From: an uncultured Acidobacteriota bacterium | Lineage (GTDB): Bacteria > Actinomycetota > Acidimicrobiia > Spongiisociales > ZC4RG35 | Assembly (NCBI GenBank): GCA_963828465.1 | Contig: CAWHEU010000022.1 | Coordinates: 128,001-192,000 of the forward strand | DNA length: 64,000 bases | Direction: 5' to 3' | Shown here: positions 1 through 64,000 of the stretch, piece after piece | How the letters are laid out: every line of letters begins with the position of its first letter | Position numbering within the stretch: the first letter of the stretch is position 1 | Notes under the pieces: generated by a model | What the model was told of the DNA's origin: nothing | Databases searched by the model: none | What the model saw: the letters and a program-made list of their open reading frames with translations, nothing else | Program-made: the position numbers and the translations under genes

Positions 1-942
1 CATGTACTCGAAGAGATCGTTCTCGCCGAGCAGGTCGGGCTCGAGGTGTATGGCGTGGGGGAGCATCACCGCCCTGACTTTGCCTCCTCCTCGCCTGCGG
101 TGGTGCTCGCGGCCGCTGCCGGGATGACCAGCACGATCCGCCTCACCCCGGCTGTGGTCATCCTGTCTTCAGACGACCCGGTTCGGGTCTTCCAGGATTA
201 CGCCACACTCGACCTGGTGTCGGACGGCCGGGCGGAACTGCTGGTCGGAAGGGGATCGTTCATCGAGTCTTTCCCCCTTTTCGGCTACTCACTCTCCGAC
301 TACGACGAACTGTTTTCCGAGAAGCTCGACCTCCTGCTGGCGATCCGCGATCAGGAGCGGATCACCTGGACTGGCCGATTTCGCTCGCCGCTCCAGGAGC
401 AGGCCATCTACCCCCGGCCCCAACAGGACCCCTTCCCCATCTGGGTGGGGGTCGGAGGGAGCCCGGAATCCATTGTGCGGGCGGCCAGTCGCGGACTTCC
501 GGTCGCCCTCGCCATCATCGGAGGCAACCCGGACCGTTTTGCGTTCTTTGCCGATCTCCATCGCAAGACCCTGGTCGAATCGGGGCACGATCCTGCCGTT
601 GCACCACTGGCCGTTCATGCCCATGGCTATGTCGCCGATAGCGATGATCAGGCGGGCGACGAGTACTACAACGCCTATGCCGTCGCCATGACTCAGCTGG
701 GAAGAGAGCGGGGGTGGGGGCCGATGACGCGCCCTCAGTTCGAGATGATGCGCTCCCCGGAAGGATCGTTGGTGCTGGGCGACGTGGAGACGGTGGCGGC
801 GAAGATCATCCGGATGAGGGAGGTCCTCGGGATCGACCGGTTCATGCTTCACATCAGCGTCGGCACCCTGCCCCACGAGCAGGTGCTCCACGCCATCGAA
901 CTTCTGGGCACCCAGGTGGCCCCGCTGGTGAGGACGTCGTAG
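1..942 (+). CDS. LLM class flavin-dependent oxidoreductase (luciferase-like monooxygenase), 5' end outside window
   Basis: Frame is open from base 1 (HVLEEIVLAEQVGLEVYGVGEHHRPDF). Motifs GEHH, SSPAVVLAAAA, DPVRVFQDYATLD and GRAELLVGRGS. Confidence 0.9.
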   Translation, partial: HVLEEIVLAEQVGLEVYGVGEHHRPDFASSSPAVVLAAAAGMTSTIRLTPAVVILSSDDPVRVFQDYATLDLVSDGRAELLVGRGSFIESFPLFGYSLSDYDELFSEKLDLLLAIRDQERITWTGRFRSPLQEQAIYPRPQQDPFPIWVGVGGSPESIVRAASRGLPVALAIIGGNPDRFAFFADLHRKTLVESGHDPAVAPLAVHAHGYVADSDDQAGDEYYNAYAVAMTQLGRERGWGPMTRPQFEMMRSPEGSLVLGDVETVAAKIIRMREVLGIDRFMLHISVGTLPHEQVLHAIELLGTQVAPLVRTS

Positions 943-945
943 CCC

Positions 946-1236
946 TCAGCCTTCGGTGACCGCCACAGAGTCGAGGATCAGCTCGGCGTAGAAAGCCGGC
1001 CAATGCAGTTCCGGATCCTCGTTCGCCCGGAACTTCTCATCCGCCTCCTGCAGCCACGCCGTGATCTCCTCGACCGTGGGCTCGAAGCCGACGAAGGAGC
1101 CCATATCGGGCTGAAGCCGGATGGCGTACCACTCAGCCCATCGAGGGCTCGGGTCGCTTCCGTGGGACGCGTGGTGTTCCCTCGCCGTCTGAGCGAGGAG
1201 GTGCCGCAATTCTGTCACTTGATTCGGGTCTGCCAT
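946..1236 (-). CDS. hypothetical protein (96 aa) with an internally duplicated helical WxxWYA/WxxFYA unit
   Basis: Clean ORF. TAACCT -10-like hexamer 8 nt before the ATG. Repeats WAEWYA and WPAFYA. Confidence 0.75.
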   Translation of the reverse strand: MADPNQVTELRHLLAQTAREHHASHGSDPSPRWAEWYAIRLQPDMGSFVGFEPTVEEITAWLQEADEKFRANEDPELHWPAFYAELILDSVAVTEG

Positions 1237-1330
1237 GACTCTGGAGGTTAGAAGTTGGCCATTGCTAGCCCTTATCCGATGGGGTCGCGAAGAAGAGAGC
1301 TAAGTCGCGAAAATTCATCTGCGGTTCAAC

Positions 1331-1520
1331 TTGCTCCGTGAAGAAGGGCAGACCTATGGTGGCGGAGCCGACTTGGAGGCAACTCCAGATCGGAGTCGAA
1401 GTGACCGAGAGGTGACTTTGATACCTCGCTGGGAGACCAGTCCTTCGGGGCTGGAGTGCCAGCAAGGTCGAGAACCCCGAGAGGGTGAGGGCTTCGGCCA
1501 GCACTCCCTCGGGGTTTTTC
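1331..1520 (+). ncRNA. candidate structured small RNA of unknown family
   Basis: Five consecutive hairpins; four are capped by GCAA, GAGA, cUUCGg and cUUCGg tetraloops. The last has a U5 tail. It is intergenic and both flanking genes are on the opposite strand. Confidence 0.7.
1473..1519 (+). terminator. intrinsic terminator closing the candidate ncRNA
   Basis: AACCCCGAG (1473-1481) pairs with CTCGGGGTT (1508-1516), with a UUCG apex and a TTTTT run at 1515-1519. Confidence 0.75.
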
Positions 1521-1570
1521 GCGTCACGGGACCCCCACTGATTTGGGCTCATTTGGGTCCGAGGAAGTGT

Positions 1571-2197
1571 TCAGCTCTCGAGTCGCGCTGCGAGTCCCGC
1601 GATGATGATCTCTAGCCCGAATGCGAATTCGGCCCCGAATTCGCACTTGGCGAGGTACGGGGCGAGCGCCGCCACATTGGGGAACACCGAGAGGTCGGGG
1701 ATGTTCGACTCCCACCCGTCCTTGTCCTCACCCCCCGACATCTGCTGAAACGCATACCCCATGGTGTGACTGGCCAGCATCTGCCAGGCGTGGTGCGAGT
1801 CCTCTTCCGAGAAGCCGGCGGCGCGGAAGAGCCCAAGGACTCGGTCCATGAACCGGAGCGAAGACGGCCCATAGATGCCCCGCTGCATCAACAGGTTGAC
1901 CATCCACGGGTGCTCGACGAACTGGTCGAGGGCGGCCAGGGCTGTCTCACGGATCGCGACTCGCCAATCGGAGTCGGCGGCGGGAAGAGGTATGGAACGA
2001 AACACGTGGTCGATCATGCCGTCGAGGATGTCGTCCTTCTTCTCGACGTGGTTGTAGAGCGACATCGCCTCCACCCCGAGCTCGGCTCCGAGCTTTCTCA
2101 TGGAGAGCTCTTCGACCCCGCCGCTGTCAGCCAGGATGACGGCGGCATCGATGATCCGGTCCCGGGTCAGGGGAGTCCTGGTCGTGGTGCTGGTCAT
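1571..2197 (-). CDS. TetR/AcrR family transcriptional regulator (TetR_C-type C-terminus)
   Basis: HTH LSMRKLGAELGVEAMSLYNHV; C-terminal EFAFGLEIII. Divergent from the MMPL gene. Confidence 0.93.
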   Translation of the reverse strand: MTSTTTRTPLTRDRIIDAAVILADSGGVEELSMRKLGAELGVEAMSLYNHVEKKDDILDGMIDHVFRSIPLPAADSDWRVAIRETALAALDQFVEHPWMVNLLMQRGIYGPSSLRFMDRVLGLFRAAGFSEEDSHHAWQMLASHTMGYAFQQMSGGEDKDGWESNIPDLSVFPNVAALAPYLAKCEFGAEFAFGLEIIIAGLAARLES

Positions 2198-2221
2198 TTG
2201 GTCGTGGGCTCCAATGCGGGT

Positions 2222-2255
2222 TTGACTGGCTTACGCCGTATGCTTACAGTGTAAT
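2222..2255 (+). promoter_or_regulatory. sigma70-type promoter of the MMPL gene overlapped by tandem palindromic TetR operators
   Basis: TTGACT (2222-2227), 17 nt, TACAGT (2245-2250). Palindromes CTTACGCCGTATG and CTTACAGTGTAAT. Confidence 0.7.
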
Positions 2256-2291
2256 CGAGATTTCCCCGGTATGCCACGAGGAGCGGAGCAA

Positions 2292-4502
2292 ATGTCATTC
2301 ACCCAAGCGCTGGCCCGAGGCAGCGGCCGACGACCCTGGAGGACGGTGATCATCTGGGTCCTGGCCATGTTGGCGGCCGTGGCACTTACCTCTCAACTGC
2401 TGGGCGATGCGCTCACCAGCTCGATCACCTTCACCGACGAGCCGGAATCGATAACTGCGTCGAACCTGATCGAGGAGGTCAGGGGAGAGCCAACAGACAC
2501 CGAATTCGTGGTGGTGACCTCAGAAGGGATCGACATCTCCGATCCGGTGTATGCCGCCTATGTCACCGAGATCGAATCCACTCTTCTCGGTTTGGGGCCC
2601 GATGTGGTGACGAGTGTCGGCACGTATCTATCCGAGACCGGACCCGTCTCAGAATCCGGCCTGTCGGCCCTCCTTCCCGTCGTGGTCGCCGGTGACGGGG
2701 TCGACGAAACAGGTGTGAATGCGGAGGTGGTGCGGGACACATTGGCGGAGGTCCCGGCGCCAGATGGCTTTCAGGCACTGATGGCAGGCCCGGCGACGTT
2801 GAACAGCGACTTCAACACGATCGCGGAGGAGGATCTCCGAACTGGCGAGACGATCGGCATCGCAGTTGCGCTCGTCGTCCTGGTGCTCGTGTTCGGGTCG
2901 GTGGTGTCCGGAGTGATCCCTGTGATCCTGGGCGTGGTGGCCATTGGCATCGCCATGGGACTGGCGGCGCTATTGGGGCTGTTCATGGACCTGAGCTTCT
3001 TCATCACCAACATGATCACAATGATCGGTCTCGCCGTCGGGATCGACTATTCACTGTTCATTGTCTCCCGCTATCGGGAGGAGCGTCTCCATGGTTTCGA
3101 GAAGCTCGACGCCATCTCGCGCGCCGGCGCCACCGCCACGAGGGCCGTCTTCTTCTCGGGGCTGACCGTGGTCCTGGCCTTGGTTGGTCTGCTGATCCTG
3201 CCCAACACCCTGTTCCGGGCCCTGGGTCTCGGGGCCATTCTCGTGGTTCTCGTGGCCGTGCTCGCCTCGATGACCCTCCTCCCCGCGGTGCTGTCGCTGC
3301 TCGGCGACCGAATCGAGTCGCTCCGGGTTCGACGCCGTCGGACCATGGACGAGCAAGGTCGGATGTGGGATCGAATCACGAAGGTCGTCATGGGCCGGCC
3401 CGTCCTGAGCATCGTGTTTGCCGGAGGCATCCTCCTTCTCGCGGCCTCCAGTTTGTTCTCGATCAACAAGGGCCTGTCCGGCGTGTCGACCCTCCCCGAC
3501 GAGATGGAGTCGAAGCAGGCGTTCGAGATCCTGGCAACCGAGTTCGCCGGAGGATTCACCTCACCGATCGAAGTCGTGGTGACGGGGTCGGACATCCCGG
3601 ACACCCTGGCCAACCTCGAGTCCGACGTGGCTGCTGACGGGGGATTCGGGCCGGCCACCATCGACCCGTTGTCGACAGACGACGTGACCGTCCTGTCGGT
3701 GCAGACTCTTGGTGACGTCAATTCGATCGAGTCGCAGGAGGCGCTGCGGCATTTGCGTGCGGACATCGTCCCCGGAGCGGTCGTTGGCGCGACGGAGGTC
3801 TTCGTGGGAGGCGAGACCGCCATCACCGTGGACTTCCTCGATCAGGTCGACGACTACACCCCGATCGTGTTCACCGTGGTGCTCGGGCTCAGCTTCATCC
3901 TCCTGATGCTTGCCTTCCGCTCGTTGGTCATCCCCGCGAAAGCGATTGCCATGAATCTGCTGTCCGTGGGTGCTGCCTACGGCTTGGTGGTGGCGACGTT
4001 CCAGGCCGACGTAGGTCCGGCTTGGATCAAAGAGTTCGCCGGCTTCCTCGGTTTCGAACAGGTGGAGACCATCGAGGCCTGGCTGCCCTTGTTCCTGTTC
4101 TCGATCCTCTTCGGCCTCTCGATGGACTACCACGTGTTCTTGCTCTCGAGGATCAAGGAGCGATTCGACCAGACCGGGAACAACACCGAGTCGGTGGCTT
4201 ACGGTCTCCGCACCACCGGTGCGCTCATCACGGGAGCGGCAATCATCATGGTGGCTGTATTTGCCGGGTTCGCCGCTGGGCGCTTGGTGATGTTCCAGCA
4301 ATTGGGATTCGGGTTGGCGATCGCAGTCCTCCTCGATGCCACGATCGTTCGCTCGGTCCTGGTGCCGGCATCGATGAAGCTGCTGGGCAATCGGAACTGG
4401 TACTTCCCGTCATGGCTCGAGTGGATCCCGAATATCAGCATCGAAGGTCACATCGACGATGTCGTACCCCAGGCGGACCCGGTCGAGCGCGCGCCTGCCT
4501 GA
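2292..4502 (+). CDS. MMPL family (RND-like) transporter
   Basis: Motifs IGLAVGIDYSLFIVSRYREE and FGLSMDYHVFLLSRIKE; many TM segments. ATG at 2292 follows a GGAG RBS. Confidence 0.95.
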   Translation: MSFTQALARGSGRRPWRTVIIWVLAMLAAVALTSQLLGDALTSSITFTDEPESITASNLIEEVRGEPTDTEFVVVTSEGIDISDPVYAAYVTEIESTLLGLGPDVVTSVGTYLSETGPVSESGLSALLPVVVAGDGVDETGVNAEVVRDTLAEVPAPDGFQALMAGPATLNSDFNTIAEEDLRTGETIGIAVALVVLVLVFGSVVSGVIPVILGVVAIGIAMGLAALLGLFMDLSFFITNMITMIGLAVGIDYSLFIVSRYREERLHGFEKLDAISRAGATATRAVFFSGLTVVLALVGLLILPNTLFRALGLGAILVVLVAVLASMTLLPAVLSLLGDRIESLRVRRRRTMDEQGRMWDRITKVVMGRPVLSIVFAGGILLLAASSLFSINKGLSGVSTLPDEMESKQAFEILATEFAGGFTSPIEVVVTGSDIPDTLANLESDVAADGGFGPATIDPLSTDDVTVLSVQTLGDVNSIESQEALRHLRADIVPGAVVGATEVFVGGETAITVDFLDQVDDYTPIVFTVVLGLSFILLMLAFRSLVIPAKAIAMNLLSVGAAYGLVVATFQADVGPAWIKEFAGFLGFEQVETIEAWLPLFLFSILFGLSMDYHVFLLSRIKERFDQTGNNTESVAYGLRTTGALITGAAIIMVAVFAGFAAGRLVMFQQLGFGLAIAVLLDATIVRSVLVPASMKLLGNRNWYFPSWLEWIPNISIEGHIDDVVPQADPVERAPA

Positions 4503-4511
4503 GCACTACTC

Positions 4512-5153
4512 ATGAATGTGTCGACAATTCCTGACCCTCTGAGCACCGAGCAGGTGCGTCGTCGCTATGACGACATGGCCGGCAATTGGCGGTTGCTCGG
4601 GATCAGCGACACCTTGCTCCTCATCAACCGTCTCCGGCGCAAGCATTTCTCGGGTGCACGCGGTGACGTCCTCGATGTGGGCTGCGGGACAGGGGAGAAC
4701 TTCGAATACTTGAACAGCGCCGCCGAGCTCACGGCCCTCGATATCTCATCGGAGATGATCGAAGAGGCCCGACGCCGACAACGCCAGTTGGGAGCAGACA
4801 TACGGCTCTTGATTGGTGACGCCCAGGGATTGCCGTTCCCGGAGGCCAGGTTCGACACCGTGATCTCGGCGTTCTCTTCATGCACATTCCCCGACTACGC
4901 CGCCGCCTTTCGGGAAATGGTGCGGGTGACCAAGCCCGGCGGCCGGGTCCTCCTTCTCGAGCACGGCCGCTCGTCGGTCGGTTGGATCGCCCGACGTCAG
5001 GATCGGAACATCGAGCGGGTCTATGAGCGGTCGGGTTGTCGCAACAACCGTGACGTTGCTGCCGATCTTGCTGAAGCGGGCCTCGAGCCGGCAACACATG
5101 TCGTGAGCCATCTCGGCATGATGAACCGGATCACCATCGAAGTGGCCTCTTAG
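4512..5153 (+). CDS. class I SAM-dependent methyltransferase
   Basis: VLDVGCGTG motif I; GDAQGLPFPEARFDTV; RVTKPGG. Confidence 0.92.
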   Translation: MNVSTIPDPLSTEQVRRRYDDMAGNWRLLGISDTLLLINRLRRKHFSGARGDVLDVGCGTGENFEYLNSAAELTALDISSEMIEEARRRQRQLGADIRLLIGDAQGLPFPEARFDTVISAFSSCTFPDYAAAFREMVRVTKPGGRVLLLEHGRSSVGWIARRQDRNIERVYERSGCRNNRDVAADLAEAGLEPATHVVSHLGMMNRITIEVAS

Positions 5154-5665
5154 CGAGTATCCAACCGGCGATACCCACTTCGGAAATGGACCATCGGGTC
5201 GTCGAGGTCGGACACCTCGACATGATCGATCAGGCCCACGACGACCCCCGACCACCCGATCTCGTCACGGGACTCGAAACGGCAGAAGGCGCGATTGGGG
5301 AGATCGGTCAGAACAGGGCCCCACTGGCTCTCTTGGACCGCCATGCCGGCGAAGAGCCCACCCGGCGAGGGCGACAATCCGGCGAAGGCATCTGCCATCT
5401 GGCGATCTTCGTATCGGCAGATGTGAATGACGAAATGCCCACTTTCCGCAGCGATATCCCATAGGTCCGTGGTTGGACCGACAACCAGATGAACCTCGGC
5501 CGGCTCGCCTTGAACGACGAGCAAGGAAGAGACGGTGAGCCCGGCTCGACCCGAACCCGACCCGGCGGTGACGATGGTCACTCCCGCGGCGAGCCGGCCC
5601 CTAAACCGGCGGGCCTGCTCCCGGTCTGCCGGATCAGGCTGGAACGGGTGCTCCGAATGGATCAT
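5150..5665 (-). CDS. flavin reductase family protein
   Basis: RRFRGRLAAGVTIVT...GLTVSS and PMVHFRSGY. Leaderless TAGGGT-N6-ATG. Confidence 0.88.
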   Translation of the reverse strand: MIHSEHPFQPDPADREQARRFRGRLAAGVTIVTAGSGSGRAGLTVSSLLVVQGEPAEVHLVVGPTTDLWDIAAESGHFVIHICRYEDRQMADAFAGLSPSPGGLFAGMAVQESQWGPVLTDLPNRAFCRFESRDEIGWSGVVVGLIDHVEVSDLDDPMVHFRSGYRRLDTR

Positions 5666-5714
5666 CCGGGCACCCTAGGGAAATTTGTCACACCTCCCGG
5701 CGATGATCTATCTC

Positions 5715-6770
5715 ATGAACTCGCAGACAATTGCACTCGTCATCGCCATCACCTCTTCAGTAGCCGTAATCGGCCTCATGGTCCTGCTCCTGGTAGCCAG
5801 CAGGCGGCGTTCCCATCCTGAGGGTGTCGGCCCTGATCTTGGGACTCGCTTCGAGGAGCTTCAGATTGCCCTCGCCAGTCGAGAGGGGGCCCTGAGCGCC
5901 CACGTGGCCCAGATTGACTCCAGGCTTGCCGTCCTCCAGGAATCGGTCACAGGGCGTGAGGCCTCCCTCGACGAGCAGGTAAGGGGGATCGGCAGCCAGA
6001 TGAAGGGCATCACCGCCCTGTTCACCAACGATCGAGCCCGCGGCGGATGGGCCGAGATCGGGATGAAGCGGATCTTCGAACACGGTGGGTTGGTCGAGGG
6101 GCGTGACTTCAGCTGTCAGGTGAGCCAGGGCGACCTCCGGCCCGACGCGGTGGTCCATCTCCCTGGTGGTCGGAACATCGTCATCGATGCCAAGTTCCCT
6201 ACCGCCCGGTTCATGGATGCGTTGGCCGAGGAGGATCCCGAGCGCAGAGACAGGCTGATGGCGGAGCAGGGGAAGGACCTGGAGCGCGTTGGGAAGGGCC
6301 TGGCCGCCAAGGGATACAGCGACCTGGCCTCGGGCGGATACGTCGTGATGTACCTGCCATCCCAGGCGGTCTACGAGGCGGCTGCCGAGGCTCATCCCGA
6401 CCTCATCGACCGATTGATGGCGAACCGGGTGATTGTCGCCGGGCCCAGTGCTCTGTACGCCCTATTGCTGAACGTCGGGTCACTTCTCACCGAGTTCCGG
6501 GCCTTGCAGCAGGCCGACCAGATCCTCGATGAAGCCCGCGAGCTGCGGCGCCGGATGAGCGGGTTCGTCGACCATCTCCAGCGGGTCGGAACCGGGTTGA
6601 CCGGAGCGGTTCGGGCCTTCAATTCGGCAGTCGGCTCGTGGGAGAGCCGTCTCTCACCGCAGCTCGATCGGATGAGCGAGCAGAGCGGTGGGAGCGAAAT
6701 CGTCGGCCCGACCCCTATCGAGGAGGCGGTCCGCGAGGTGCAGGAATCGGGTCTGCGGGTGGCCGGGTAG
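5715..6770 (+). CDS. rmuC: DNA recombination protein RmuC
   Basis: N-terminal TM helix and coiled coil; ARGGWAE, RPDAVVHLPGGRNIVIDAKFP and VVMYLPS. Start could be 5703 or 5715. Confidence 0.88.
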   Translation: MNSQTIALVIAITSSVAVIGLMVLLLVASRRRSHPEGVGPDLGTRFEELQIALASREGALSAHVAQIDSRLAVLQESVTGREASLDEQVRGIGSQMKGITALFTNDRARGGWAEIGMKRIFEHGGLVEGRDFSCQVSQGDLRPDAVVHLPGGRNIVIDAKFPTARFMDALAEEDPERRDRLMAEQGKDLERVGKGLAAKGYSDLASGGYVVMYLPSQAVYEAAAEAHPDLIDRLMANRVIVAGPSALYALLLNVGSLLTEFRALQQADQILDEARELRRRMSGFVDHLQRVGTGLTGAVRAFNSAVGSWESRLSPQLDRMSEQSGGSEIVGPTPIEEAVREVQESGLRVAG

Positions 6771-6840
6771 GGGTGCTGACCGAGGGTCCTTGGAGACTGT
6801 CGAAGAATCGGGAACCATATCCCTCGCCGGCGAGTCTGAA

Positions 6841-6866
6841 GTTTGTCGACGGCGGGGCGTGGGTAA
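6841..6866 (+). promoter_or_regulatory. possible SigB/SigF-type promoter
   Basis: GTTT-N16-GGGTAA upstream of the small ORF at 6892. Confidence 0.45.
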
Positions 6867-6891
6867 CGATTCTGCGATACGGGAGTGCTAG

Positions 6892-7077
6892 ATGAGCAGC
6901 GACATTCATCAGATCTCGACCGAGAGAGAGCGACAGTCCGATCTCGAGTTCGCCAGGAAGGCGGTCGAATACCTCGGGAAAAAGGGTCTCGGTCCCGAGG
7001 AGGTCATCGACTACTTGGTGGACGAATTCAACCTCGATCGCGACACCGCCCGAGTCCTGGCGGCAAGAGCCGCCTGA
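6892..7077 (+). CDS. small hypothetical protein (61 aa)
   Basis: GGGAG RBS, amphipathic helical sequence, fills an intergenic gap. Confidence 0.75.
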   Translation: MSSDIHQISTERERQSDLEFARKAVEYLGKKGLGPEEVIDYLVDEFNLDRDTARVLAARAA

Positions 7078-7088
7078 ACCCAAAGGTC

Positions 7089-7478
7089 TCAGAAGCTCAG
7101 TCTCGTGTGACTTCGCGCGCGGAGTCGAGCGGGCGCCACCGTGACATAGGCGTCGACGACGATCTCCTCCAACGCCTCCCAATCGACCTCGACGTCCAGG
7201 TAGCACCCCACCCAGCCCCGTGCCCCGACGTAGGGCGGAATGAAGTAACGGTCCGGGTCGGTGGAGGTCAGGACGTGTTGCGCTCCTTCGGGAGCCGAGC
7301 ACCAGAAAGCGACGCGGTCGTCGTGATGGTGGTCGGCGTAGGTCACGAACTGCCGTTTTCCTCGGATGAACCATGCGGGCTCGCCGTGGCTGACCCGCTC
7401 CTCGACCTCTGGTAGGGACATGCAGAGACGGCGAAGGCGTGACAGATGATCTGCGGTTGGACCCATGCGACTCAGCAC
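7089..7478 (-). CDS. MmcQ/YjbR family DNA-binding-like protein
   Basis: LPEVEERVSHGEPAWF, DHHHDDRVAFW and PPYVGARGWVG. True start may be 7466. Confidence 0.88.
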   Translation of the reverse strand: MLSRMGPTADHLSRLRRLCMSLPEVEERVSHGEPAWFIRGKRQFVTYADHHHDDRVAFWCSAPEGAQHVLTSTDPDRYFIPPYVGARGWVGCYLDVEVDWEALEEIVVDAYVTVAPARLRARSHTRLSF

Positions 7479-7574
7479 TCGACTTTCACGTCACATCGTA
7501 TTTGCGGGGATTCAGTCCAATGCTTGCCGTTTCTTCGCTACCTTCCGATTTCGGCCGTCGGGAAGGAGGAAGGC

Positions 7575-7643
7575 ATGAGCGAGCATCCCAGTACCGCCCT
7601 CGACGCGCAGGCCATCATCGACGTATTCGCCCGCTTCGGCTGA
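7575..7643 (+). CDS. candidate 22-aa small ORF or gene remnant (MSEHPSTALDAQAIIDVFARFG)
   Basis: Strong RBS GGAAGGAGGAAGG directly upstream; TGA at 7641-7643. Confidence 0.4.
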   Translation: MSEHPSTALDAQAIIDVFARFG

Positions 7644-7647
7644 CGTT

Positions 7648-8265
7648 GTGGGGCCGCGATCGGTAATCGGGATGATCACTTTGGCCCTTGTCACCGCCTG
7701 TTCCGGATCGAGCGGAGGAGAGACCGGGACCACGACGTCGGCAGCTACGACAGCAGCTCCGACTGTGGCCACGACGACTACGACCCACCCGACCACAATC
7801 GCAACAACGCCGGCAACAACGACCGCTACGACGATTGGGGCGTCTCCAACGACCACCGCTCCATCCGACGGGCCATCGGGATCGGGCTGCACACCGGGCG
7901 ACGCAGTCGTCCTTCCCGAAGGGGAGTGGTACGGGGTGGTCGTGAGTACCTCGCCGAGCGGGATCGAGTTCGATCTGGCCTGTTGGTTCACGGGTGAAGC
8001 TGCCGTGGTGGCTGCCGCCGAGGATGGCGCTGAGCCTCCGCCGAACGACTACTACGTGCGCAACGAAAATCCCCAGATCCGGTCGCTTTCGGTCTCCGCC
8101 GAGACCGAAGTCATCTGGTACCCCACCGGTGACCCGGCATCAGAAGTCATGGTGACGTTCGCGGACTGGGTCGAAGGCGTGAACTCGAGGGGTCTCTTCT
8201 TTGGCGTGTGGCTCGAGATCATCGACGGCGAGGTGTTCCGCCTTCGGGAACAATGGGTCCCTTGA
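7648..8265 (+). CDS. hypothetical lipoprotein with Thr-rich linker
   Basis: Lipobox-like VTAC, poly-Thr linker, acidic C-terminal domain ending EQWVP. Confidence 0.8.
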   Translation: MGPRSVIGMITLALVTACSGSSGGETGTTTSAATTAAPTVATTTTTHPTTIATTPATTTATTIGASPTTTAPSDGPSGSGCTPGDAVVLPEGEWYGVVVSTSPSGIEFDLACWFTGEAAVVAAAEDGAEPPPNDYYVRNENPQIRSLSVSAETEVIWYPTGDPASEVMVTFADWVEGVNSRGLFFGVWLEIIDGEVFRLREQWVP

Positions 8266-8272
8266 GATCTCG

Positions 8273-9331
8273 CTAACGCTTCTTCCCCAGGTGCCCCCAA
8301 CGCTCGAGGTCCTCCATGGTGTCGAGGATGGTCTGATCGACATCCCGGAAGTCCAACCCCAACTCCTTTCGGGCCTTTGAGTTGTCGAATCGCATTTCCC
8401 CACCGAGATGGTTCCTCATGTAGTCCCGGGTCCCCGGTGCCTGGAAACTGGCGGCTATGCGTGTGAGAGCAACACCAACCGCGTTGTCGAGACCGATCGT
8501 CGGCAGCTTGTAGCGGTCACCCCAGCCTTCCGATCGAAGGAGGGCGACGACCTGACGGACGGTCCGGGTCTCGGCAGCGACGATGTATCTCCCGGCGGCG
8601 ACCGGGTTCTCCATTGCGAGGATGTGCGCCCGAGCCACGTCTCGCACATCCACCAATGCCCATTCCAGGGCTATCACCGCCGGGATGCTCCCGTTGGTCA
8701 AGCCGATCAAGGAGGTGTGACTGGTGTTGATCCCCGGGACCAGAGAAGGGCCGATGACGAAGAACGGGTTGATGACCACCAGGTCGAATCGGGATTTGCC
8801 GGCCTCCACGAACTGCCAGGCCGCCTGCTCGGCCAGTGTCTTCGAGTAGTAGTAGGGATTTCGGGTCAACGAGGAACGGGTGTTCCAATCGCTCTCCGTA
8901 TTGAGATGCCCGTCTGCGTGGTCGGTTATCGCCGCCACCGATGAGGTAAGGACCACCCTTCTCATCGAATCGGTCTCCCGACATGACTCCAGCACGGAGA
9001 TCGTCCCGCGCACTGCCGGATCGACCAGGTCCCGCTGGGGGTCGGCGACGTCGATCGCGTACGGCGAGGCCGTGTGGATCACATACTCACAATCTCGAAC
9101 TGCGTCGCCGAACGCACCTTTGGTGAGGAGATCGGCGGCGGTCAACTCGAGTCGCTCGTCGGCTCCTGGCAGACCGGTCAGGTGTCCTTCCGCTCTGATC
9201 TTCACCGGATCCCGCACGGTGCCCCGGACCCGGTAGCCGCCTTCGAGCAGTTGCTCGACGATGTGGGATGCGATGAAACCAGACGCTCCGGTGACGAGGA
9301 CCGGGGAGTCCGTGACCGGGTCAGCGGTCAT
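8273..9331 (-). CDS. NAD-dependent epimerase/dehydratase (aldehyde reductase/DFR-like extended SDR)
   Basis: VLVTGASGFIASH, HTASP, VVLTSSVAA and YYYSKTLAE. Start moved to the ATG at 9331. Confidence 0.92.
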   Translation of the reverse strand: MTADPVTDSPVLVTGASGFIASHIVEQLLEGGYRVRGTVRDPVKIRAEGHLTGLPGADERLELTAADLLTKGAFGDAVRDCEYVIHTASPYAIDVADPQRDLVDPAVRGTISVLESCRETDSMRRVVLTSSVAAITDHADGHLNTESDWNTRSSLTRNPYYYSKTLAEQAAWQFVEAGKSRFDLVVINPFFVIGPSLVPGINTSHTSLIGLTNGSIPAVIALEWALVDVRDVARAHILAMENPVAAGRYIVAAETRTVRQVVALLRSEGWGDRYKLPTIGLDNAVGVALTRIAASFQAPGTRDYMRNHLGGEMRFDNSKARKELGLDFRDVDQTILDTMEDLERWGHLGKKR

Positions 9332-9338
9332 GAGATGA

Positions 9339-9965
9339 TCAGTCGCCGTGGGCCCGGTCGTCGGCTCCCCGCCCCACGACGAACCAGATGGCGTGGACCG
9401 GCTCATCACCCATGTTGAAGAGTCGGTGGGGCTCCGTGGAGTCGAATGCGATCGAATCACCGGGCTCCAGCTCCAGCAGTTCGAAACCCAGCTGGATCCC
9501 CATCTTCCCCGAGACGACATAGCCGTATTCCCGACCATGATGTCGCATCAATGACTCGTCGGGGGTTGAGGCTCCGCCCACCTCGTAGATGGCGTGGAGG
9601 AAGTCGACCCCCTCCTCGGTGTCTGCAGTGAGCTGCTCCCATCGGACTCCGGACGCGAGGTCGATCACTTTGCGCATTTCGGGGTGGACCAATGGGCTTC
9701 CGCGGCCATTGTTCCCGGTTGAGCCGGCCACGCCATCGTCTCGACCTGCGTTCTCATCGCCACGAAGGAGCTTGTCCAGCGAGAGATCGAGCTCGGTCAC
9801 GATGGCGTACAGGGTTCCTACCGAGGGCTTGGAGAGACCGCTCTCCAGTTGGGAGATGAGGCTGGCCGACAGACCGAGACGTCGCGCCAACTCCCGTTGG
9901 CTGATCCCGGCCTTTGTCCGCTCGGCGCGGAGCCGGCCGCCTATGCCGTCCAGTTCCTCGGTCAT
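9339..9965 (-). CDS. XRE family HTH regulator with cupin sensor (PuuR-like architecture)
   Basis: SQRELARRLGLSASLISQLESG HTH; cupin motifs HHGREYGYVVSG and GDSIAFDSTEPH. Confidence 0.92.
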   Translation of the reverse strand: MTEELDGIGGRLRAERTKAGISQRELARRLGLSASLISQLESGLSKPSVGTLYAIVTELDLSLDKLLRGDENAGRDDGVAGSTGNNGRGSPLVHPEMRKVIDLASGVRWEQLTADTEEGVDFLHAIYEVGGASTPDESLMRHHGREYGYVVSGKMGIQLGFELLELEPGDSIAFDSTEPHRLFNMGDEPVHAIWFVVGRGADDRAHGD

Positions 9966-9986
9966 CTCCAGATCACCTGCATCCGC

Positions 9987-10679
9987 CTACATCATCAGCC
10001 AGCCGCTATCGACATAGAGGTTCACTCCGTTGACCGACCGGTTCTCCAGCAGGAACACGGTCGCGTCGACCACGTCTTCCATGGTGGCCAGACGCCCCGT
10101 GGGAGTGCGGGCAATGACAGCGTCAAGCGACTTGTCTTTCCAGTACGGGCTGTCTCCAACTATCCCGGGATGGACGGCGTTGAACCTGATCGGTGCCAGC
10201 TCGACAGCGAAGGTGGTGATCATGGTGGCGACCGCGCCGTTGACTGCGGTCACCGTGGTCGAGCCTGGATAGGGACGGTCCTTGGCTCGCCCCCCGAAGA
10301 GGACGACGGCGCTCTCGTCGGAAAACCGATCGAGGAGGGTGTGGATGACCTCGGTGTACCCGACCAGCTTCATCGTCGCCAGACTGGCAGCGCTCTCAAC
10401 GTCGTACTCGCGCACCGGGTTGTTGTCTCGGGCTATGGCACACAGAACCAGCTTGTCTACGGAGCCCACCTCGGCGAGGGCAGAACCGATGGTCTCGGGA
10501 TGGGCCAGGTCGAAGCATTGGCCAATGCACTCGCCGCCCAGCTCGGAGGCGACCACCTCCGCGTTGCCGGGATCGAGGCCGGTGATTATGACTTCACGTC
10601 CCTTTTCCACGTAGTGAGCAGCAATCTCGCGGCCGATACCACCGGTGCCGCCAACGATCAACACTGTCCCATCGGCCAT
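9987..10679 (-). CDS. SDR family oxidoreductase (atypical, no YxxxK)
   Basis: VGGTGGIG, ELAPIRFNAVHPG and GVNLYVDSG. AGGAG RBS before the ATG at 10679. Confidence 0.88.
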   Translation of the reverse strand: MADGTVLIVGGTGGIGREIAAHYVEKGREVIITGLDPGNAEVVASELGGECIGQCFDLAHPETIGSALAEVGSVDKLVLCAIARDNNPVREYDVESAASLATMKLVGYTEVIHTLLDRFSDESAVVLFGGRAKDRPYPGSTTVTAVNGAVATMITTFAVELAPIRFNAVHPGIVGDSPYWKDKSLDAVIARTPTGRLATMEDVVDATVFLLENRSVNGVNLYVDSGWLMM

Positions 10680-10736
10680 CGATCTGCTCCTGTAGGTGGT
10701 GAAGTGCGGAGATCCTAACGCTCCACCGGGTGCCAC

Positions 10737-10755
10737 TGTGCAGTGAGACTGAGCA
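10737..10755. promoter_or_regulatory. putative XRE-cupin operator 1
   Basis: TGTGCAGT-GAG-ACTGAGCA imperfect palindrome; near-identical copy at 12032-12050. Confidence 0.55.
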
Positions 10756-10815
10756 CTGTCGGCTGTCGTGGGTAGTCTGCGCCACCCGCCTGCAGCGGTG
10801 CTAGGAGGATGCCGG

Positions 10816-12017
10816 TTGGCCTACGACGTCTGCATCATCGGAGCCGGCCTCGTCGGCCTCGGTGTGGCGCGTGCCCTGAGCGAGAGCCATCCCGGCATTG
10901 GCATCGTCATCGTGGACAAGGAAGCGATGGTGGCGGCTCACCAGAGCAGCCACAACAGCGGAGTCGTCCACTCCGGGCTCTACTACCGGCCAGGCTCGCT
11001 CAAGGCGCGTCTCTGCGTCGAGGGCAGACGCCGGCTGAAGGACTACTGCGCTGTGACGGGCATAGCTTTCGAAGAGTCGGGGAAGTTGGTGATCGCAACC
11101 AAGCCATCCGAGCTCGAGCCCCTGGCCGAACTGGAGCGGCGAGGGAGGGCGAACGGCCTCTCCGGACTGACCCGAGTCGATGGCGAGGCGATTCGAGAAT
11201 TGGAACCGGCCGCCGCGGGGCTCGAGGCGCTTCACGTTCCTGAGGCAGGTGTGGTCGACTTCCCGGCGGTGGCGACCCGATTGGCCCGCGATCTGCTCGA
11301 TGACGGCGCCCACATCCGTACCGAATTCGGGGTGGAAACCATCGAGCATCACGAGGGCGGGGCCGGCATTCGTTCGGCGGATCAAGAGATTCAGGCCAAG
11401 GTCGTGGTCAACTGCGCCGGTCTTCACTCCGATCTGGTCGCTGCCCTGGCCGGGGTGCAAAGCCAGGTGAGGATCGTGCCATTCCGCGGCGAGTACTACA
11501 CGCTCGGGCCCGAGGCGAGGCATCTCGTCCGCGGGCTGATCTATCCGGTGCCCGATCCACGATTTCCGTTCCTGGGAGTGCACTTCACTCGCAGGATCGA
11601 CGGCAGCGTCGAGGTCGGGCCTAACGCTGTGCTGGCCGTCGGTCGCGAGCACTATCGCGACGCCGAGCCCGATTGGGGCGAACTCCGCCGGACCATTGGG
11701 GACCGCGGTTTTCGTCGATTAGTGATGAAGCACTGGCGCACAGGCGCCACCGAGATGATCAGATCCCGGTCACGTTCGTTGTACGCACGATCGGCACAAG
11801 CCCTCGTGCCGGCGATCCGCCCCGAGCATCTGATCCCCGGGGGGCGGGAATCAGGGCTCAAGCCGTCTCTCCCGATGGTGCGCTGCTCGACGATTTCGTC
11901 ATCGAGGAGGCCGGGTCGACGGTCCACGTGCTCAATGCGCCATCGCCAGGGGCAACCGCGAGCATGGCGATCGGGGCACATGTCGCGGCCATCGCGGCAC
12001 GGCATCTGGGCAGGTGA
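10816..12017 (+). CDS. lhgO: L-2-hydroxyglutarate oxidase-like FAD enzyme, frameshifted at the G6 run 11839-11844
   Basis: [21 protein letters not shown] and PFLGVHFT. The C-terminal GIRAQA...DDF...[10 protein letters not shown] lies in another frame ending at 12017. AGGAGG then TTG start. Confidence 0.85.
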
Positions 12018-12031
12018 GGCCGGGTGCAAAG

Positions 12032-12050
12032 TGTGTAGTGTCACTAAGCA
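12032..12050. promoter_or_regulatory. putative XRE-cupin operator 2
   Basis: TGTGTAGT-GTC-ACTAAGCA upstream of the M24 gene; matches the 10737 site. Confidence 0.55.
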
Positions 12051-12104
12051 CGGTGAGTGTGCGGCGGATTCGAGGATGCCAGCAGGAATGACAAGGAGAC
12101 ATCG

Positions 12105-13361
12105 ATGAACGTTGAGTTCCCGGTAGCCACCAGCCCCGCTCCCGGCGTGATCGGAGTCGATTGGGAGACCAGGGTCGACTTCGAGCGTCTTCGCCAGCAT
12201 CGCATCGCTCGCACCAGGCAATTGATGGCGCAAGAGGACCTCGGGGCGCTACTCCTCTTTGAGACGTCGAACATACGGTATGCCACTTCGACGCAGATCG
12301 GCTACTGGGCCTTCAACAAGGGCGAGCGCTATGCCCTCGTGACCCAAGAGGGGCGGCCTCGCATCTGGGATTTCGGTTCGGCGGCGAAAGCACACCGCCT
12401 CCAGTTGCCCCATATGTACGACTCCACGAATTCCGTCGGAGGCAACACGGGTTTGCAGGGGGCGATAGGGCCCGAGGCAGGCCTCCATTCACGTGCTGCG
12501 GCTGAGCTGAAGCAGGTCCTCGAGGCAGAAGGACTCGCCGGGGAGCGGATTGGCGTGGATATGGCCGAGACCGGTGTGTTCCTTGCATTGCAGGCCGAAG
12601 GTCTCAATGTGGTCGACGGCCAGCAGGCGATGATGAAGGCGCGCGAGATCAAGAGCCCGGATGAGATCATCCTCCTCACCCAGGCTTGTGCCATGGTCGA
12701 CGGCGTCTATCAGGACATCTTCGAGGCCTTGAAGCCGGGGATCCGCGAGTCCGACGTGGTCGGTCTCGCACACGCCCGTCTCTTCCAGATGGGCTCGGAG
12801 TTCGTCGAGGCGATCAACTCGATCGCCGGAGAGAGATGCAGCCCGCACCCGCATGTCTTCTCCGACCGATTGATCCGACCGGGCGACCAGGCATATTTCG
12901 ACATCATCCACGTCTTCAATGGGTATCGCACTTGCTATTACCGCACCTTCGCGGTGGGTCGGGCCACCCAGGCCCAGCGGGACGCCTTCAAGCAGTCGCG
13001 GGAGTGGATGGATGCCGCCATCGACCTGGTCAAGCCAGGTGCCAGCACCGACGAGATCGCCAAGGTGTGGCCCAAGGCCGAGGAATTCGGTTTCGAGAAC
13101 GAGATGGATGCCTTTGGGCTCCAATTCGGCCATGGGGTAGGAGTCGGTCTCCACGAACGGCCGATCATCAGCCGTCTCAACTCCATCGATGCCCCGATCG
13201 AGATCCAGGAGGGCATGGTGTTCGCCCTCGAGACCTACGCACCGGCTGCCGACGGGCGGTCCGCGGCCCGCATCGAAGAAGAGCTCGTCGTGACCGCCGA
13301 CGGCTCCAAGATCATCACGCTCTTCCCCTGCGAGGAGCTGATGGTCGCCAACGCCTACTGA
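12105..13361 (+). CDS. Xaa-Pro peptidase/creatinase (M24) family protein
   Basis: NIRYAT, REIKSPDEI, GHGVGVGLHERP, GMVFALET and RIEE. AAGGAG RBS. Confidence 0.9.
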   Translation: MNVEFPVATSPAPGVIGVDWETRVDFERLRQHRIARTRQLMAQEDLGALLLFETSNIRYATSTQIGYWAFNKGERYALVTQEGRPRIWDFGSAAKAHRLQLPHMYDSTNSVGGNTGLQGAIGPEAGLHSRAAAELKQVLEAEGLAGERIGVDMAETGVFLALQAEGLNVVDGQQAMMKAREIKSPDEIILLTQACAMVDGVYQDIFEALKPGIRESDVVGLAHARLFQMGSEFVEAINSIAGERCSPHPHVFSDRLIRPGDQAYFDIIHVFNGYRTCYYRTFAVGRATQAQRDAFKQSREWMDAAIDLVKPGASTDEIAKVWPKAEEFGFENEMDAFGLQFGHGVGVGLHERPIISRLNSIDAPIEIQEGMVFALETYAPAADGRSAARIEEELVVTADGSKIITLFPCEELMVANAY

Positions 13362-13392
13362 GCCGCGTTTCGAGGCTGCTTAGGCTGTCTCG

Positions 13393-14103
13393 ATGAAACT
13401 GGCCCCGTCGCTACATCGCATTGGCTCCGACCTGGTCGCCGTCTATCTGGTCGAGGACGAGACCGGAGTGACCATCGTCGACGCCGGGCTCCCCGGGCAT
13501 TGGGACGAGCTCGAGCCCGAACTGACCTCGATGGGTCGCTCGCTCGACGACGTTCGTGGCGTGATATTGACCCATGGCGACACCGACCACATCGGGTTCG
13601 CGGAGCGGATACGTCGGGAGCGAGGAGTGCCCATCTTGGTCCACGAGCTCGATGCCACCCGGGCCCGCGGTGAGGTGAAAAAGGAGATTTCGTGGGGCAA
13701 GGTGAAGGTGGGTCCGCTGATGCGCTTCCTCTCATATACCGCCCGTCATGGCGGATTGAAGATCACCCCGGTCTCTGAGGTGGCCACTTTCACCGATGGT
13801 GAGGTCCTCGACCTGCCCGGCACTCCCGCCGTGATCCACATCCCCGGTCACACCCCCGGCAGCGTCGCCTTCCATTTCGCCTCGGCCGAGGCGGTCTGCG
13901 TCGGAGACTCGATGACGACAGGACACGTCCTGACCGGGGCCGTTGGGCCCCAACCGGCTCCCTTCACGCTCGACAGCGAGCAGGCACGTGCCTCACTCGA
14001 TCGGCTCGAAGCGGTACCGGCGAAATGGGTGCTCCCCGGGCACGGTGCGCCCTGGGGAGAGGGTGTGACCGAGGCGGTCCGTCTCATCCGGGAGGCCGCA
14101 TAG
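13393..14103 (+). CDS. MBL fold metallo-hydrolase
   Basis: THGDTDHIG, PGHTPGS, GD and PGHG motifs. Leaderless TAGGCT-N6-ATG. Confidence 0.93.
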   Translation: MKLAPSLHRIGSDLVAVYLVEDETGVTIVDAGLPGHWDELEPELTSMGRSLDDVRGVILTHGDTDHIGFAERIRRERGVPILVHELDATRARGEVKKEISWGKVKVGPLMRFLSYTARHGGLKITPVSEVATFTDGEVLDLPGTPAVIHIPGHTPGSVAFHFASAEAVCVGDSMTTGHVLTGAVGPQPAPFTLDSEQARASLDRLEAVPAKWVLPGHGAPWGEGVTEAVRLIREAA

Positions 14104-14112
14104 GCTGTCGTC

Positions 14113-15208
14113 ATGAGGCGTTCGTGGTTGACGCTGATCATGATGCCGGTCCTGGCCTGCACCGCCACGACCGGCGAGACCACCCTGGCCCCGACCACGA
14201 CACCGCCACCCATCGTCTACGGCGGTCAGGGTCCAGGAGACCACAACGGTTGCGAGCACGGTTCCCGAGACCACCACTCCGACAACGCAGCCGGTGGCCA
14301 TCGTCCCCGAGGACCTCATGCTGGAGTCGTTCCCGGTCCCGGCGGGATCTGGCCCCCATGACGTAGCGCCGGCTCTCGATGGAGGTGTCTGGTACACCGC
14401 GCAGGACACCGGGGAGCTGGGCTGGCTCGACCCCTCCACCGGCCAGACGAGACACACAGTGTTGGGAGAGGGCTCGGCGCCGCACGGTGTGATCATCGAC
14501 GAAGCAGGCACTGCCTGGGTCACCGACGGTGGGCTCAACGCCATCGTCGCTGTCGACCCGGTGAGTCTCGAGGTGACGGTGTACCCGCTGCCTGACGACC
14601 GCCTCGATGCCAATCTCAACACGGCCAGCTTCGACGGTGATGGCATGTTGTGGTTCACCGGACAGGACGGGATCTATGGCTGCGTTGACCCGGACACCGG
14701 TGAGTTGATCGTGTTCGACGCCCCGGAAGGTGCGGGACCGTATGGCGTAACGACCACTCCTGATGGCGTCGTCTACTACGCCTCACTTGCAGGGTCTCAT
14801 ATCGCTCGGATCGAGAGCGACCGGACTGCCACCGTAATCGAGCCCCCTACTCCCGACCAGGGAGCGCGTCGCGTGTGGTCCGACTCGCAGGGCCGGGTCT
14901 GGGTCAGTGAGTGGAATTCAGGGAACCTGAGCCGGTATACGCCGGACACCGACACCTGGGACACATGGCACCTGCCGGGCAACGCCCCAGAGACCTACGC
15001 CGTCTTCGTCGACGACAAAGACATCGTTTGGGCCAGCGATTTCGGGTCGAATTCGATGGTCCGCTTCGATCCAACCACCGAAGAGTTCCACACCTATGTG
15101 CTGCCCCACGACCCCGGGAACGTCCGCCAGATCCTGGGCCGGCCCGGAGAGGTGTGGTTCCCCGAGTCAGCCGCCGACAACCTGATCGTGATCAGAACCA
15201 GCGGCTGA
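14113..15208 (+). CDS. Vgb (virginiamycin B lyase)-like beta-propeller lipoprotein, frameshifted near 14205-14215
   Basis: Lipoprotein signal (VLAC) in the 14113 frame. Thr-rich linker and Vgb motifs (GPHDVAP, GSAPHGVI, QGARRVWSDS, NVRQILGR) in the +1 frame. Confidence 0.8.
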
Positions 15209-15285
15209 TCGGTTTCCGTTGTATCAGGGTTGGCTCGATCGCCTCTCACCCGGGTGCAAGGTGAACACGAAGAGGAGAGGACGAG

Positions 15286-15345
15286 ATGAGCTCTTATCTG
15301 AACGAGGCGCTGGCCTTCGAGAAGATGCAGCGCGTCATGCCCTAG
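15286..15345 (+). CDS. candidate 19-aa small ORF (MSSYLNEALAFEKMQRVMP)
   Basis: GAGGAGAGG RBS upstream; lies in an intergenic gap. Confidence 0.35.
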   Translation: MSSYLNEALAFEKMQRVMP

Positions 15346-15403
15346 CTGCTGGTACCGGTGGAAGCACTGTGGTGCCCGGCGATACGAAGGAGTGCCGGCG
15401 CCG

Positions 15404-15808
15404 CTACCAGGAGCGAATGCGGTCGATGGTGATGCGGATCAGGGCGGAGTAGTCATCGGCGAATTGGTCCGGGACCCATCCGAGACGGCTGATCTCCCCG
15501 CTGTACTTGTCGAGGTAGGCGGGATCGCGATGTGGCGGGGTCGGAGACTCGACCACCTCTGCGGTGCCCTCGAAGGTGGCCATCGTGTCTCCCACCTCGT
15601 CGCCACGGAGGTTGAAAGCAACCTTGGGGTTCACGGCGATGTTGTCCAGCTTGGTGGCGTCCGGCCGGCTGTAGACCAGCAGATCGTCGCCGTCGCGCAG
15701 GAACCAGACGACGGAGCTCTGCGGCTGGCCGTCGAGCGTGACTGTCGTCAGCCAGCCCACGAGCTCGTCGTCCAGCCGGGTGGCCAACTCGGGTCGTGTG
15801 TCGAGCAT
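15404..15808 (-). CDS. PPOX class F420-dependent oxidoreductase (TIGR03667-like)
   Basis: VGWLTTV..DGQPQSSVVWF, KLDNIAVNPKV, AYLDKY and FADDYS. Leaderless TAGCTT-N6-ATG. Confidence 0.88.
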   Translation of the reverse strand: MLDTRPELATRLDDELVGWLTTVTLDGQPQSSVVWFLRDGDDLLVYSRPDATKLDNIAVNPKVAFNLRGDEVGDTMATFEGTAEVVESPTPPHRDPAYLDKYSGEISRLGWVPDQFADDYSALIRITIDRIRSW

Positions 15809-15817
15809 CGCGGCAAG

Positions 15818-17182
15818 CTAGCGAGTCGAGCCGAGGACGCCGATGGGCCCGATCATGTCCAGAAACTCACGGTTCTCTGCAGTGGCCAGCACCTCACCGG
15901 AGCCTAGGTCGATGGCGTCGACACGCTGCATTCCAAGCCAGGTAAACGCGTACGCCACGCCTGCGTCCTGGTTGAAGGTGATCGTGTAGCTCTCGTCGAA
16001 GTCCTCCGGCTCATGGTGAGCCAGCGAGGTGAGATCGCTGGCATCGAGCAAGAAGAGACCGCTCGAATTCGCTCGAGACACAGCCGCCCCCTCCTCGGTC
16101 TCGTAACCGAATGCCACCAATCGATCACCGGCCGGGGAGAGATAGATGTCCGAGATCGGAGCATCGGTGCGAGCCACGACTTCCCAGGTGGCGGTATCGA
16201 TGGCGAGGACTCCCACGGGTGACGTCGTGACGGACCAGTCGTCATCGTCCTCGATGAGGGTGACGTCGGCATTGGACACGTAGAGGACCCGGCCGTCGGG
16301 GCTCAGAGCGCTCCATCTCCGCGTGCCGGTGGAAGGGTCGGCTCCGAATCCTGAAAAGGTGTGTTCGGTCACCAAACCCGAGCTGACATCGACCTGAGTC
16401 ACCACGTCCTCGTTGGCATGCACTGCGAGCAGTCGATTCGCGTCCCGATCCCAAGAAAACGAAGGAGAGTTGTAGAGATACCCCGCCCATGGACCCTGAC
16501 TGACCGGGTCGACCGCGCCGACGCGTACTTGCGGAAGGTCGATCTGAGTCACCTGGCCGGTGGCCGGGTCGACGATGCTGACGAATGCCTCCTGAGCGCC
16601 ATCGGAGTTGATCGACCGTGTTCCGACGAAATTGAAGCGTTCATCGATCGATGCCTCGGGGCCCACCCAGCTCGAGAACCCGGAAGGTAGGTCGGCGACG
16701 ATTTGGGAGGTCGTTTCGCCCGGGCTTACGCGACGAACCTGTTCGCCTCGGAGGAAATAGAGAGTCGCATCGTCAGTGGCATGAATCTCGGAGTCGGCAT
16801 ACTCGGCCCACGACTCAACCTGCTCCCATTCCTCCACATCGATGAGCCGGATCTCGTTGAGGCCGTTGTCGTGACTCACCGTTGCGGCGAAGTACCTGTG
16901 GCTGGGCGACGGTCGATGACCCCAGAACCAGTCGCCCATCGGGATTGGCTCGAAGCCCGGCGTTGGTTCGAGCGTGCGAGGGTCGACGCGCTGGATCACG
17001 ACCCTTTCGACATCGAGGGTCGTCGTGGGCGCCGGCTGTGTGGTGGTCGACCGCCCGATCGTTGGTGTTGGGGCGAAGGCATCAGGCGGGGCGGTCGGTT
17101 GTGGTGGCGAGGCCGATTCCGTGCACGCCGCAATGGCCATGACCAAGGCGACAAGTAAGGCCAATCCTCGGCGTGACGCCAT
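15818..17182 (-). CDS. hypothetical lipoprotein, probable beta-propeller
   Basis: IAAC lipobox, Pro/Thr linker, SPDGRVLYV and IDTATWEVV blade repeats. Confidence 0.8.
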   Translation of the reverse strand: MASRRGLALLVALVMAIAACTESASPPQPTAPPDAFAPTPTIGRSTTTQPAPTTTLDVERVVIQRVDPRTLEPTPGFEPIPMGDWFWGHRPSPSHRYFAATVSHDNGLNEIRLIDVEEWEQVESWAEYADSEIHATDDATLYFLRGEQVRRVSPGETTSQIVADLPSGFSSWVGPEASIDERFNFVGTRSINSDGAQEAFVSIVDPATGQVTQIDLPQVRVGAVDPVSQGPWAGYLYNSPSFSWDRDANRLLAVHANEDVVTQVDVSSGLVTEHTFSGFGADPSTGTRRWSALSPDGRVLYVSNADVTLIEDDDDWSVTTSPVGVLAIDTATWEVVARTDAPISDIYLSPAGDRLVAFGYETEEGAAVSRANSSGLFLLDASDLTSLAHHEPEDFDESYTITFNQDAGVAYAFTWLGMQRVDAIDLGSGEVLATAENREFLDMIGPIGVLGSTR

Positions 17183-17337
17183 GTGGTTGCTCCCTCATCA
17201 GAGCGTATCAACGACGGCCCCACTCCGTGCGTCACACGGCTGGACCGATCTCTGTTGAACGGCAGTCGGCCTCCTGGCGTTCGGAGAGCGTTAACGGTCG
17301 CCAATTAGGGTGCCAGGGCAGACCAAAGGAGGTCCTG

Positions 17338-18009
17338 TTGCGCAAGAGCACGCTTATTGCCGTCTTGGTGGTGGGCACACTGCTCGTCCCGGTGGCGGTT
17401 TTCGCCTCACACTCGTTCAACGACGTGCCGGACGATCACACGTTCCACGACGCCATCGCCTGGATGAAGGACAACGGCGTCACGGTGGGCTGTAACCCGC
17501 CGTCCAACACCAACTACTGCCCCGAAGACAACGTGACCCGAGCCCAGATGGCGGCGTTCATGCGGCGCCTCGCCGAGAACCAGGTAGTGGATGCCAAGAC
17601 ATCGATCGTTGCGGGCACCGCACACGAGGCGACGCGCAGTGAGTTAGTCACTGTGACAGGCACGAGTTCGGGGACAGCCACCTCGATCGCAACCCTTACA
17701 GATCTCCCCGCCGGGGCCTACGTCGTGAGTGGCACATGGGTTGCCACCGCGCACGGACCGGCCGCAGGAGGGCGGGTGATCTGCAACCTGACCGCCGGCG
17801 CCTCGACCGGAAGAGCAATCGCCTCCATTTTGAACCCCGGTACGGGCCAGGAGAGCATGGCCAGCGTGCTCACCGGCACCCTCGCTGTTGGGGACGCGGT
17901 GAACCTCAGCTGCTGGACCGAGGGCCTGACGGGCTCGATCAGCGTCAGCTCGACCCGCGTGGTCGCCCATCCAGTCATGGCAGTGGAATCGGTCGCGGTC
18001 AGCTCATAA
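17338..18009 (+). CDS. secreted S-layer homology (SLH) domain protein with C-terminal beta-sandwich
   Basis: AGGAGG then TTG start; signal peptide; FNDVPDDHTFHDAIAWM...YCPEDNVTRAQMAAFMRR. Confidence 0.85.
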   Translation: MRKSTLIAVLVVGTLLVPVAVFASHSFNDVPDDHTFHDAIAWMKDNGVTVGCNPPSNTNYCPEDNVTRAQMAAFMRRLAENQVVDAKTSIVAGTAHEATRSELVTVTGTSSGTATSIATLTDLPAGAYVVSGTWVATAHGPAAGGRVICNLTAGASTGRAIASILNPGTGQESMASVLTGTLAVGDAVNLSCWTEGLTGSISVSSTRVVAHPVMAVESVAVSS

Positions 18010-18066
18010 ATGACGCGGGATCTGGTCCGGATGCTGCGGCAAACGCCCCATCAGATCCCAGCCAGA

Positions 18067-18098
18067 CAGAGGGCCTCATCGGGTGATGGGGCTCTCTG
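18067..18098 (+). terminator. 14-bp hairpin between convergent genes
   Basis: CAGAGGGCCTCATC-GGGT-GATGGGGCTCTCTG. The G-U pairs favour the + strand; no clear U tract. Confidence 0.6.
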
Positions 18099-19694
18099 CT
18101 ACTTCTTCTTCTCGAGGTCCCCGAGGATCTGTTGTGAGGCAAATCGGCCCGGGGCGCCCATCACGCAGCCGCCGGGGTGGGTTCCCGAGCCGCACTGGTA
18201 ATAGCCCTCGATCGGAGTGCGGTACTGGTTCCACCCGGGTGCGGGGCGGAAGAAGAACATTTGGGGAGCGAGGAACTCGCCGGCGAAGATGTTGCCTTCG
18301 GTGAGACCGACCACCCTCTCGATGTCGAGTGGAGTGACCACTTCCCGGTGCAGCACCAGGTCGCCGAACCCGGGGAAGAAACCCTCCAGGGTTTTCTGCA
18401 CCACGTCGCCGAATCGGTCCCGTTCAGTGTCCCAGTCGCTTTCTCTCAGGTGATATGGGGCGTATTGGATGAAGCAAGACATCACGGCCTTGCCCGGTGG
18501 GGCCATGTCCGGATCGACGTTGGACTGGATGCACCCGTCGATGTATGGCTTCTGGGAATACCACCCGTACTTGGCGTCGTCGAAGGCGCGCTCCAGATAG
18601 TCGAGTGAGGGGCCCATGTTGATGAATCCCCGGTATTGGTCCGAGCGGCCCTCCAGCCCTGGATAAGTGGGGTTGGCGTCGAGGGCGAAGTTGACCTTGG
18701 CCGAGGTCCCCTGAAACTTGAAACGGCGGATGTTCTCCACGAGATCTGTAGGCAACTCCCGAGGATCAACCAATTCCATGAAGGTGCGGCGGGGGTCGAC
18801 GGCACTGACCACGGTCTTCGCCTCGAGCTCAGTCCCGTCCTCGAGCATCACCCCGGTGGCCCGGCCGTTCTTCGTGACGACGTGATCTACCGGCGACTCG
18901 AGCCTGATCTCGGCTCCGAATGACTCGGCGGCCCGGGCCAGAACCTGCGTGAACCCGCCGTTGCCTCCCTTGTGGAAGGCCCACGCGCCATAGGCGCCGT
19001 CGTGCTCGCCGAACGAGTGATAGAGGAGCACCAGACCGGAGCCCTGGGAACGGGGCCCAACTTTTGTTCCGATGATGCCCGAGGATGCGTGTAGACCCTG
19101 CATCAGGTCGGACTCGAAGTAGTCCTCCAGGATGTCGGCGGCACTCCCTGTCATCAGCCGGATCATGTCGTGTAGGACGCCAGCGGGCAGATCGGCGAGG
19201 TATGAGCCGATTGCCGCCATCCGTGCTCGCTCTTCAGGGTCCTTGGAGGTGATGTCGGGCGGGATCGAGTCCATTAGCGGTCTGATGGCGTGGACCACTT
19301 GTTCCATCATGTGCCCGTAGGCGTCGTAGGCGTCCGCGTCGTGGGGCGAGTGTCGGGAGATCTCGTGGTGGTTCTCGTTTTTGTCCTGCCCCAGCAAGAT
19401 GTAGTCGCCATCCTCGGTCGGGGCGAAGGTCGAGGGCATGATGAGGGGCATGAAGCCGTGCTTGGTCAATTCCAGCTCGTGGATGATCTCGGGGCGGAGC
19501 AGGCTCAAGGCGTAGGAGAAGGTGGTGAAACTGAAGCCCGGGTACAGCTCCTCCGTGATGGCGGCGCCGCCAACCAGATGCCTGCGCTCGAGGATGAGGG
19601 TGCTCAGGCCCGACTTGGCTAGATACGCCCCGTTGACCAGACCGTTATGGCCTCCACCGATGACTATTGCATCGAACTTCTTCTTGGCCGGCAT
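18099..19694 (-). CDS. phytoene desaturase-like FAD-dependent oxidoreductase (PYROXD2-like)
   Basis: IVIGGGHNGLV, GGAAITEE, TPLDIER..GLTEGNIF and CGSGTHPGGCVMGAPG. Confidence 0.9.
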   Translation of the reverse strand: MPAKKKFDAIVIGGGHNGLVNGAYLAKSGLSTLILERRHLVGGAAITEELYPGFSFTTFSYALSLLRPEIIHELELTKHGFMPLIMPSTFAPTEDGDYILLGQDKNENHHEISRHSPHDADAYDAYGHMMEQVVHAIRPLMDSIPPDITSKDPEERARMAAIGSYLADLPAGVLHDMIRLMTGSAADILEDYFESDLMQGLHASSGIIGTKVGPRSQGSGLVLLYHSFGEHDGAYGAWAFHKGGNGGFTQVLARAAESFGAEIRLESPVDHVVTKNGRATGVMLEDGTELEAKTVVSAVDPRRTFMELVDPRELPTDLVENIRRFKFQGTSAKVNFALDANPTYPGLEGRSDQYRGFINMGPSLDYLERAFDDAKYGWYSQKPYIDGCIQSNVDPDMAPPGKAVMSCFIQYAPYHLRESDWDTERDRFGDVVQKTLEGFFPGFGDLVLHREVVTPLDIERVVGLTEGNIFAGEFLAPQMFFFRPAPGWNQYRTPIEGYYQCGSGTHPGGCVMGAPGRFASQQILGDLEKKK

Positions 19695-19701
19695 GTCTAC
19701 C

Positions 19702-20901
19702 TCAGGCTGTCTTTCTCGGTGGGTTGAAGAAGGGGAGTCGGCTCACATTGGCCCTCACCACGTCGTAGCGATGATCGATGGTGACCTCGAGGCTGACCTC
19801 GGTCCCAAGAGCGGCGTGTTCGGGACGCACCCGGGCGATCCCGATGTGTCGCTGTGCCATCGGTGAGTAGACGAAGCTTGGCGTGTACCCGATCCGCTCC
19901 AGTTTCTCGTCGTAGATCATCATCCCGCCGTGCTCGGGGGTGTGATCCTTGGGAGGGATGACCCCGCGTTCGTTGAAGACACGGTTCCAGTCCTCGTAGT
20001 CGACCATGATCCCGACTGTCTTCCACCTAGACGTGCCATCGGCCAACTCGCGCTCGATAGCGCGCCGACCGATGAAGGCTCTGTCGTCGGAAGGGAGATC
20101 ACGGAGCATCCACCCCAGCCCCAGCTCGTGGGGAGTGGTGCGCTGGTCGTCGTTCCAGGCGTAGCGGGCGGAGTAGAAGTCGACATCGATCAGGACCAGC
20201 CCGGCCTCGATGCGGGCGATGAGCAAAGCGGTCTGGCCGGCCGGAATCACCCCATAAGGCGCCGCGACTTCGAAGAGGGTGTCCCACACGCCGACTGCAT
20301 CGTCCCGCTCCACCCAGATCTCATAACCGAGGTCCCCGGTGTAGCCGGTGCGGGAAATCGTCACCGCGGCGTTGCCGACTTTGGCCGGGGTGAGATGGAA
20401 GTAGCCGATCTCCTCCATCTCCGGAGCCAGCTGCTTGAGGATCTCCCTGGCGTATGGGCCCTGAAGGGCGAGGGCTCCGAAATCGTCCGAGACGTCTTCG
20501 ATCTGGACCGCCATCCGGCCGGCGAGGTCCTGTAGATAGGCCATGTTGGGCTCGGCAGCGGTGAGCAGGAACTCGTCGTTGCTGTGCCGGAGGATGACTC
20601 CGTCCTCGACCACCCAACCGTCGTCGTCACACCAGACCGTGTAATGCGCCTGGCCGGGACGGCATTTTCGGATGTCACGGGCCAGAACGCCGGCAAGGAA
20701 GCTCTCAGCGTCTGACCCGTTGATCCGGTACTTGTAAAGGGGGGAGGTGTCGATGACCGCCGCCGAGTTTCTGATCGCGAAGTACTCGAACTTGTCCGAC
20801 ATCTGATAGCGATCGGTGGCGAGATATCCCGACCAGTGGCTCCACAACCCCGTCTTGTTGGCCTCGCTGGTCCTGGGATGAAACGGTGTCTCGCGGATCA
20901 A
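19702..20901 (-). CDS. aminomethyltransferase (GcvT-like, folate-binding) family protein
   Basis: ETPFH, EYFAIRNSAAVIDTS, ALQGP, SRTGYTGDLGYEI, RIEAGL and PFFNP. Confidence 0.92.
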   Translation of the reverse strand: MIRETPFHPRTSEANKTGLWSHWSGYLATDRYQMSDKFEYFAIRNSAAVIDTSPLYKYRINGSDAESFLAGVLARDIRKCRPGQAHYTVWCDDDGWVVEDGVILRHSNDEFLLTAAEPNMAYLQDLAGRMAVQIEDVSDDFGALALQGPYAREILKQLAPEMEEIGYFHLTPAKVGNAAVTISRTGYTGDLGYEIWVERDDAVGVWDTLFEVAAPYGVIPAGQTALLIARIEAGLVLIDVDFYSARYAWNDDQRTTPHELGLGWMLRDLPSDDRAFIGRRAIERELADGTSRWKTVGIMVDYEDWNRVFNERGVIPPKDHTPEHGGMMIYDEKLERIGYTPSFVYSPMAQRHIGIARVRPEHAALGTEVSLEVTIDHRYDVVRANVSRLPFFNPPRKTA

Positions 20902-20944
20902 GTCTGCAACCTCGGCTGGGTCGGATCACTGTAACCGGGGAAAC

Positions 20945-20960
20945 CTGAATCGTCATTCAG
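20945..20960. promoter_or_regulatory. operator CTGAAY-N4-RTTCAG, site 1
   Basis: CTGAAT-CGTC-ATTCAG between the divergent GcvT-like and SBP genes. Confidence 0.7.
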
Positions 20961-21044
20961 GATTCACAGTGAGGCGAATCGGCGTCACAGGCTCTCCGAT
21001 GCGGATACATTGCCCTCGGGGCAAACTGAATGGAGAGTCAATTG

Positions 21045-22799
21045 ATGAGACGCCTTATCGTGTCGATGATCGCCGCCGTGGTCGCGGTGTCCCTTGTTCC
21101 GATCGCATCCGCCCAAGAGGAGGACGACCAGGTCACGCTTCGCGTCGGCCTCACGCAGGACTGGGAGGTCCTGAACCCGACCTCGGGCTACACGGTGCCT
21201 GCCTACGAGGTCTGGAACCTTCATTACGCCACCCTCACCGACAAGGCCGCTGACGATTTCGCCACGACTGAAGGGCTGGCGGAATCGTGGGAGGAGGTCG
21301 AGGCCGGCATCGAGTACGTCTACACCCTGAGAGAGGGCCTGACCTGGTCTGACGGCGAGCCACTCACCGCCGAAGACGTGGCCTGGAACATCAACACCGC
21401 CGGAGTTCAGGGTTGGGACAACATGGTTTCGACAGTTGCCAATATCGAGGCCACCGCGGAGGACGAGCGAACCGTCCGGCTTGTGTCGTCCGTCCCGGAC
21501 CCCAAGCTCCCCACCATGGACGTCTATCTCGTCCCGCAACACATCTGGGAACCGATCGCAACCGACTATGAGGCCGCCACTCAATATGCCGCAGACGATG
21601 GCGTAGGGAGCGGCCCGTTCGTCATGACCGAGTTCACTCCGAGCCAATCGGTAGTGATGGCTGCCAACCCCAACTACTGGGGATGGGAAGGCGAGGAGCC
21701 TCCGTACGACCAGGTGATCTTCCGATACTTCGAGAACCCAGACGCCATGGTGGCCGCCCTTCAGCAGGGTGAGATCGACGCTGCCCACGGATTCCCCGCC
21801 TCCTCGTGGGAGGCTCTCGAGGCAGATGACGCAATCGAGGTTGTGGCCGGCCAACAAGGTGGGTTCGATGAGATCGCCATCAACGGCGGCGCCGCCGAAG
21901 GCCAGCCCCATCCAGCTCTGCTCGACGTCGAAGTGCGGCGGGCCATCGCGCATGCCATCGACCGGCCCGCCGTCATCGAGGACCTCTATTTCGGCCTGGC
22001 AAGTCCGCTGGAGACGATTAGTCCCTCGGCCGACCCGAAATGGGTACCGGAGATCTCGGAAGACAACCAATTCTCCTATGACCCGGATCGGGCCAACCAA
22101 ATCCTCGACGAGGCGGGGTACATGGACAGCGACGGTGACGGCATCAGGGAGATGCCCGACGGCACCAACCCGCTCGTGATCCGCCACGCCGTCAACACCG
22201 ACGGCGACCTGGCCGGGTCGATCGGGGATCTGATGGTGGGATGGATGGAGGAGATCGGCATCGGCGTCGAGCTGGAGGCCTACGACCAGGATGCCCTCTT
22301 CGGGGTCATCGTCGAGGGAACCTACGACACCTTCTTCTGGGGCTGGGTGCCATTCGTGGACCCGGACCCGATGCTCTCCTACTTCACCGAGGCCGAGATC
22401 GGCGGCGCCAACGATGCCAACTGGTTCGATCCCGCATACGACGCGCTCTATACGGAACAAAACCAAGAGGTCGATCCCGATCGAAGAGTGGAGATCGTGC
22501 ACGAGATGTTGACCTTGTTCCACGATTCGGCCGTCTACATCCCGATGTATGTCGCGCCGGACCTCCAGGCCTATCGAACCGACACCTTCGAGGGCTGGGT
22601 CAAGCAGCCGGCCGAGATCGGTCCAGTTATGTTCAGCAACACCTCACCGAGCTATGTCCAGCTCACCCCGATCGGTGCTGATGCAGAGGGGTCCGGCACC
22701 AATTGGCTGCTATGGGGCGGGATCGCCGCCGGTGTGATCCTGATCGCCGGTGTCTTCCTGGCGATGCGGAATCGATCCACCGCCGACGATCGGGAGTGA
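21045..22799 (+). CDS. ABC transporter substrate-binding protein (family 5) with C-terminal TM anchor
   Basis: Sec signal (ASA-QE), WSDGEPLTAEDV, GSGPF and VRRAIAHAIDR; hydrophobic C-terminal tail. Start 21030 or 21045. Confidence 0.92.
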   Translation: MRRLIVSMIAAVVAVSLVPIASAQEEDDQVTLRVGLTQDWEVLNPTSGYTVPAYEVWNLHYATLTDKAADDFATTEGLAESWEEVEAGIEYVYTLREGLTWSDGEPLTAEDVAWNINTAGVQGWDNMVSTVANIEATAEDERTVRLVSSVPDPKLPTMDVYLVPQHIWEPIATDYEAATQYAADDGVGSGPFVMTEFTPSQSVVMAANPNYWGWEGEEPPYDQVIFRYFENPDAMVAALQQGEIDAAHGFPASSWEALEADDAIEVVAGQQGGFDEIAINGGAAEGQPHPALLDVEVRRAIAHAIDRPAVIEDLYFGLASPLETISPSADPKWVPEISEDNQFSYDPDRANQILDEAGYMDSDGDGIREMPDGTNPLVIRHAVNTDGDLAGSIGDLMVGWMEEIGIGVELEAYDQDALFGVIVEGTYDTFFWGWVPFVDPDPMLSYFTEAEIGGANDANWFDPAYDALYTEQNQEVDPDRRVEIVHEMLTLFHDSAVYIPMYVAPDLQAYRTDTFEGWVKQPAEIGPVMFSNTSPSYVQLTPIGADAEGSGTNWLLWGGIAAGVILIAGVFLAMRNRSTADDRE

Positions 22800-22803
22800 G
22801 CGC

Positions 22804-23799
22804 CTGACCACGGCTCGAACGACGGGACGGGGGCGGGGAAGACTCATTGGCCGAAAGGTGCTCGGGTCGGTCCTCACCCTCGTCTTCGTCCTCGTGTTCA
22901 ACTTCTTCCTGTTCCGTGTGGTCCAGACCGATCCGATCGGGTCACTGTTCAGGGGAAGGAACGTCCCACAGGAGACCCTGGACAATCTGCGGGTGGCCTT
23001 CGGCCTCGACCAGTCGATCGGGACCCAGTTCCTGCTCTATCTGAAGGAGTCGGCACAGCTCAACTTCGGGATCTCTTATCAGACCCGCCAACCGGTGTGG
23101 GACGAGATCGTCGCCGCCATCCCTGCGACCGTTGCTCTCGTCGGAGTCTCGGCGATTCTCTCCGCTCTGATCGGCACCGTCGGGGGGATCATCGCCGCCT
23201 GGCGGAGAAACACCTGGAAGGATCACTCGATCACGTCCGGGACGATGGTGTTCTACTCCATGCCGGATTTCTGGCTCGGCATGATCCTCCTCGTCCTCTT
23301 TGCCGTTGTCCTGGGGTGGTTTCCCGTTGGCGGGGTGTCGACTGCGGGGTCGGGCGAATCCGGTCTCGCGCTGCTCATCGACCAGGCCTATCACATGTTT
23401 CTTCCCGCGCTGACCCTGACTCTGGCCTATCTCGGGGAGTACACCCTCGTCACCCGGAGCTCGTTGCTCGACGTCATGGGTGAGGATTATCTCACGGTGG
23501 CCCGAGCCAAGGGATTGCGGGATGTCGCGGTGCGCAACCGCCATGCTGTTCCCAACGCGTTGCTCCCGGTCGTGACCCTCACTGCCATCAACTTCGGCTT
23601 CGTCCTCTCGGGCGCCATTGCCGTCGAGGCGGTGTTTTCCTGGCCCGGTCTGGGCAAGCTCACCGCCGACTCCATCCGCGGCCCCGACCTCCCCATGCTC
23701 CAGGCTCTCTTTCTCCTTTTCAGCGCGGCGGTCATCGTCTTCAACCTGATCGCCGACCTCACCTATAGCTGGCTGGACCCACGGGTGGAGGGTCAATGA
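22804..23799 (+). CDS. ABC transporter permease (OppB/DppB-like); start uncertain
   Basis: FYSMPDFWLG, EAA loop EDYLTVARAKG and VEAVFSWPGLG. No canonical start near 22800 (CTG at 22804). Confidence 0.9.
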   Translation: MTTARTTGRGRGRLIGRKVLGSVLTLVFVLVFNFFLFRVVQTDPIGSLFRGRNVPQETLDNLRVAFGLDQSIGTQFLLYLKESAQLNFGISYQTRQPVWDEIVAAIPATVALVGVSAILSALIGTVGGIIAAWRRNTWKDHSITSGTMVFYSMPDFWLGMILLVLFAVVLGWFPVGGVSTAGSGESGLALLIDQAYHMFLPALTLTLAYLGEYTLVTRSSLLDVMGEDYLTVARAKGLRDVAVRNRHAVPNALLPVVTLTAINFGFVLSGAIAVEAVFSWPGLGKLTADSIRGPDLPMLQALFLLFSAAVIVFNLIADLTYSWLDPRVEGQ

Positions 23800-24689
23800 C
23801 GAGCCTCGCCATGCAGCGACGACGCGCCACCGCGGGACGGGTGTGGAAGCAATTTCGCAGCTCGAGAAGCGGAATGATCGGACTCGGCGTGTTGCTTCTT
23901 TTCGTATTGATGGCCCTGGCGGCGCCGCTGCTCGCCGACGTCAGGGAGTTGAACCCGGTTTACGCCCGAGCTCAAGGTAATCCCCAATGGGCACCTCCGA
24001 GCGAATTCGGCCCACTGGGCACCGACTACATCCGCCGCTCGGTGTGGGCGCAGTTTGTGTGGGGCTCCCGGGTCAGCCTCTTCGTCGGGCTGGCGGCCAC
24101 CGTGCTCACGATCTTGATCGGCTCGGTCATCGGCATCGTCGCCGGGTTTGTCGGCGGCAAGCCCGACGCAGTGCTGATGCGGATCACGGAGTGGTTCTTG
24201 GTGGTTCCCTTCCTGCCCCTGGCCATCGTGCTGGCCTCGGTCCTGGGAAGGAACGTCTGGAACATCATCTTCGTCATCGGCATCACTTCCTGGCCCTCGA
24301 CCGCGCGTCTCATTCGCGCCCAAGTGCTGACGGTCAAGCAGCGTCTGTTCGTCGATCGGGCGCGCTCACTCGGGGCGAGCGGAAGGCACATCGTCGGGCA
24401 GCACATTCTCCCCAACGTCATGGGTTTGATCCTCGCCAACGCCACCCTGGCCGTCCCGATCTCGATACTCACCGAGACCACGCTGGCCTTCCTGGGGCTG
24501 GGTGACCCCTCGGCCGCATCATGGGGCAAGACCCTGGAGGAGGCCTTCGTCAACGGTGCAATGGTCAGGAACGCCTGGTGGTACTTCGTCCCCGCCGGTC
24601 TCGGGATCCTGGTGGTCGTCCTCGCCTTCACCCTGATCGGGCGCACTCTCGAGGAGATTGCTAATCCGAGACTGAGCCGCGCACGATGA
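23796..24689 (+). CDS. ABC transporter permease (OppC/DppC-like)
   Basis: PLGTD, GSRVSLFVG, ARSLGAS, HILPNV and LAFLGLG. Confidence 0.93.
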   Translation: MTSLAMQRRRATAGRVWKQFRSSRSGMIGLGVLLLFVLMALAAPLLADVRELNPVYARAQGNPQWAPPSEFGPLGTDYIRRSVWAQFVWGSRVSLFVGLAATVLTILIGSVIGIVAGFVGGKPDAVLMRITEWFLVVPFLPLAIVLASVLGRNVWNIIFVIGITSWPSTARLIRAQVLTVKQRLFVDRARSLGASGRHIVGQHILPNVMGLILANATLAVPISILTETTLAFLGLGDPSAASWGKTLEEAFVNGAMVRNAWWYFVPAGLGILVVVLAFTLIGRTLEEIANPRLSRAR

Positions 24690-25648
24690 GCGAGCCGATG
24701 CTCTCTGTGCACGACCTGGAGGTCACGTATCACGGGCACGGTGGCGACGTGCCGGCGGTGCGCGGGGTGAGCTTCAATCTGGAAAAGGGAGATTCCCTGG
24801 GTCTCGCCGGCGAGTCTGGTTGCGGCAAGTCCACGCTGGCCAATGCATTACTTCGTCTCCTGCCGGCCGGGACCGAAGTGTCCGGGCAGATCACCCTGGA
24901 TGGGAAAGACGTCCTCAACCTCAGTCCGGGAGGTCTGAGAGCGGCGCGATGGACTTCCGGGGCCATCATCTTCCAGGGGGCGCTCCATGCTCTGAACCCG
25001 GTGCAGACAGTGGGCGAGCAGATCGCTGAGCCGATGTTGGTCCATCAGACCGCGGCTAGTGACGGCGCCGCCCGAGAACGGGTCGTCGAGCTCCTCAGGA
25101 GAGTCGGTCTGCCCGCGGCTCGGGCCGACTCCTACCCCCATCAGCTGTCGGGTGGCCAGAGACAGCGGGTGCTCATTGCTATGGCCCTGGCCTGCGACCC
25201 GCTCCTACTCATCGCCGACGAACCGACCACTGCGCTCGATCTCATGGTCCAGGCCCAGGTCCTCGATCTCCTCGCAGACCTCAAGAAGGAACGTGACCTG
25301 ACCTTGATGTTCATCACGCACGATCTCTCGGTGCTCACCTACGCCTGCCGGCGACTGGCGGTTATGTATGCAGGACGGATCGTGGAAGAGGGCCCCGCCT
25401 GGGACGTATTCGAGAATGCGTCGCATCCTTACACGAGAGCTCTGGCCGCAGCTTTTCCCACTATCGGTGACGACACCTCGCGGATGGCGCCATCGGGTCT
25501 GGGCGGCGACCCGCCGACACCCGACAACCTGCCCCAGGGATGCCCCTTCCATCCTCGATGCCCTCTGGCCCATGATGCTTGTCTGCCGGCCGAGCCCGAC
25601 CTGCGTTCGTCGGGCCTGGAAAGGAGTGCGGCGTGCGTGCTGGTGTGA
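24686..25648 (+). CDS. ABC transporter ATP-binding protein (OppD-like)
   Basis: [25 protein letters not shown] and GCPFHPRC. Confidence 0.94.
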   Translation: MSEPMLSVHDLEVTYHGHGGDVPAVRGVSFNLEKGDSLGLAGESGCGKSTLANALLRLLPAGTEVSGQITLDGKDVLNLSPGGLRAARWTSGAIIFQGALHALNPVQTVGEQIAEPMLVHQTAASDGAARERVVELLRRVGLPAARADSYPHQLSGGQRQRVLIAMALACDPLLLIADEPTTALDLMVQAQVLDLLADLKKERDLTLMFITHDLSVLTYACRRLAVMYAGRIVEEGPAWDVFENASHPYTRALAAAFPTIGDDTSRMAPSGLGGDPPTPDNLPQGCPFHPRCPLAHDACLPAEPDLRSSGLERSAACVLV

Positions 25649-26598
25649 CCAATCTGGTCGAGGTCGAGGATCTGCACGTTCATTTCGGGGCCGCTCGAGC
25701 CGTCGACGGCGCCTCGCTGCATGTAATGCCGGGGGAGGTGCTGGCCCTGGTCGGGGAGTCGGGATCTGGGAAGACGACGCTCATCCGGGCGATCCAGGGC
25801 TTGCAGAAGCCGACCTCGGGCCACATACGGGTCGAGGATGTGGGCGACGACGGTCCGAGACCGAAGATCCAGACCATCTTCAATCCCAGCGTCCAGATGG
25901 TCTTCCAGGATCCAACCGGCGCCCTGAACCCCCGACAGACCATCTACGAGATCGTTGCCGAGGGACTGCGCATCCAGCACGGCGACGGCGTCGAGCAGGA
26001 GCGAGTAGCGCAGGCACTGTCCCGCGCGGGTCTGCGCCCACCGGAGCGGTTCTTTCCCTTGTATCCACACGAGGTGTCGGGCGGTCAGCGTCAGCGCGTC
26101 GTAATCGCCGGCGCCATGGTCATGGAGCCACGTCTCTTGCTGGCAGACGAGCCTGTGGCCAGCCTCGACGCCTCCATCCGCGGCGAGATCCTTGCTCTGA
26201 TGCGCCGCCTCGTGGACGAGACCGGTTTGGCCATCCTCGTCGTCACCCACGACCTCGGGCTCGCCTGGAACATTGCCGACCGGGTCGCCGTCATGTATCT
26301 GGGCCGGATCGTCGAGACCGGGCCGACCGAGCAGATCCTGGAGAACCCCCGGCATCCCTACACCAGGGCTTTGCTGTCTGTCGTACCCGAGACAAGGGAG
26401 ATGGAGCAGCAGATCCTGATTGGGGAAATACCAGATCCGGCCCGGATCCCTTCGGGATGCCGTTTTCATCCCCGCTGTCCTTTGCTCCAGTCAGGGGCTC
26501 TCGCGCCGGAAGTCGCGGCTCGATGTCCCACCGATGACCCGGGGCCGACGCCAGTAGGCGCCCTCACGGCAGCCGCCTGTTGGGCCGTTCCCGCTTAG
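25645..26598 (+). CDS. ABC transporter ATP-binding protein (OppF-like)
   Basis: GESGSGKT, VSGGQRQR, ADEPVASLD and GCRFHPRC. GTGA overlap with the upstream stop. Confidence 0.93.
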   Translation: MTNLVEVEDLHVHFGAARAVDGASLHVMPGEVLALVGESGSGKTTLIRAIQGLQKPTSGHIRVEDVGDDGPRPKIQTIFNPSVQMVFQDPTGALNPRQTIYEIVAEGLRIQHGDGVEQERVAQALSRAGLRPPERFFPLYPHEVSGGQRQRVVIAGAMVMEPRLLLADEPVASLDASIRGEILALMRRLVDETGLAILVVTHDLGLAWNIADRVAVMYLGRIVETGPTEQILENPRHPYTRALLSVVPETREMEQQILIGEIPDPARIPSGCRFHPRCPLLQSGALAPEVAARCPTDDPGPTPVGALTAAACWAVPA

Positions 26599-26604
26599 CG
26601 GAGG

Positions 26605-28410
26605 TCAGTCCGGTACGGGTAGCGCGAGCCGGAACACCGATCCACCATCATGTCGATAGTCGAGCTCGCCACCCATGATTCGGGCCAGGCTCCTAGCAAC
26701 GGCAAGTCCAAGGCCCACCGAGTTGGGGGTGCGTCCGCCACTGTCGGCGTGGACGAACGGCTCGAACATCGTCGCCACCCGGCTCGCCGGGATCGGGCCA
26801 CCCGAGTCCTTGATATCGATGCTCGCACCAGTTGTGTCTGACATGACCCTCACCGAGATCTCATCCCCTCCGTAGCGGATGGCGTTGGTGATGAGGTTGC
26901 GCACGATTTGCCGGAGGCGGTTCGGATCGGCCCAGACAATGGCGTCCCCTCGCCACGAAATGCTTCGCCCTGACTCTCGGCCCGATGTCTCGACCATGTC
27001 GGCGAGGTGTTCGGCGACAGATACCGCTGACGGGTAGAACGTCATGGTCCCGGCCTCGAGCCTCGTAACCGTGAGCAGGTCGTCGACGATGCTGGAGATA
27101 TCGGCCGACTGACTGGCAATGAGTCGGACGAGGGAGCGCGCCTCATCCGGTTCGAAGAGGTCCCACGAGTCCGATAGCTCGCTGGCGAAGCCCAGGACCG
27201 CGGCCAGCGGAGTGCGAAGCTCGTGGCTGATGCTGGCCAGGAACTCACGCTTGTCGTGGTCCAACGCCTCCAACTCGGAGACCCGCACCCTGGCCAGCTC
27301 AGCCTCCTGACGAGCCCGTTCGACCTGGAAGCGGGTGGTGGCGAGGCTGGCCCGCCGTTCGGCCTGGTCCGTGTGCAGGTCGCCGTCGAGGCGGTGGTAC
27401 TCCCGGTGACAGGCCAGTGCCCCGGCATAGTCGCCAAATGCTTCGAGCAGGTCGGCCCGAAGCGCCGTCGCTCTCACCAGCAGCCGCTTCATGTCCAGCC
27501 TCTTGCTGCGATCTGCAGCTTCCTCCACGAGCATTCCCGCCTCTTCGTTACGGCTCGCGCCGATGAGCCAACCGGCGCGATCCAGGGCGAGTTCGATAGC
27601 CAACTGGTCGAGTCCCCCTGAGGTGGCCTCCGTCTCTGCGGTCACGGCCGCATCGATCGCATCGTCGATCAGGTCGGAAGCGGCTAGGACGTGGGCGCGC
27701 AGGGACCTCCCGTAGGCGACGGTATGACGCCCATCGTCTCCAAGTTTCTCGCCTCTCTCGATTATCTCCGCAGCAAGCTCTCTGACCCGGTCGATAGCCT
27801 CCGTTTGCTCGTCCTCATCGCCCATCTCGGCGAGGGAGAGGAGCTCAAATCCTTGGTTGATCTTCGCCGTGCCGACCCGGAGCTCATCACCCAGCCGGAG
27901 ATATACGGACTCGGCTTCCTCGAAGAGATCGAGGGCTTCCTTGTGTCTTCCCTCATGGCTGAGGGCGATCCCAGTGAGGTTCGTCAGCAGCCCGACACCG
28001 AGCTCGTCGTCGGCCAGCTTGAGTGGTGCCCGGGCCCTCTCCAGGTACTCGAGCGCGGTCGAGGTGTCACCGACATCTCCGTACAGGTCGCCGATCGCCA
28101 TCAGGGCATTGGCAACCCCACTCATGTTTCCTTCCAGCTCGAACTGCGCACGGGCCGACAATTGGGAGTCGAGAGCGTCGTCGAGACGCCCCATGGAGCT
28201 CAGAGCCCATCCCTTGTGGTTAAGGGCCCAGGCGCGAGCCGCTCCGTCTCCGACGGCGTCGGCGAGGGCGATAGCGGAGTCGGCCATCGCCACCGCCTCG
28301 GCAGAGTCGTACTCATACAAGGCAGCGGAGAGCTCGTTGAGGGCGGCGAGCCGTTCCGTGTCGTGTTGCGCTTCCTGGACGCGCCTTCGCTTCATGGAGA
28401 GAGAGTCCAT
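26605..28410 (-). CDS. cytoplasmic TPR-repeat sensor histidine kinase
   Basis: N-terminal TPR-like helices; H-box SHELRTPL, N-box NLITNAIRYG, DSG and GLGLAV. No TM segment. Confidence 0.9.
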   Translation of the reverse strand: MDSLSMKRRRVQEAQHDTERLAALNELSAALYEYDSAEAVAMADSAIALADAVGDGAARAWALNHKGWALSSMGRLDDALDSQLSARAQFELEGNMSGVANALMAIGDLYGDVGDTSTALEYLERARAPLKLADDELGVGLLTNLTGIALSHEGRHKEALDLFEEAESVYLRLGDELRVGTAKINQGFELLSLAEMGDEDEQTEAIDRVRELAAEIIERGEKLGDDGRHTVAYGRSLRAHVLAASDLIDDAIDAAVTAETEATSGGLDQLAIELALDRAGWLIGASRNEEAGMLVEEAADRSKRLDMKRLLVRATALRADLLEAFGDYAGALACHREYHRLDGDLHTDQAERRASLATTRFQVERARQEAELARVRVSELEALDHDKREFLASISHELRTPLAAVLGFASELSDSWDLFEPDEARSLVRLIASQSADISSIVDDLLTVTRLEAGTMTFYPSAVSVAEHLADMVETSGRESGRSISWRGDAIVWADPNRLRQIVRNLITNAIRYGGDEISVRVMSDTTGASIDIKDSGGPIPASRVATMFEPFVHADSGGRTPNSVGLGLAVARSLARIMGGELDYRHDGGSVFRLALPVPD

Positions 28411-28460
28411 GTCCTGAAGAAATCGGCCTCATGAGGCGGGTACTTGACCTCGGCGGGGCC

Positions 28461-29624
28461 CTACACCATGTAAGAGCGCACCGGATCCTTCTCCTGGAGG
28501 ATGGGCCGGTCGGCGGCGAGGGCGGAGATGTCGTGTGTGGTGACGCCGTCGAGGGCGAGGTCGACGAGGATCCGGCCGAGCAACGAGGCGAACTTGAAGG
28601 CGTGGCCGGCACCCACCACTGTGAAGATGTTGGCTGTCCCTGGCACCCTGTCGAGGAGGAAATCGCGATCGGGCGTCAGCGTGTAGAGACAGGTCTTGGC
28701 CATCCGGACAGGTCCGACTGCCTGTGGGAGATGTTGGCCCGCGAAACCCCTGACAGCCTCGGTGACCTCATCCCGCGGCTCGAAACTCCTGTTCTCGGGG
28801 TCGGTCACGATCTCGCAGCGATCCCAGGCGATCTTCACAGCCGGCTCCCCGAATATCGGGAAACCGTAGAACGAGGGCTCGTCCATCCAGATCCAGATCG
28901 GGAAACGGGAGGGGTGGAACGACACCGGGTCTGCCGCCTCCATATAGACGACCTGTTCCAGGGTCACCTCGAGTGGGATGTCCACACCCAGACTCTCCAA
29001 CACGGTTGGGGTCCATGCCCCGGCGGCGACGATCAACGAGCCGACTCGATGGGTCCTGCCGTCGACCTCGATCTCGACCTCGCCGTCGACCTCCCGGATA
29101 GCGCCGACGCCGGCGCTGTCTACGAGGGTCGCACCGTTTTCTCGGGCCAGCCGACGATGTGTCTCATTGGCCCTCGAGGCCATGGCGATGCCGGATCGCT
29201 CTTGATAGAGAGCCTCCACGTCTTCGCTCAGACGCCATTGAGGCCAGCGCCTCATGACCTCGGCGGCGTCGAGCTCCTCGAAGGGAACCGAGGCAGCACC
29301 CATCGACATCCGGTAGTCGTCGAGTCCGATCGAGGCGTCGGCCGGAGCGAGATCGAGGCCACCCGTCCTGAGAACGAGTTGCTCGCCAGAATCGACCTCT
29401 ACCTGCTCCCATGCCTCGTAGGCCGCCTTGGCCAATTCGACGTAGGCGGGGGTGTGATAGGACAGCCGGATGATCCGGCTGTGATCCTCGGATCCCCCCC
29501 GGACATGACCGAGCTCGAATTGCTCGACGCCGAGGACGTCGCCACTGAGCCGACGGGACGCCCAGAAGGCGGCGGCGCTGCCGATGCCGCCCAGCCCGAG
29601 GACCGCCACCCGATAGTCAGTCAC
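28461..29624 (-). CDS. solA: N-methyl-L-tryptophan/monomeric sarcosine oxidase family
   Basis: VLGLGGIGSAA, GSEDHSRIIR, CLYTLTPDRDF and GHAFKFA. GTG start at 29624. Confidence 0.88.
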   Translation of the reverse strand: MTDYRVAVLGLGGIGSAAAFWASRRLSGDVLGVEQFELGHVRGGSEDHSRIIRLSYHTPAYVELAKAAYEAWEQVEVDSGEQLVLRTGGLDLAPADASIGLDDYRMSMGAASVPFEELDAAEVMRRWPQWRLSEDVEALYQERSGIAMASRANETHRRLARENGATLVDSAGVGAIREVDGEVEIEVDGRTHRVGSLIVAAGAWTPTVLESLGVDIPLEVTLEQVVYMEAADPVSFHPSRFPIWIWMDEPSFYGFPIFGEPAVKIAWDRCEIVTDPENRSFEPRDEVTEAVRGFAGQHLPQAVGPVRMAKTCLYTLTPDRDFLLDRVPGTANIFTVVGAGHAFKFASLLGRILVDLALDGVTTHDISALAADRPILQEKDPVRSYMV

Positions 29625-30721
29625 ATCAGCTCGTCGAGATACCGCCGAATATCCATCGAATAGTCCTCCATCGGGGCATAGAACCCGGTGGTGAACCGGC
29701 GCGACGACATCCCCCTCTGCACCGACTCGCAGATCTTCCAGTCCTGGCGGTTGACCATGTCCCAGAACTCGACGGCGTCCGAGGGATCGAAATCGGGTCT
29801 GGCCATCTCGTCGGGATGGAAGAGGAAATCGCACACCACGGTGGTGAAAGCGGGGCTGTGGGGCCACAGGGTGAAAGCGGCGACATGGTCGGCGGAGAGA
29901 CTCAGCATGAGGTTGGGGTAGACGAGTTGGCCCTTGTGCCGCTCCTGCTCTTCGGGCGTCAGACCGGGGAATGGCCGGCGGTTGGTCGTCCCGCTCGCGG
30001 TGAACGTCCAGGCACCATCGCGGTGGGGGATGCCGCTCTCCCAGTCCAGCTCGGAGCCGCCCCGCTGTCTGAAGGCGGGCACCAGCTCCACCAATTCAGG
30101 GTGGACCGGGCCGCAGTGATAGCACTCGTTGTAGTTCTCCACGAGAGCCTTCCAATTGGACGCGACCGGATAGACGAGCCGGACGGCGGTCCGCAGGTCG
30201 GCCAACGGATAGTTGGCCAGATAAGTCTCCGACTCCTGGAATTGACCGGTGATGGGCGCGGCCGCCGCGGCGTCGAGGTGGATCCAGACGAACCCAGCCC
30301 AGATCTCGACTGCGATGTGATGGAGGGGCAGGTCCTCTTTGTCGAGTCCGTCGGTCTCGTCGAGAAATGGTGCCGCTCGGAGCTGGCCATCGAAGCCATA
30401 GGTCCAGGCGTGGTAGGGGCATTGGATCGAGCCTTTGAACGTGCCGGTCGGGCCCAAGTGGGTTTGGGATGGCTTGCCGGCGGCATCGGTCAGCTGTGAG
30501 CCGCGATGCCGGCAGAGATTGACATAGGCCGCCAGGTCACCGGCTCGCGTCCTGGTGACGATGATCGATTCGCCGACGACATCGCAGACCAGATGGTCGC
30601 CTGGTTCGGGGATTTCCTCTTCGCGACCGACGCAAAACCACTGTCGCTCGAAGACGCTGGACACCTCTTTGGCGAACCAATCGGCTTCGACATACCGATC
30701 CCGGTGAAGTGTCGGTTCCAC
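29621..30721 (-). CDS. Rieske non-heme iron oxygenase alpha subunit (GbcA/Stc2-like)
   Basis: CRHRG...CPYHAW Rieske motif, ENYNECYHCGPVH and QDWKICE. Leaderless TACCCT-N6-GTG. Confidence 0.92.
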   Translation of the reverse strand: MEPTLHRDRYVEADWFAKEVSSVFERQWFCVGREEEIPEPGDHLVCDVVGESIIVTRTRAGDLAAYVNLCRHRGSQLTDAAGKPSQTHLGPTGTFKGSIQCPYHAWTYGFDGQLRAAPFLDETDGLDKEDLPLHHIAVEIWAGFVWIHLDAAAAAPITGQFQESETYLANYPLADLRTAVRLVYPVASNWKALVENYNECYHCGPVHPELVELVPAFRQRGGSELDWESGIPHRDGAWTFTASGTTNRRPFPGLTPEEQERHKGQLVYPNLMLSLSADHVAAFTLWPHSPAFTTVVCDFLFHPDEMARPDFDPSDAVEFWDMVNRQDWKICESVQRGMSSRRFTTGFYAPMEDYSMDIRRYLDELM

Positions 30722-30734
30722 AGAGCGAGGGTAG

Positions 30735-30750
30735 TTGAACGGCGGTTCAG
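30735..30750. promoter_or_regulatory. operator CTGAAY-N4-RTTCAG, site 2
   Basis: TTGAAC-GGCG-GTTCAG directly upstream of the -10 of the Rieske gene. Confidence 0.65.
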
Positions 30751-32738
30751 GCCCATTCTCTCGGCACGTCGTCGTCCCATACCCGGTTGAACACCACCCG
30801 GTCGTCGTGGAGGGCGGTGAGCTCGATCTTGAGGTGGAACGAGTCTGCATCACCGGACAGCTCCAAACTGCCCTGCGTCGTGACTTTCCAACCGGGTCGC
30901 TCCATCGTCGACTCGGCGTCCGACCGGACACGGGTCGAAGCCGGATCGTCTTCGTCAACGCTCACGAACCAGTTCTCGTCCGAGCTGTAGGTCAGATCTG
31001 CCCGCTCGGGTTGAAACTCTCTGGAGTAGCGGTGCCGCTCATAAGAGACGGTGGGGCCCTCCCGATCGACCAGTGCGTGGCCCCTGTCGTCCTCCTCGAG
31101 GCCGGGAGGCCGGGGAAGTGGTGGCGGGGCCGGAATGAGGACCCTGGAATCCTCCTCACGCACCGGGACGGCGGGCAGATGGAGGGTCGAGCGGCCTGGG
31201 TCGAAGGTCAGGCTGAACCTTTGCCCGGGCGGCCACACAACCGGGAAGTCCGCCCCAGCCAGCGCCAGTCGCAAGCTCCAGCCCGCAGGCAAAACCGCCG
31301 ACGTCGTCAACAGCGGGAAGCGGACCGTGATCGATGTGTCCGGCATGATCGGCACGGGTGTCGACAGGTCATCAGGGAAGACCAGATTGCGGCTGCCCCT
31401 GGTGATCAAGTGACCGTCCCCGGCCGGGGAAATGGCGAGGAGCCGGGCCGCAACAACTCCGACGGGCTGGTCGCTGGCCACCGCTAGCTCGATCTCGGGG
31501 GCTCCCAGGATGTCTAGGGACTCATCGAACGGGGCGGTCTCGAAGGTCGCCGAGTGAGCATCGTCATCGGTCGAATCGGCACTGCCCCGTCCCGCTCGAT
31601 CCCAGGCGGGGGCGTGGATCCCGACCCATTGCGGTCCTGACCACGTCGTGGTGTCATGGCGAAGTCCGTCCAAGGGGAGATCGACCATGATGCGGTCGGC
31701 TGGCGGCCACGACGGCTCGGCTCGCCAGTATCCGGGTGTCGGCGGGTCGTCGAAGGGAGGACGTCTCGGCCCGTCGTATGGCGTGCCGGTCCGGATGAAG
31801 GCCGTCACCGCCGGCATGTCCATCACACCGTTCTCATCACCTCTGAGATGATGGCCAAACCAGCGGGCCAATAGATCGAGATGGTCGAGGCCCGGTCCCG
31901 GGCAACCGGTGGAAGGCCGATAGTGGCCCCAGGGCCCGATGACGGTCCGGGTGGGGCAGGTGAGATGTTCCGCCATTGCCAGCATCCCGTCGACATACCC
32001 GTCGACCCAGCCACCGATGAGAAGGGTGGGGCATTGGATGGCCCCGTAGTCGGCACATGGCGAGCCGTGGAGCCAGTACTCGTCGCGGCGCTGATGACGG
32101 AGCCAGATCCCGGGCCACTGCGGCGTGTTCTCCAATCGGTCCATCCATAGCTGGTACCAACCGTCGCCGACGATGTCCGGATCGGGCGGCAGCGCGTTGC
32201 AAACCACCATCGAAGGTGGCCAATCCACCTGTTCCTGAGCATGAAGGGAGCCGCCCGTGTAGTGGACATCGGAGGCGAAGCGGTCATGGGTGGCGTGGAC
32301 CGGGGCGATGGCCTTCAGTTGGGGCGGACGGAGCATGGCGGTTTGAAGTGAGCTGAATCCGCCCCACGACACGCCCCACATGCCGAGATTCCCGCTGCAC
32401 CACTCCTGGTCGGCGAGCCAGCGGAAGATGGCAAGCGTGTCCTCCTGCTCCCGGGGGACATACTCGTCCTCGATGATCCCGGTCGATGCTCCCGTCCCGC
32501 GGATGTCGATGCGAACACCCGCGAATCCTTTCCCGGCCAGATAGGCGTAAGTCGCCCAGTCTCCTGCGTAGAAAGCGTCGTCCTTGCGATAGGGGAGAGA
32601 CTCGACAACGGTCGGGTAGGGACCATCGTTGCTGCTGTCGGGTTGATAGACGGTGAGGGCGATGCTGACACCGTCATCCATCGGGACGAACACGCGGCGG
32701 TCGACTCGGACCGGGTACTCCGGTGTTCCCTCGGGCAC
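30747..32738 (-). CDS. CocE/NonD family hydrolase (peptidase S15-like)
   Basis: [14 protein letters not shown], nucleophile GVSWGG, GGWVDGY and GPWGH. Confidence 0.92.
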
Positions 32739-32780
32739 GGCGGCAATCTAGCGACGGCCGGGGATACCCTCGCCGCGCTC

Positions 32781-33992
32781 ATGCGGGGTGAACCAACTCG
32801 TCAGGTGATCGTGGTCGGCGCCGGTGTGGCGGGGCTCGTAGCTGCTCGGCGCCTGGCCGATCGAGGGATCGACGTTGTCGTCCTGGAGGCCAGAGACCGG
32901 GTCGGGGGACGTCTCTGGTCGTACCGTATGCCCAATGGCGAGATCGTCGAGTTGGGCGGCGAGTGGATCTCGACCACGCAGACGGCGGTGATGGGTCTCG
33001 CCGACGAGCTCGGGCTCGAGCTCATCGACACCGGGATGGACTTCATCACTCGCGATCCGGTGGGTGGGCCGGCGATCGCCGTGGAGGAACATGAGCGTCT
33101 CGCAGGTCTGCTGGCCGATCGGATGATGGAGATCGGGCCGGTCAAGCTGTCGTCGATGAGTGCTGAGGAGGTCCTCGACGGTCTGGGTAACAACGGTCCG
33201 GCGGGGTCAATCCTCCGAAGCCGTCTCCAGGGGACGGCTGGTGCGGCGTTGGGGTCCATCGCCGCAGCCGAGATCGGCGAGGAGTTCGGGATCGGGGATG
33301 ACGGGTCATACATTCGGATCGATGGCGGCAACGACCGACTCGCCACCGCGCTGACTCCTGGCCTCGATGTGCGGCTCGGTCTCGAGGCGTTCTCGATCCG
33401 CCGGACGGCGAACGACGTCACAGTCGAGACCGCCGGTGGGGCCTTCATTGCTTCAGCCGTGGTGCTAGCCGTGCCGCTCGGAGTGTTGAAGCACCTGAGG
33501 TTCGAACCGCGGCTGCCCAATGAGGTAACTCGTGTCCTCGCGTCCCTGAAAATGGGCGTCGGGATCAAGGTGGCAATGGGTACAGCCGAACCACCGCCGA
33601 TGTTCCGCAGACAAGACACCGACATCCCCGCCTGGTATTGGACAGGACTCGGGTCGTCGGGATCTGTCCGTCGGGCTGTCACTGGCTTTGCCGGATCGGA
33701 GGCGGGCGTGGCGCCGCTCCGCACAAACGTGATGTTCCGTCTCGCCCGGGCGGCACCAGAGGCGATGCTCGACGGTGCGCCGATAGTCGCCGACTGGGGC
33801 TCCGATCCGTTGGCTGGCGGCAGCTATTCCCTCATCGGGCCCGGGCAGCGAGCGACGCTCGAGGTGTTGATACGGCCAGTGGGTCGGGTGTTCTTCGCAG
33901 GCGAGCACGTGAACGGGAGCGGGACCATCGATGGGGCGATACGAAGCGGTGACTTCGCTGCCGATCTGGTCTCCTCCTCCCTGGTTTTCTGA
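32781..33992 (+). CDS. flavin monoamine oxidase family protein
   Basis: [40 protein letters not shown] and DGAIRSG. Confidence 0.9.
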
Positions 33993-34004
33993 ACGACGGT
34001 TCAG
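33989..34004. promoter_or_regulatory. operator CTGAAY-N4-RTTCAG, site 3
   Basis: Perfect CTGAAC-GACG-GTTCAG followed by a TAGTGT -10-like hexamer, upstream of the ALDH gene. Confidence 0.7.
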
Positions 34005-34053
34005 CCGTAGTGTTACCGTCGCAGGAGACCGAATACGCCCAACGGAGGCAGGC

Positions 34054-35493
34054 GTGAAACAGCTCTACATCGATGGGAAATGGGCAGACCCGCGCTCCGG
34101 GGAGCACTTCGAGACGTTCAACCCGGCTACCGGCGAGGTGCTGGACCAGATCTCGTCGGCGGGACCCGAGGACGCAGATGCTGCTGTCGCCGCCGCCCGT
34201 CGCGCCTTCGAGAACGGAAGCTGGGGTGCTCAGTCGGCGCCACGCGACCGGGCCGCCCTTCTCTTCCGGGTGGCCGAGATCATCCGCCGCGACCGTGACC
34301 GGCTCGCCGAGCTGGAGACCCTGGACAATGGCAAACCCCTCAGCGACGCCATCTGGGACATCGACGAGGCCGCCTACATGTTCGAGTACTACGCGGGCTG
34401 GGCGACCAAGGTGATGGGTTCCATCCCACCCGTCGGGCCCGAGGCGATGAGCCTGGTGATCAAGGAGCCGGTGGGTGTGGCCGCCCTGATCACGCCGTGG
34501 AACTACCCGATCCTGATGGCGAGTCAGAAGATCGCCCCTGCTCTCGCCGCCGGCTGCACCACGATCCTCAAGCCCGCCGAGCAAACTCCGCTCACCGCCA
34601 TCGAGCTCGCTCGAATCCTCGATGAGGCCGGTGCCCCTCCCGGTGTGTTCAACCTCCTCACCGGATTTGGCCCGGAGGCAGGTGCGCCGCTCGTGGCCCA
34701 CCCGGATGTAGACAAGGTCTCCTTCACCGGCTCTGTCGAGGTGGGGAAGATCATCTCGAAGACGGCGTCCGAGACGCTGAAGCGTGTGACCCTCGAGCTC
34801 GGGGGCAAGTCGCCCAACCTGATCTTCGCCGATGCCGATTTCGAGTCCGCCATCGACGGAACCTGCGCCGGAATCTTCGCCAACAGTGGCGAGGTCTGCT
34901 CTGCGGGCAGCCGCGTTCTCGTCGAGAAGGCCATTTACGACGACGCCGTCGCCTCCATGATCGACGAGGCAGCCCGGATCAAGGTGGGGAGTGGTCTCGA
35001 CCCGGACACCACCATGGGCCCCCTGATCTCGGATGAGCACCGGGAAACGGTGCTGTCTTACGTGGGCTCGGGCCGGGAGTCGGCCGCGGTGGCCTATGAA
35101 GGAGCTATGCCCTCGGATCCGGGACTGGCCGGCGGATACTTCGTCCCGCCGACGATCTTCACCGATGTCGACAATTCCACCCGTATCGCCCGTGAGGAGA
35201 TATTCGGACCGGTGATGGCAGTGATCCCGTTCTCAGACGAGGAGGACGCCATCCGGATCGCCAACGACACGACTTACGGTTTGGCGGCGGCGGTGTGGAC
35301 CTCGGACATCAAGCGTGCGATGAAGGTGGCAAGGGGCATCAAGGCCGGGGTGGTCTGGATCAACGACAGCCAGCCGGCGCCCACCGAATCGATCTGGGGC
35401 GGATACAAGACTTCGGGAGTGGGCCGCGAACTCGGTCCCTGGGGCATCGAGTCCTACCTCGAAGAGAAGCAGATCTACCTCAATCTGGGATGA
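34054..35493 (+). CDS. aldehyde dehydrogenase (betaine/aminoaldehyde DH-like)
   Basis: PWNYP, FTGS, LELGGKS, GEVCSAGS and EEIFGP. GGAGG then GTG start. Confidence 0.94.
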   Translation: MKQLYIDGKWADPRSGEHFETFNPATGEVLDQISSAGPEDADAAVAAARRAFENGSWGAQSAPRDRAALLFRVAEIIRRDRDRLAELETLDNGKPLSDAIWDIDEAAYMFEYYAGWATKVMGSIPPVGPEAMSLVIKEPVGVAALITPWNYPILMASQKIAPALAAGCTTILKPAEQTPLTAIELARILDEAGAPPGVFNLLTGFGPEAGAPLVAHPDVDKVSFTGSVEVGKIISKTASETLKRVTLELGGKSPNLIFADADFESAIDGTCAGIFANSGEVCSAGSRVLVEKAIYDDAVASMIDEAARIKVGSGLDPDTTMGPLISDEHRETVLSYVGSGRESAAVAYEGAMPSDPGLAGGYFVPPTIFTDVDNSTRIAREEIFGPVMAVIPFSDEEDAIRIANDTTYGLAAAVWTSDIKRAMKVARGIKAGVVWINDSQPAPTESIWGGYKTSGVGRELGPWGIESYLEEKQIYLNLG

Positions 35494-36663
35494 GCATCTC
35501 CCTCACCACTGCCGAGCGGGCACTGCAAGAGCGGGCGCGAGCCTTCGTGGACGAGTTGATTCCCTGGGAGGTCGAGGCGGAGATGAATCGGGGCGAGATC
35601 CCCGAGAACGTGCTGAAAGAACAAAAGGAACGGGCACGCGAGTTGGCCCTCACGTCGATCAACATGTCCGAGAGACTTGGCGGCCCCGGATACAGCATGC
35701 TGGCCCAGGTCTTGATCCAGGAGCAAACCGGCCGCGCCACCAATGCGCTCGGTTGGGTGGTGTCGACCGGGCCGTCGTGGATCGAAGAGGTGGCTACCGA
35801 GCACCAGATCCAGACCTGGATTCGCCCCACCGTCGATGGCGACATCCACGAGTGCTACGCGATCACCGAGGAGGGAGCCGGCTCGGACGTGGAGGCAATC
35901 GAGGCGACGGCCCGCCTCGATGGCGAGGAGTACGTGCTCGACGGGGTGAAGTGGCACGTCACCTCGGCCAATCTCGCCGCGTATGTCTTTTTCCAGGCCA
36001 AGCTGACGGAGGGTCCAAACGCCGGACGGCATGTCCTGTTCTTCGTCGACATGGACACGCCGGGTGTGGAGTGCGTGCAGGGTGCCCGAGTACTCCCACA
36101 CCTACAGCCATCACCATTGGGAGATGAAGTTCACCAACGTAAGGGTTCCGGTCGAGAACCTGGTGGGAAGCGAAGGCGACGGTATGAGCTTCTCCCACGC
36201 CTGGTTCCGCTACGAGCGGCTGATGATCGCTGCCCGATGTTGCGGCGCTGCCGAGCGTCTGATCGAGGAGGCGACCGCATTTGCCGAGGAGCGTCAGGCG
36301 TACGGCGCTCCGATTGCCGACTACCAGGCGATCCAGTTCATGCTCGCCGACTCGCTGACCGAGTTGTGGGCGGCGCGACTCATGACCTATGAGACGGCGC
36401 GGGCCATCGACGAGGGCGCCGACCTCAAGGTGCAGCACGCCCAGTGCTCGATGGCCAAGCTCTATGCCTCGGAAATGGCCAACCGCGTGGCCGACCGGGC
36501 GGTGCAGATCTTCGGGGGTCGGGGGTTCATGCGGGAGAACGTGGCGGAGCGCTTCTTCAGGGAGCTTCGTGTGGACCGAATCTGGGAGGGAACCTCCGAA
36601 ATTCAACGGATCATCATCGCCGACCAACTCCGGAAGCGAGGGGCCCGCTCGTTACTCGGCTGA
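35490..36663 (+). CDS. acyl-CoA dehydrogenase, frameshifted near 36070-36080
   Basis: AITEEGAGSD and LDGVKWHVT in the first frame; YQAIQFMLAD, SMAKLYASE, QIFGGRG and IWEGTSEIQR in the next frame. Confidence 0.87.
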
Positions 36664-37065
36664 GGAGGCAGCCGCGGTCGCGATCAACTCTTCCAGAACC
36701 TGCTGGTCCACATCCTCCAGCCGTTTGATGTAGAGGCATGACTTGCCGGTGCTGTGCTTGCCAAGCCGATCGAGCAGAGCGTCGTACTCGGAGGCGACGT
36801 CACTCAAACTCAGGTAGAGGGTCAGGTTCTGCTTGCGAGGCGAAAAACCGACCTTGAACCAGTCACCCTCGCGGCCCGAGGGGGATCGGTAGTGGAAATC
36901 ACCGAACCCGACGATGCTCGGTCCCCACATCTTTGGCTTGTCACCCGTGATTCGGGTCATAATCTTCGAGAGCTCCTTGCTGTCCTTGCGCTGGCCCTCT
37001 TCGGGGATCGACGCGAGGAATTCCGCAACGCTGGAGCCGGTCTTCTGGGTCTTGAGCTCGGCCAC
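36652..37065 (-). CDS. DUF1801 domain-containing protein
   Basis: PKMWGPSIVGFG, GFSPRKQNLTLY and LGKHSTGKSCLYIK. Confidence 0.9.
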   Translation of the reverse strand: MAELKTQKTGSSVAEFLASIPEEGQRKDSKELSKIMTRITGDKPKMWGPSIVGFGDFHYRSPSGREGDWFKVGFSPRKQNLTLYLSLSDVASEYDALLDRLGKHSTGKSCLYIKRLEDVDQQVLEELIATAAASSAE

Positions 37066-37086
37066 GGAGCCGAAACTATCAGAGTC

Positions 37087-38268
37087 TCAAGCCTTCAATT
37101 CTCGCTGTGGGACTTTGGGGACCACCAGGCCTTCGCCGAGGTAGGCGTGGGCCATGATCCCGAGGAACTGGTAGACGGTCCCCTCCCAACCGCTGAGCGG
37201 CCCGGGGCGGTACCCCCGGTTTTTGACTCCCCGCATCACCGCCTCGCATGCCGTCCAGTCCTCGCGGTTGGTTATGTCCCAGAAGTCGACTGCATAAGAG
37301 GGGTCGAAGGCTTCCACCTCGAACGCTTCCGGCGGGAACAGCCAGGAGCACTCGATGAAGGTCTGCCCCATCGAGAGAGGGGTCAGGGTGTGGGTCATGA
37401 CGTAATCGGGGTGTATCGACAGGAGCAGGTTCGGCATCACAGTCAGGTACCACACGTAACGGGCCAGTTCGTCGTCGATGAGCCGGAAGTTGACGCCCTT
37501 GGAGGCGCCGTCGAGGGACATCGTCACCGCATGGTCTTTGAGCTGCATGGTCCCGCCACACCACATACCGGTAGGGATGTGGTCGTAGCCGCTGTCAGGA
37601 GGCGTCACCTCACAGAGCTCGGGATGGATCGTGGAGCAGTGGTAGCACTCGTTGTAGTTCTCCACCACGATCTTCCAATTGGCCTCGACCACGTAGGAAT
37701 GCGTCACCGCGGTGACGAGGCGGTCCAACTCGTAGTTGGCGGTGATCTCGCCGAGGTTCCCCAACTGACCGTCGAGTGAGCCTGATCTGCCCGATAGGTC
37801 GACCCAGAGCCAGCCACCGAACGTGTCCACGCCGAGCTCGACGAGGGGATAGTCGGCGGTGTCGAAGTCGTCACTCTGGGTGAACCGGGGCGCCTGGCGG
37901 AGGGTCCCATCGAACCGGTAGGCCCAGCTGTGATAGGGACATCGGATCTGGCGGGCGTCGAAGGCATCACCGACCGGGGCCAGTTCGTGGCCGCGGTGCC
38001 GGCACACATTGGAGAAGGCTCGCAATGTCCCGTCGGACTCTCTGCTCATGAGCACACTCTCGCCGCCAACGTCGACCGCTCGGAGCTGGCCCGGAGCCAG
38101 CACTTCGTCCAGGCGTCCGACGCAGGTCCACATGGCCTGCCACAGGTGCTGCCTCTCCCAGGCCAGGACATCCTCGGATAGATAGACGTCGGCAGGGAAA
38201 GTCAGACTCGACCCGAATGGATCGAGGACCCTGCTGATCTGTCCCGGGTCAACCGGTGCCGGATTCAT
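37087..38268 (-). CDS. Rieske non-heme iron oxygenase alpha subunit (GbcA-like), second copy
   Basis: CRHRG...CPYHSW, ENYNECYHCSTIH and EDWTACE. Confidence 0.92.
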   Translation of the reverse strand: MNPAPVDPGQISRVLDPFGSSLTFPADVYLSEDVLAWERQHLWQAMWTCVGRLDEVLAPGQLRAVDVGGESVLMSRESDGTLRAFSNVCRHRGHELAPVGDAFDARQIRCPYHSWAYRFDGTLRQAPRFTQSDDFDTADYPLVELGVDTFGGWLWVDLSGRSGSLDGQLGNLGEITANYELDRLVTAVTHSYVVEANWKIVVENYNECYHCSTIHPELCEVTPPDSGYDHIPTGMWCGGTMQLKDHAVTMSLDGASKGVNFRLIDDELARYVWYLTVMPNLLLSIHPDYVMTHTLTPLSMGQTFIECSWLFPPEAFEVEAFDPSYAVDFWDITNREDWTACEAVMRGVKNRGYRPGPLSGWEGTVYQFLGIMAHAYLGEGLVVPKVPQRELKA

Positions 38269-38302
38269 CCCGAATCTCTCCTGCCGCCGTAGTTGTCTCA
38301 GT

Positions 38303-38328
38303 GTATCCTGAACAGCGAGTCAGGATAC
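38303..38328. promoter_or_regulatory. divergent promoter with operator site 4
   Basis: Inverted repeat GTATCCTGA-N8-TCAGGATAC containing CTGAAC-AGCG-AGTCAG; TATCCT hexamer on each strand. Confidence 0.65.
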
Positions 38329-38345
38329 CGAAAGGAAGGTGACTC

Positions 38346-39710
38346 ATGTCCCCCGTGGACACTCAAGTCTCGGCTCTCGATGACTTGATCGCAAGGGAGA
38401 GGCGGAGTTTCCTCGACCGGGCGCCCAAGGCGACCGAGATGGGAGATCGTGCCGGACGTTCGCTTGCCGGGGGTGTCACCTCCAGCTGGCAGATCTCGGA
38501 TCCGCAGCCGATATGGATCGATCGGGGTCTGGGGTCCAGGGTCTGGGACGTCGACGGCAATGAGTATGTCGACTTGCACGGCGGTTACGGCGCCATGCTC
38601 GCCGGCCACGCTCACCCGGCTGTGGTCGCAGCCGTTTCGGAGCGGGTCCGCAAAGGAACCCACTTCGCCCAGCCAACCGCGGACGCGATCGTCGTCGCCG
38701 AGGAACTCACCCGCCGATACGGGATGACGATGTGGCGGTTCGGGAACTCGGGTACCGAAGCGACCATGGACGCAGTGCATCTCATGCGCGCCATCACCGG
38801 CCGGGACCTGATCATAAAATTCGAGGGCGGATACCACGGTCATCACGATTCGGTAATGGTCTCGGTCTGGAACGAGGATGGGCTCGGCTCGGCCACACAG
38901 CCGAAGAGCGTCGCAGCGGGCGGCGGGATCCCTCAGGCGATCGTCGAGCTCACCCTCGTGGCGCCGTTCAACGATCTCGACGTCGTGAGCCAGCTGCTCG
39001 AGGCGCACGAGGGCAGGATCGCTGGGGTCATCGTCGAGCCGATCTTGCAGAACTGCGGGATCCTGCTCCCTCAGCCAGGATTCCTTCAGGGTCTTCGTGA
39101 CCTGACCCGGAAACACGATGCCCTCCTGACTTTCGACGAGGTCAAGACGGGTCTCACCGTGGGCAAGGGTGGTGCTACCCGGCGTTTCGGGGTCCAGCCC
39201 GACATGGTGTGCCTGGCCAAGGCACTCGGTGGTGGTCTGCCCATCTCGGCAATCGGTGGCACTGATGAAGTGATGAGCCACATCGTTGACGGCACCTACG
39301 AGCAGGTGGGGACCTTCAACGGCAACCCGCTCTCGATGGCCGCGGCCAAAGCCATGCTCACCGAGGTCATGGTGGAGGAGACCTACGAGCATCTCGATCA
39401 AATCCAGAGCCGGATGGAGAAGGGCGCCAACGAAGTGGTCGGCCGGCACCACCTGACCGCTCACGTGGCCACGGCCGGCGCCAAGGGAAGCGTCATTTAC
39501 TGCGCCGAGCCGATGCGCACCTATCGCGACTTCCTCGCAGTCGATGGTCGTTACGCCCAGGCCGCGTGGCTGTATCAGTACAACCGGGGTGTCTTCCTGC
39601 CCCCGTGGGGCAAGGGTGAGCAATGGCTCCTGTCGGTCCAGCACACGGTCGAGGACATCGACCGGTACCTAGAGACCCTCGACGCATTTGCGTCCGCCAT
39701 CAGCTCATGA
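38346..39710 (+). CDS. class III PLP aminotransferase (HemL-like paralogue)
   Basis: WDVDGNEYVD, NSGTEAT, FEGGYHG, FDEVKTG, AKALGGGLP and GTFNGNP. Confidence 0.9.
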   Translation: MSPVDTQVSALDDLIARERRSFLDRAPKATEMGDRAGRSLAGGVTSSWQISDPQPIWIDRGLGSRVWDVDGNEYVDLHGGYGAMLAGHAHPAVVAAVSERVRKGTHFAQPTADAIVVAEELTRRYGMTMWRFGNSGTEATMDAVHLMRAITGRDLIIKFEGGYHGHHDSVMVSVWNEDGLGSATQPKSVAAGGGIPQAIVELTLVAPFNDLDVVSQLLEAHEGRIAGVIVEPILQNCGILLPQPGFLQGLRDLTRKHDALLTFDEVKTGLTVGKGGATRRFGVQPDMVCLAKALGGGLPISAIGGTDEVMSHIVDGTYEQVGTFNGNPLSMAAAKAMLTEVMVEETYEHLDQIQSRMEKGANEVVGRHHLTAHVATAGAKGSVIYCAEPMRTYRDFLAVDGRYAQAAWLYQYNRGVFLPPWGKGEQWLLSVQHTVEDIDRYLETLDAFASAISS

Positions 39711-39734
39711 GTCGACCGTAGACTCGCCCGACTC

Positions 39735-40844
39735 ATGAGCGGCGCCGTCGAACTGGTCGATCTGGCCAAGTACTTCGGGGAGATCCCGGCGGTCGATCAC
39801 ATCAACCTCCGGATCGAGGACGGTGAGTTCTTTTCCCTGCTTGGGCCGTCGGGATGCGGCAAGACCACCACCTTGCGTCTGATAGCCGGGTTCGAGCGTC
39901 CGGACAGCGGCGCCATCCTCATCGACGGGACCGATCAGGCAGGCACTCCTCCACACAAGCGCCCGGTGAACACGGTGTTCCAGAGCTACGCCCTGTTCCC
40001 GCACATGGACGTGGCCTCCAATGTCGCATTCGGACTCCGTTACAGGGAGGTGCCCAAGTCGGAGCAACAGGAGCGGGTGGCCGACGCCTTGGAAAAGGTG
40101 CGTCTCACGGGTATGGAATCCCGCAAGCCCACCCAGTTGTCGGGTGGCCAGCAGCAACGCGTCGCCCTGGCCCGATCCCTTGTCCTCAACCCATCTGTCC
40201 TCTTGTTGGATGAGCCACTTGGCGCCCTCGATGCCAAGCTGCGCAAGGCACTCCAGGTCGAGCTGAAGCGCCTTCAGGAGGACCTCGAGATCACCTTCAT
40301 CTATGTCACTCACGACCAGGAAGAAGCCCTGACGATGTCGGACCGCATTGCCGTCATGACCGAGGGCACGATCGAGCAGATGGGGACGCCGTCGGAGATC
40401 TACGAGGCCCCTCGGTCCAGCTACATCGCCGACTTCCTCGGCGTGTCCAACCTGATGTATGCCGAGGCAGTAGGCCCGGGTCGAATCCGGCTGGGCGGTA
40501 GGGAGCTGGGCTGTGTCGACCGGGACGGGGCTTCCGGTGAAGTAACCGTGAGCATCCGCCCGGAGCGAGTGGGGATCCACGCCCCCGACTTCGGCGGGGA
40601 GAACATCCTGGTCGGGGAGATCGAGAGGGTCGTGTTCGCCGGGCCGCTCCTCAACGTTCTGGTCACAGTCGAGGAGGTGGGGACGGTCCAGGTGACCATT
40701 CCCAATCAGGGCGGGTCCTTTCCCTGGGACTGGCCCGACAAGGTTGCCCTCCAGTTCCCGCAGGACGCACTCAGGATCGTTTCGGAAACGGGCACCGCCA
40801 CCGAGGAGCTGGACCCCGAGTACGAGGAAGATCAGGCGGAGTGA
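39735..40844 (+). CDS. potA: polyamine-type ABC transporter ATP-binding protein
   Basis: GPSGCGKTT, PPHKRPVNTVFQSYALFPH, LSGGQQQR and TOBE domain. Confidence 0.9.
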   Translation: MSGAVELVDLAKYFGEIPAVDHINLRIEDGEFFSLLGPSGCGKTTTLRLIAGFERPDSGAILIDGTDQAGTPPHKRPVNTVFQSYALFPHMDVASNVAFGLRYREVPKSEQQERVADALEKVRLTGMESRKPTQLSGGQQQRVALARSLVLNPSVLLLDEPLGALDAKLRKALQVELKRLQEDLEITFIYVTHDQEEALTMSDRIAVMTEGTIEQMGTPSEIYEAPRSSYIADFLGVSNLMYAEAVGPGRIRLGGRELGCVDRDGASGEVTVSIRPERVGIHAPDFGGENILVGEIERVVFAGPLLNVLVTVEEVGTVQVTIPNQGGSFPWDWPDKVALQFPQDALRIVSETGTATEELDPEYEEDQAE

Positions 40845-41785
40845 CGGGCGGCCAGGAGCCGGCGCCCGATCTTCCGCAGCTCCTTGCGCAGCTCATCGGG
40901 TGATTCCACATCGAACTCCCAGGGCAGGCCGAGCAGGTAACGCGCCAGCCAGCTCATGTCGTCTGCGCCGATGACGAGACGGGTTGTGTCGGCGCCTATT
41001 GGTTCCAGCGCTCCCACGGTGGCCGGGATCATGTGGGCGACATGGTCCATAGGGGCGAACAGTCTGACTTCGGCGCGCTGGGTGTATGCCTCGATCGCGA
41101 CTCCCCTCTGGACGAGCTCGACCGGATCCGGTTCGGGCCTACGCGAGGAGCGCATCCCGGTCACCCAGGGCTCGGAGAGGCGGTCCAACCTGAACGTGCG
41201 CCAGTCGTCGCGATCGAGATCGAATGCGACCAGGTACCACCGACGCCCGGTGTGAACCAGGCGGAGCGGCTCGGTGTGCCGCTCTGTCTCTTGGCCCTGG
41301 TTGTCGACGTATCCGAAGCGCATCCTCTGCCTGGTTCGTGCCGCTGAGGCAGCCACAGCGAGCGACCCGTGGTCGACGGAGTACGCGGAAGTGGACACGA
41401 TGGACACCGTTGCTTCGGAGATGTCCTCCAATTGGGTGCGGAGTCTCGGGGGCAGGACATGCTCCAGCTTCGACAACGCAGATAGAGACGCGATTTCCAA
41501 GCCGCCTACTGCCGTCGCCGTCGCCACTCTGAGCCCCAATGCCACGGCCAGGGCCTCCTCGTCGTCCAGGAGCAAGGGGGGGAGTTTGCCCCCGGCTCCG
41601 AGCCGGTACCCGCCGCCGGGGCCGGCCACGGCCTCCACCGGGTACCCGAGGCTGCGGAGACGGGTGACATCACGTCGCACCGTTCGCGGAGTCACTGCGA
41701 GACGGCTGGCCAGCTCTTCAGCGGTCCAATCGATACGTCCCTCGAGCAGAGCAAGGAGTTTGAGGAGACGTTCGGCGCTGTCCAT
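40832..41785 (-). CDS. YafY-type HTH-WYL-WCX transcriptional regulator
   Basis: RTVRRDVTRLRSLGYPV, GGGYRL, LPPLLL, EP.RLV..GRRWYLVA and WRTFRLDR. Confidence 0.95.
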   Translation of the reverse strand: MDSAERLLKLLALLEGRIDWTAEELASRLAVTPRTVRRDVTRLRSLGYPVEAVAGPGGGYRLGAGGKLPPLLLDDEEALAVALGLRVATATAVGGLEIASLSALSKLEHVLPPRLRTQLEDISEATVSIVSTSAYSVDHGSLAVAASAARTRQRMRFGYVDNQGQETERHTEPLRLVHTGRRWYLVAFDLDRDDWRTFRLDRLSEPWVTGMRSSRRPEPDPVELVQRGVAIEAYTQRAEVRLFAPMDHVAHMIPATVGALEPIGADTTRLVIGADDMSWLARYLLGLPWEFDVESPDELRKELRKIGRRLLAARHSA

Positions 41786-41806
41786 GATCCACGATTCTCC
41801 GCTGTT

Positions 41807-41829
41807 ATGCGGACAGATCCTGTCCGCAT
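41807..41829. promoter_or_regulatory. perfect palindromic operator, likely the WYL regulator binding site
   Basis: ATGCGGACAG-ATC-CTGTCCGCAT between the WYL gene and the divergent small ORF. Confidence 0.75.
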
Positions 41830-41870
41830 CACGTCATAGGGTTGACCGTAGTCGCAGGAAGGAAGAACTC

Positions 41871-42065
41871 ATGCTCCCCAGCGCCGGTTTTCAGATGATT
41901 CGGCATCTCGACGAGGAGTTGCGTCAGGTGAGAATGCGCCGATTCTGGTGGAAATACGTCCCCCCCGACCCCGAGCCAGTGCCGGTCGAGCGCATCACGG
42001 AGGCAGAGATAATCGAGATCGTCTTCGGCCCACACTGCGAGGCTGAGGAGCCGATGGGTGCCTAG
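41871..42065 (+). CDS. small hypothetical protein (64 aa) divergent from the WYL regulator
   Basis: AGGAAGGAAG RBS; MLPSAGFQMIRHLDEELRQVRMRRFWWKY... Confidence 0.7.
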   Translation: MLPSAGFQMIRHLDEELRQVRMRRFWWKYVPPDPEPVPVERITEAEIIEIVFGPHCEAEEPMGA

Positions 42066-42105
42066 GAAGACCTGGTCACACTCGACCGAGACCGATCTCG
42101 GCCCG

Positions 42106-42648
42106 ATGATCAGCCTGCCCCTCACGCCAGAAAGATTTCCCGACATGGAGGTGGTCTTCGGCGAGCGCGGCGTTGCCCGAAGTTGCTTTTGCATGCACTG
42201 GCGCAGACCCGACGACGGTTTCGGAGACAAGCGGGACAACCGAGATCGTTTCGCCGAGGTGGCGGCCGAAGGACGCCCGCCCGGCTTGCTTGGCTACGTC
42301 GGGCATGACCCTGTCGGGTGGGTCCAGGTCGGCCCGCGTCACGAGTTCCCGACTCTCGACCGATCCCGGCTGCTCAAGCGGGTCGACGATTTGGAGCCCT
42401 GGTCGATCAACTGCTTCGTCGTACGGACGGGCTACCGAAAGCGGGGCGTCGGAGCAGGACTCCTGACCGCCGCCATCGCTTTCGCCAAACACGAGGGGGC
42501 CGAAGTCATCGAGGCCTACCCGGTCGATGGCCCTCGGAGCTCTGCTGTGGACTATTTCACCGGGACGTTGAGCATGTTCAACGAGCACGGTTTCGTCGAG
42601 CTGATCCGCCGCAACGACTCGAGACCGATCGTCAGATTGACGGTCTGA
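42106..42648 (+). CDS. GNAT family N-acetyltransferase
   Basis: CFCMHWR, PVGWVQVGPR, CFVVRTGYRKRGVG and IEAYP. Start 42106 or 42058. Confidence 0.9.
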   Translation: MISLPLTPERFPDMEVVFGERGVARSCFCMHWRRPDDGFGDKRDNRDRFAEVAAEGRPPGLLGYVGHDPVGWVQVGPRHEFPTLDRSRLLKRVDDLEPWSINCFVVRTGYRKRGVGAGLLTAAIAFAKHEGAEVIEAYPVDGPRSSAVDYFTGTLSMFNEHGFVELIRRNDSRPIVRLTV

Positions 42649-42651
42649 CCC

Positions 42652-43554
42652 TCACATCTCGAAACCAGCCACCGACTCCAAGGCTGAGGCCCTTTCGCCT
42701 CGTCGTTTGCCCAGGGCGCGAAATAGGAGCCCGGCAATCGTGATGGCGCCGATTGTTACCACCATCAGGATGGTGGCCAAGGCGTTGAGGGAAGGTGGCG
42801 GAGCGAGCCGGGCACCCGAGTAGAGCTGCACCGGGATGGTCACGGTCTCCGCGCCCCCCATCAGAAATTGGCTGATGACGAAATCGTCGATTGAGATGGC
42901 AAAGACGATGGCGAGGCTGGCGACAAGGGCTGGAGCGAGAAGAGGGAGGAGCACGCGGCGCATCGCCTCGAATTGGGAAGCCCCAAGGTCCATGGCGGCT
43001 TCCTCGTAGTCCCTGCCAATGGCAAACAGACGCCCCCGAACGATGATCACCACAAAGGAAATCGAGAACGTGACATGTCCCAGGAACTGAGTCCAGGTCC
43101 CGAAGGGAACGAAGTCGTAAACCTCGGCGAAGACCAGAAACAGGGCCACCCCCATCACGATCTCGGGGGTTACCAGGGGGATCAGCATCAACAGATTGGA
43201 CGCCTTGACCCCTCTTCCTCGCCACCTCGCCAGACCGAGCGCAAGGGCGACTCCTATGGGAGTCGCGACGAGCATGGTCAGGATGGCCAGTTTGAGGCTT
43301 TGGTTGAGCGCGAACCGGAGAGAGGGGTCGTACAGCACCGATTCTGCGGCGGCCGGATCACCAACGTACCAGCGAGTGGAAAACCCCTGCCAGGCACTCC
43401 TCGATCTGCCCGAATTGAACGAGAACAGAACCGCTATTCCCACCGGGATGATGGACCAGAGGACGTACAGCAGCGTCACTAGAGGCAGCATCCGCGATTT
43501 GCCCCAGGGGTTGGTAATCGCAGACCGGAGTCGTGAGGGGCTGGTCGTTGTCAC
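42652..43554 (-). CDS. potC: polyamine-type ABC permease (PotC-like)
   Basis: FSFNS, GFSTRWY, EEAAMDLGA and SIDDFVIS. Confidence 0.88.
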   Translation of the reverse strand: MTTTSPSRLRSAITNPWGKSRMLPLVTLLYVLWSIIPVGIAVLFSFNSGRSRSAWQGFSTRWYVGDPAAAESVLYDPSLRFALNQSLKLAILTMLVATPIGVALALGLARWRGRGVKASNLLMLIPLVTPEIVMGVALFLVFAEVYDFVPFGTWTQFLGHVTFSISFVVIIVRGRLFAIGRDYEEAAMDLGASQFEAMRRVLLPLLAPALVASLAIVFAISIDDFVISQFLMGGAETVTIPVQLYSGARLAPPPSLNALATILMVVTIGAITIAGLLFRALGKRRGERASALESVAGFEM

Positions 43555-44495
43555 TCTCGTGCCTCCTGCGACGCCTGAGAGATCGAGCGGAGGTAATACA
43601 CCATCAGACCGGCGATGAAGATCATCAGGATGATGGTCAGAGCGGCGCCAACCGCGCCCCCACTGGTGGTCTGATTGATGAATTGGTCGATTGTGTTTCC
43701 GTACATCCGGGTGCGAGGCGATCCCGACAAGAGGTTGGGTGTGTAGTAGTCCCCGAACATCGGGAGCATGATGATGACCAGTCCCCCGAGTACCCCGTTT
43801 CGAGACAGTGGCCAGGTCACTCGCCAGAAGGTCTGCGCATTGTTGGCCCCGAGGTCACGCGAGGCTTCAAGGGTGGCTTCATCGATCCGGTCCAAGGCGG
43901 CGAAGAGAGGGAGGATGAAGAACGGGATGTAGCCGTAGACCAGCCCGAGGATGACGACGACGTGATTGCCGGCGAGCCAGTCGGGCGGCACGAACTCGAT
44001 GGAGAACCAGCTTGCGATGGTGGTCAGCCACCTGTTGACCTGACCGTCCGGGCTGAGCAGATTCACCCAGGACATCATCCGCATCAGGTAGTTGATCCAG
44101 AAAGGCGCCAGGATCAACAGCAGCCACAGCCAACGCCATCGCCCTGCCCTTCTCGACACGAAGTATGCGACCGGGTATCCGACGAGGACACAGATGAGCG
44201 ATGCGATGAAGACATAGGCAAGAGTTCGAAGCGCGATCACGCCAAGCTGACCGCCGAACAGCTCGGCGAAGGCCTCGCCCATGACGGTCAGGTCCCAGTA
44301 GAACGGGTTCCACTCCGGTGTAGCCCTCTGAAGGATCGGGTCGAGCTGGCCCATCGCGATCGCAAACACTGCATAGAACGGGACCAGGAAGAGGAGAATC
44401 AGCCAGAGCACACCGGGAAGGGCAAAGCCAGGCCACACCCATCTTTTTTGCCCGACCGTCGCGTACTCAGCCCCAGAGGCGAGGTTGGTGGGCAT
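43551..44495 (-). CDS. potB: polyamine-type ABC permease (PotB-like)
   Basis: GYPVAYF, PFWINYLMR, YIPFFILPL and LEASRDLGA. Confidence 0.88.
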   Translation of the reverse strand: MPTNLASGAEYATVGQKRWVWPGFALPGVLWLILLFLVPFYAVFAIAMGQLDPILQRATPEWNPFYWDLTVMGEAFAELFGGQLGVIALRTLAYVFIASLICVLVGYPVAYFVSRRAGRWRWLWLLLILAPFWINYLMRMMSWVNLLSPDGQVNRWLTTIASWFSIEFVPPDWLAGNHVVVILGLVYGYIPFFILPLFAALDRIDEATLEASRDLGANNAQTFWRVTWPLSRNGVLGGLVIIMLPMFGDYYTPNLLSGSPRTRMYGNTIDQFINQTTSGGAVGAALTIILMIFIAGLMVYYLRSISQASQEARE

Positions 44496-44514
44496 GACCC
44501 TCTATGCCACCGAG

Positions 44515-45807
44515 TCAGCCACCCGAGTTGGCCCGATTCCATTGTTCGACCCACGACGCCTCGGTAGCCGCGTCGAGCGGGCCTTGGACCCAGGCCGAGT
44601 CCAACTCGAAGTCCTCAGGTGCTACCAGGGCCGGTGCCAGGTGCGGAAGGAGCCATTCCTCGCTGATCAGATACTCGGAAGTGAGGCCGTTCTGTGGCGG
44701 CTGGTAGCCGACGTACTCGAAATTCTTCAGTGCATTGGCCTCGTCGAGCATGTAATTGAGGAACGCATGGGCCAGCACAGGGCGCTCTGAGCCCTTGAGC
44801 ACTGTCATGGTGTCACTCGATATCGCCCCATTGGTGGTCGACCCCTCGCTTTTGGCGGGCCACAGGTATCGCGTGGTCCCCTCATCCTCCCCACCAGGCC
44901 AGAAGTACTGGGAGTTGACCAGGTCGCCTGACCATGCTTGATGGATCGCGTATCTCCCCTCGGGCAGGCCGGCATAACTGCCATCGATCCGATATCTGAT
45001 GTCGACGAGATCGATCAACTCGACCAGGGCGTCACCGGCGGCGACCAATTCGGCCTCGGTGGCTTGCGATGGGTCGGCCACGCCGTTGTGAAACAGGGCG
45101 ACTGGTATCACATCGGTGAAAGAATCGAGCATGCCGATCATCCCGGAGTATTTCTCGTTCCAGAAGACATCCCAGGGGTTGGCCTGACCCTCGATGTCGG
45201 CGCTGTCGGCGAGGTCGACTCGCCACCCGATGCCCGTCGTGTAGGTCACGTAAGGCACCGTGTAGCGGGATCCCTGGTCGTAGTAGGGATCGGCGAGCTG
45301 CGGCCATACGTTGGCCTGGAGGTTGGGCAGGTAGTCGTGATTGACAGGTTGGATGAGAGATGCGGCGACCGCCACCGGGACTCGCTGTGAGGTGGGGAAC
45401 CAGACGTCGAACTGAACCTCGCCGGACGAGAGACGGGCGAGGGCTTCCTCCTCGTTGACGAAGGTCGTCACCTGGATATCGACGCCGAGCGCCTCCGCAG
45501 CGAGCGGTATGGTCTCCGGGTTCAGGTAGTCCTCCCAGTTGTACAACAGGAGAGGCCCGGCCTCGGGCTCCAGCCCCGACTCGATGGCTGGGTTGTCGTC
45601 GAACAATGGCTGCTGCACCGGGCTGGCTGGGGTGCCCACGGCGAGCTCAGCCGACTCGCCACCTTCCCGGTCACCGCATGCGGCGAGCAGGCTGGGTAGG
45701 GCGGGGAGGGCGATCCCGAGTAGTGCCGCTCGCTGCAGGAAGTCCCTGCGGGTATAGACCCTCTTCCTGTTCTGAGGGATCCAGTTCTCCCGGGGGTGAT
45801 AGGCCAT
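44515..45807 (-). CDS. potD: polyamine-type ABC substrate-binding lipoprotein (PotD-like), Tat signal
   Basis: TRRDFL twin-Arg, LAAC lipobox, YNWEDY and QAWSGD. Confidence 0.87.
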   Translation of the reverse strand: MAYHPRENWIPQNRKRVYTRRDFLQRAALLGIALPALPSLLAACGDREGGESAELAVGTPASPVQQPLFDDNPAIESGLEPEAGPLLLYNWEDYLNPETIPLAAEALGVDIQVTTFVNEEEALARLSSGEVQFDVWFPTSQRVPVAVAASLIQPVNHDYLPNLQANVWPQLADPYYDQGSRYTVPYVTYTTGIGWRVDLADSADIEGQANPWDVFWNEKYSGMIGMLDSFTDVIPVALFHNGVADPSQATEAELVAAGDALVELIDLVDIRYRIDGSYAGLPEGRYAIHQAWSGDLVNSQYFWPGGEDEGTTRYLWPAKSEGSTTNGAISSDTMTVLKGSERPVLAHAFLNYMLDEANALKNFEYVGYQPPQNGLTSEYLISEEWLLPHLAPALVAPEDFELDSAWVQGPLDAATEASWVEQWNRANSGG

Positions 45808-45834
45808 GTTTCCTCCTCGGCGCTGCGCGAGACA

Positions 45835-45850
45835 CTAAACCGCCGTTCAG
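45835..45850. promoter_or_regulatory. operator CTGAAY-N4-RTTCAG, site 5
   Basis: CTAAAC-CGCC-GTTCAG upstream of the potD-like gene. Confidence 0.65.
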
Positions 45851-45862
45851 GTATCGCGTCGG

Positions 45863-46474
45863 TCAAACACGGGTATTGAGCGCCAACTCAACGAAGTCAA
45901 ACGCCAGCTTTCGCATACGGGTCGCGTCCACCGTGGGGTCCCGCAGCATTACTTCGATGGCGAGACCGTCGAGAAGCGCGGCGAGCTGGATGGAAAAGTC
46001 GGAGGCGTCCACATCGGTGAACTCGCCGGCCGCGATCCCTTCTTCGACGATCGAGGCGATCTGCACCCTCCATGATTCGTCGAGTCGCGCTCGGGCTGCG
46101 GCCAGCGTCGGATCGTGTCGTGACATCTCCCAGGCTGCCGGCCACAGCACCCACCCATCGAGGTCTCCGTTGCCACGAGTTGGCTTGGGGCAACTGGCTT
46201 CTATGAGGATGTCGAGCTTGGCGGCGGCGGAGGTCGCGTTGTCCAGCTCGCCTTTGACCGCCTCGTGGAACATCTGGTCCTGATAGACGAGCGCCTCTGT
46301 CAACAGGGCGGCCTTTGACGGGAAGTAATACAGGATGAGGGCGGGACTGGCCCCGATGTGATCGGCGATATCGGCGATTCGTGTCTCGCACAATCCCCTG
46401 TCGGCGATGGTGGCGCTGGTGGCGGCCAGGATCTCATTGCGTCGGGTGGCAGTCAGGCTGGGTCGAGGGCTCAC
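45863..46474 (-). CDS. TetR family regulator, BetI-like C-terminal domain
   Basis: TRIADIADHIGASPALILYYFPSK; IVEEGIAAGEF...LAALLDGL. Confidence 0.92.
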   Translation of the reverse strand: MSPRPSLTATRRNEILAATSATIADRGLCETRIADIADHIGASPALILYYFPSKAALLTEALVYQDQMFHEAVKGELDNATSAAAKLDILIEASCPKPTRGNGDLDGWVLWPAAWEMSRHDPTLAAARARLDESWRVQIASIVEEGIAAGEFTDVDASDFSIQLAALLDGLAIEVMLRDPTVDATRMRKLAFDFVELALNTRV

Positions 46475-46532
46475 CCGGCAATCTTGGCACAGCGTCGGCG
46501 ACCATTGCGGTGGCGCCGTCGCCGCCGGTACG

Positions 46533-46548
46533 CTGAACAGCCGTTCAG
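46533..46548. promoter_or_regulatory. operator CTGAAY-N4-RTTCAG, site 6 (autoregulatory position)
   Basis: Perfect CTGAAC-AGCC-GTTCAG overlapping TACGCT, between the TetR and CoA ligase genes. Confidence 0.72.
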
Positions 46549-46560
46549 GATCCCTTCACG

Positions 46561-48603
46561 ATGATGTCACTCGACCCCATGCTCAAGGCCCGATCCGTCG
46601 CTGTCGTGGGCGCGAGCGAGCGGGCCGGGTCGGTGGGCGACCAGACGATCAGGCAGCTGGTCTCGGGAGGCTTCGAAGGGGTAGTGCAAGCAGTCAACCC
46701 TCGCTACGAGTCGGTGCACGGCGTCAGCGCCGTCTCTTCGCTGGAGGACATCGGCTCATCGGTGGACCTGGCGGTGCTGGCCGTTGCGAACGGCCAACTC
46801 GAAACGGAGATGGAGAAGGCCCTGAGCACTGGCGCACGCTCGGTGGCGATCTTCGCCAGTTGTCACGGAGAAGCAGCGGGTGGCGGGTCGCTTCGAGACC
46901 GGCTCCGCGACCTGGCCAATAGATCTGGTGTCCCGATCTGTGGCGGCAATGGGATGGGCTTTCTCAATGTGGAGGAGAGAATCCGGGTCTGCGGTTTCTA
47001 CCAACCGGAAGACCTGCGGCCCGGAGGGGTGACATTTCTCAGCCACTCTGGATCCCTTTTCTCGGCAATGCTGCACAACCAGCGAGGGATCAGGTTCAAT
47101 CTCGTCGTCTCCACCGGCCTCGAAATCAACACGCCGATGGACGCATACATGCGGTGGGCGCTCGACCTGGAGTCGACCAGGGTCCTCGCCTTGTTTCTCG
47201 AGACGATCCGTGATCCGGACGGGTTTCGTCAGGCCCTCGCCCGAGCCGATGAGATGGACGTGCCCGTCATCGCTTTGAAAGTGGGCGCTACCCGCAAAGG
47301 CCAGGAGGCGGTTGCCACGCATTCAGAGGGCCTCGCTGGCGATGACGCCGTCTACGAGGCGCTTTTCGAGGCTCATGGCGTCCACCGCGTGTGGAGCATG
47401 GACGAGATGGCCGACACCGTTGAGTTGTTCGCCTCTGGCCGCAGGGCCACCGCATCGGGTCTCGCCGCCGTCCATGACTCGGGTGGCGAGAGGGCGCTCC
47501 TCATCGACACCGCCGATCGGGCCGGTGTCGCGCTGCCTCCACTGGCAGAGGGGGCGACGGCGCGGCTGTCGCGGGTCCTCGACCCCGGTCTCGAACCCGT
47601 CAACCCGATCGACGCCTGGGGCACGGGCCGGGACGCCGAGGGAGTGTTCGTCGAATGTCTCCAAGCTGTCGCCGACGACCCTGCGGTCGGGGCGGTCGCC
47701 TTTTGCGTCGACCTCACCGCCGAGGAGAAACCCGACTACGCCTATTCCGACGCAGCGTTCACAGTGGCCGGCCTCACCGGCAAGCCGCTGATGGTGCTGA
47801 GCAACCTTACGACGACGATCGATCCGGCTCAGGCCGGAAGACTTCGGGAGGGGGGCATTCCGATCCTCGAGGGCACCGAGACCGGGCTCCGCGCCATACG
47901 TCATTTGCTTGATCGTCACGAACGATCGATACGACCGCCCGTGTTGTCGAGAATCAGCCCTCCATCCAACCCGGTGCCGGCCGTGGCGGGCGAAGCCGCT
48001 GCTCTACGAGTCCTGGACTCATATGGCATCTCGGTGCCGCGCTTCGAGGTCGTTGCCGATAAGGCTGGGCTATTAGAAGCCGCAGAGCGGATCGGTTACC
48101 CGGTCGTCTTGAAGACGGCCGAGCCGATTGATCACAAGACAGAGCAGGGCGGAGTCGTGGTCGGCCTCGAAGACGAACCCAGGCTCGCGGACGCATACCG
48201 GGATCTGGCGTCCAGGCTCGGGCCCCGTGTCTTGGTGGCTGAGCAGATCCCGCACGGGGTGGAGATGGGCCTGGGGATGGTCGATGACGAGCAATTCGGC
48301 CCGGTGGTGATCATTTCGGCTGGGGGCGGTCTCATAGAGACCATGTCGGATCGGGTGGCGGTGTTGCCACCAATCGACAGAGCGGGGGCGGTGCGAGCTC
48401 TTGACCGCTTACGGATCCGCCATGTTCTCGAAGGGGTCCGGGGACGGCCACCCGCTGACCTCGACTCCCTGGCCGACGTGATTGCCCGCTTCTCCGAGAT
48501 GGCCGCAGACGGAGCCGGCCTGATCGGGGCCATCGACGTCAACCCCATCATCGCCGGCCCGGCCGGAGCGGTAGCCGTAGATGCCTTGATCAAGCCACGA
48601 TGA
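46561..48603 (+). CDS. acetate--CoA ligase (ADP-forming) family protein
   Basis: SVAVVGASE, GGNGMG, SHSG, ATHSEGLAG, GYPVVLK, HKTEQGGV and DVNP. Confidence 0.92.
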   Translation: MMSLDPMLKARSVAVVGASERAGSVGDQTIRQLVSGGFEGVVQAVNPRYESVHGVSAVSSLEDIGSSVDLAVLAVANGQLETEMEKALSTGARSVAIFASCHGEAAGGGSLRDRLRDLANRSGVPICGGNGMGFLNVEERIRVCGFYQPEDLRPGGVTFLSHSGSLFSAMLHNQRGIRFNLVVSTGLEINTPMDAYMRWALDLESTRVLALFLETIRDPDGFRQALARADEMDVPVIALKVGATRKGQEAVATHSEGLAGDDAVYEALFEAHGVHRVWSMDEMADTVELFASGRRATASGLAAVHDSGGERALLIDTADRAGVALPPLAEGATARLSRVLDPGLEPVNPIDAWGTGRDAEGVFVECLQAVADDPAVGAVAFCVDLTAEEKPDYAYSDAAFTVAGLTGKPLMVLSNLTTTIDPAQAGRLREGGIPILEGTETGLRAIRHLLDRHERSIRPPVLSRISPPSNPVPAVAGEAAALRVLDSYGISVPRFEVVADKAGLLEAAERIGYPVVLKTAEPIDHKTEQGGVVVGLEDEPRLADAYRDLASRLGPRVLVAEQIPHGVEMGLGMVDDEQFGPVVIISAGGGLIETMSDRVAVLPPIDRAGAVRALDRLRIRHVLEGVRGRPPADLDSLADVIARFSEMAADGAGLIGAIDVNPIIAGPAGAVAVDALIKPR

Positions 48604-49397
48604 GCGGGTCGGTCCTTCTCGTCGAGGACACCGGCCCGATACGCCGACTCACTCTGAACCGGCCGGAGAAGTTGAACGCCCTCGACTCGGCCTTGGTCCA
48701 AGAGCTTTCGGCAGAGCTGGGTATCGCTGGGGACGACATCGGGGTAAGGGTGATCGTGATAGCCGGGGCCGGTCGCTCGTTCTGCGCCGGCTACGACCTC
48801 TCCGAGGAATCGGGGCCGGAGAGCGCCCTGGAGGGTCTCACCAACAGTCTCGATCGATTGCTCGAGATCTTCGACCATCCGCGGCCGATCATCGCCCAGG
48901 TGCATGGCCACTGTCTCGCCGGCGGGTGCGATCTGATGATGATGTGCGACTTGGCCGTGGCGTCGGACGATGCCGTGTTCGGACAGCCCGAGATCCGGTT
49001 TGGCTCGACGGTGGTGGCCCAGGTGATGCCATGGCTGATCGGTGCCCGTCGGGCCAAGGAGCTGATCATGACCGGGCAAGACAAGCTCGACGCCGTGGAA
49101 GCGCATCGCATCGGCCTGGTGAATCGGGTGGTGCCCCGCCAAGACCTGGAAGCAGAAACAATGCGTCTTGCTCGGGAGCTGGCCGTGGTCGACCCGGCAG
49201 TTATGACTCTCACCAAGCGGGCCATCAACCGCTCATGGGAGGCGGCCGGCTTCCGTCAGGCTCTGATCGAAGGCGTCGAGCTGGCCGCCGAAATCGAAGC
49301 CGCCCGAGCCCCCGAACGCGAGGAATTCGATCGCATCGCAGCAGACGAGGGCCTCAAGGAGGCGATCCGCTGGCGGGATCAGCGGTTCGAGGGCTAG
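48600..49397 (+). CDS. enoyl-CoA hydratase/isomerase family protein
   Basis: [26 protein letters not shown] and FGQPE. Confidence 0.93.
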
Positions 49398-50182
49398 CTG
49401 TCCTCGGCCCGCTGCGCATAGCGCTGGGCCAGGATGATCGGTATGAAGGTGATGACGATCACGAAAACTGCCACCACGTTGGTGACGGGGCGGTTACGGG
49501 GTCGGACCAACGAGGAGAAGATCCAGATGGGGAGGGTCTGCTGATTCCCTGCAGTGAAGGTGGTGACGATGATCTCATCGAAGGAGAGGGCGAAGGCGAG
49601 CATCCCCCCGACCAGCATGGCGGGGGCGAGTTGGGGGAGCAGTACGTGACGAAACGTCTGCCACCCCCGAGCCCCGAGGTCCATGGATGCCTCCAGGATG
49701 TTGGGTGAGGTCCGTCTCATCCGGGCGATGACGTTGTTGAAAGCCACCGCCACGCAAAAGGTGGCGTGCCCGATCACCAGAGTCCAGAAGGAGAAAGAGA
49801 GGCTGCCCAGATTGATCGCAGACCGCAAGGCGATGCCGGTGATGATTCCGGGCAGGGCGATGGGGAGGATGATGAAGAGGCTGAGCGTGTTCTTCCCGAA
49901 GAAGTTGGTTCTCCATACCGCCGCCGCGGCGAGGGTGCCCACCACCAGGGCGACCACGGTCGAGATTGCGGCCACCCGGAGGGAGAGGCCCAACGCCGCC
50001 CTGATCTCCGAGTTCTGCCAGGCCACTCCGAACCATTCTGTGGTGAGGCCGGGAGGCGGGAACCGAAAGCTGGCGGATTCGGTGGTGAAGGCATAGAGGA
50101 AAACGAAGAGGATGGGGACATGCAGGTAGGCGAGGGTTAATCCCGCCGCCAGCTTCAACCCGAGGCTCGCCTTGGTCCTCAC
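49394..50182 (-). CDS. ydcV: ABC permease (YdcV/PotC-like)
   Basis: [25 protein letters not shown] and [14 protein letters not shown]. Confidence 0.85.
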
Positions 50183-51111
50183 AACGCCTCGAATGCGCCG
50201 AAGCGCCTCGCCGCGGTCAGGTAAATGGCCATCACCGCGATCGGGATGAAGGAGAACGCTGCGGCCAGTGGGAGGTTGCCGGCCACGCCCTGGTAGGAGT
50301 AAATAGCCAAGCCGATGAACGGGCTGGAGTCGCCGATGATGGTGGGGATGATGTAGTCACCCAGGGTCAGGGAGAAGGTGAAGATCGACCCGGCGGCGAC
50401 GCCCGGGATAGCCATCGGCCAGGTCACCTTGCGGAATGTCACCGCTGGCTGGGCTCCGAGGTCGGCTGAAGCCTCGAGCAGTGAGCCAGGCACCCTTTCC
50501 AGCGAGGCATGGATCGGGAGGATCATGTAGGGCAGCCAGATGTAGACGAAGACCAGAAACTGGCCGAAGAGTGATATCGAGAGCGAAGGCCCTCCGATCA
50601 CCGGGGTGTCCAGGAACCACCTGAGCGCCACCCCCAAGCCCAACCTTTCCACAAACCAGTTGATGATCCCGTCGGCAGCCAGGATCAACTTCCACGAATA
50701 GACCCTGACCAGATAAGAAGACCAGAGAGGCACCAACACCGCCAGGACGAGCAGGGCTTTCACCTGCTTCCGGGCGTAGCGGGCCATGTAGTAGGCGAGG
50801 GGGAAGGCAATGATGACCGAGGCCACGGTGACCGCCGCCGCCATTCCCACGGTTCGGACCATTACGGCGACGTTGGCCTCGGTGAACAGCTGTCTCCACG
50901 AGTCGAGAGAGAACGCGTCCCCGATCACCCCGCTGAAGGTGTCCAGGGCATAGAAGCTCTGGACGAGTAAGGCACCCAGGCTTCCCCCATAGATCCCGAC
51001 CAGCCAGATCACAGGCAGAGCCAGGAGCAAGAGGACCTTCAGCCAGGGGCGCTGGTGAAGACTTCTCGCGATGCGATGAGTAAGGGTCGGGCCCTTCGTG
51101 TCCGTCGTCAT
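50179..51111 (-). CDS. ydcU: ABC permease (YdcU/PotB-like)
   Basis: [26 protein letters not shown] and FSLTLGDYI. Confidence 0.85.
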
Positions 51112-51122
51112 GTGCAGTGCTC

Positions 51123-51155
51123 GATGTGGGTGGCTCCCCGGCAGCCACCCACATC
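51123..51155. terminator. 13-bp perfect hairpin downstream of the SBP gene (attenuator or mRNA stabiliser)
   Basis: GATGTGGGTGGCT-CCCCGGC-AGCCACCCACATC in the SBP/permease gap. Confidence 0.65.
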
Positions 51156-51168
51156 ACGAGCGAGTCGC

Positions 51169-52356
51169 TCAGCGTCCGCCGATCACCGCCAGGTAGTCGG
51201 TGACCCACCGGTAGTAGGGGACACAGGTACCTGTGGACTCCGTTCCGTTGCAGTCGTCGGTCGGGGTCTTCCAGAACAGGATCTCGTCGAAGGACTCGCT
51301 CCCGTTGTTGGCACAGCCGTCCGGGCCGAGCAGCTCGTTGCCTTCACATGCATCGGGGACAGCCGGCACCGTCCCGAACCAGGCCGCCAGGTCGCCTTGG
51401 AGCTTGGGGTTCAGCGAGTGCTCCATCCACATGTATGCGCAATTGGGATTGGGAGCGTTCGAGCTCAGCATCGTGGTGTCGGCCCAGCCGGTAGCTCCTT
51501 CGACCGGAACCACCTTGTCGATCGGCTCACCGCTCGCCTGCAAGACGTTGGTCTGGAACGGCCAGGTCGAGGAGGCGGCGACGCCCTCGTTGGTGAAGTC
51601 GTCGATCTGGATGAAGGCGTCGTGCCAATAGCGACCGATCAGGGCCCGCTGTTGGCGCAGCAGGTCGAGAGCCGCCTGGTACTGGTCCTCGTTTAGCTGG
51701 TAAGGGTCTTCGATCCCGAGATCGGGCTGGGTGGCGCTCAGGTAGAGGGCGGCGTCGGCGATGTAAATCGGGCCGTCATAGGCCTGAACCCGTCCTGCAT
51801 TCGACTCACCATCGGGGAGGGTTGTCTCCTCAAAGACCACGCTCCACGAGTCGGGCGGTGTGTCACCGAAGACCTCGGTGTTGTACCCGAGGACGTTGAA
51901 GCCCTCCGCATACGGCGTCCCGTAGTGCTTGCCGTCGATGGTGTGCCACTCGGCGTCCTGAAGACGGGAGTCGATCGTGTCCCAACTCTCGATCAGGTCG
52001 GTGTTGATTTCCTGAACGGCTCCACCTGCGATGAGACGGAGACTGGAGTCGCCGGAGGCGGTTACCAGGTCGTACTCCTCGGAGCCGGTCATCAGCGCAA
52101 CCATCTCGTCCGATGTGCCCGCGACCTTGTTTTCGACCATGCAGCCTGTCTCTTCTTCGAACTGGGTCACCCAGTCGAACGCGGGGTCGGTTTCACCCCG
52201 CTCGATGTAGCCCGCCCAGGAGACGATGACGACATTCCCCTCGCCTTCACCGATCTCGGTGGGGAGTTCGGCACCCTCCTCGCCTCCTGAGCTAGTACAC
52301 GCGGTCGCCAATAAGGCGAACGCCGTGATCAGGAGAATCAGCTTTCTTGATCTCAT
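51169..52356 (-). CDS. ydcS: ABC substrate-binding lipoprotein, YdcS-like
   Basis: [44 protein letters not shown] and GWADTTM, recognised from E. coli YdcS. Confidence 0.88.
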
Positions 52357-53453
52357 TCGATGGTTTCCTCCTCTGGGATGTTGTTCCCGGCCCCGGTCAA
52401 AGCCGGGGTCCTCTCATTCGGCTCTCCATCTCGAGGGTCCTCCTCGAGTGGTCGGCACGAACTCTTCATCCAGGTGAGCCTCACGGCCCGCCCCACCTGG
52501 CGTTGCGCGTCGCTGTGATCCGAGGCGGTGTTCTGGGCGGCGACCTCGATCACCGCCCCGCCCACGTCGACGCGGTACCGGGTGTACATGCCGAGGTAGA
52601 CCGCCTCGGCGATCGTCCCTTCGACAGCGGCCCGATTCGACGCGACGATCGAGGCCGGCTCCTCGATGCTGATCTTTTCGGGCCGGACGGTGAAGGGGGC
52701 AGGCGTTCCCATGATCTGCTCCGCCAACGGGCCTGACATCACGTTGGAGGTGCCTACGAACCCGGCCACAAAAGCGTTGCGGGGGTTCTCGTAGACCTCC
52801 GACGGTGTCCCCACTTGCTCGACCCGGCCGTGGTTGAACACCGCGAGCCGGTCGCTCATCGTCAGCGCCTCCTCCTGGTCGTGGGTCACGTAGATGAAGG
52901 TGATCCCTACTTCGCGCTGCAGGGTCTTGAGCTCCAGTTGCATCGCCTGCCGGAGCTTGAGGTCGAGGGCGCCCAACGGCTCGTCGAGAAGGAGCACCGA
53001 GGGCCGGTTGATGAGTGCCCGCGCCAGGGCGACCCGCTGTCTCTGTCCACCGGACAACTGGCTTGGCTTGCGGGCCGCGAATCCGTCGAGATGGACCATC
53101 TCCAGGGCCTTGGCAACCCTGTCCTCCTTGTCGGTCTCCTTGCGCACCATCGGCCCATAGGCCACGTTCTCGGCGACCGTCATGTGGGGGAAGAGGGCGT
53201 AGTCCTGAAAGACGGTGTTCACGTCGCGGTCATAAGGCGGGACCCCGGTCACGTCGCTGCCGTGAAGGAGCACTCTCCCGCTTGTCGGGATCTCGAAACC
53301 GGCGATCATCCGTAGACAGGTGGTCTTGCCGCTCCCGGATGGGCCCAGCAGCGAGAAGAACTCACCGTCGGCAATCTCGAGCGAAACCCCGTCGACCGCG
53401 ACGACATCGCCAAAGGACTTCGCCACCTCGTCGAGCGTCACTGCCGAGGCCAT
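52353..53453 (-). CDS. ydcT: ABC ATP-binding protein (YdcT/PotA-like)
   Basis: [31 protein letters not shown] and LSGGQRQR. Confidence 0.87.
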
Positions 53454-53508
53454 CAGACCGGTCTCGACTCAGGGAACCGAGATCCAACCCGCAGCGGAGT
53501 GGGTTTGA

Positions 53509-55050
53509 TCAGACCGATGGATCGGTCACCTCGGCGTCGGTGGCAGTGGTGTCGGCAACCGACGTCGTGCCGTATCCCTCCTCTTCGGGATGACCGTGCT
53601 CGCCCTGTGTCATGGCGAACTCCTCTTCCGGTGAGAGGACCAGCTTGTTCCGGCCGGAGATGGCGAAATAGAGCAGGGCGAGGACGAACCAGATGGCAAC
53701 TCCGTACACCCCTGGGCGATAGGCGTCGTTCAAGAACAGCGCGACCAACGAGATGAGGGCGATCAGGCCAGCGACGGCCGCTCCGAAGATCCCAACGGGG
53801 CTCCGATAAGGGCGCGAGATATTCGGCATGTTCCGCCTGAGCCGGATGAACGACAGCATCTGCATGAAGTAGGAGATCACTGCCCCGAAAACCGCCATGC
53901 TCAGAAGCGCGGCCCCGGCGGTCCCGGTGTACTGACCGTCCAACAAGAACGCCAGCGCGAGGCCGACGACCGCTCCGAGGAGAAGCGCCACATAGGGCGT
54001 CTTCCGCTTGCCGTGGGTGAGCGACATCCAGTGGGGGAAGTAGCCGGCCCTCGACAGCGAGTAGATGTTCCGCCCATATGCATAGATGATCGTGTGGAAG
54101 CTGGCGATCAACCCGGTAAGCGCGAACAGCCCGAGGATCGCGGCACTGGTGTCGCTGCCCAGGACCTGCCGGAACCCATCCAGGAGGGGCTCGCCCGAGG
54201 TCCTGATCCCTTCGGCCCCATCACCGACCCCGGTGTTGAGAAAGAGGACTCCCATTCCGGTGATGACCAGAGTCCACAATCCCCACATCGTCCCTCTCGG
54301 GACGTCTCGCTTGGGGTCCATCGATTCCTCGGCAGCGAGGGGCAACTCTTCGATGGCCAGGTAGAACCAGATGGCGAAGGGCAAGGCGGCGAATATCCCA
54401 GCGACGCCAAATGGGAGGAACGACGTGCCCCCCTCCTCTGCGACGATGTTGGTTAGCAACGAGGCATCGAAGTTGGGGATCGCCAGCACGAAGAAAACGG
54501 CGAGCACCGCCAGCGATATCACGGCGATAACCACCGAGAAGCGCATCGTTGCTTCGATCCCGATGATGTTGAGCCCGACGAAGATCGCATAGAAGATCAC
54601 CCACCACCAAGGCAGGCCGAGCTCGAACCCGAACAGGTCGTTGAACACGCTCTGCGCATAGATCGAGGCGAAATAGACCACCACGACGGGCGTCACCACA
54701 TATTCGATGTTCTCGGCCACTCCGGTAATGAATCCGCCCCAGGGTCCCATTGAAGACCGGGCGAAGGAATAGGCGCCTCCGGTGTGGGGCATCGCCGGCG
54801 ACATCTCCGAGATGGAGTAGCACAGGCCGATGTACATGATGGTGATGACGATCGTGGCGATGAAGAGGCCGCCGAATCCGCCGACATCGAGACCGAAGTT
54901 CCATCCGGAGAAGTCGCCGGAGATGACTGCGGCCACACCAAGCGCCCAGAGCATCCATACCCCGGCGTGACGCTTGAGACCGCGCTGGTCGAAGTACCCC
55001 TGGTCGACATCGCGATAGGTGACCGAGCCGACCTTGCGTTCGGTCGACAT
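53509..55050 (-). CDS. eat: APC family amino acid permease, ethanolamine permease-like
   Basis: LWALGVAAVISGDFSGWNFG, PFAIWFYLAIEE, GLIASFHTIIYAYGR and RPYRSP. Confidence 0.82.
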   Translation of the reverse strand: MSTERKVGSVTYRDVDQGYFDQRGLKRHAGVWMLWALGVAAVISGDFSGWNFGLDVGGFGGLFIATIVITIMYIGLCYSISEMSPAMPHTGGAYSFARSSMGPWGGFITGVAENIEYVVTPVVVVYFASIYAQSVFNDLFGFELGLPWWWVIFYAIFVGLNIIGIEATMRFSVVIAVISLAVLAVFFVLAIPNFDASLLTNIVAEEGGTSFLPFGVAGIFAALPFAIWFYLAIEELPLAAEESMDPKRDVPRGTMWGLWTLVITGMGVLFLNTGVGDGAEGIRTSGEPLLDGFRQVLGSDTSAAILGLFALTGLIASFHTIIYAYGRNIYSLSRAGYFPHWMSLTHGKRKTPYVALLLGAVVGLALAFLLDGQYTGTAGAALLSMAVFGAVISYFMQMLSFIRLRRNMPNISRPYRSPVGIFGAAVAGLIALISLVALFLNDAYRPGVYGVAIWFVLALLYFAISGRNKLVLSPEEEFAMTQGEHGHPEEEGYGTTSVADTTATDAEVTDPSV

Positions 55051-55101
55051 AGACGTACCTCCCTTGGTGAGTGGGCACCGAGAATAGGAATGCAGGCTTT
55101 G

Positions 55102-55120
55102 CCGATGCGGTCCGCATCGG
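55102..55120. promoter_or_regulatory. perfect palindrome in the permease/GS divergent gap
   Basis: CCGATGCGG-T-CCGCATCGG followed by TAGTTTTTT. Confidence 0.5.
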
Positions 55121-55127
55121 TAGTTTT

Positions 55128-55143
55128 TTGATTCGCCATTCAG
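55128..55143. promoter_or_regulatory. operator CTGAAY-N4-RTTCAG, site 7 (degenerate)
   Basis: TTGATT-CGCC-ATTCAG, 2 mismatches to the consensus. Confidence 0.45.
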
Positions 55144-55208
55144 CGACAGCCAGTGATGTCGCCGGCCTACCCTCCTGCCACCGAGAACGAGGGCAAGGAG
55201 CGCGTCGA

Positions 55209-56589
55209 ATGGGCGAATTGCGGGGCTTGATCAGCATCGACGAGTTGGAGGCGCTGGTCGCCTCCGAGGACGTCGACACGGTGGTGACCGCCTTCACCGA
55301 TCACTACGGGAGGGTTCACGGGAAGCGCTTCACGGCGAGCCACTTCCTCGATGAGATATCCGAGCACGGGACCCACGGCTGCGACTACCTGCTCACCGTC
55401 GACATGGAGATGGAACCGGTGCCCGGGCTACACGTACGCCAGTTGGGACCTGGGATACGGGGACTTCCACATGGTTCCCGACCTGAGCACCCTCCGGATC
55501 GCCACCTGGCTCGACCGCACTGCCTTCGTACTGTGCGACCTCGAAGACCCACGGACCGACGAACTGGTCACTGTGGCCCCTCGCACCGTCCTGCGCCGGC
55601 AACTGGAGGCGGCTGCCGAATCGGGGTACACCGCCAAGGGCGCATCGGAGCTCGAGTTCTTCCTCTTCGAAGACTCCTACAGGGAGGCCGCGGAGAAGAA
55701 GTACGACGGGATGCGTCCGGCCGGTTGGTACATCGAGGACTACCACCTCCTGCAAGGGAGCCGCGAGGAGTTCTACAACGCCCAGGTGCGGCGTCATCTC
55801 TCCGCCTCGGGGATCCCGGTCGAGAACTCCAAGGGAGAGTGGGGTAAGGGCCAACACGAGATGAACATCCGGTTCACCGAGCTCCTCGACATGGCCGACC
55901 GGCACACGATCATGAAGCAGGCGATGAAGGAGATCGCCGACAGCACCGGTGTCTCCATCACCTTCATGGCCAAGCCGGATATGTCAGAGGCCGGATCGTC
56001 GTGTCATCTCCACGTAAGTCTCTGGTCGGGCGAGAGCAATGCCTTCCCGGGTGACGAGGTCTTCGGCCCGGTCCATGGCTCCGACGAGTTCAGGTGGTTC
56101 CTCGGTGGCTGGATGGCTCATGTCCCCGAGCTGATGGTGTTCTACGCCCCGACCATCAACTCTTACAAGCGATACCAGGACGGCTCCTGGGCGCCGACCC
56201 GCCTCGGCTGGAGCTATGACAACCGCACGGCCGGGTTCAGGGTCGTCGGTCACGGCGAGAGTCTGCGCATCGAGTGCCGGATCCCTGGGGCGGATGCCAA
56301 TCCCTATCTGGCCTATGCGGCGGTGCTGGCCTCGGGGTTGGACGGGATAGCCAACAAGATCGAGGCGCCGGAGATCTTCCTGGGCGACGTCTACCAGGCC
56401 CAGGAGCTTCCTCGGGTTCCCTACACGCTGCGTGACGCCACCGAGCTGTTCGCATCATCCGAGTTCGTCAAGCAGGCCTTCGGGTCGGAGGTGCAGGAGC
56501 ACTACACCCATTTCTTCCAGACGGAACAGAAGGCCTTCGACAACTCGGTCACCGACTGGGAGCGCTGGCGCTACTTCGAGCGGATATGA
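55209..56589 (+). CDS. glutamine synthetase-like gamma-glutamylamide synthetase (GlnA4/IpuC type), frameshifted at 55422-55428
   Basis: FTDHYGRVHGKR and VDMEMEPVPG in the first frame; GYGDF, ELEFFLF, GQHEMN, FMAKP, NSYKRY, DNRT and IECRIPGADANPY in the +1 frame. Confidence 0.88.
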
Positions 56590-57365
56590 GTGGTCGTCTC
56601 GAAGGGAAGGTCGCCCTGATCACGGGTGCCGGCTCCGGCATCGGCCGGGAGACTTCGCTGCTTTTCGCCGCCGAGGGCGCCTCGGTGCTGGCCGTCGACG
56701 TGAACCGGGGGGCCGCCGAGGAGACGGTCGAACAGGTGAGAGCCTCCGGTGGTGAGGCGACCTCGCAGGAGGCGGATGTGGCCTTGGCCGGGGACAACGA
56801 GGCGATGGTCGCCGCGGCGGAGGGTACGTACGGCCGTCTCGACGTGATGTTCAACAACGCCGGGATCATGCATTCCGACGACGACGACGCCGTGTCCACG
56901 GAGGAAGGCATCTGGGACCTCACATTGGACATCAACGCCAAGGGTGTGTTCCTCGGTTGCAAGTACGGGATCCCCGCCGTTCGCCGCGCCGGTGGAGGCT
57001 CGATCATCAACACCGCTTCATTCGTCGCTCTGCTCGGGGCGGCTACGCCCCAGATTGCATATACCGCCTCCAAGGGGGCGGTGCTGGCGATGACCAGGGA
57101 GTTGGCGGTCGTGCACGCCCGGGAAAACATCCGGGTGAACGCACTATGCCCTGGGCCGCTGCGAACAGAGCTGCTGATGAAATTTCTCGACACCGACGAG
57201 AAGAAAGAGCGCCGGCTGGTCCACATCCCGATGGGCCGCTTCGGCGAGGCGGCCGAGATGGCGAAGGCTGCGCTCTGGCTGGCCAGCGACGAGTCGTCGT
57301 ATGTGACCGGGACCGAGTTCGTGGTTGACGGCGGGATCACCGCCGCCTACGTCACTCCCGAGTGA
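56586..57365 (+). CDS. SDR family oxidoreductase of the GS-like cluster
   Basis: TGAGSGIG, NNAG, ASFVA, YTASK and VNALCPG. Confidence 0.92.
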   Translation: MSGRLEGKVALITGAGSGIGRETSLLFAAEGASVLAVDVNRGAAEETVEQVRASGGEATSQEADVALAGDNEAMVAAAEGTYGRLDVMFNNAGIMHSDDDDAVSTEEGIWDLTLDINAKGVFLGCKYGIPAVRRAGGGSIINTASFVALLGAATPQIAYTASKGAVLAMTRELAVVHARENIRVNALCPGPLRTELLMKFLDTDEKKERRLVHIPMGRFGEAAEMAKAALWLASDESSYVTGTEFVVDGGITAAYVTPE

Positions 57366-58792
57366 GCCTCCATCACCCCTTCATCGATGGGAAGCCGACA
57401 GCCGGCTCTGCGGGCGAGTTTGCGATTCACAACCCGGCGACCGGGGGGGAGATCGGGACGGTCAGCCGGGCCTCCTCCGACGAGGTCGATCGGGCGGTCC
57501 GGGTAGCCCGGGAGAGATACGACGAAGGGGAGTGGCGCAAGGCCACGGTGCGCCGCCGTCGCGACGTCTTCCGGGGCATCGCCGATCTGATCCGAAGGGA
57601 CCAGGAGCGCCTTGCCGCACTGGAATCGGAGAATGCCGGCAAGCCGATCGCCGCCGCCCGAGGCGAGGTCGGTGCGGTGGCCACGACCTTCGACTTCTAC
57701 GCCGGGGCGGTAGACAAGTTCCACGGCCAGACGATCCCCGGGAACGCCGACGGGACCCTGATGACGTTTCGGGAGCCGATCGGTGTCTGTGCCGCCATCA
57801 CGCCATGGAACTTCCCGATGCTCATCCTGAGTTGGAAGGCGGCTCCGGCTCTGGCGATGGGGAACTCGATTGTTGTCAAGCCGGCCGAGGTGACACCGCT
57901 GACGGCCTTGGCGCTGGCCGAGCTCGCCATCGAGGCCGGGCTACCTACGGGGGTGTTCAACGTGGTCACGGGCAAAGGCTCCGAGGCTGGCGATGCCCTC
58001 GTTCGGCACCCGCTCGTGAGCAAGATCTCCTTCACCGGATCGACCGAGGTCGGGGCGGGAGTGATGGCGGCAGCGGCCCCGGACATCAAGCGGGTCTCCC
58101 TCGAGTTGGGGGGGAAGTCGGCCTCGATCGTCTTCGCCGATGCCGACCTCGACACTTGTGTCGAATCTTCGATTTTCGCCGTCTATGACAACGCCGGCCA
58201 GGACTGCTGCGCCCGGAGCCGCATCCTGGTGGAGAAGGAGATCTATGAGGAATTCACGAGTCGTTTCGCTGAGCGTTCGGCGTCACTCGTGGTCGGGGAC
58301 ACCGCCGACGAGGCGACGGAGATGGGTCCGTTGATCACACCCGCCCAGAGGGAGTCGGTCGAGAGCTACATCCAGGTCGGGGTCGACGAAGGGGCCGAAC
58401 TGGTCTGCGGCGGCGAGCGGGTGGGCAAAGCAGGCAACTTCCTCTCGCCAACGGTTTTCACCGGAGCTTCGTCGAGCATGCGGATCGTCCAAGAGGAGAT
58501 ATTCGGCCCGGTTGTGGCGATCAGCGCTTTCGACGGGGAGGAGGAGGCCATCGATCTCGCCAATGACTCGAGATACGGGCTCTCCGGGTCGATCTGGACG
58601 CGGGACATCGGTCGCGCCCTCCGCGTCGCCCGCGCAGTCGAAACCGGGATGCTCTCCATCAACTCCTCCTCCAGTGTCCATATCGAGGCGCCCTTTGGCG
58701 GGGTCAAGGCGTCAGGTATCGGCCGGGAGCAGGGCATGGCCGCCCTCGAGCACTACTCCGAGTACAAGTCCGTCTTCATCGCCAACGACTGA
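57362..58792 (+). CDS. aldehyde dehydrogenase
   Basis: PWNFP, FTGS, LELGGKS, GQDCCARS and EEIFGP. Confidence 0.94.
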   Translation: MSLHHPFIDGKPTAGSAGEFAIHNPATGGEIGTVSRASSDEVDRAVRVARERYDEGEWRKATVRRRRDVFRGIADLIRRDQERLAALESENAGKPIAAARGEVGAVATTFDFYAGAVDKFHGQTIPGNADGTLMTFREPIGVCAAITPWNFPMLILSWKAAPALAMGNSIVVKPAEVTPLTALALAELAIEAGLPTGVFNVVTGKGSEAGDALVRHPLVSKISFTGSTEVGAGVMAAAAPDIKRVSLELGGKSASIVFADADLDTCVESSIFAVYDNAGQDCCARSRILVEKEIYEEFTSRFAERSASLVVGDTADEATEMGPLITPAQRESVESYIQVGVDEGAELVCGGERVGKAGNFLSPTVFTGASSSMRIVQEEIFGPVVAISAFDGEEEAIDLANDSRYGLSGSIWTRDIGRALRVARAVETGMLSINSSSSVHIEAPFGGVKASGIGREQGMAALEHYSEYKSVFIAND

Positions 58793-58812
58793 CGGTGCGC
58801 CAGAATGGCGGC

Positions 58813-59520
58813 GTGAAACTGGGTCTTCTCGTATGCGATCACGTTCGCCCCGAGTTCGAGCACATCTCGGGGGATTATCCGGACATGTTTCGGAGGTTGT
58901 TCGCCGGCCATCCCGAGGTGGAGATCGTCGTCTACGACGTCATCGGGGGCGATATGCCCGCCGACCCGAGGGAGTGCGACGCCTGGATTACGACCGGGTC
59001 GCGTTACTCGGTCAACGACGATGAGTCATGGATCCGCGACCTGGAGCAGTTCGTCCGCGAGGTCGCGAACGAGCAGGTTCCATTCGTCGGTGTCTGCTTC
59101 GGCCACCAACTCATCGCCAAGGCCCTCGGTGGCACCGTGGTCAAGTCAGAACGCGGGTGGGGAGTGGGTGCCAAAGAGGTGGAGGTGAGGGGAGACCTAG
59201 GACTCGGTCCTTCCTACATTGTCCTGACCTCACACCAGGATCAGATCGAGGATCTGCCGCCGGGCGCCGAGATCCTGGGGTGGAACGAGCACTGCCCGGT
59301 ATCGATGATTGGCGTGGGCGAGAACATGATCGGGATCCAGGGGCACCCCGAGTTCGAGGCGGCCTATTCAGAGGCGTTGATGGAGTCGCGCCGGGGCGCC
59401 CTGATCCCGGAAGCGACTGCGGACGAGGGCCTGGCCTCGCTCGACGGCACCACCAACGGCGACCTTCTGGTCGACTGGATCCTGCGGCGATTCAGCTCAG
59501 ATGTGAATCGATCAAACTGA
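58813..59520 (+). CDS. type 1 glutamine amidotransferase-like protein (putative gamma-glutamyl hydrolase)
   Basis: ITTGS, GVCFGHQ, SHQDQ and QGHPE catalytic triad motifs. Confidence 0.9.
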   Translation: MKLGLLVCDHVRPEFEHISGDYPDMFRRLFAGHPEVEIVVYDVIGGDMPADPRECDAWITTGSRYSVNDDESWIRDLEQFVREVANEQVPFVGVCFGHQLIAKALGGTVVKSERGWGVGAKEVEVRGDLGLGPSYIVLTSHQDQIEDLPPGAEILGWNEHCPVSMIGVGENMIGIQGHPEFEAAYSEALMESRRGALIPEATADEGLASLDGTTNGDLLVDWILRRFSSDVNRSN

Positions 59521-62500
59521 GGATCCCATGCCAGCCCCGCTCGGTAGCGATGGACCGAGCGGTCGTCAGATACTCCGCCCGCTTGTCCGGGGTGGTGAAC
59601 GGCGCCGCGATCACCGAGAACCGGACCACGTCGGCGACTGATCCCCATCCTTTCCGTCGAGCGATGATGGCGTCGATCTCCCGGGTGTCGACAGGCCCGT
59701 CGACGGCAGCGGCGAGGATCTGGCACGTCGTGTGGTAGTCGCTGAAACGCGGCAGGTGCCGGTCGTAAAGAGGCGTCAACATGGCGAAGCGCGCCGCATC
59801 GCCGAGAAGGGCTGCGACGAAAAGTGAGTGACCAATCGTCTCGGAGACTTCGGCCCAGGTGGACTCCTCGAGTCTGTTGGCGGCCAGAGAAAACGCCTGT
59901 TCGAGCTCATCATTGGCTAGGGCCACGTTGAGGCTGGTATCCCGAATGGAATTCTGCGTCTGCGGATCGTCCACCTCGGATATCAGCCGGGTCATCTCGG
60001 CGTCGAGCCGTCCAACCCCTTCGATGTCTCCTCGCCAAGCCGCCATGACCAACTCTGCGTTTGCGGTGTAGACCCGCGCCGCCGGCGGTTGTTCCCTTGT
60101 GAGCGGGTTGGCCAGGACCTCCTCGGCCTTCTCGAACTCACCGATATCCACGAAGGTCATGGCCATCTGGCCAACGTGAAACAGCAGGAGAGAGCGATCG
60201 CCGAGACGTTGTGCGGTCCGATAGGCGTCTTCGGCTACAGCGAGGCTGGCTGCGTCGTCGAGGCCGAACAGGACATAGGCCAGGTTGCCCTGCCCTCGGG
60301 CGATGGAACTGCCCAAATGATGGTCTTCGGCCAAGGCGATGGCGCCCTCGAGGATGATCCTGGCCTCTGACAACCTCCCTACTTTGCCGAACTCCGTGCC
60401 TTTGGTGATCAAGGCATCGATGATCTCCGGCATGAATTCCAACTCTTCGACCGCAGCAAGGGCGCGATCTGCTACCTCAACAACGCCGGGCATCTGGTTC
60501 AGCATCAGGCCGCGGGCATATACAACGGCAGCGCGGGCGAGCTCCGGATCCGAGGCGAGGTCGCTTTCGACCAAGGGCCGAAGCAACTCGACTGCCCGTT
60601 CGGGCTGGTTGTTCTCGACCAATCCGAGGGCGAATTTTCTGCTCACCCTGGTCAGCGATACCTGGTTTCCTTGGGCGCGGTAGTGAGCCATGGCCAGAGC
60701 TGCGTAACGTTCCGTGCTCTCGAGGTTCGCCAATCGCCCAGCCGCCTCGATGACCATCTCCCAGAAGGGGACACGCGCATCGTCGTCGTCTGCGATCTCC
60801 AAAGCGGTCTCAGAGATCGAGATCACTTGCTGATGTGACTTGAGATCGGCGGCACGGGTCGCCGCCTGGACCATGGAGAGGAGGGCACGGTCCCGGATGA
60901 CGTCCCTGGCCTCACCCGCAGGGGAGGCTTCGAGAGCCTGCAGATAATGCCCGGCCACGATCCCGGCGAGCTCTGGGTCGTCCAGACTCTCCATGTACTC
61001 GGCGACGGCGAGATGACGGGCCCGTCTGTTCTCACGGCTCAGACGGCCGAGCGCTACATCGCGAATCAGCCCCTGGAGGAATCGGTACTGGCCCCGATCC
61101 GCCGAGCGGATGTCGCGGACCGGCTCGATCAGCTCCCTGCGGCTCAGTGACTGCAGTTGTCCCTCGAGGTCAGAGGCATCACGCCCGGTGAGAACCGCCA
61201 GACCGGTGACGTTGAAGGTCTGGCCGAGCACCGCGGCATCCTGGATCAATGCCCTCTCATCTGCACCTAGCCGGTCGAGCCTGGCCCCGATGACAGCCTG
61301 CAGCGATTCCGGGATCACCAGTTGGGCCAGGTCGCCGACAACTCGATAGTCCCCGGCCTCACCGGCCAGTTGTCCCTGTGCCAGCAGACCTCTCAACAGC
61401 TCCACTGCATAGAGAGGGATGCCGGCGGCTCGCTCGATAATGGCCTCGGCTGAATCCTGCGGAAGCCCGGGCACCGCACCATGCACCAACTCGAGCATGT
61501 CTTCTCTCGACATCGGGCCGAGGGTGACCGAGATGACACCTTGGCGACCGGCGCCCCAGGTTGGCTTCAGCTCGAGCAGGTCGGGGCGGGCCATGGTGAC
61601 GATGAGGATGGGTCGACCCCGCCACCAGTCGGTCAGGTCCTCGACGAAATCGATGAGGGCCGAATCCGCCCAGTGCAAGTCCTCGAAAACGAGCACCGTG
61701 GTTCCCTGATCAGCCACCGCCCCGAAGAATGCACGCACCGCGGCATCGAGCTCGGAACGATCCCCGGGCGCTTCGCCCTCGCCGAGCACCGCGGCCAGCC
61801 TCGGTCGCATCCAGGCACGATCGCCCGGGTCAGGGACGTAGGTATCGAGGGTCTCGTCCAGTCGGCGTGCGACTGTCTCATCGTCGTCGCCTTCGGCGAT
61901 TCCAGCGCGTCCCTTGATCATCTCCGAGATGGCCCAGAAAGTGACGCCCTCGCCATAGGCCAGGGACCGGCCCTCGTGCCAGTAGACGGTGTCCACCAAC
62001 CCATCGATGTACTTGAGGAACTCCCAGACCAGGCGCGACTTCCCGATGCCGGCTTCTCCGACCAGAGAGACAAGACGTGCCCTCGATTCGATTCCGACGA
62101 CGTCGAGAAGGTCCTTGAGCAGACGCAACTCGTTCGCTCGTCCAATGAAGGGAGGCTCGAGGGACTCGGCCTTGCCACGCCCGGCCCGCTCGGAGAGGAC
62201 TCTGGTGGCTTGCCAGGCCGCCACGGGCAGCGTCTTCCCCTTGAGTGCCTGAGGCCCGATAGCTTCGAAGGCGATGGATCGGAGAGCCGCCTGCTGGGTG
62301 CTCTCACCTACCAAGACCGTCCCGGATTCGGCGATCGCTTGGAGACGTGATGCGGTATTCACCAAGTCGCCGGTTACGAAGCCCATTCGATCGTCATTGG
62401 GGCCGACCGCTGCCTCACCGGTGTGCACCCCCACCCTCAACCCGAGGTCGGGTGCGCCAACGTCGGCGGAGAGCTTGGCCACGATGTCAATCAGCTCGAA

Positions 62501-62920
62501 ACCGGCTCGGATGGCGCGTTCGGCGTCATCCTCGGTCGCTGTCTCGGCACCCCACACGGCCATGACGGCGTCGCCGATGAACTTTTCGATAATCCCGCCG
62601 AACAGTTGGATCACTCGCCGGCTCTGATCGAAATAGCTCGTCTGGAAATCTCGCACTTCTTCGGCGTCGCGGCCCTCCGAGAACTGGGTGAACCCGGTGA
62701 GGTCGGCGAAGAGGACCGTGACGAGTCGGCGCTCAGCCGTGACTGCCGGGGCGGGCGAGATTTGCGCCGCCGGCAGCGATGTCCCGCAGTTTCCGCAGAA
62801 ATTCGTTCCCGGTTCGTTGGATGCGCCACAGTTCGAACAGGGGATGGCGAGAGGATTGCCACAGTTTCCGCAGAATCTGTTGCTGGCCGGGTTTTCGGTG
62901 TTACAGACGCTGCAGATCAC
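59492..62920 (-). CDS. class III adenylate/guanylate cyclase with double zinc ribbon, AAA/STAND ATPase and helical repeats
   Basis: Four CxxC motifs, FADLTGFT, KFIGDAVM, GDLVNTASRLQ, GEAGIGKSRL and EDLHWAD. GTG start at 62920 assumed. Confidence 0.92.
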   Translation of the reverse strand: MICSVCNTENPASNRFCGNCGNPLAIPCSNCGASNEPGTNFCGNCGTSLPAAQISPAPAVTAERRLVTVLFADLTGFTQFSEGRDAEEVRDFQTSYFDQSRRVIQLFGGIIEKFIGDAVMAVWGAETATEDDAERAIRAGFELIDIVAKLSADVGAPDLGLRVGVHTGEAAVGPNDDRMGFVTGDLVNTASRLQAIAESGTVLVGESTQQAALRSIAFEAIGPQALKGKTLPVAAWQATRVLSERAGRGKAESLEPPFIGRANELRLLKDLLDVVGIESRARLVSLVGEAGIGKSRLVWEFLKYIDGLVDTVYWHEGRSLAYGEGVTFWAISEMIKGRAGIAEGDDDETVARRLDETLDTYVPDPGDRAWMRPRLAAVLGEGEAPGDRSELDAAVRAFFGAVADQGTTVLVFEDLHWADSALIDFVEDLTDWWRGRPILIVTMARPDLLELKPTWGAGRQGVISVTLGPMSREDMLELVHGAVPGLPQDSAEAIIERAAGIPLYAVELLRGLLAQGQLAGEAGDYRVVGDLAQLVIPESLQAVIGARLDRLGADERALIQDAAVLGQTFNVTGLAVLTGRDASDLEGQLQSLSRRELIEPVRDIRSADRGQYRFLQGLIRDVALGRLSRENRRARHLAVAEYMESLDDPELAGIVAGHYLQALEASPAGEARDVIRDRALLSMVQAATRAADLKSHQQVISISETALEIADDDDARVPFWEMVIEAAGRLANLESTERYAALAMAHYRAQGNQVSLTRVSRKFALGLVENNQPERAVELLRPLVESDLASDPELARAAVVYARGLMLNQMPGVVEVADRALAAVEELEFMPEIIDALITKGTEFGKVGRLSEARIILEGAIALAEDHHLGSSIARGQGNLAYVLFGLDDAASLAVAEDAYRTAQRLGDRSLLLFHVGQMAMTFVDIGEFEKAEEVLANPLTREQPPAARVYTANAELVMAAWRGDIEGVGRLDAEMTRLISEVDDPQTQNSIRDTSLNVALANDELEQAFSLAANRLEESTWAEVSETIGHSLFVAALLGDAARFAMLTPLYDRHLPRFSDYHTTCQILAAAVDGPVDTREIDAIIARRKGWGSVADVVRFSVIAAPFTTPDKRAEYLTTARSIATERGWHGILSLIDSHLS

Positions 62921-63003
62921 GTTTGCGCACGTTACAGGTAACGGCGCGCTTGGCCGACGCCGGATATCATCCGTGCCGCGATCCATCGAGTGGAGGAGAC
63001 GTC

Positions 63004-63438
63004 TTGGCCACCAAGCAGGAGAGTTTGCAGTTGCTGGGTGGGGTGCCCTTCCTCAGCGATCTCAGCAAAAGAGATCTGAACAAGGTCATGGCCATCGCCA
63101 AGCCGACGGTTCACACCGAGGGCTCTGAGGTCATGACCGAGGGTCGCGGGGGAGTCGGCTTCCATTTGATCACTGACGGAAAGGCGAAGGTTCAACGGTC
63201 GGGCAGGACGGTGGCGACCCTTGGGCCCGGTGAGTTCTTCGGAGAGATGGCGTTGGTAGACGACGGCCCCCGGTCGGCCTCGGTATTGGCTGATACCGAC
63301 CTGACGACCCTCGTGATATCCAAATGGGAGTTCCGCCCCCTGGTGAAGTCCCATCCTGAGTTGGCCTGGAAGCTGATCGAGCACCTGGTGGTTCGGCTGC
63401 GGGAGGAGCAGACCGGTCGCGACTTGCTCGTCTGCTAG
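63004..63438 (+). CDS. stand-alone cyclic nucleotide-binding domain protein
   Basis: GGAGGAG then TTG; VPFLSDL and LGPGEFFGEMALVDDGPRSASV. No HTH. Confidence 0.9.
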   Translation: MATKQESLQLLGGVPFLSDLSKRDLNKVMAIAKPTVHTEGSEVMTEGRGGVGFHLITDGKAKVQRSGRTVATLGPGEFFGEMALVDDGPRSASVLADTDLTTLVISKWEFRPLVKSHPELAWKLIEHLVVRLREEQTGRDLLVC

Positions 63439-63995
63439 TCGACGTCGGACTCGGTCTCAACAGCAAGGTCGCCGCCCTCCCACCTCGCCCGAACCCGATA
63501 CTTGGCCGATTCGCTTTCGAACTCGACGTCCACATCGGGTGGTCCCTGCTTGTTGATTTTCGCTGAGAATCCCGTGGCGGGCGATGCTGAGCTCAGCACT
63601 ACCTCCTCGGGTCGATACCTGACCACCACGACGCCGCCTCCAGTTTGGATCGTTCGGGAGGACCAGGCCGCCTCGGTAGATGGCGGGGCAGAAGTCGATG
63701 GAGAGCTCGGGGAGGTCGGGGGGGAGGACGAGGACGAGAGGACCGTGCTCGTCGTGGACGAAGTGCTGCTGCTGGTGCTACTGCTCGATGAAGAACTGGG
63801 CGGCACCGCCGACGTGGTCGATTCCGAGGTGCTCGAGGCGGGGGCGACCTGAAGTGGCGGTCGGTCGCTCACCTGGGCGTCGGCGGCGCTGACGATCTGC
63901 CAGGTCAGCGTCGTCGCCAGGGCGGCGACGAGTACCCATGCGCCGGCGATGGTCCATTTGCTCACAGTCACATTGTCCCAGGAAGCCCGAACCAT
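63435..63995 (-). CDS. hypothetical membrane-anchored Ser/Thr-rich protein; start uncertain
   Basis: N-terminal TM helix, poly-Ser linker, small beta domain (GGVVVV...SASPATGF...VDVEFES). Confidence 0.75.
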   Translation of the reverse strand: MVRASWDNVTVSKWTIAGAWVLVAALATTLTWQIVSAADAQVSDRPPLQVAPASSTSESTTSAVPPSSSSSSSTSSSTSSTTSTVLSSSSSPPTSPSSPSTSAPPSTEAAWSSRTIQTGGGVVVVRYRPEEVVLSSASPATGFSAKINKQGPPDVDVEFESESAKYRVRARWEGGDLAVETESDVD

Positions 63996-64000
63996 CTCGT

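Follow-up and report, generated by a model that had tools for sequence, protein, structure and literature searches.

A probable new family of structured RNA genes in one order of Acidimicrobiia, with an upstream dual box in common with dnaA

What is encoded in the gap between two minus-strand genes of this uncultured member of the Acidimicrobiia? We consider it probable, at roughly 0.55, that positions ~1366–1523 on the plus strand of the window (the whole stretch of DNA that was analysed, 64,000 nucleotides in length) constitute an independent gene for a stable, nearly fully paired RNA of ~155 nt, which would act by binding a protein and would be made together with dnaA. The components of this reading differ in strength. 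That the locus is a genuine gene for a trans-acting RNA of a new family we regard as very likely; that the RNA works through protein binding is a model-based proposal to which we attach even odds. The RNA fold is conserved, is oriented along the plus strand and covaries unusually strongly, which makes this a well-supported new family of structured RNAs. The original prediction, made from the sequence of this stretch, had placed a free-standing, trans-acting RNA here, and this view was upheld, in that the RNA has a putative promoter and terminator of its own, is non-coding and shows strong covariation. Every sequence feature named in that prediction is present, position for position.

Table 1. 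Coordinates of the RNA gene, its control elements and its neighbours (window positions unless a contig of the source genome is named).
Feature	Position	Strand	Remarks
Gap containing the RNA	1237-1570		334 nt; flanked by two minus-strand genes
Gene for a 96-aa protein, divergent neighbour	946-1236	-	Without Pfam family; start codon 49 nt from box 1
TetR-family regulator gene, convergent neighbour	1571-2197	-	Pfam TetR_N and TetR_C_1
Upstream box 1, distal part of the dual box, TCGCGAAG	1285-1292	+	Near-invariant in 25 same-genus orthologs; flanks variable
Upstream box 2, TCGCGAAAA	1305-1313	+	20 nt start-to-start from box 1; 17-18 nt before the -35 hexamer
Putative -35 hexamer, TTGCTC	1331-1336	+	TTGC invariant in 25/25 orthologs; 5′ arm of the originally predicted P1
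Putative -10 hexamer, TATGGT	1355-1360	+	TAnnnT kept in 25/25 orthologs
P2 hairpin	1368-1393	+	10 pairs, two one-base bulges; GCAA (GNRA) loop 1379-1382
P3 hairpin	1395-1422	+	11 pairs, internal mismatch; GAGA loop 1407-1410
P4 two-part helix	1423-1468	+	Conserved 4x4 internal loop, 1433-1436 versus 1455-1458; UUCG loop 1444-1447
P5 signature terminator hairpin	1470-1519	+	20 pairs, A-C mismatch, 2x2 internal loop; U5 at 1515-1519
CGCG tetramer directly after the U run	1520-1523	+	Kept in 21/25 orthologs and in most family members
Dual box before dnaA	Contig 20: 158213-158245	-	About 340 nt upstream
Dual box before dnaB	Contig 20: 187515-187542	+	About 190 nt upstream

How were the borders of the gene drawn? 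In an alignment of 25 same-genus orthologs, conservation is high from ~1361 to 1525 and stops abruptly past the U run and the CGCG tetramer. The two TCGCGAA boxes precede the promoter at a spacing of two helical turns, the 18-nt spacer after the −35 hexamer shows no conservation, and the −10 hexamer occurs as TATGGT (18 orthologs), TAACGT (3), TAAGTT (2), TAAGGT (1) or TATTGT (1). From this pattern we deduced a putative −35/−10 promoter of the sigma-70 type, with a transcription start that is predicted at about 1366–1368. TTGCTC is a weak −35 hexamer, agreeing with the consensus in just three of its six letters, and a simple sigma-70 promoter and terminator scan of 1150–1650 called nothing. 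The original prediction had included a first hairpin, P1 (1333–38/1363–68), within a plus-strand transcript of ~190 nt ending near 1519. All six pairs of P1 are kept in just 5 of the 25 orthologs, its four variable pairs form in 47 of 100 cells and show no compensatory change, and its 5′ arm consists of the −35 hexamer and spacer. Therefore, because P1 is not kept and the conservation is that of a promoter followed by an RNA gene, we placed the RNA at ~1366–1523, about 155 nt, and P1 is better regarded as promoter DNA. The start codon of the gene for the 96-aa protein occupies the same position in orthologous loci. When read on the minus strand, the CGCG tetramer with the U run resembles an inverted copy of the upstream box.

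The fold itself was evaluated at three levels. First, the plus strand of 1331–1520 folds with −107.3 kcal/mol (z = −7.06; 0 of 200 shuffles are as good), and its minimum free energy structure reproduces P1–P5. Second, a genus alignment covering window positions 1361–1527 in the 25 orthologs (24 distinct rows) was compared with a four-helix structure of 57 pairs: 97.1% of cells form pairs, and both sides have changed in 17 of the 57 pairs. None of 500 shuffles reaches the observed values on four of five measures, and the fifth, which counts further standard pair types, is matched by 271 of 500; when the structure is slid by 1–3 columns, only 33–54% of cells are paired. RNAalifold gives the same helices independently from the orthologs. 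Third, a covariance model built from this alignment retrieved 59 clear members of the short type (53 distinct) at loci across the order, in which 93.0% of cells are paired and 45 of the 57 pairs are compensatory, the alignment being fitted to the covariance model, which favours its pairing somewhat. In this wider set, none of 500 shuffles matches on any of the five measures, and the slid controls lie at 41–54%. The covariation among acidimicrobial homologues that had been proposed as a check on the original prediction is thus present within the genus and beyond it, and of the five hairpins described there, P2–P5 (1368–1519) are conserved with covariation in 24 of 24 genus genomes, P1 alone being no helix.

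Each of the four hairpins contributes to this result. P2 is 100% paired in the genus, with 4 compensatory pairs, and all ten of its pairs are compensatory in the wider set; the same 5′ module is common to all three paralog types. P3, the outermost pair of which is weak, is 87.9% paired with 6 compensatory pairs in the genus, and 85.1% paired with 11/11 compensatory in the wider set; its GAGA loop never varies within the genus, and conservation is still at least 90% across the wider S1-type set. Within the genus, the outer helix of P4 (9 pairs) has 2 compensatory pairs and the inner helix (7 pairs) has 3, and 15 of its 16 pairs are compensatory in the wider set (outer 9/9, inner 6/7). P5, the tip of which is GGC-UUCG-GCC (loop 1493–1496), is 99.6% paired in the genus, with 13 of 20 pairs invariant and 2 compensatory. 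Outside the helices, letters conserved to at least 90% make up the P3 GAGA loop, most of the P2 GNRA loop, and AGA and AGU in the internal loop of P4; most of P5 is also conserved to this degree. G-U pairs are frequent and some are invariant (e.g., columns 124–145), and because these are compatible with the plus strand only, the RNA must be read from that strand, as the original prediction had argued. The hairpins, with GCAA, GAGA, UUCG and UUCG loops, are joined by linkers of 0–2 nt, and the RNA therefore exposes almost no single strand. The 5′ tail, of about 2–7 nt, is variable, and the sole long-range pairs proposed (columns 2–162 and 3–161) never vary and include letters upstream of the predicted start.

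We considered several known kinds of element. A possible ORF of 19 codons (1356–1415) had been pointed out; it opens within the −10 hexamer, with an ATG that 18 of the 25 orthologs retain. Because the ATG is lost in the other 7/25 and 8/25 carry a 2-nt deletion in the P4 loop, we deduced that the stretch is not coding. As had been noted, no gene follows on the plus strand, the next one being the convergent TetR gene, so the RNA is not a riboswitch or leader; the terminator hairpin has no evident competing fold. The statement that no recognised RNA family is involved also held: Rfam 15 gave no match at the gathering score in the whole window, a permissive scan of 1200–1620 (E up to 10) gave 5 weak matches, none near its gathering score (the best, mir-BART17, at 19.7 bits versus 70), and a scan of the paralog and array loci gave none. 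A split or divergent SRP RNA was rejected, since the SRP RNA sits elsewhere in the source genome (contig 20: 130493–130592). The 6S RNA model (RF00013) has no match in the window and none in the source genome at E up to 1; because this model also misses a Corynebacterium control, the vacant 6S role in the source genome is weak evidence. The same kind of search found the 16S rRNA in that genome.

Is the RNA confined to this locus? When the gap was used as a BLAST query against relatives, 24 of 24 same-genus genomes (a count that includes the unpublished genome G018) proved to carry it, at 77–95% identity. The source genome, of 3.07 Mb and 92% complete, contains three copies of the unit, a number on which BLAST and the covariance model agree, namely the window gene and two paralogs, A and B, lying 1.7 kb apart on contig 18. 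The two copies on contig 18 are of 147 nt (z = −4.73) and 357 nt (−208 kcal/mol, z = −6.76), are rich in tetraloops, and end in the same hairpin as the window gene. Paralogs A and B are separated by a DUF222-HNH endonuclease gene (contig 18; L035 4684–5802, minus strand); because the units are 0.2–0.6 kb apart in other genomes, this gene looks like a selfish element that inserted here.

A pattern of the hairpin core matched at least 118 stretches in species-representative genomes, nearly all of them metagenome-assembled genomes titled Acidimicrobiia, often with 2–3 per 8 kb among the matches listed; the invariance of the P5 core in loci L037–L154 is partly by construction, as these loci were fetched with a pattern of that core. 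Of the 126 listed hairpins with at least 300 nt of upstream sequence, 111 have a dual-box promoter upstream on the same strand, against 0/126 in the opposite-strand control. The geometry of this promoter is narrow: among the listed units, box 2 lies 18 nt before the −35 hexamer in 114 of 118, the −35/−10 spacer is 17 nt (65 units) or 18 nt (51 units), and box 1 is separated from box 2 by 20 nt (81 units) or 21 nt (31 units), TTGACG being the commonest −35 hexamer. The distance from the −10 hexamer to the hairpin clusters at ~105–118 nt in the short forms (49 of the 118 listed units) and extends to ~740 nt. The family thus comprises forms of ~150 nt and of 350–500 nt, the middle ranging from about 100 to over 400 nt. 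The short forms are of two types, which have P2, P3 and P5 in common and differ in P4, the second type having a conserved, larger C-rich loop; a P2-like GNRA hairpin also opens the long form. Conservation across families holds for each body type. In its general plan, a unit opens with the dual-box promoter and a GNRA hairpin at the 5′ end, continues with tetraloop hairpins that make up a variable body, and closes with a UUCG-capped signature terminator. In 112 unit bodies, CUUCGG was observed 228 times (21.8 expected) and CGCAAG 89 times (7.4 expected).

The units occur mostly in tandem arrays at one syntenic locus, and some genomes carry five or more in a row. In three acidimicrobial metagenome-assembled genomes (L051, L121 and L129), at least five short-type units stand head to tail at a spacing of 310–430 nt; some of these have equal scores, which suggests recent tandem amplification. 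Some units lack CGCG after the U run, including paralog B, which lies directly before a bPH_2 gene. Among 99 loci, the recurrent neighbours are a divergent PD-(D/E)XK nuclease gene (45), a downstream bPH_2-SHOCT gene (29), a glutamate dehydrogenase gene (24) and a gene for an AMP-binding enzyme (18). This recurrence reflects synteny at a single old locus and says nothing about function. The bPH_2-SHOCT gene that follows the array (L035 4173, minus strand; L028 and L029) seems to be leaderless, a TAnnnT hexamer lying 6 nt before its ATG in the source genome and in two other families. The window copy is an extra, dispersed locus, present in this genus and in a few others related to it. When the class was sampled evenly, the covariance model had matches in 36 of 151 genomes, with 1–4 per genome: in the window's order, 34 of the 36 genomes sampled from seven families, and 1 of 114 from other families, in addition to the source genome. 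BLAST found no copy in five genomes from three further families of the order. Among the sampled genomes, then, the family is confined to one order of Acidimicrobiia.

Is the gene transcribed? Transcription is weakly indicated. Twenty-four sequencing runs from 18 studies, mostly metatranscriptomes of soil and rhizosphere, share 0.12–0.30 of the words sampled from 1150–1650. Assembled contigs from four RNA-library runs cover 1380–1525, and in all four they end at 1523–1525; a contig designated X20 (1299–1456) crosses the predicted start. These contigs are compatible with an abundant RNA that ends at the terminator, although assembled contigs prove neither transcription, strand nor ends, and since they come from relatives, their cover may simply be that of the conserved core; the stretches left uncovered are uninformative. 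In one run (X4), the contig, at a depth of 21, ends at 1523 and continues as an A-rich run that is absent from the genome; this could be poly(A) added in the cell or during library preparation. The same ends would accord with P5 as a candidate intrinsic terminator, in which a stem of 20 pairs is followed by U5. The simple scanner called no terminator because the internal loops of P5 break its stem rule, and the U run is interrupted in most family members.

What might such an RNA do? We propose that it would be bound by a protein in trans, as a decoy, sponge or scaffold, rather than pair with mRNAs. Protein binding is the more likely mode of action because the RNA has almost no unpaired sequence. 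The invariant letters are found in tetraloops, in one internal loop and in the 3′ hairpin, and the candidate recognition sites would be the constant P2 and P5 modules and the internal loop of P4. The 5′ and 3′ hairpins would also shield the RNA from exonucleases; as its ends are closed by stable hairpins and its helices are capped by UUCG and GNRA loops, the RNA should be long-lived. The modular design of the family, in which the promoter and the 5′ and 3′ hairpins are fixed and the tetraloop-rich middle varies, likewise suggests that the ends are recognised and that the RNA is extremely stable. The neighbouring genes offer no clue to the protein partner.

An alternative is a regulatory sRNA that belongs to a group of siblings, as in tandem sRNA families, and acts on mRNAs by base pairing, through a loop or through its short 5′ tail. 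The free-standing layout from promoter to terminator, the several paralogs and the tandem arrays would suit such a role, as would the larger C-rich loop conserved in the second short type, there being actinobacterial sRNAs (e.g., 6C RNA) that act via loops. In the RNA of the window, however, all four loops are stable tetraloops, the linkers and the variable 5′ tail leave little to pair with, and no conserved unpaired stretch resembles a seed. We therefore regard a base-pairing role as unlikely.

The second component of the proposed reading, production together with dnaA, derives from the dual box. A regular expression for the boxes plus promoter matched four places in the source genome, one at each of the three RNA genes and one upstream of dnaB, and a search for the dual box at a spacing of 20–21 nt returned the window gene, paralog A and the upstream regions of dnaB and dnaA. 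Besides the RNA genes, then, the dual box occurs in this genome only upstream of dnaA and dnaB, and at dnaA it adjoins DnaA-box-like sequences. With a weight matrix of fixed spacing, built from 76 family sites, just three sites in the 3.07 Mb exceeded 14 bits, at the window gene (37.0), paralog A (36.8) and dnaA (32.4); dnaB and paralog B drop out because their spacing is 21 nt. Across the order, the dual box precedes dnaA in 27 of 30 loci (counts at dnaA include the unpublished genomes G018, G027 and G038) and the remaining three keep one box; the boxes are fixed at these loci and the spacer is variable. None of 10 genomes from nine other families of the class, all without the RNA family, has the dual box before dnaA. 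At dnaB, the box occurs upstream in 15 of 30 loci, every one of them in the genus. The promoters of rRNA and SRP RNA lack the boxes, and a function as UP element only is therefore unlikely. A methylation or restriction reading of the TCGCGA core was rejected, as the hexamer is not avoided genome-wide (observed/expected 0.84). A literature search for the dual-box motif returned unrelated matches only, the one bacterial case being an E. coli NagC site.

We propose that a DNA-binding factor at the dual box would cause the RNAs to be made in step with dnaA. A more specific version of this idea joins the RNA family with dnaA in a single small regulon, peculiar to the order and controlled through the dual TCGCGAA box, in which the RNAs are coupled to replication or the cell cycle; this version is tentative and, as a whole, improbable. 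Under such a scheme, stable decoys might determine how much of a replication or transcription protein is free, in parallel with the expression of dnaA.

The boxes could also be read as the functional element, such that the dual boxes, together with the inverted box-like CGCG tail, titrate or position a factor that controls dnaA and the RNA is a stable by-product. This would account for a box that is common to dnaA and dnaB and found almost nowhere else, for the equal taxonomic range of box and RNA family, and for unit bodies that vary greatly in length and sequence. A by-product would not be expected to keep its fold and loops; therefore, the selection on the RNA fold (45 of 57 pairs compensatory, with invariant loops and internal loop) argues against this explanation, as does the conservation of each body type across families, and we consider it quite improbable.

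Might there be no separate gene at all, the hairpins belonging on the minus strand to the terminator or 3′ UTR of the TetR gene, or to the 5′ UTR of the gene for the 96-aa protein? P5 is a near-palindrome that could terminate in both directions, and it might indeed also terminate the convergent TetR gene; moreover, the minus strand of 1331–1520 (−83.8 kcal/mol, z = −4.62) beats its shuffles too. Several observations count against this view. First, the G-U pairs fit the plus strand only, and that strand is 23.5 kcal/mol more stable. Second, the promoter, the boxes and the U run are all oriented along the plus strand. Third, the RNA unit is found at other loci with other neighbours, and there is no conservation downstream of 1525. 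We thus regard this explanation as very unlikely. The TetR gene and a divergent gene for an MMPL transporter (2271–4502, plus strand) form an ordinary repressor–efflux pair that has no relation to the RNA.

That the unit is a repeat or mobile element (REP, MITE or similar), as the recurrence of its 3′ hairpin in the genome and the inverted box-like sequences bracketing it might suggest, is highly implausible, given that there is no dispersed repeat of the kind that the original prediction had named as an alternative (3 copies in 3.07 Mb, all syntenic across genomes), that the hairpin pattern matched no viral contig and the RNA no plasmid, and that each unit has a promoter and covaries at the RNA level.

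The Acidimicrobiia are abundant in soil and water and almost uncultured. Our search of the literature for regulatory RNAs of Acidimicrobiia and for sRNAs coregulated with dnaA found none among the records listed, and a word search of one preprint turned up nothing on this class. A compact cis-element links these RNAs to dnaA (in this genus also to dnaB) and to almost nothing else in the genome. The dual box offers a way to identify the factor behind dnaA transcription in this lineage, and leads to a concrete hypothesis, namely that the RNAs take part in the dnaA circuit. If the regulon with dnaA were true, it would represent a new RNA layer in the control of bacterial chromosome replication, together with a new DNA-binding factor.

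How does this RNA compare with known systems? Likeness to 6S RNA or Ms1 had been suggested in the original prediction. Ms1 is described as being about 300 nt long and syntenic with a HAD-hydrolase gene, and "PH" appears as a synteny word for Ms1 in some Actinobacteria (PMC9130861). The RNA of the window, compared with Ms1 by description only, differs in its length of ~155 nt and in its neighbours, a TetR gene and a gene for a 96-aa unknown protein; the bPH_2 gene that follows the main array of the family is a lead to be set beside the "PH" synteny word (PMC9130861). The suggested likeness was not borne out by structure: 6S RNA and Ms1 are rods with a central bubble, whereas the fold backed by covariation consists of four separate, adjacent hairpins with free, unpaired ends. 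What they have in common is that they are structured, non-pairing RNAs, 6S RNA and Ms1 being abundant.

The sibling sRNAs Qrr, LhrC and PrrF have a conserved single-stranded seed and vary little in length. The present family resembles them in its tandem or multi-locus paralogs with a common promoter logic and terminator, but differs in that the ends are conserved, the middle ranges from about 100 to over 400 nt, and there is no seed. 6C RNA is a small, hairpin-built actinobacterial sRNA with C-rich loops; unlike it, the RNA of the window has no C-rich loop and no Rfam match.

The closest working analogy is with the sponges of the Rsm/Csr systems. RsmX/Y/Z and CsrB/C have several paralogs with their own promoters and an upstream activating sequence, multi-hairpin bodies and intrinsic terminators, and they bind a protein in trans without pairing, presenting GGA motifs in hairpin loops to CsrA/RsmA. 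The RNA described here has no sequence or Rfam relation to them, and its loops are GCAA, GAGA, UUCG and UUCG; the five GGAG tetramers counted in the original prediction are present, but they lie in stems or in the internal loop of P4, and none is in a hairpin loop. In its several paralogs, its presumed dependence on an upstream sequence and its construction from hairpins, the family nevertheless follows the same general design, and a role as a protein sponge is possible.

Follow-up and report, generated by a model that had tools for sequence, protein, structure and literature searches.

A conserved palindromic operator associated with a TetR-family repressor and a putative amine-utilization regulon in an uncultured Acidimicrobiia lineage

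In Proteobacteria, the bet genes are controlled by BetI, a choline-responsive repressor of the TetR type. It represses quaternary-amine metabolism and transport genes, and its operator has been described as a 14-bp palindrome (ATTGACG*CGTCAAT) that overlaps divergent promoter elements (PMC12442346). In Corynebacterium, AmtR is a TetR-type repressor of a multi-operon regulon for nitrogen-source uptake and catabolism, an arrangement like that proposed here, and in the account cited it is released by GlnK and not by a small ligand (PMC9397018). Furthermore, PuuR of E. coli and EpuRI and EpuRII of Streptomyces coelicolor are reported to repress operons for GS-like gamma-glutamyl-amine synthetases, together with aldehyde dehydrogenase and transport genes (PMC6529630; PMC9397018).

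In this study, a 64,000-nucleotide stretch of DNA (hereafter the window) from an uncultured Acidimicrobiia MAG lineage, a soil actinobacterium, was analyzed. A first-pass annotation had placed seven palindromic sites in it and linked them to a single TetR gene; all seven sequences were found where it had put them, and an eighth site, at 21026, raises its count (Table 1). In our assessment, the palindrome, with its consensus refined to CTGAAY-N(R-Y)N-RTTCAG (an R-Y preference in the spacer and a G+C-rich centre), is probably the operator of the TetR-family repressor encoded at 45863-46474 and governs a multi-operon regulon. Operators bound by a single TetR dimer are usually of this size (16 bp, a 6-4-6 palindrome).

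Table 1. Predicted operators, regulator and target transcription units (window coordinates).
Feature	Position	Strand	Description
Operator 1	20945..20960		Exact match, CTGAATCGTCATTCAG; score 25.0
Operator 2	21026..21041		2 mismatches, CTGAATGGAGAGTCAA; score 13.2; absent from the first-pass list
Operator 3	30735..30750		1 mismatch; score 22.9; overlaps CocE stop codon
Operator 4	33989..34004		Exact match; score 25.0; overlaps amine-oxidase stop codon
Operator 5	38308..38323		1 mismatch; score 18.7; within extended palindrome GTATCCTGA...TCAGGATAC
Operator 6	45835..45850		1 mismatch; CTAAAC half-site, the variant itself conserved
Operator 7	46533..46548		Exact match; TACGCT hexamer overlaps left edge
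Operator 8	55128..55143		2 mismatches, TTGATTCGCCATTCAG; score 16.9; called the weakest
TetR-family regulator	45863..46474	-	203 aa; TetR_N + BetI-type TetR_C_6; proposed operator binder
GCV_T aminomethyltransferase-family protein + flavin amine oxidoreductase	18099..20901	-	
SBP_5 / DppBCDF-type ABC importer	21045..26598	+	
Rieske oxygenase 1 + sarcosine-oxidase-like (DAO) flavoprotein	28461..30721	-	
Aldehyde dehydrogenase + acyl-CoA dehydrogenase	34054..36663	+	Latter split over two frames in the assembly
Rieske oxygenase 2 (Stc2/CntA/GbcA-like) + DUF1801	36652..38268	-	
Class-III aminotransferase + PotA-like ATPase operon	38346..40844	+	Site conserved in distant genomes
PotF-like binding protein + two permeases (ABC importer)	42652..45807	-	Pfam, NCBIfam
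ADP-forming acyl-CoA synthetase + enoyl-CoA hydratase operon	46561..49397	+	Divergent from TetR
Ethanolamine-permease homolog, then YdcS-type ABC importer	49394..55050	-	Weak-site target
GS-like gamma-glutamylating enzyme, SDR, aldehyde dehydrogenase, amidotransferase	55209..59520	+	Weak-site target

Exact matches to CTGAAY-N4-RTTCAG occur three times in the window (20945, 33989 and 46533) against 0.01 expected, and six matches are obtained with at most one mismatch (30735, 38308 and 45835 joining the exact three) against 0.39 expected; neither count was reached in any of 100 shuffles of the window. With at most two mismatches, 10 matches stood against 5.08 expected and were attained in 5 of 100 shuffles, so that this class is not significant by count; two of its members, at 1617 and 6468, appear to be due to chance. 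Across the whole genome (3.07 Mb), 14 matches with at most one mismatch were found, six of them within 20945-46548 of the window. A weight matrix of the kind suggested by the first-pass annotation, made from the sites of relatives and scored on the genome with the reversed genome as control, returned 11 sites at scores of at least 16 against two in the control, and seven against none at scores of at least 20, and 7 of the 11 best sites fall in 34 kb of the 3.07-Mb genome. Since the training sites had been chosen with the same pattern, the core columns of this matrix are circular, and independent information comes from the spacer and flank columns only. After curation, 10 of the 11 sites scoring at least 16 were intergenic (P ~4e-9, with a non-coding share of 11.4% of the genome taken from crude gene calls). 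Two matches that score similarly to or above the weak operators look accidental, one inside an LRR-like coding stretch (C7:37624) and the other between AlkZ-like and GreA-like genes (C4:107230).

The placement of the sites in promoter regions of catabolic and transport operons, as first annotated, held up. All eight window sites are intergenic, and a TANNNT hexamer lies at most 14 nt away at 8 of 10 sites, against 4.5% of random genome positions; the strand of this -10-like hexamer agrees with the downstream gene, and most sites overlap or abut one. Operators 3 and 4 overlap the stop codon of a co-directional upstream gene just before the next gene, and are internal promoter regions, not divergent ones. 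The former abuts a TACCCT hexamer followed, 6 nt on, by an in-frame GTG at 30721 where, read by eye, Rieske oxygenase 1 probably starts without a leader, and the latter has a TAGTGT hexamer 3 nt downstream, with the aldehyde dehydrogenase GTG (34054) behind GGAGG. Operator 1 lies between the divergent GCV_T gene (-) and SBP_5 transporter operon (+), and operator 5 has a TATCCT over each edge, one facing Rieske oxygenase 2 (-) and the other the aminotransferase (+). Between the TetR stop and the PotF-like ATG lies operator 6, 12 nt from the former and 28 nt from the latter, the last three bases of its minus strand beginning the hexamer TAGTGT. Operator 2 ends 4 nt before the SBP_5 ATG (21045) and covers the GGAGAG ribosome-binding stretch, which could partly be the cause of its conservation in 4/4 relatives (scores 13.2-16.2). 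Operator 8, between the ethanolamine-permease gene (-) and the GS-like operon (+), has a degenerate left half-site and was accepted on position and conservation (3/3 relatives with the region, scores 16.9-17.4), as the two-mismatch class fails by count. For both weak sites, 55128 (16.9) and 21026 (13.2), it may be noted that the reversed genome also yields two matches of at least 16.

The protein encoded at 45863-46474 is a TetR regulator with a BetI-type C-terminal domain, but it is not BetI. Pfam places TetR_N (PF00440) at residues 15-60 (43.1 bits, cut-off 24) and TetR_C_6 at residues 85-197 (70.9 bits, cut-off 27), and its closest relatives of known structure, 4kwa and others, are TetR proteins that are themselves uncharacterised (E 4e-27, residues 11-199). 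Of the earlier description as BetI-like, only this C-terminal Pfam domain remains, since both NCBIfam BetI models (TIGR03384 / PRK00767) fall below cut-off (77.7 against 201.3, and 71.6 against 118) and the operator is unlike the BetI box. A perfect copy of the motif is present upstream of the TetR gene, as had been stated; however, autoregulation is doubtful, since this operator (46533) sits at about -59 to -74 from the probable leaderless GTG start of TetR, which is not a classical position for repression. It lies outside the likely leaderless core promoter of TetR and overlaps instead the divergent CoA-ligase promoter, and the ADP-forming acyl-CoA synthetase has its ATG 12 nt beyond the operator.

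Comparison across genomes supports the link between the palindrome and this TetR. Among 31 genomes of the genus, 108 exact motifs were counted against 2 for the reversed control, and TetR orthologs were detected in 26 (both counts take in the unpublished genomes G018, G042 and G043). The 26 TetR-bearing genomes hold 101 exact sites (mean 3.9), and the five without a detectable TetR hold seven in all (0-3 each); in these five, the PotF ortholog was likewise not found. Moreover, 15 genomes of the same order without this TetR contain a single exact motif altogether, and none was found when 26 loci of unrelated TetR genes were searched. The sites of the TetR-less genus genomes include the aminotransferase/ALDH site, and one exact match (G020, C1:28889) is identical in all 16 bases to the GCV_T/SBP_5 operator of the window; these sites may reflect MAG assembly gaps, relic sites or another protein reading the motif.

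TetR ortholog loci carry sites on both flanks in 18 of 23 cases and on one flank in the other five, most of which are cut by a contig end; in the close-ortholog loci of named MAG records, at least one flank has a site in 35 of 35. In these flanking sites the half-sites do not change, whereas the spacer and Y/R positions do, and alignments around TetR show the operator as a conserved island amid diverged spacers. Before the PotF-like transporter, at the Rieske/aminotransferase divergon and at other targets, too, the sites stay in place although their spacers differ, and this extends to genomes with a TetR of only 47-50% identity. Among five relatives, sites were retained at GCV_T/SBP_5 in 4/4 (at the same place in G005, G007, G015 and G019), at Rieske2 in 5/5, at TetR/ACS in 5/5, before PotF in 4/4, at ALDH1 in 3/4 of those with the gene, at EutP/GS in 3/3 and at Rieske1 in 2/5 (G007 and G009). 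Regulon membership differs between relatives, as the Rieske1 case illustrates. At greater distance, the site before PotF is found in 11 of 12 distant TetR loci, and around TetR orthologs of 47-55% identity the order ACS<-TetR->PotFBC is kept. Three distant genomes carry 4-5 sites each against 0-1 for the control, comprising the Rieske2/AT3 divergon site (operator 5; 3/3) and sites before an acyl-CoA dehydrogenase (2/3) and a DmdA-like gene (2/3). The predicted ancestral core is CoA ligase <- TetR -> PotFBC, which persists in genomes with a TetR of no more than about 50% identity; there, three putative targets persist as well, namely the Rieske/aminotransferase-PotA divergon, the acyl-CoA dehydrogenase and the DmdA-like gene.

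The operator is linked to this TetR by association, that is, by enrichment, conservation of position and co-occurrence; binding, repression and the identity of the effector are what we infer. The earlier claim that one palindromic operator joins this TetR to many transcription units is borne out at that level by the conserved positions, the co-occurrence and the absence of the motif without the regulator. That the sites are real but read by a non-TetR protein, either of ArgR type or another regulator encoded elsewhere, seems unlikely. The core TGAAY-N4-RTTCA does resemble the ARG box (consensus TGAAT-W4-ATTCA) in its palindromic form, its TGAAT-like half-site and its 4-bp centre, although the centre here is G+C-rich R-Y and not A+T-rich. 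An arginase-family gene also lies close to the C21 site, the five TetR-less genomes of the genus still carry some exact sites, and other regulators are encoded, namely WYL in the island and IclR at C27. However, the ArgR domains PF01316 and PF02863 had no match in this 92%-complete genome, the same searches being positive in 8-9 control genomes, and the WYL gene lacks a site of its own. E. coli ArgR operators are described as two 18-bp boxes separated by 2-3 bp (PMC4381063), unlike the single sites found here, the sole double in the window (20945 and 21026) being 81 bp apart. In addition, two sites flank TetR in almost every ortholog locus, including the 47-55% identical ones, and the motif is essentially missing from the 15 same-order genomes without this TetR.

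It is very improbable that the palindromes are RNA hairpins, acting as terminators or attenuators at gene ends, instead of protein-binding DNA sites. A 6-bp stem with a 4-nt loop can be drawn, and 30735, 33989 and 45835 lie at or just past the stop codon of a co-directional upstream gene; yet folding of these three with their flanks gave z = -0.09, -1.90 and -1.51 against shuffles, no T-run follows them, and a terminator scan of 20800-38500 listed none of the sites. Several sites lie in divergent promoter regions, where transcript ends are unexpected, the spacer favours R-Y, and what is conserved in the half-sites is their sequence, not pairing through compensatory change. Finally, chance matches or remnants of a short dispersed repeat without regulatory role, for which the non-significant two-mismatch count and the at least two good-scoring accidental genome matches might speak, are refuted by exact and one-mismatch counts above every shuffle, by the genus-wide excess over the control and by orthologous positions kept across deep divergence though flanks diverge, with no repeat unit shared beyond the 16-22 bp.

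Taking the palindrome as the TetR operator, the regulon would comprise about 11 transcription units within the window and 2-3 beyond it; the multi-unit character first annotated stands, and its extent of up to ten units over 34 kb would be exceeded. At least two loci outside the window are reached (C21:19489 and C27:39013); among relatives, a site accompanies the aminotransferase/ALDH locus in 22 of 29 loci and the DmdA-like gene in all 16. Among interspersed genes that had been considered free of sites, this holds for the WYL gene, whereas DUF1801 (36652-37065) is probably within the regulon, since it immediately follows the regulated Rieske gene in the same orientation. The PotF-like importer is the most widely conserved target, and the nearest solved relatives of its binding protein are spermidine/putrescine-binding proteins. 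The ethanolamine-permease homolog exceeds the TIGR00908 cut-off (397.4 bits, cut-off 381.75), the continuity of its operon being drawn from co-direction alone, and the GS-like gene is frameshifted in this assembly. The contents of the regulon include three ABC importers and a permease, two Stc2/CntA-type Rieske oxygenases, GCV_T-family demethylase-like proteins, flavin amine oxidases, aminotransferases, aldehyde dehydrogenases, a CoA ligase/acyl-CoA dehydrogenase/hydratase set and the gamma-glutamylation operon.

In the mechanism that we propose, one TetR dimer would occupy each operator in the absence of effector and would block RNA polymerase, most operators overlapping or abutting a -10 hexamer or transcription start; at divergons, a single operator would control two back-to-back promoters. 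The repressor would leave the DNA once an effector occupies its BetI-type C-terminal domain. As effector we would guess first at a cationic amine that enters through the PotF-like transporter, whether a polyamine, an omega-amino acid or an N-methylated/quaternary amine, or at a CoA thioester formed from such an amine. More tentatively, and with rather less than even expectation, the genes of the regulon may together form an undescribed pathway by which soil Acidimicrobiia break down a cationic N-methylated/quaternary omega-amino compound. Such a route might begin with PotF-type import, after which Stc2/CntA-type Rieske oxygenases and GCV_T/DmdA-like proteins would remove methyl groups, and proceed through transamination and oxidation to the ADP-forming CoA ligase, acyl-CoA dehydrogenase and enoyl-CoA hydratase, a set that parallels the dmdABCD route for DMSP in its logic, here for a nitrogen compound. 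The BetI-type TetR would then sense the substrate and coordinate the route with polyamine and ethanolamine use. As tentative is an unusual operator design, in which the CT/AG at the outer ends of the palindrome would also complete the -10 hexamer (TAnnCT), letting one dimer shut two back-to-back promoters.

In brief, the palindrome found before about a dozen operons for amine uptake and breakdown is very probably bound by the TetR-type repressor encoded among them. Such a regulon is well supported but of an ordinary kind, and the conceptual gain is modest, as multi-operon TetR regulons are already known (AmtR and others). For a lineage known only from metagenome bins, a conserved operator offers a sequence-level handle on which amine-related genes act together, and it marks out the PotF-like importer and the CoA-ligase operon as a probable ancient core. 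One small protein and 16-bp sites would also provide a simple in vitro way to the inducing compound, which would indicate what nitrogen-rich substrates are consumed by these actinobacteria, abundant in soil and rhizosphere.

Among known systems, the closest regulators with a structure are 4kwa, 4jnn, 4nel and 4ich (E about 4e-27), with which a Trp-rich stretch aligned to DGWxLWPAAWE is shared, and for which we know of no operator, ligand or regulon. BetI has the same domain pair, TetR_N and BetI-type TetR_C_6; however, the TGA/TCA cores of the described BetI box are 4 bp apart, and those of the window operator 8 bp. Among the genes of the window there is no GMC choline dehydrogenase or BCCT transporter, its aldehyde dehydrogenases reach 572.7 and 525.7, short of the BADH cut-off of 668.6, and the TetR regulon spans about a dozen units, not one divergon. 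The relation to AmtR is marginal (PDB 5mqq, E 4.4e-4, HTH only), and the AmtR box differs from the window operator. The permease/GS-like/dehydrogenase/ALDH/amidohydrolase make-up of 53509-59520 is that of the S. coelicolor glnA4 cluster as described (PMC6529630; PMC9397018). In those descriptions PuuR, EpuRI and EpuRII act locally on one pathway, whereas here the gamma-glutamylation operon has the weakest site and the putative operator serves many pathways.

All seven copies of the palindrome CTGAAY-N4-RTTCAG listed by the first-pass annotation were found in the window at their assigned positions, and an additional eighth copy was identified upstream of the SBP_5 gene (table). The exact pattern occurs three times in these 64 kb against 0.01 expected, and six times with at most one mismatch against 0.39 expected, counts that were each reached by 0/100 shuffles. 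With up to two mismatches, 10 matches were obtained (5.08 expected), a number reached in 5/100 shuffles, and therefore matches of this class require other support. Window genes were annotated by Pfam and NCBIfam, with examination of start codons, because a crude codon-bias gene caller had mis-called several of them; the genome coding fraction of 88.6% is accordingly approximate only.

Operator sites and other features of the window, with the relatives in which each is kept
Feature	Window position	Sequence context	Kept in relatives
GCV_T/SBP_5 site	20945	between GCV_T-family gene 19702-20901 (-) and SBP_5/DppBCDF importer 21045-26598 (+)	4/4
Second SBP_5 site	21026	CTGAATGGAGAGTCAA; ends 4 nt upstream of SBP_5 start codon	4/4
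Rieske1 site	30735	overlaps CocE/NonD hydrolase stop; abuts Rieske oxygenase start, followed by sarcosine-oxidase-like flavoprotein	2/5
ALDH1 site	33989	overlaps flavin amine oxidase stop; before aldehyde dehydrogenase (GTG 34054) and acyl-CoA dehydrogenase	3/4
Rieske2 site	38308	between Rieske oxygenase 2 (with DUF1801) and class-III aminotransferase with PotA-like ATPase	5/5
PotF site	45835	between TetR stop and PotF-like binding protein with two permeases	4/4
TetR/ACS-side site	46533	between TetR start and ADP-forming acyl-CoA synthetase (ACS, CoA ligase) with enoyl-CoA hydratase	5/5
EutP/GS site	55128	between ethanolamine-permease homolog and GS-like/SDR/ALDH/amidotransferase operon	3/3
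TetR gene	45863-46474 (-)	203 aa	
Acyl-CoA dehydrogenase gene	35490-36392, 36031-36663	split over two overlapping frames	
WYL/GNAT pair	40832-42648	WYL-domain regulator (HTH_11-WYL-WCX) and divergent GNAT acetyltransferase	5/5 (island)
GS-like gene	55071-55847, 55351-56589	split over two overlapping frames	
9-1-9 palindrome	55102-55120	CCGATGCGGTCCGCATCGG, perfect; 8 nt from operator 55128, between ethanolamine-permease and GS-like genes	three relatives, one change in one genome
1164-aa protein gene	59492-62986	double zinc ribbon, adenylate/guanylate cyclase and AAA_16 ATPase domains; directly after gamma-glutamylation operon, opposite strand	

The source genome (3.07 Mb, 64% G+C, 29 contigs, estimated contamination 4.8%), of which the window is C22:128001-192000, contains five exact and nine one-mismatch matches, 6/14 of which lie within window positions 20945-46548. 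A symmetric weight matrix was built from 71 distinct sites of relatives. Since these sites had been chosen with the pattern itself, the matrix is circular in its core, and only the columns for spacer and flanks carry independent information. In the centre of the spacer the two bases are R-Y (G in 105 and A in 32 of 142, mirrored), and position -2 is A in 97/142. With this matrix, 11 genomic sites scored at least 16, seven of them window sites, against two in the reversed genome, and seven scored at least 20 against none. After curation, 10/11 of the top sites were intergenic (P ~4e-9 with about 11% non-coding sequence, from rough gene calls). Outside the window, two sites fit the regulon theme: an exact one at C21:19489, flanked on one side by a divergent class-III aminotransferase and on the other by an aldehyde dehydrogenase, and C27:39013, just 5' of a DmdA-like GCV_T gene with IclR, MTHFR-like, MttB and RACo genes as neighbours. 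The remaining matches were taken as chance, namely C7:37624 (within LRR-like coding sequence; its centre is not R-Y), C4:107230 (between AlkZ-like and GreA-like genes), and C2:8001 = C12:4135, C2:9325 = C12:2811 and C13:92650, inside ORFs or beside unrelated genes. The stretch C2:8001-9340, carrying STAS, MEDS/HATPase and GAF-ANTAR genes, equals C12:2811-4150 in opposite orientation, and is either a duplicated region or assembly redundancy. At two window operators the upstream gene uses the TGA of the CTGA half-site as its stop codon (30747-30749 and 33990-33992), an arrangement also seen at the chance C4 match (L126 7231-7233).

Across the genus, 31 genomes yielded 108 occurrences of the exact pattern and two of the pattern read backwards; G018, G042 and G043, which are unpublished, are among the genomes behind the ortholog and motif counts. 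At 23 loci with a TetR ortholog, both flanking sites were found in 18 and one in five, most of the latter truncated, with CTGAA/TTCAG half-sites fixed and the four spacer bases and Y/R positions varying. The same pattern was present at 35/35 close-ortholog TetR loci of named records, and in alignments the operator stands as a conserved island within diverged spacers. Furthermore, the gene order of the island is kept in the five relatives for which it was fetched. Beyond the window, the aminotransferase/ALDH site was recovered at 22 of 29 loci in relatives (a contig end cuts several of the seven loci without it), and the DmdA-like site in 16/16. Records of TetR loci with 73-97% protein identity bear the titles of uncultured MAGs assigned to Acidimicrobiia or Actinomycetota, and in several cases to Acidobacteriota. 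Among records with the locus at 74-97% protein identity, many read "uncultured Acidobacteriota bacterium", with close relatives given as Acidimicrobiia or Actinomycetota, which is probably a labelling error in deposited MAG records.

Motif and regulator also occur together. The 26/31 genus genomes with a TetR ortholog carry 101 exact sites (mean 3.9), and the five without it (G001, G020, G022, G042 and G043), from which the PotF-like ortholog is also absent, carry seven (1, 3, 1, 0 and 2). A single exact site was detected across 15 genomes of the same order but other families, which lack the TetR at E <=1e-20, and none at 26 loci of unrelated TetR genes. The best evidence for a functional palindrome that moves together with this TetR comes from distant orthologs. 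The arrangement CoA ligase <- TetR -> PotFBC is kept by orthologs of only 47-55% identity, with an operator upstream of PotF in 11/12 loci, and the relaxed pattern YTGAAY-N4-RTTCAR gave 4-5 sites in each of five genomes reached through distant loci, against 0-1 in the control. In the three most distant genomes, a site is placed in the Rieske2/aminotransferase divergon in 3/3, and upstream of the acyl-CoA dehydrogenase and of the DmdA-like gene in 2/3 each. The proposal that one operator ties many transcription units to this TetR is thus backed by conserved positions and by motif-regulator co-occurrence, from which we infer binding. One Rieske/aminotransferase divergon, on contig C51 of the distant genome G051 (L177 8793-8838), carries two tandem operators, 30 bp start to start.

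A canonical sigma-70 scan of positions 20800-38500 returned no match against 2.6 expected and is uninformative for a high-G+C actinobacterium, and therefore TANNNT hexamers were examined. At 8/10 sites such a hexamer lies at most 14 nt away, in every case in the orientation of the downstream gene; for random genome positions the figure is 4.5%. At site 38308 the extended palindrome reads GTATCCTGA...TCAGGATAC and each edge is overlapped by a TATCCT hexamer, the two facing in opposite directions; one bound dimer would therefore cover both divergent promoters. A TACGCT hexamer facing the CoA-ligase gene overlaps the left edge of site 46533, and at site 45835 the conserved 'mismatch' CTAAAC supplies the TA of a TAGTGT facing PotF. 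Site 30735 has a TACCCT hexamer, and 6 nt further on comes GTG 30721, which is in frame and probably a leaderless start; at site 33989 TAGTGT lies 3 nt past the site. These placements, as read from sequence, are those of a repressor, and a bound TetR dimer would repress at operators that overlap promoters. The TetR gene itself has a putative extended -10 promoter (TGcCAAGAT) 5-6 nt 5' of its GTG, implying a leaderless transcript; operator 46533 would then fall around positions -59 to -74. Because of this position, the autoregulation implied in the first-pass annotation is not endorsed. Contigs from RNA libraries (three studies, runs X16-X19) match window positions 44000-49000 at 90-99% identity, some of them spanning the TetR/PotF junction or the TetR/ACS spacer; they are devoid of strand, end and level information, and DNA carry-over is possible, so they carry no weight here for promoters or repression.

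[quoted passage not shown] An invariant Trp/acidic stretch in 11 genus orthologs (D106 G107 W108, W111, W115 E116, D121, W135) may line a pocket that accepts a cationic ligand. In this context, the nearest solved relatives of the PotF-like protein are spermidine/putrescine-binding proteins, Rieske oxygenase 2 is closest to 3vca/4qup (demethylase) and to the carnitine monooxygenase CntA, and the aminotransferase to glutamate-semialdehyde aminomutases and beta-transaminases. The best models for the CoA ligase and the acyl-CoA dehydrogenase were 3-hydroxypropionate-CoA ligase and acryloyl-CoA reductase, respectively, both with scores far under the cut-off. Moreover, in its gene composition the permease/GS-like cluster matches the gamma-glutamyl-ethanolamide pathway of Streptomyces (PMC6529630). 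Taken together, these relatives, models and cluster make-up point to a predicted role in taking up and degrading polyamines, omega-amino acids, and amines that are N-methylated or quaternary.

Two genes of this set are split in the assembly (table). The GS-like gene is a single intact ORF in G007 and G019, a split acyl-CoA dehydrogenase occurs in G019 as well, and the match of the DmdA-like gene (C27:37750-38994) to most relatives, at 90-99% identity, is confined to residues 1-178. Assembly indel errors, or else pseudogenes, are the probable cause. The 9-1-9 palindrome occurs nowhere else in the genome and may be bound by a second regulator, specific to the pathway, and the WYL/GNAT pair, which has no TetR-type operator, may be an independent control module.

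An RNA hairpin or terminator reading of the palindrome is unsupported. The palindrome has a likeness to ARG boxes that breaks down on closer comparison. ARG boxes act in pairs (PMC4381063); the boxes of the window are single and the genome has no ArgR domains, and an ArgR reading was rejected. The first-pass observation is confirmed and extended, and its interpretation is supported save for autoregulation and the BetI label, with binding, repression and ligand of the TetR standing as what we infer. No cultured relative of this lineage was found, nor, among the papers searched, any on this motif or on a TetR regulon in Acidimicrobiia; the regulon is mainly of value as a way into the physiology of this uncultured soil group. 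Compared with known systems, the TetR differs from BetI: it scores below both equivalog cut-offs, the window has no bet genes, and the operator is unlike the BetI box, ATTGACG*CGTCAAT (PMC12442346). To AmtR it has no meaningful sequence relation, and the likeness is functional, since AmtR is likewise a multi-operon TetR repressor of nitrogen-source use (PMC9397018).
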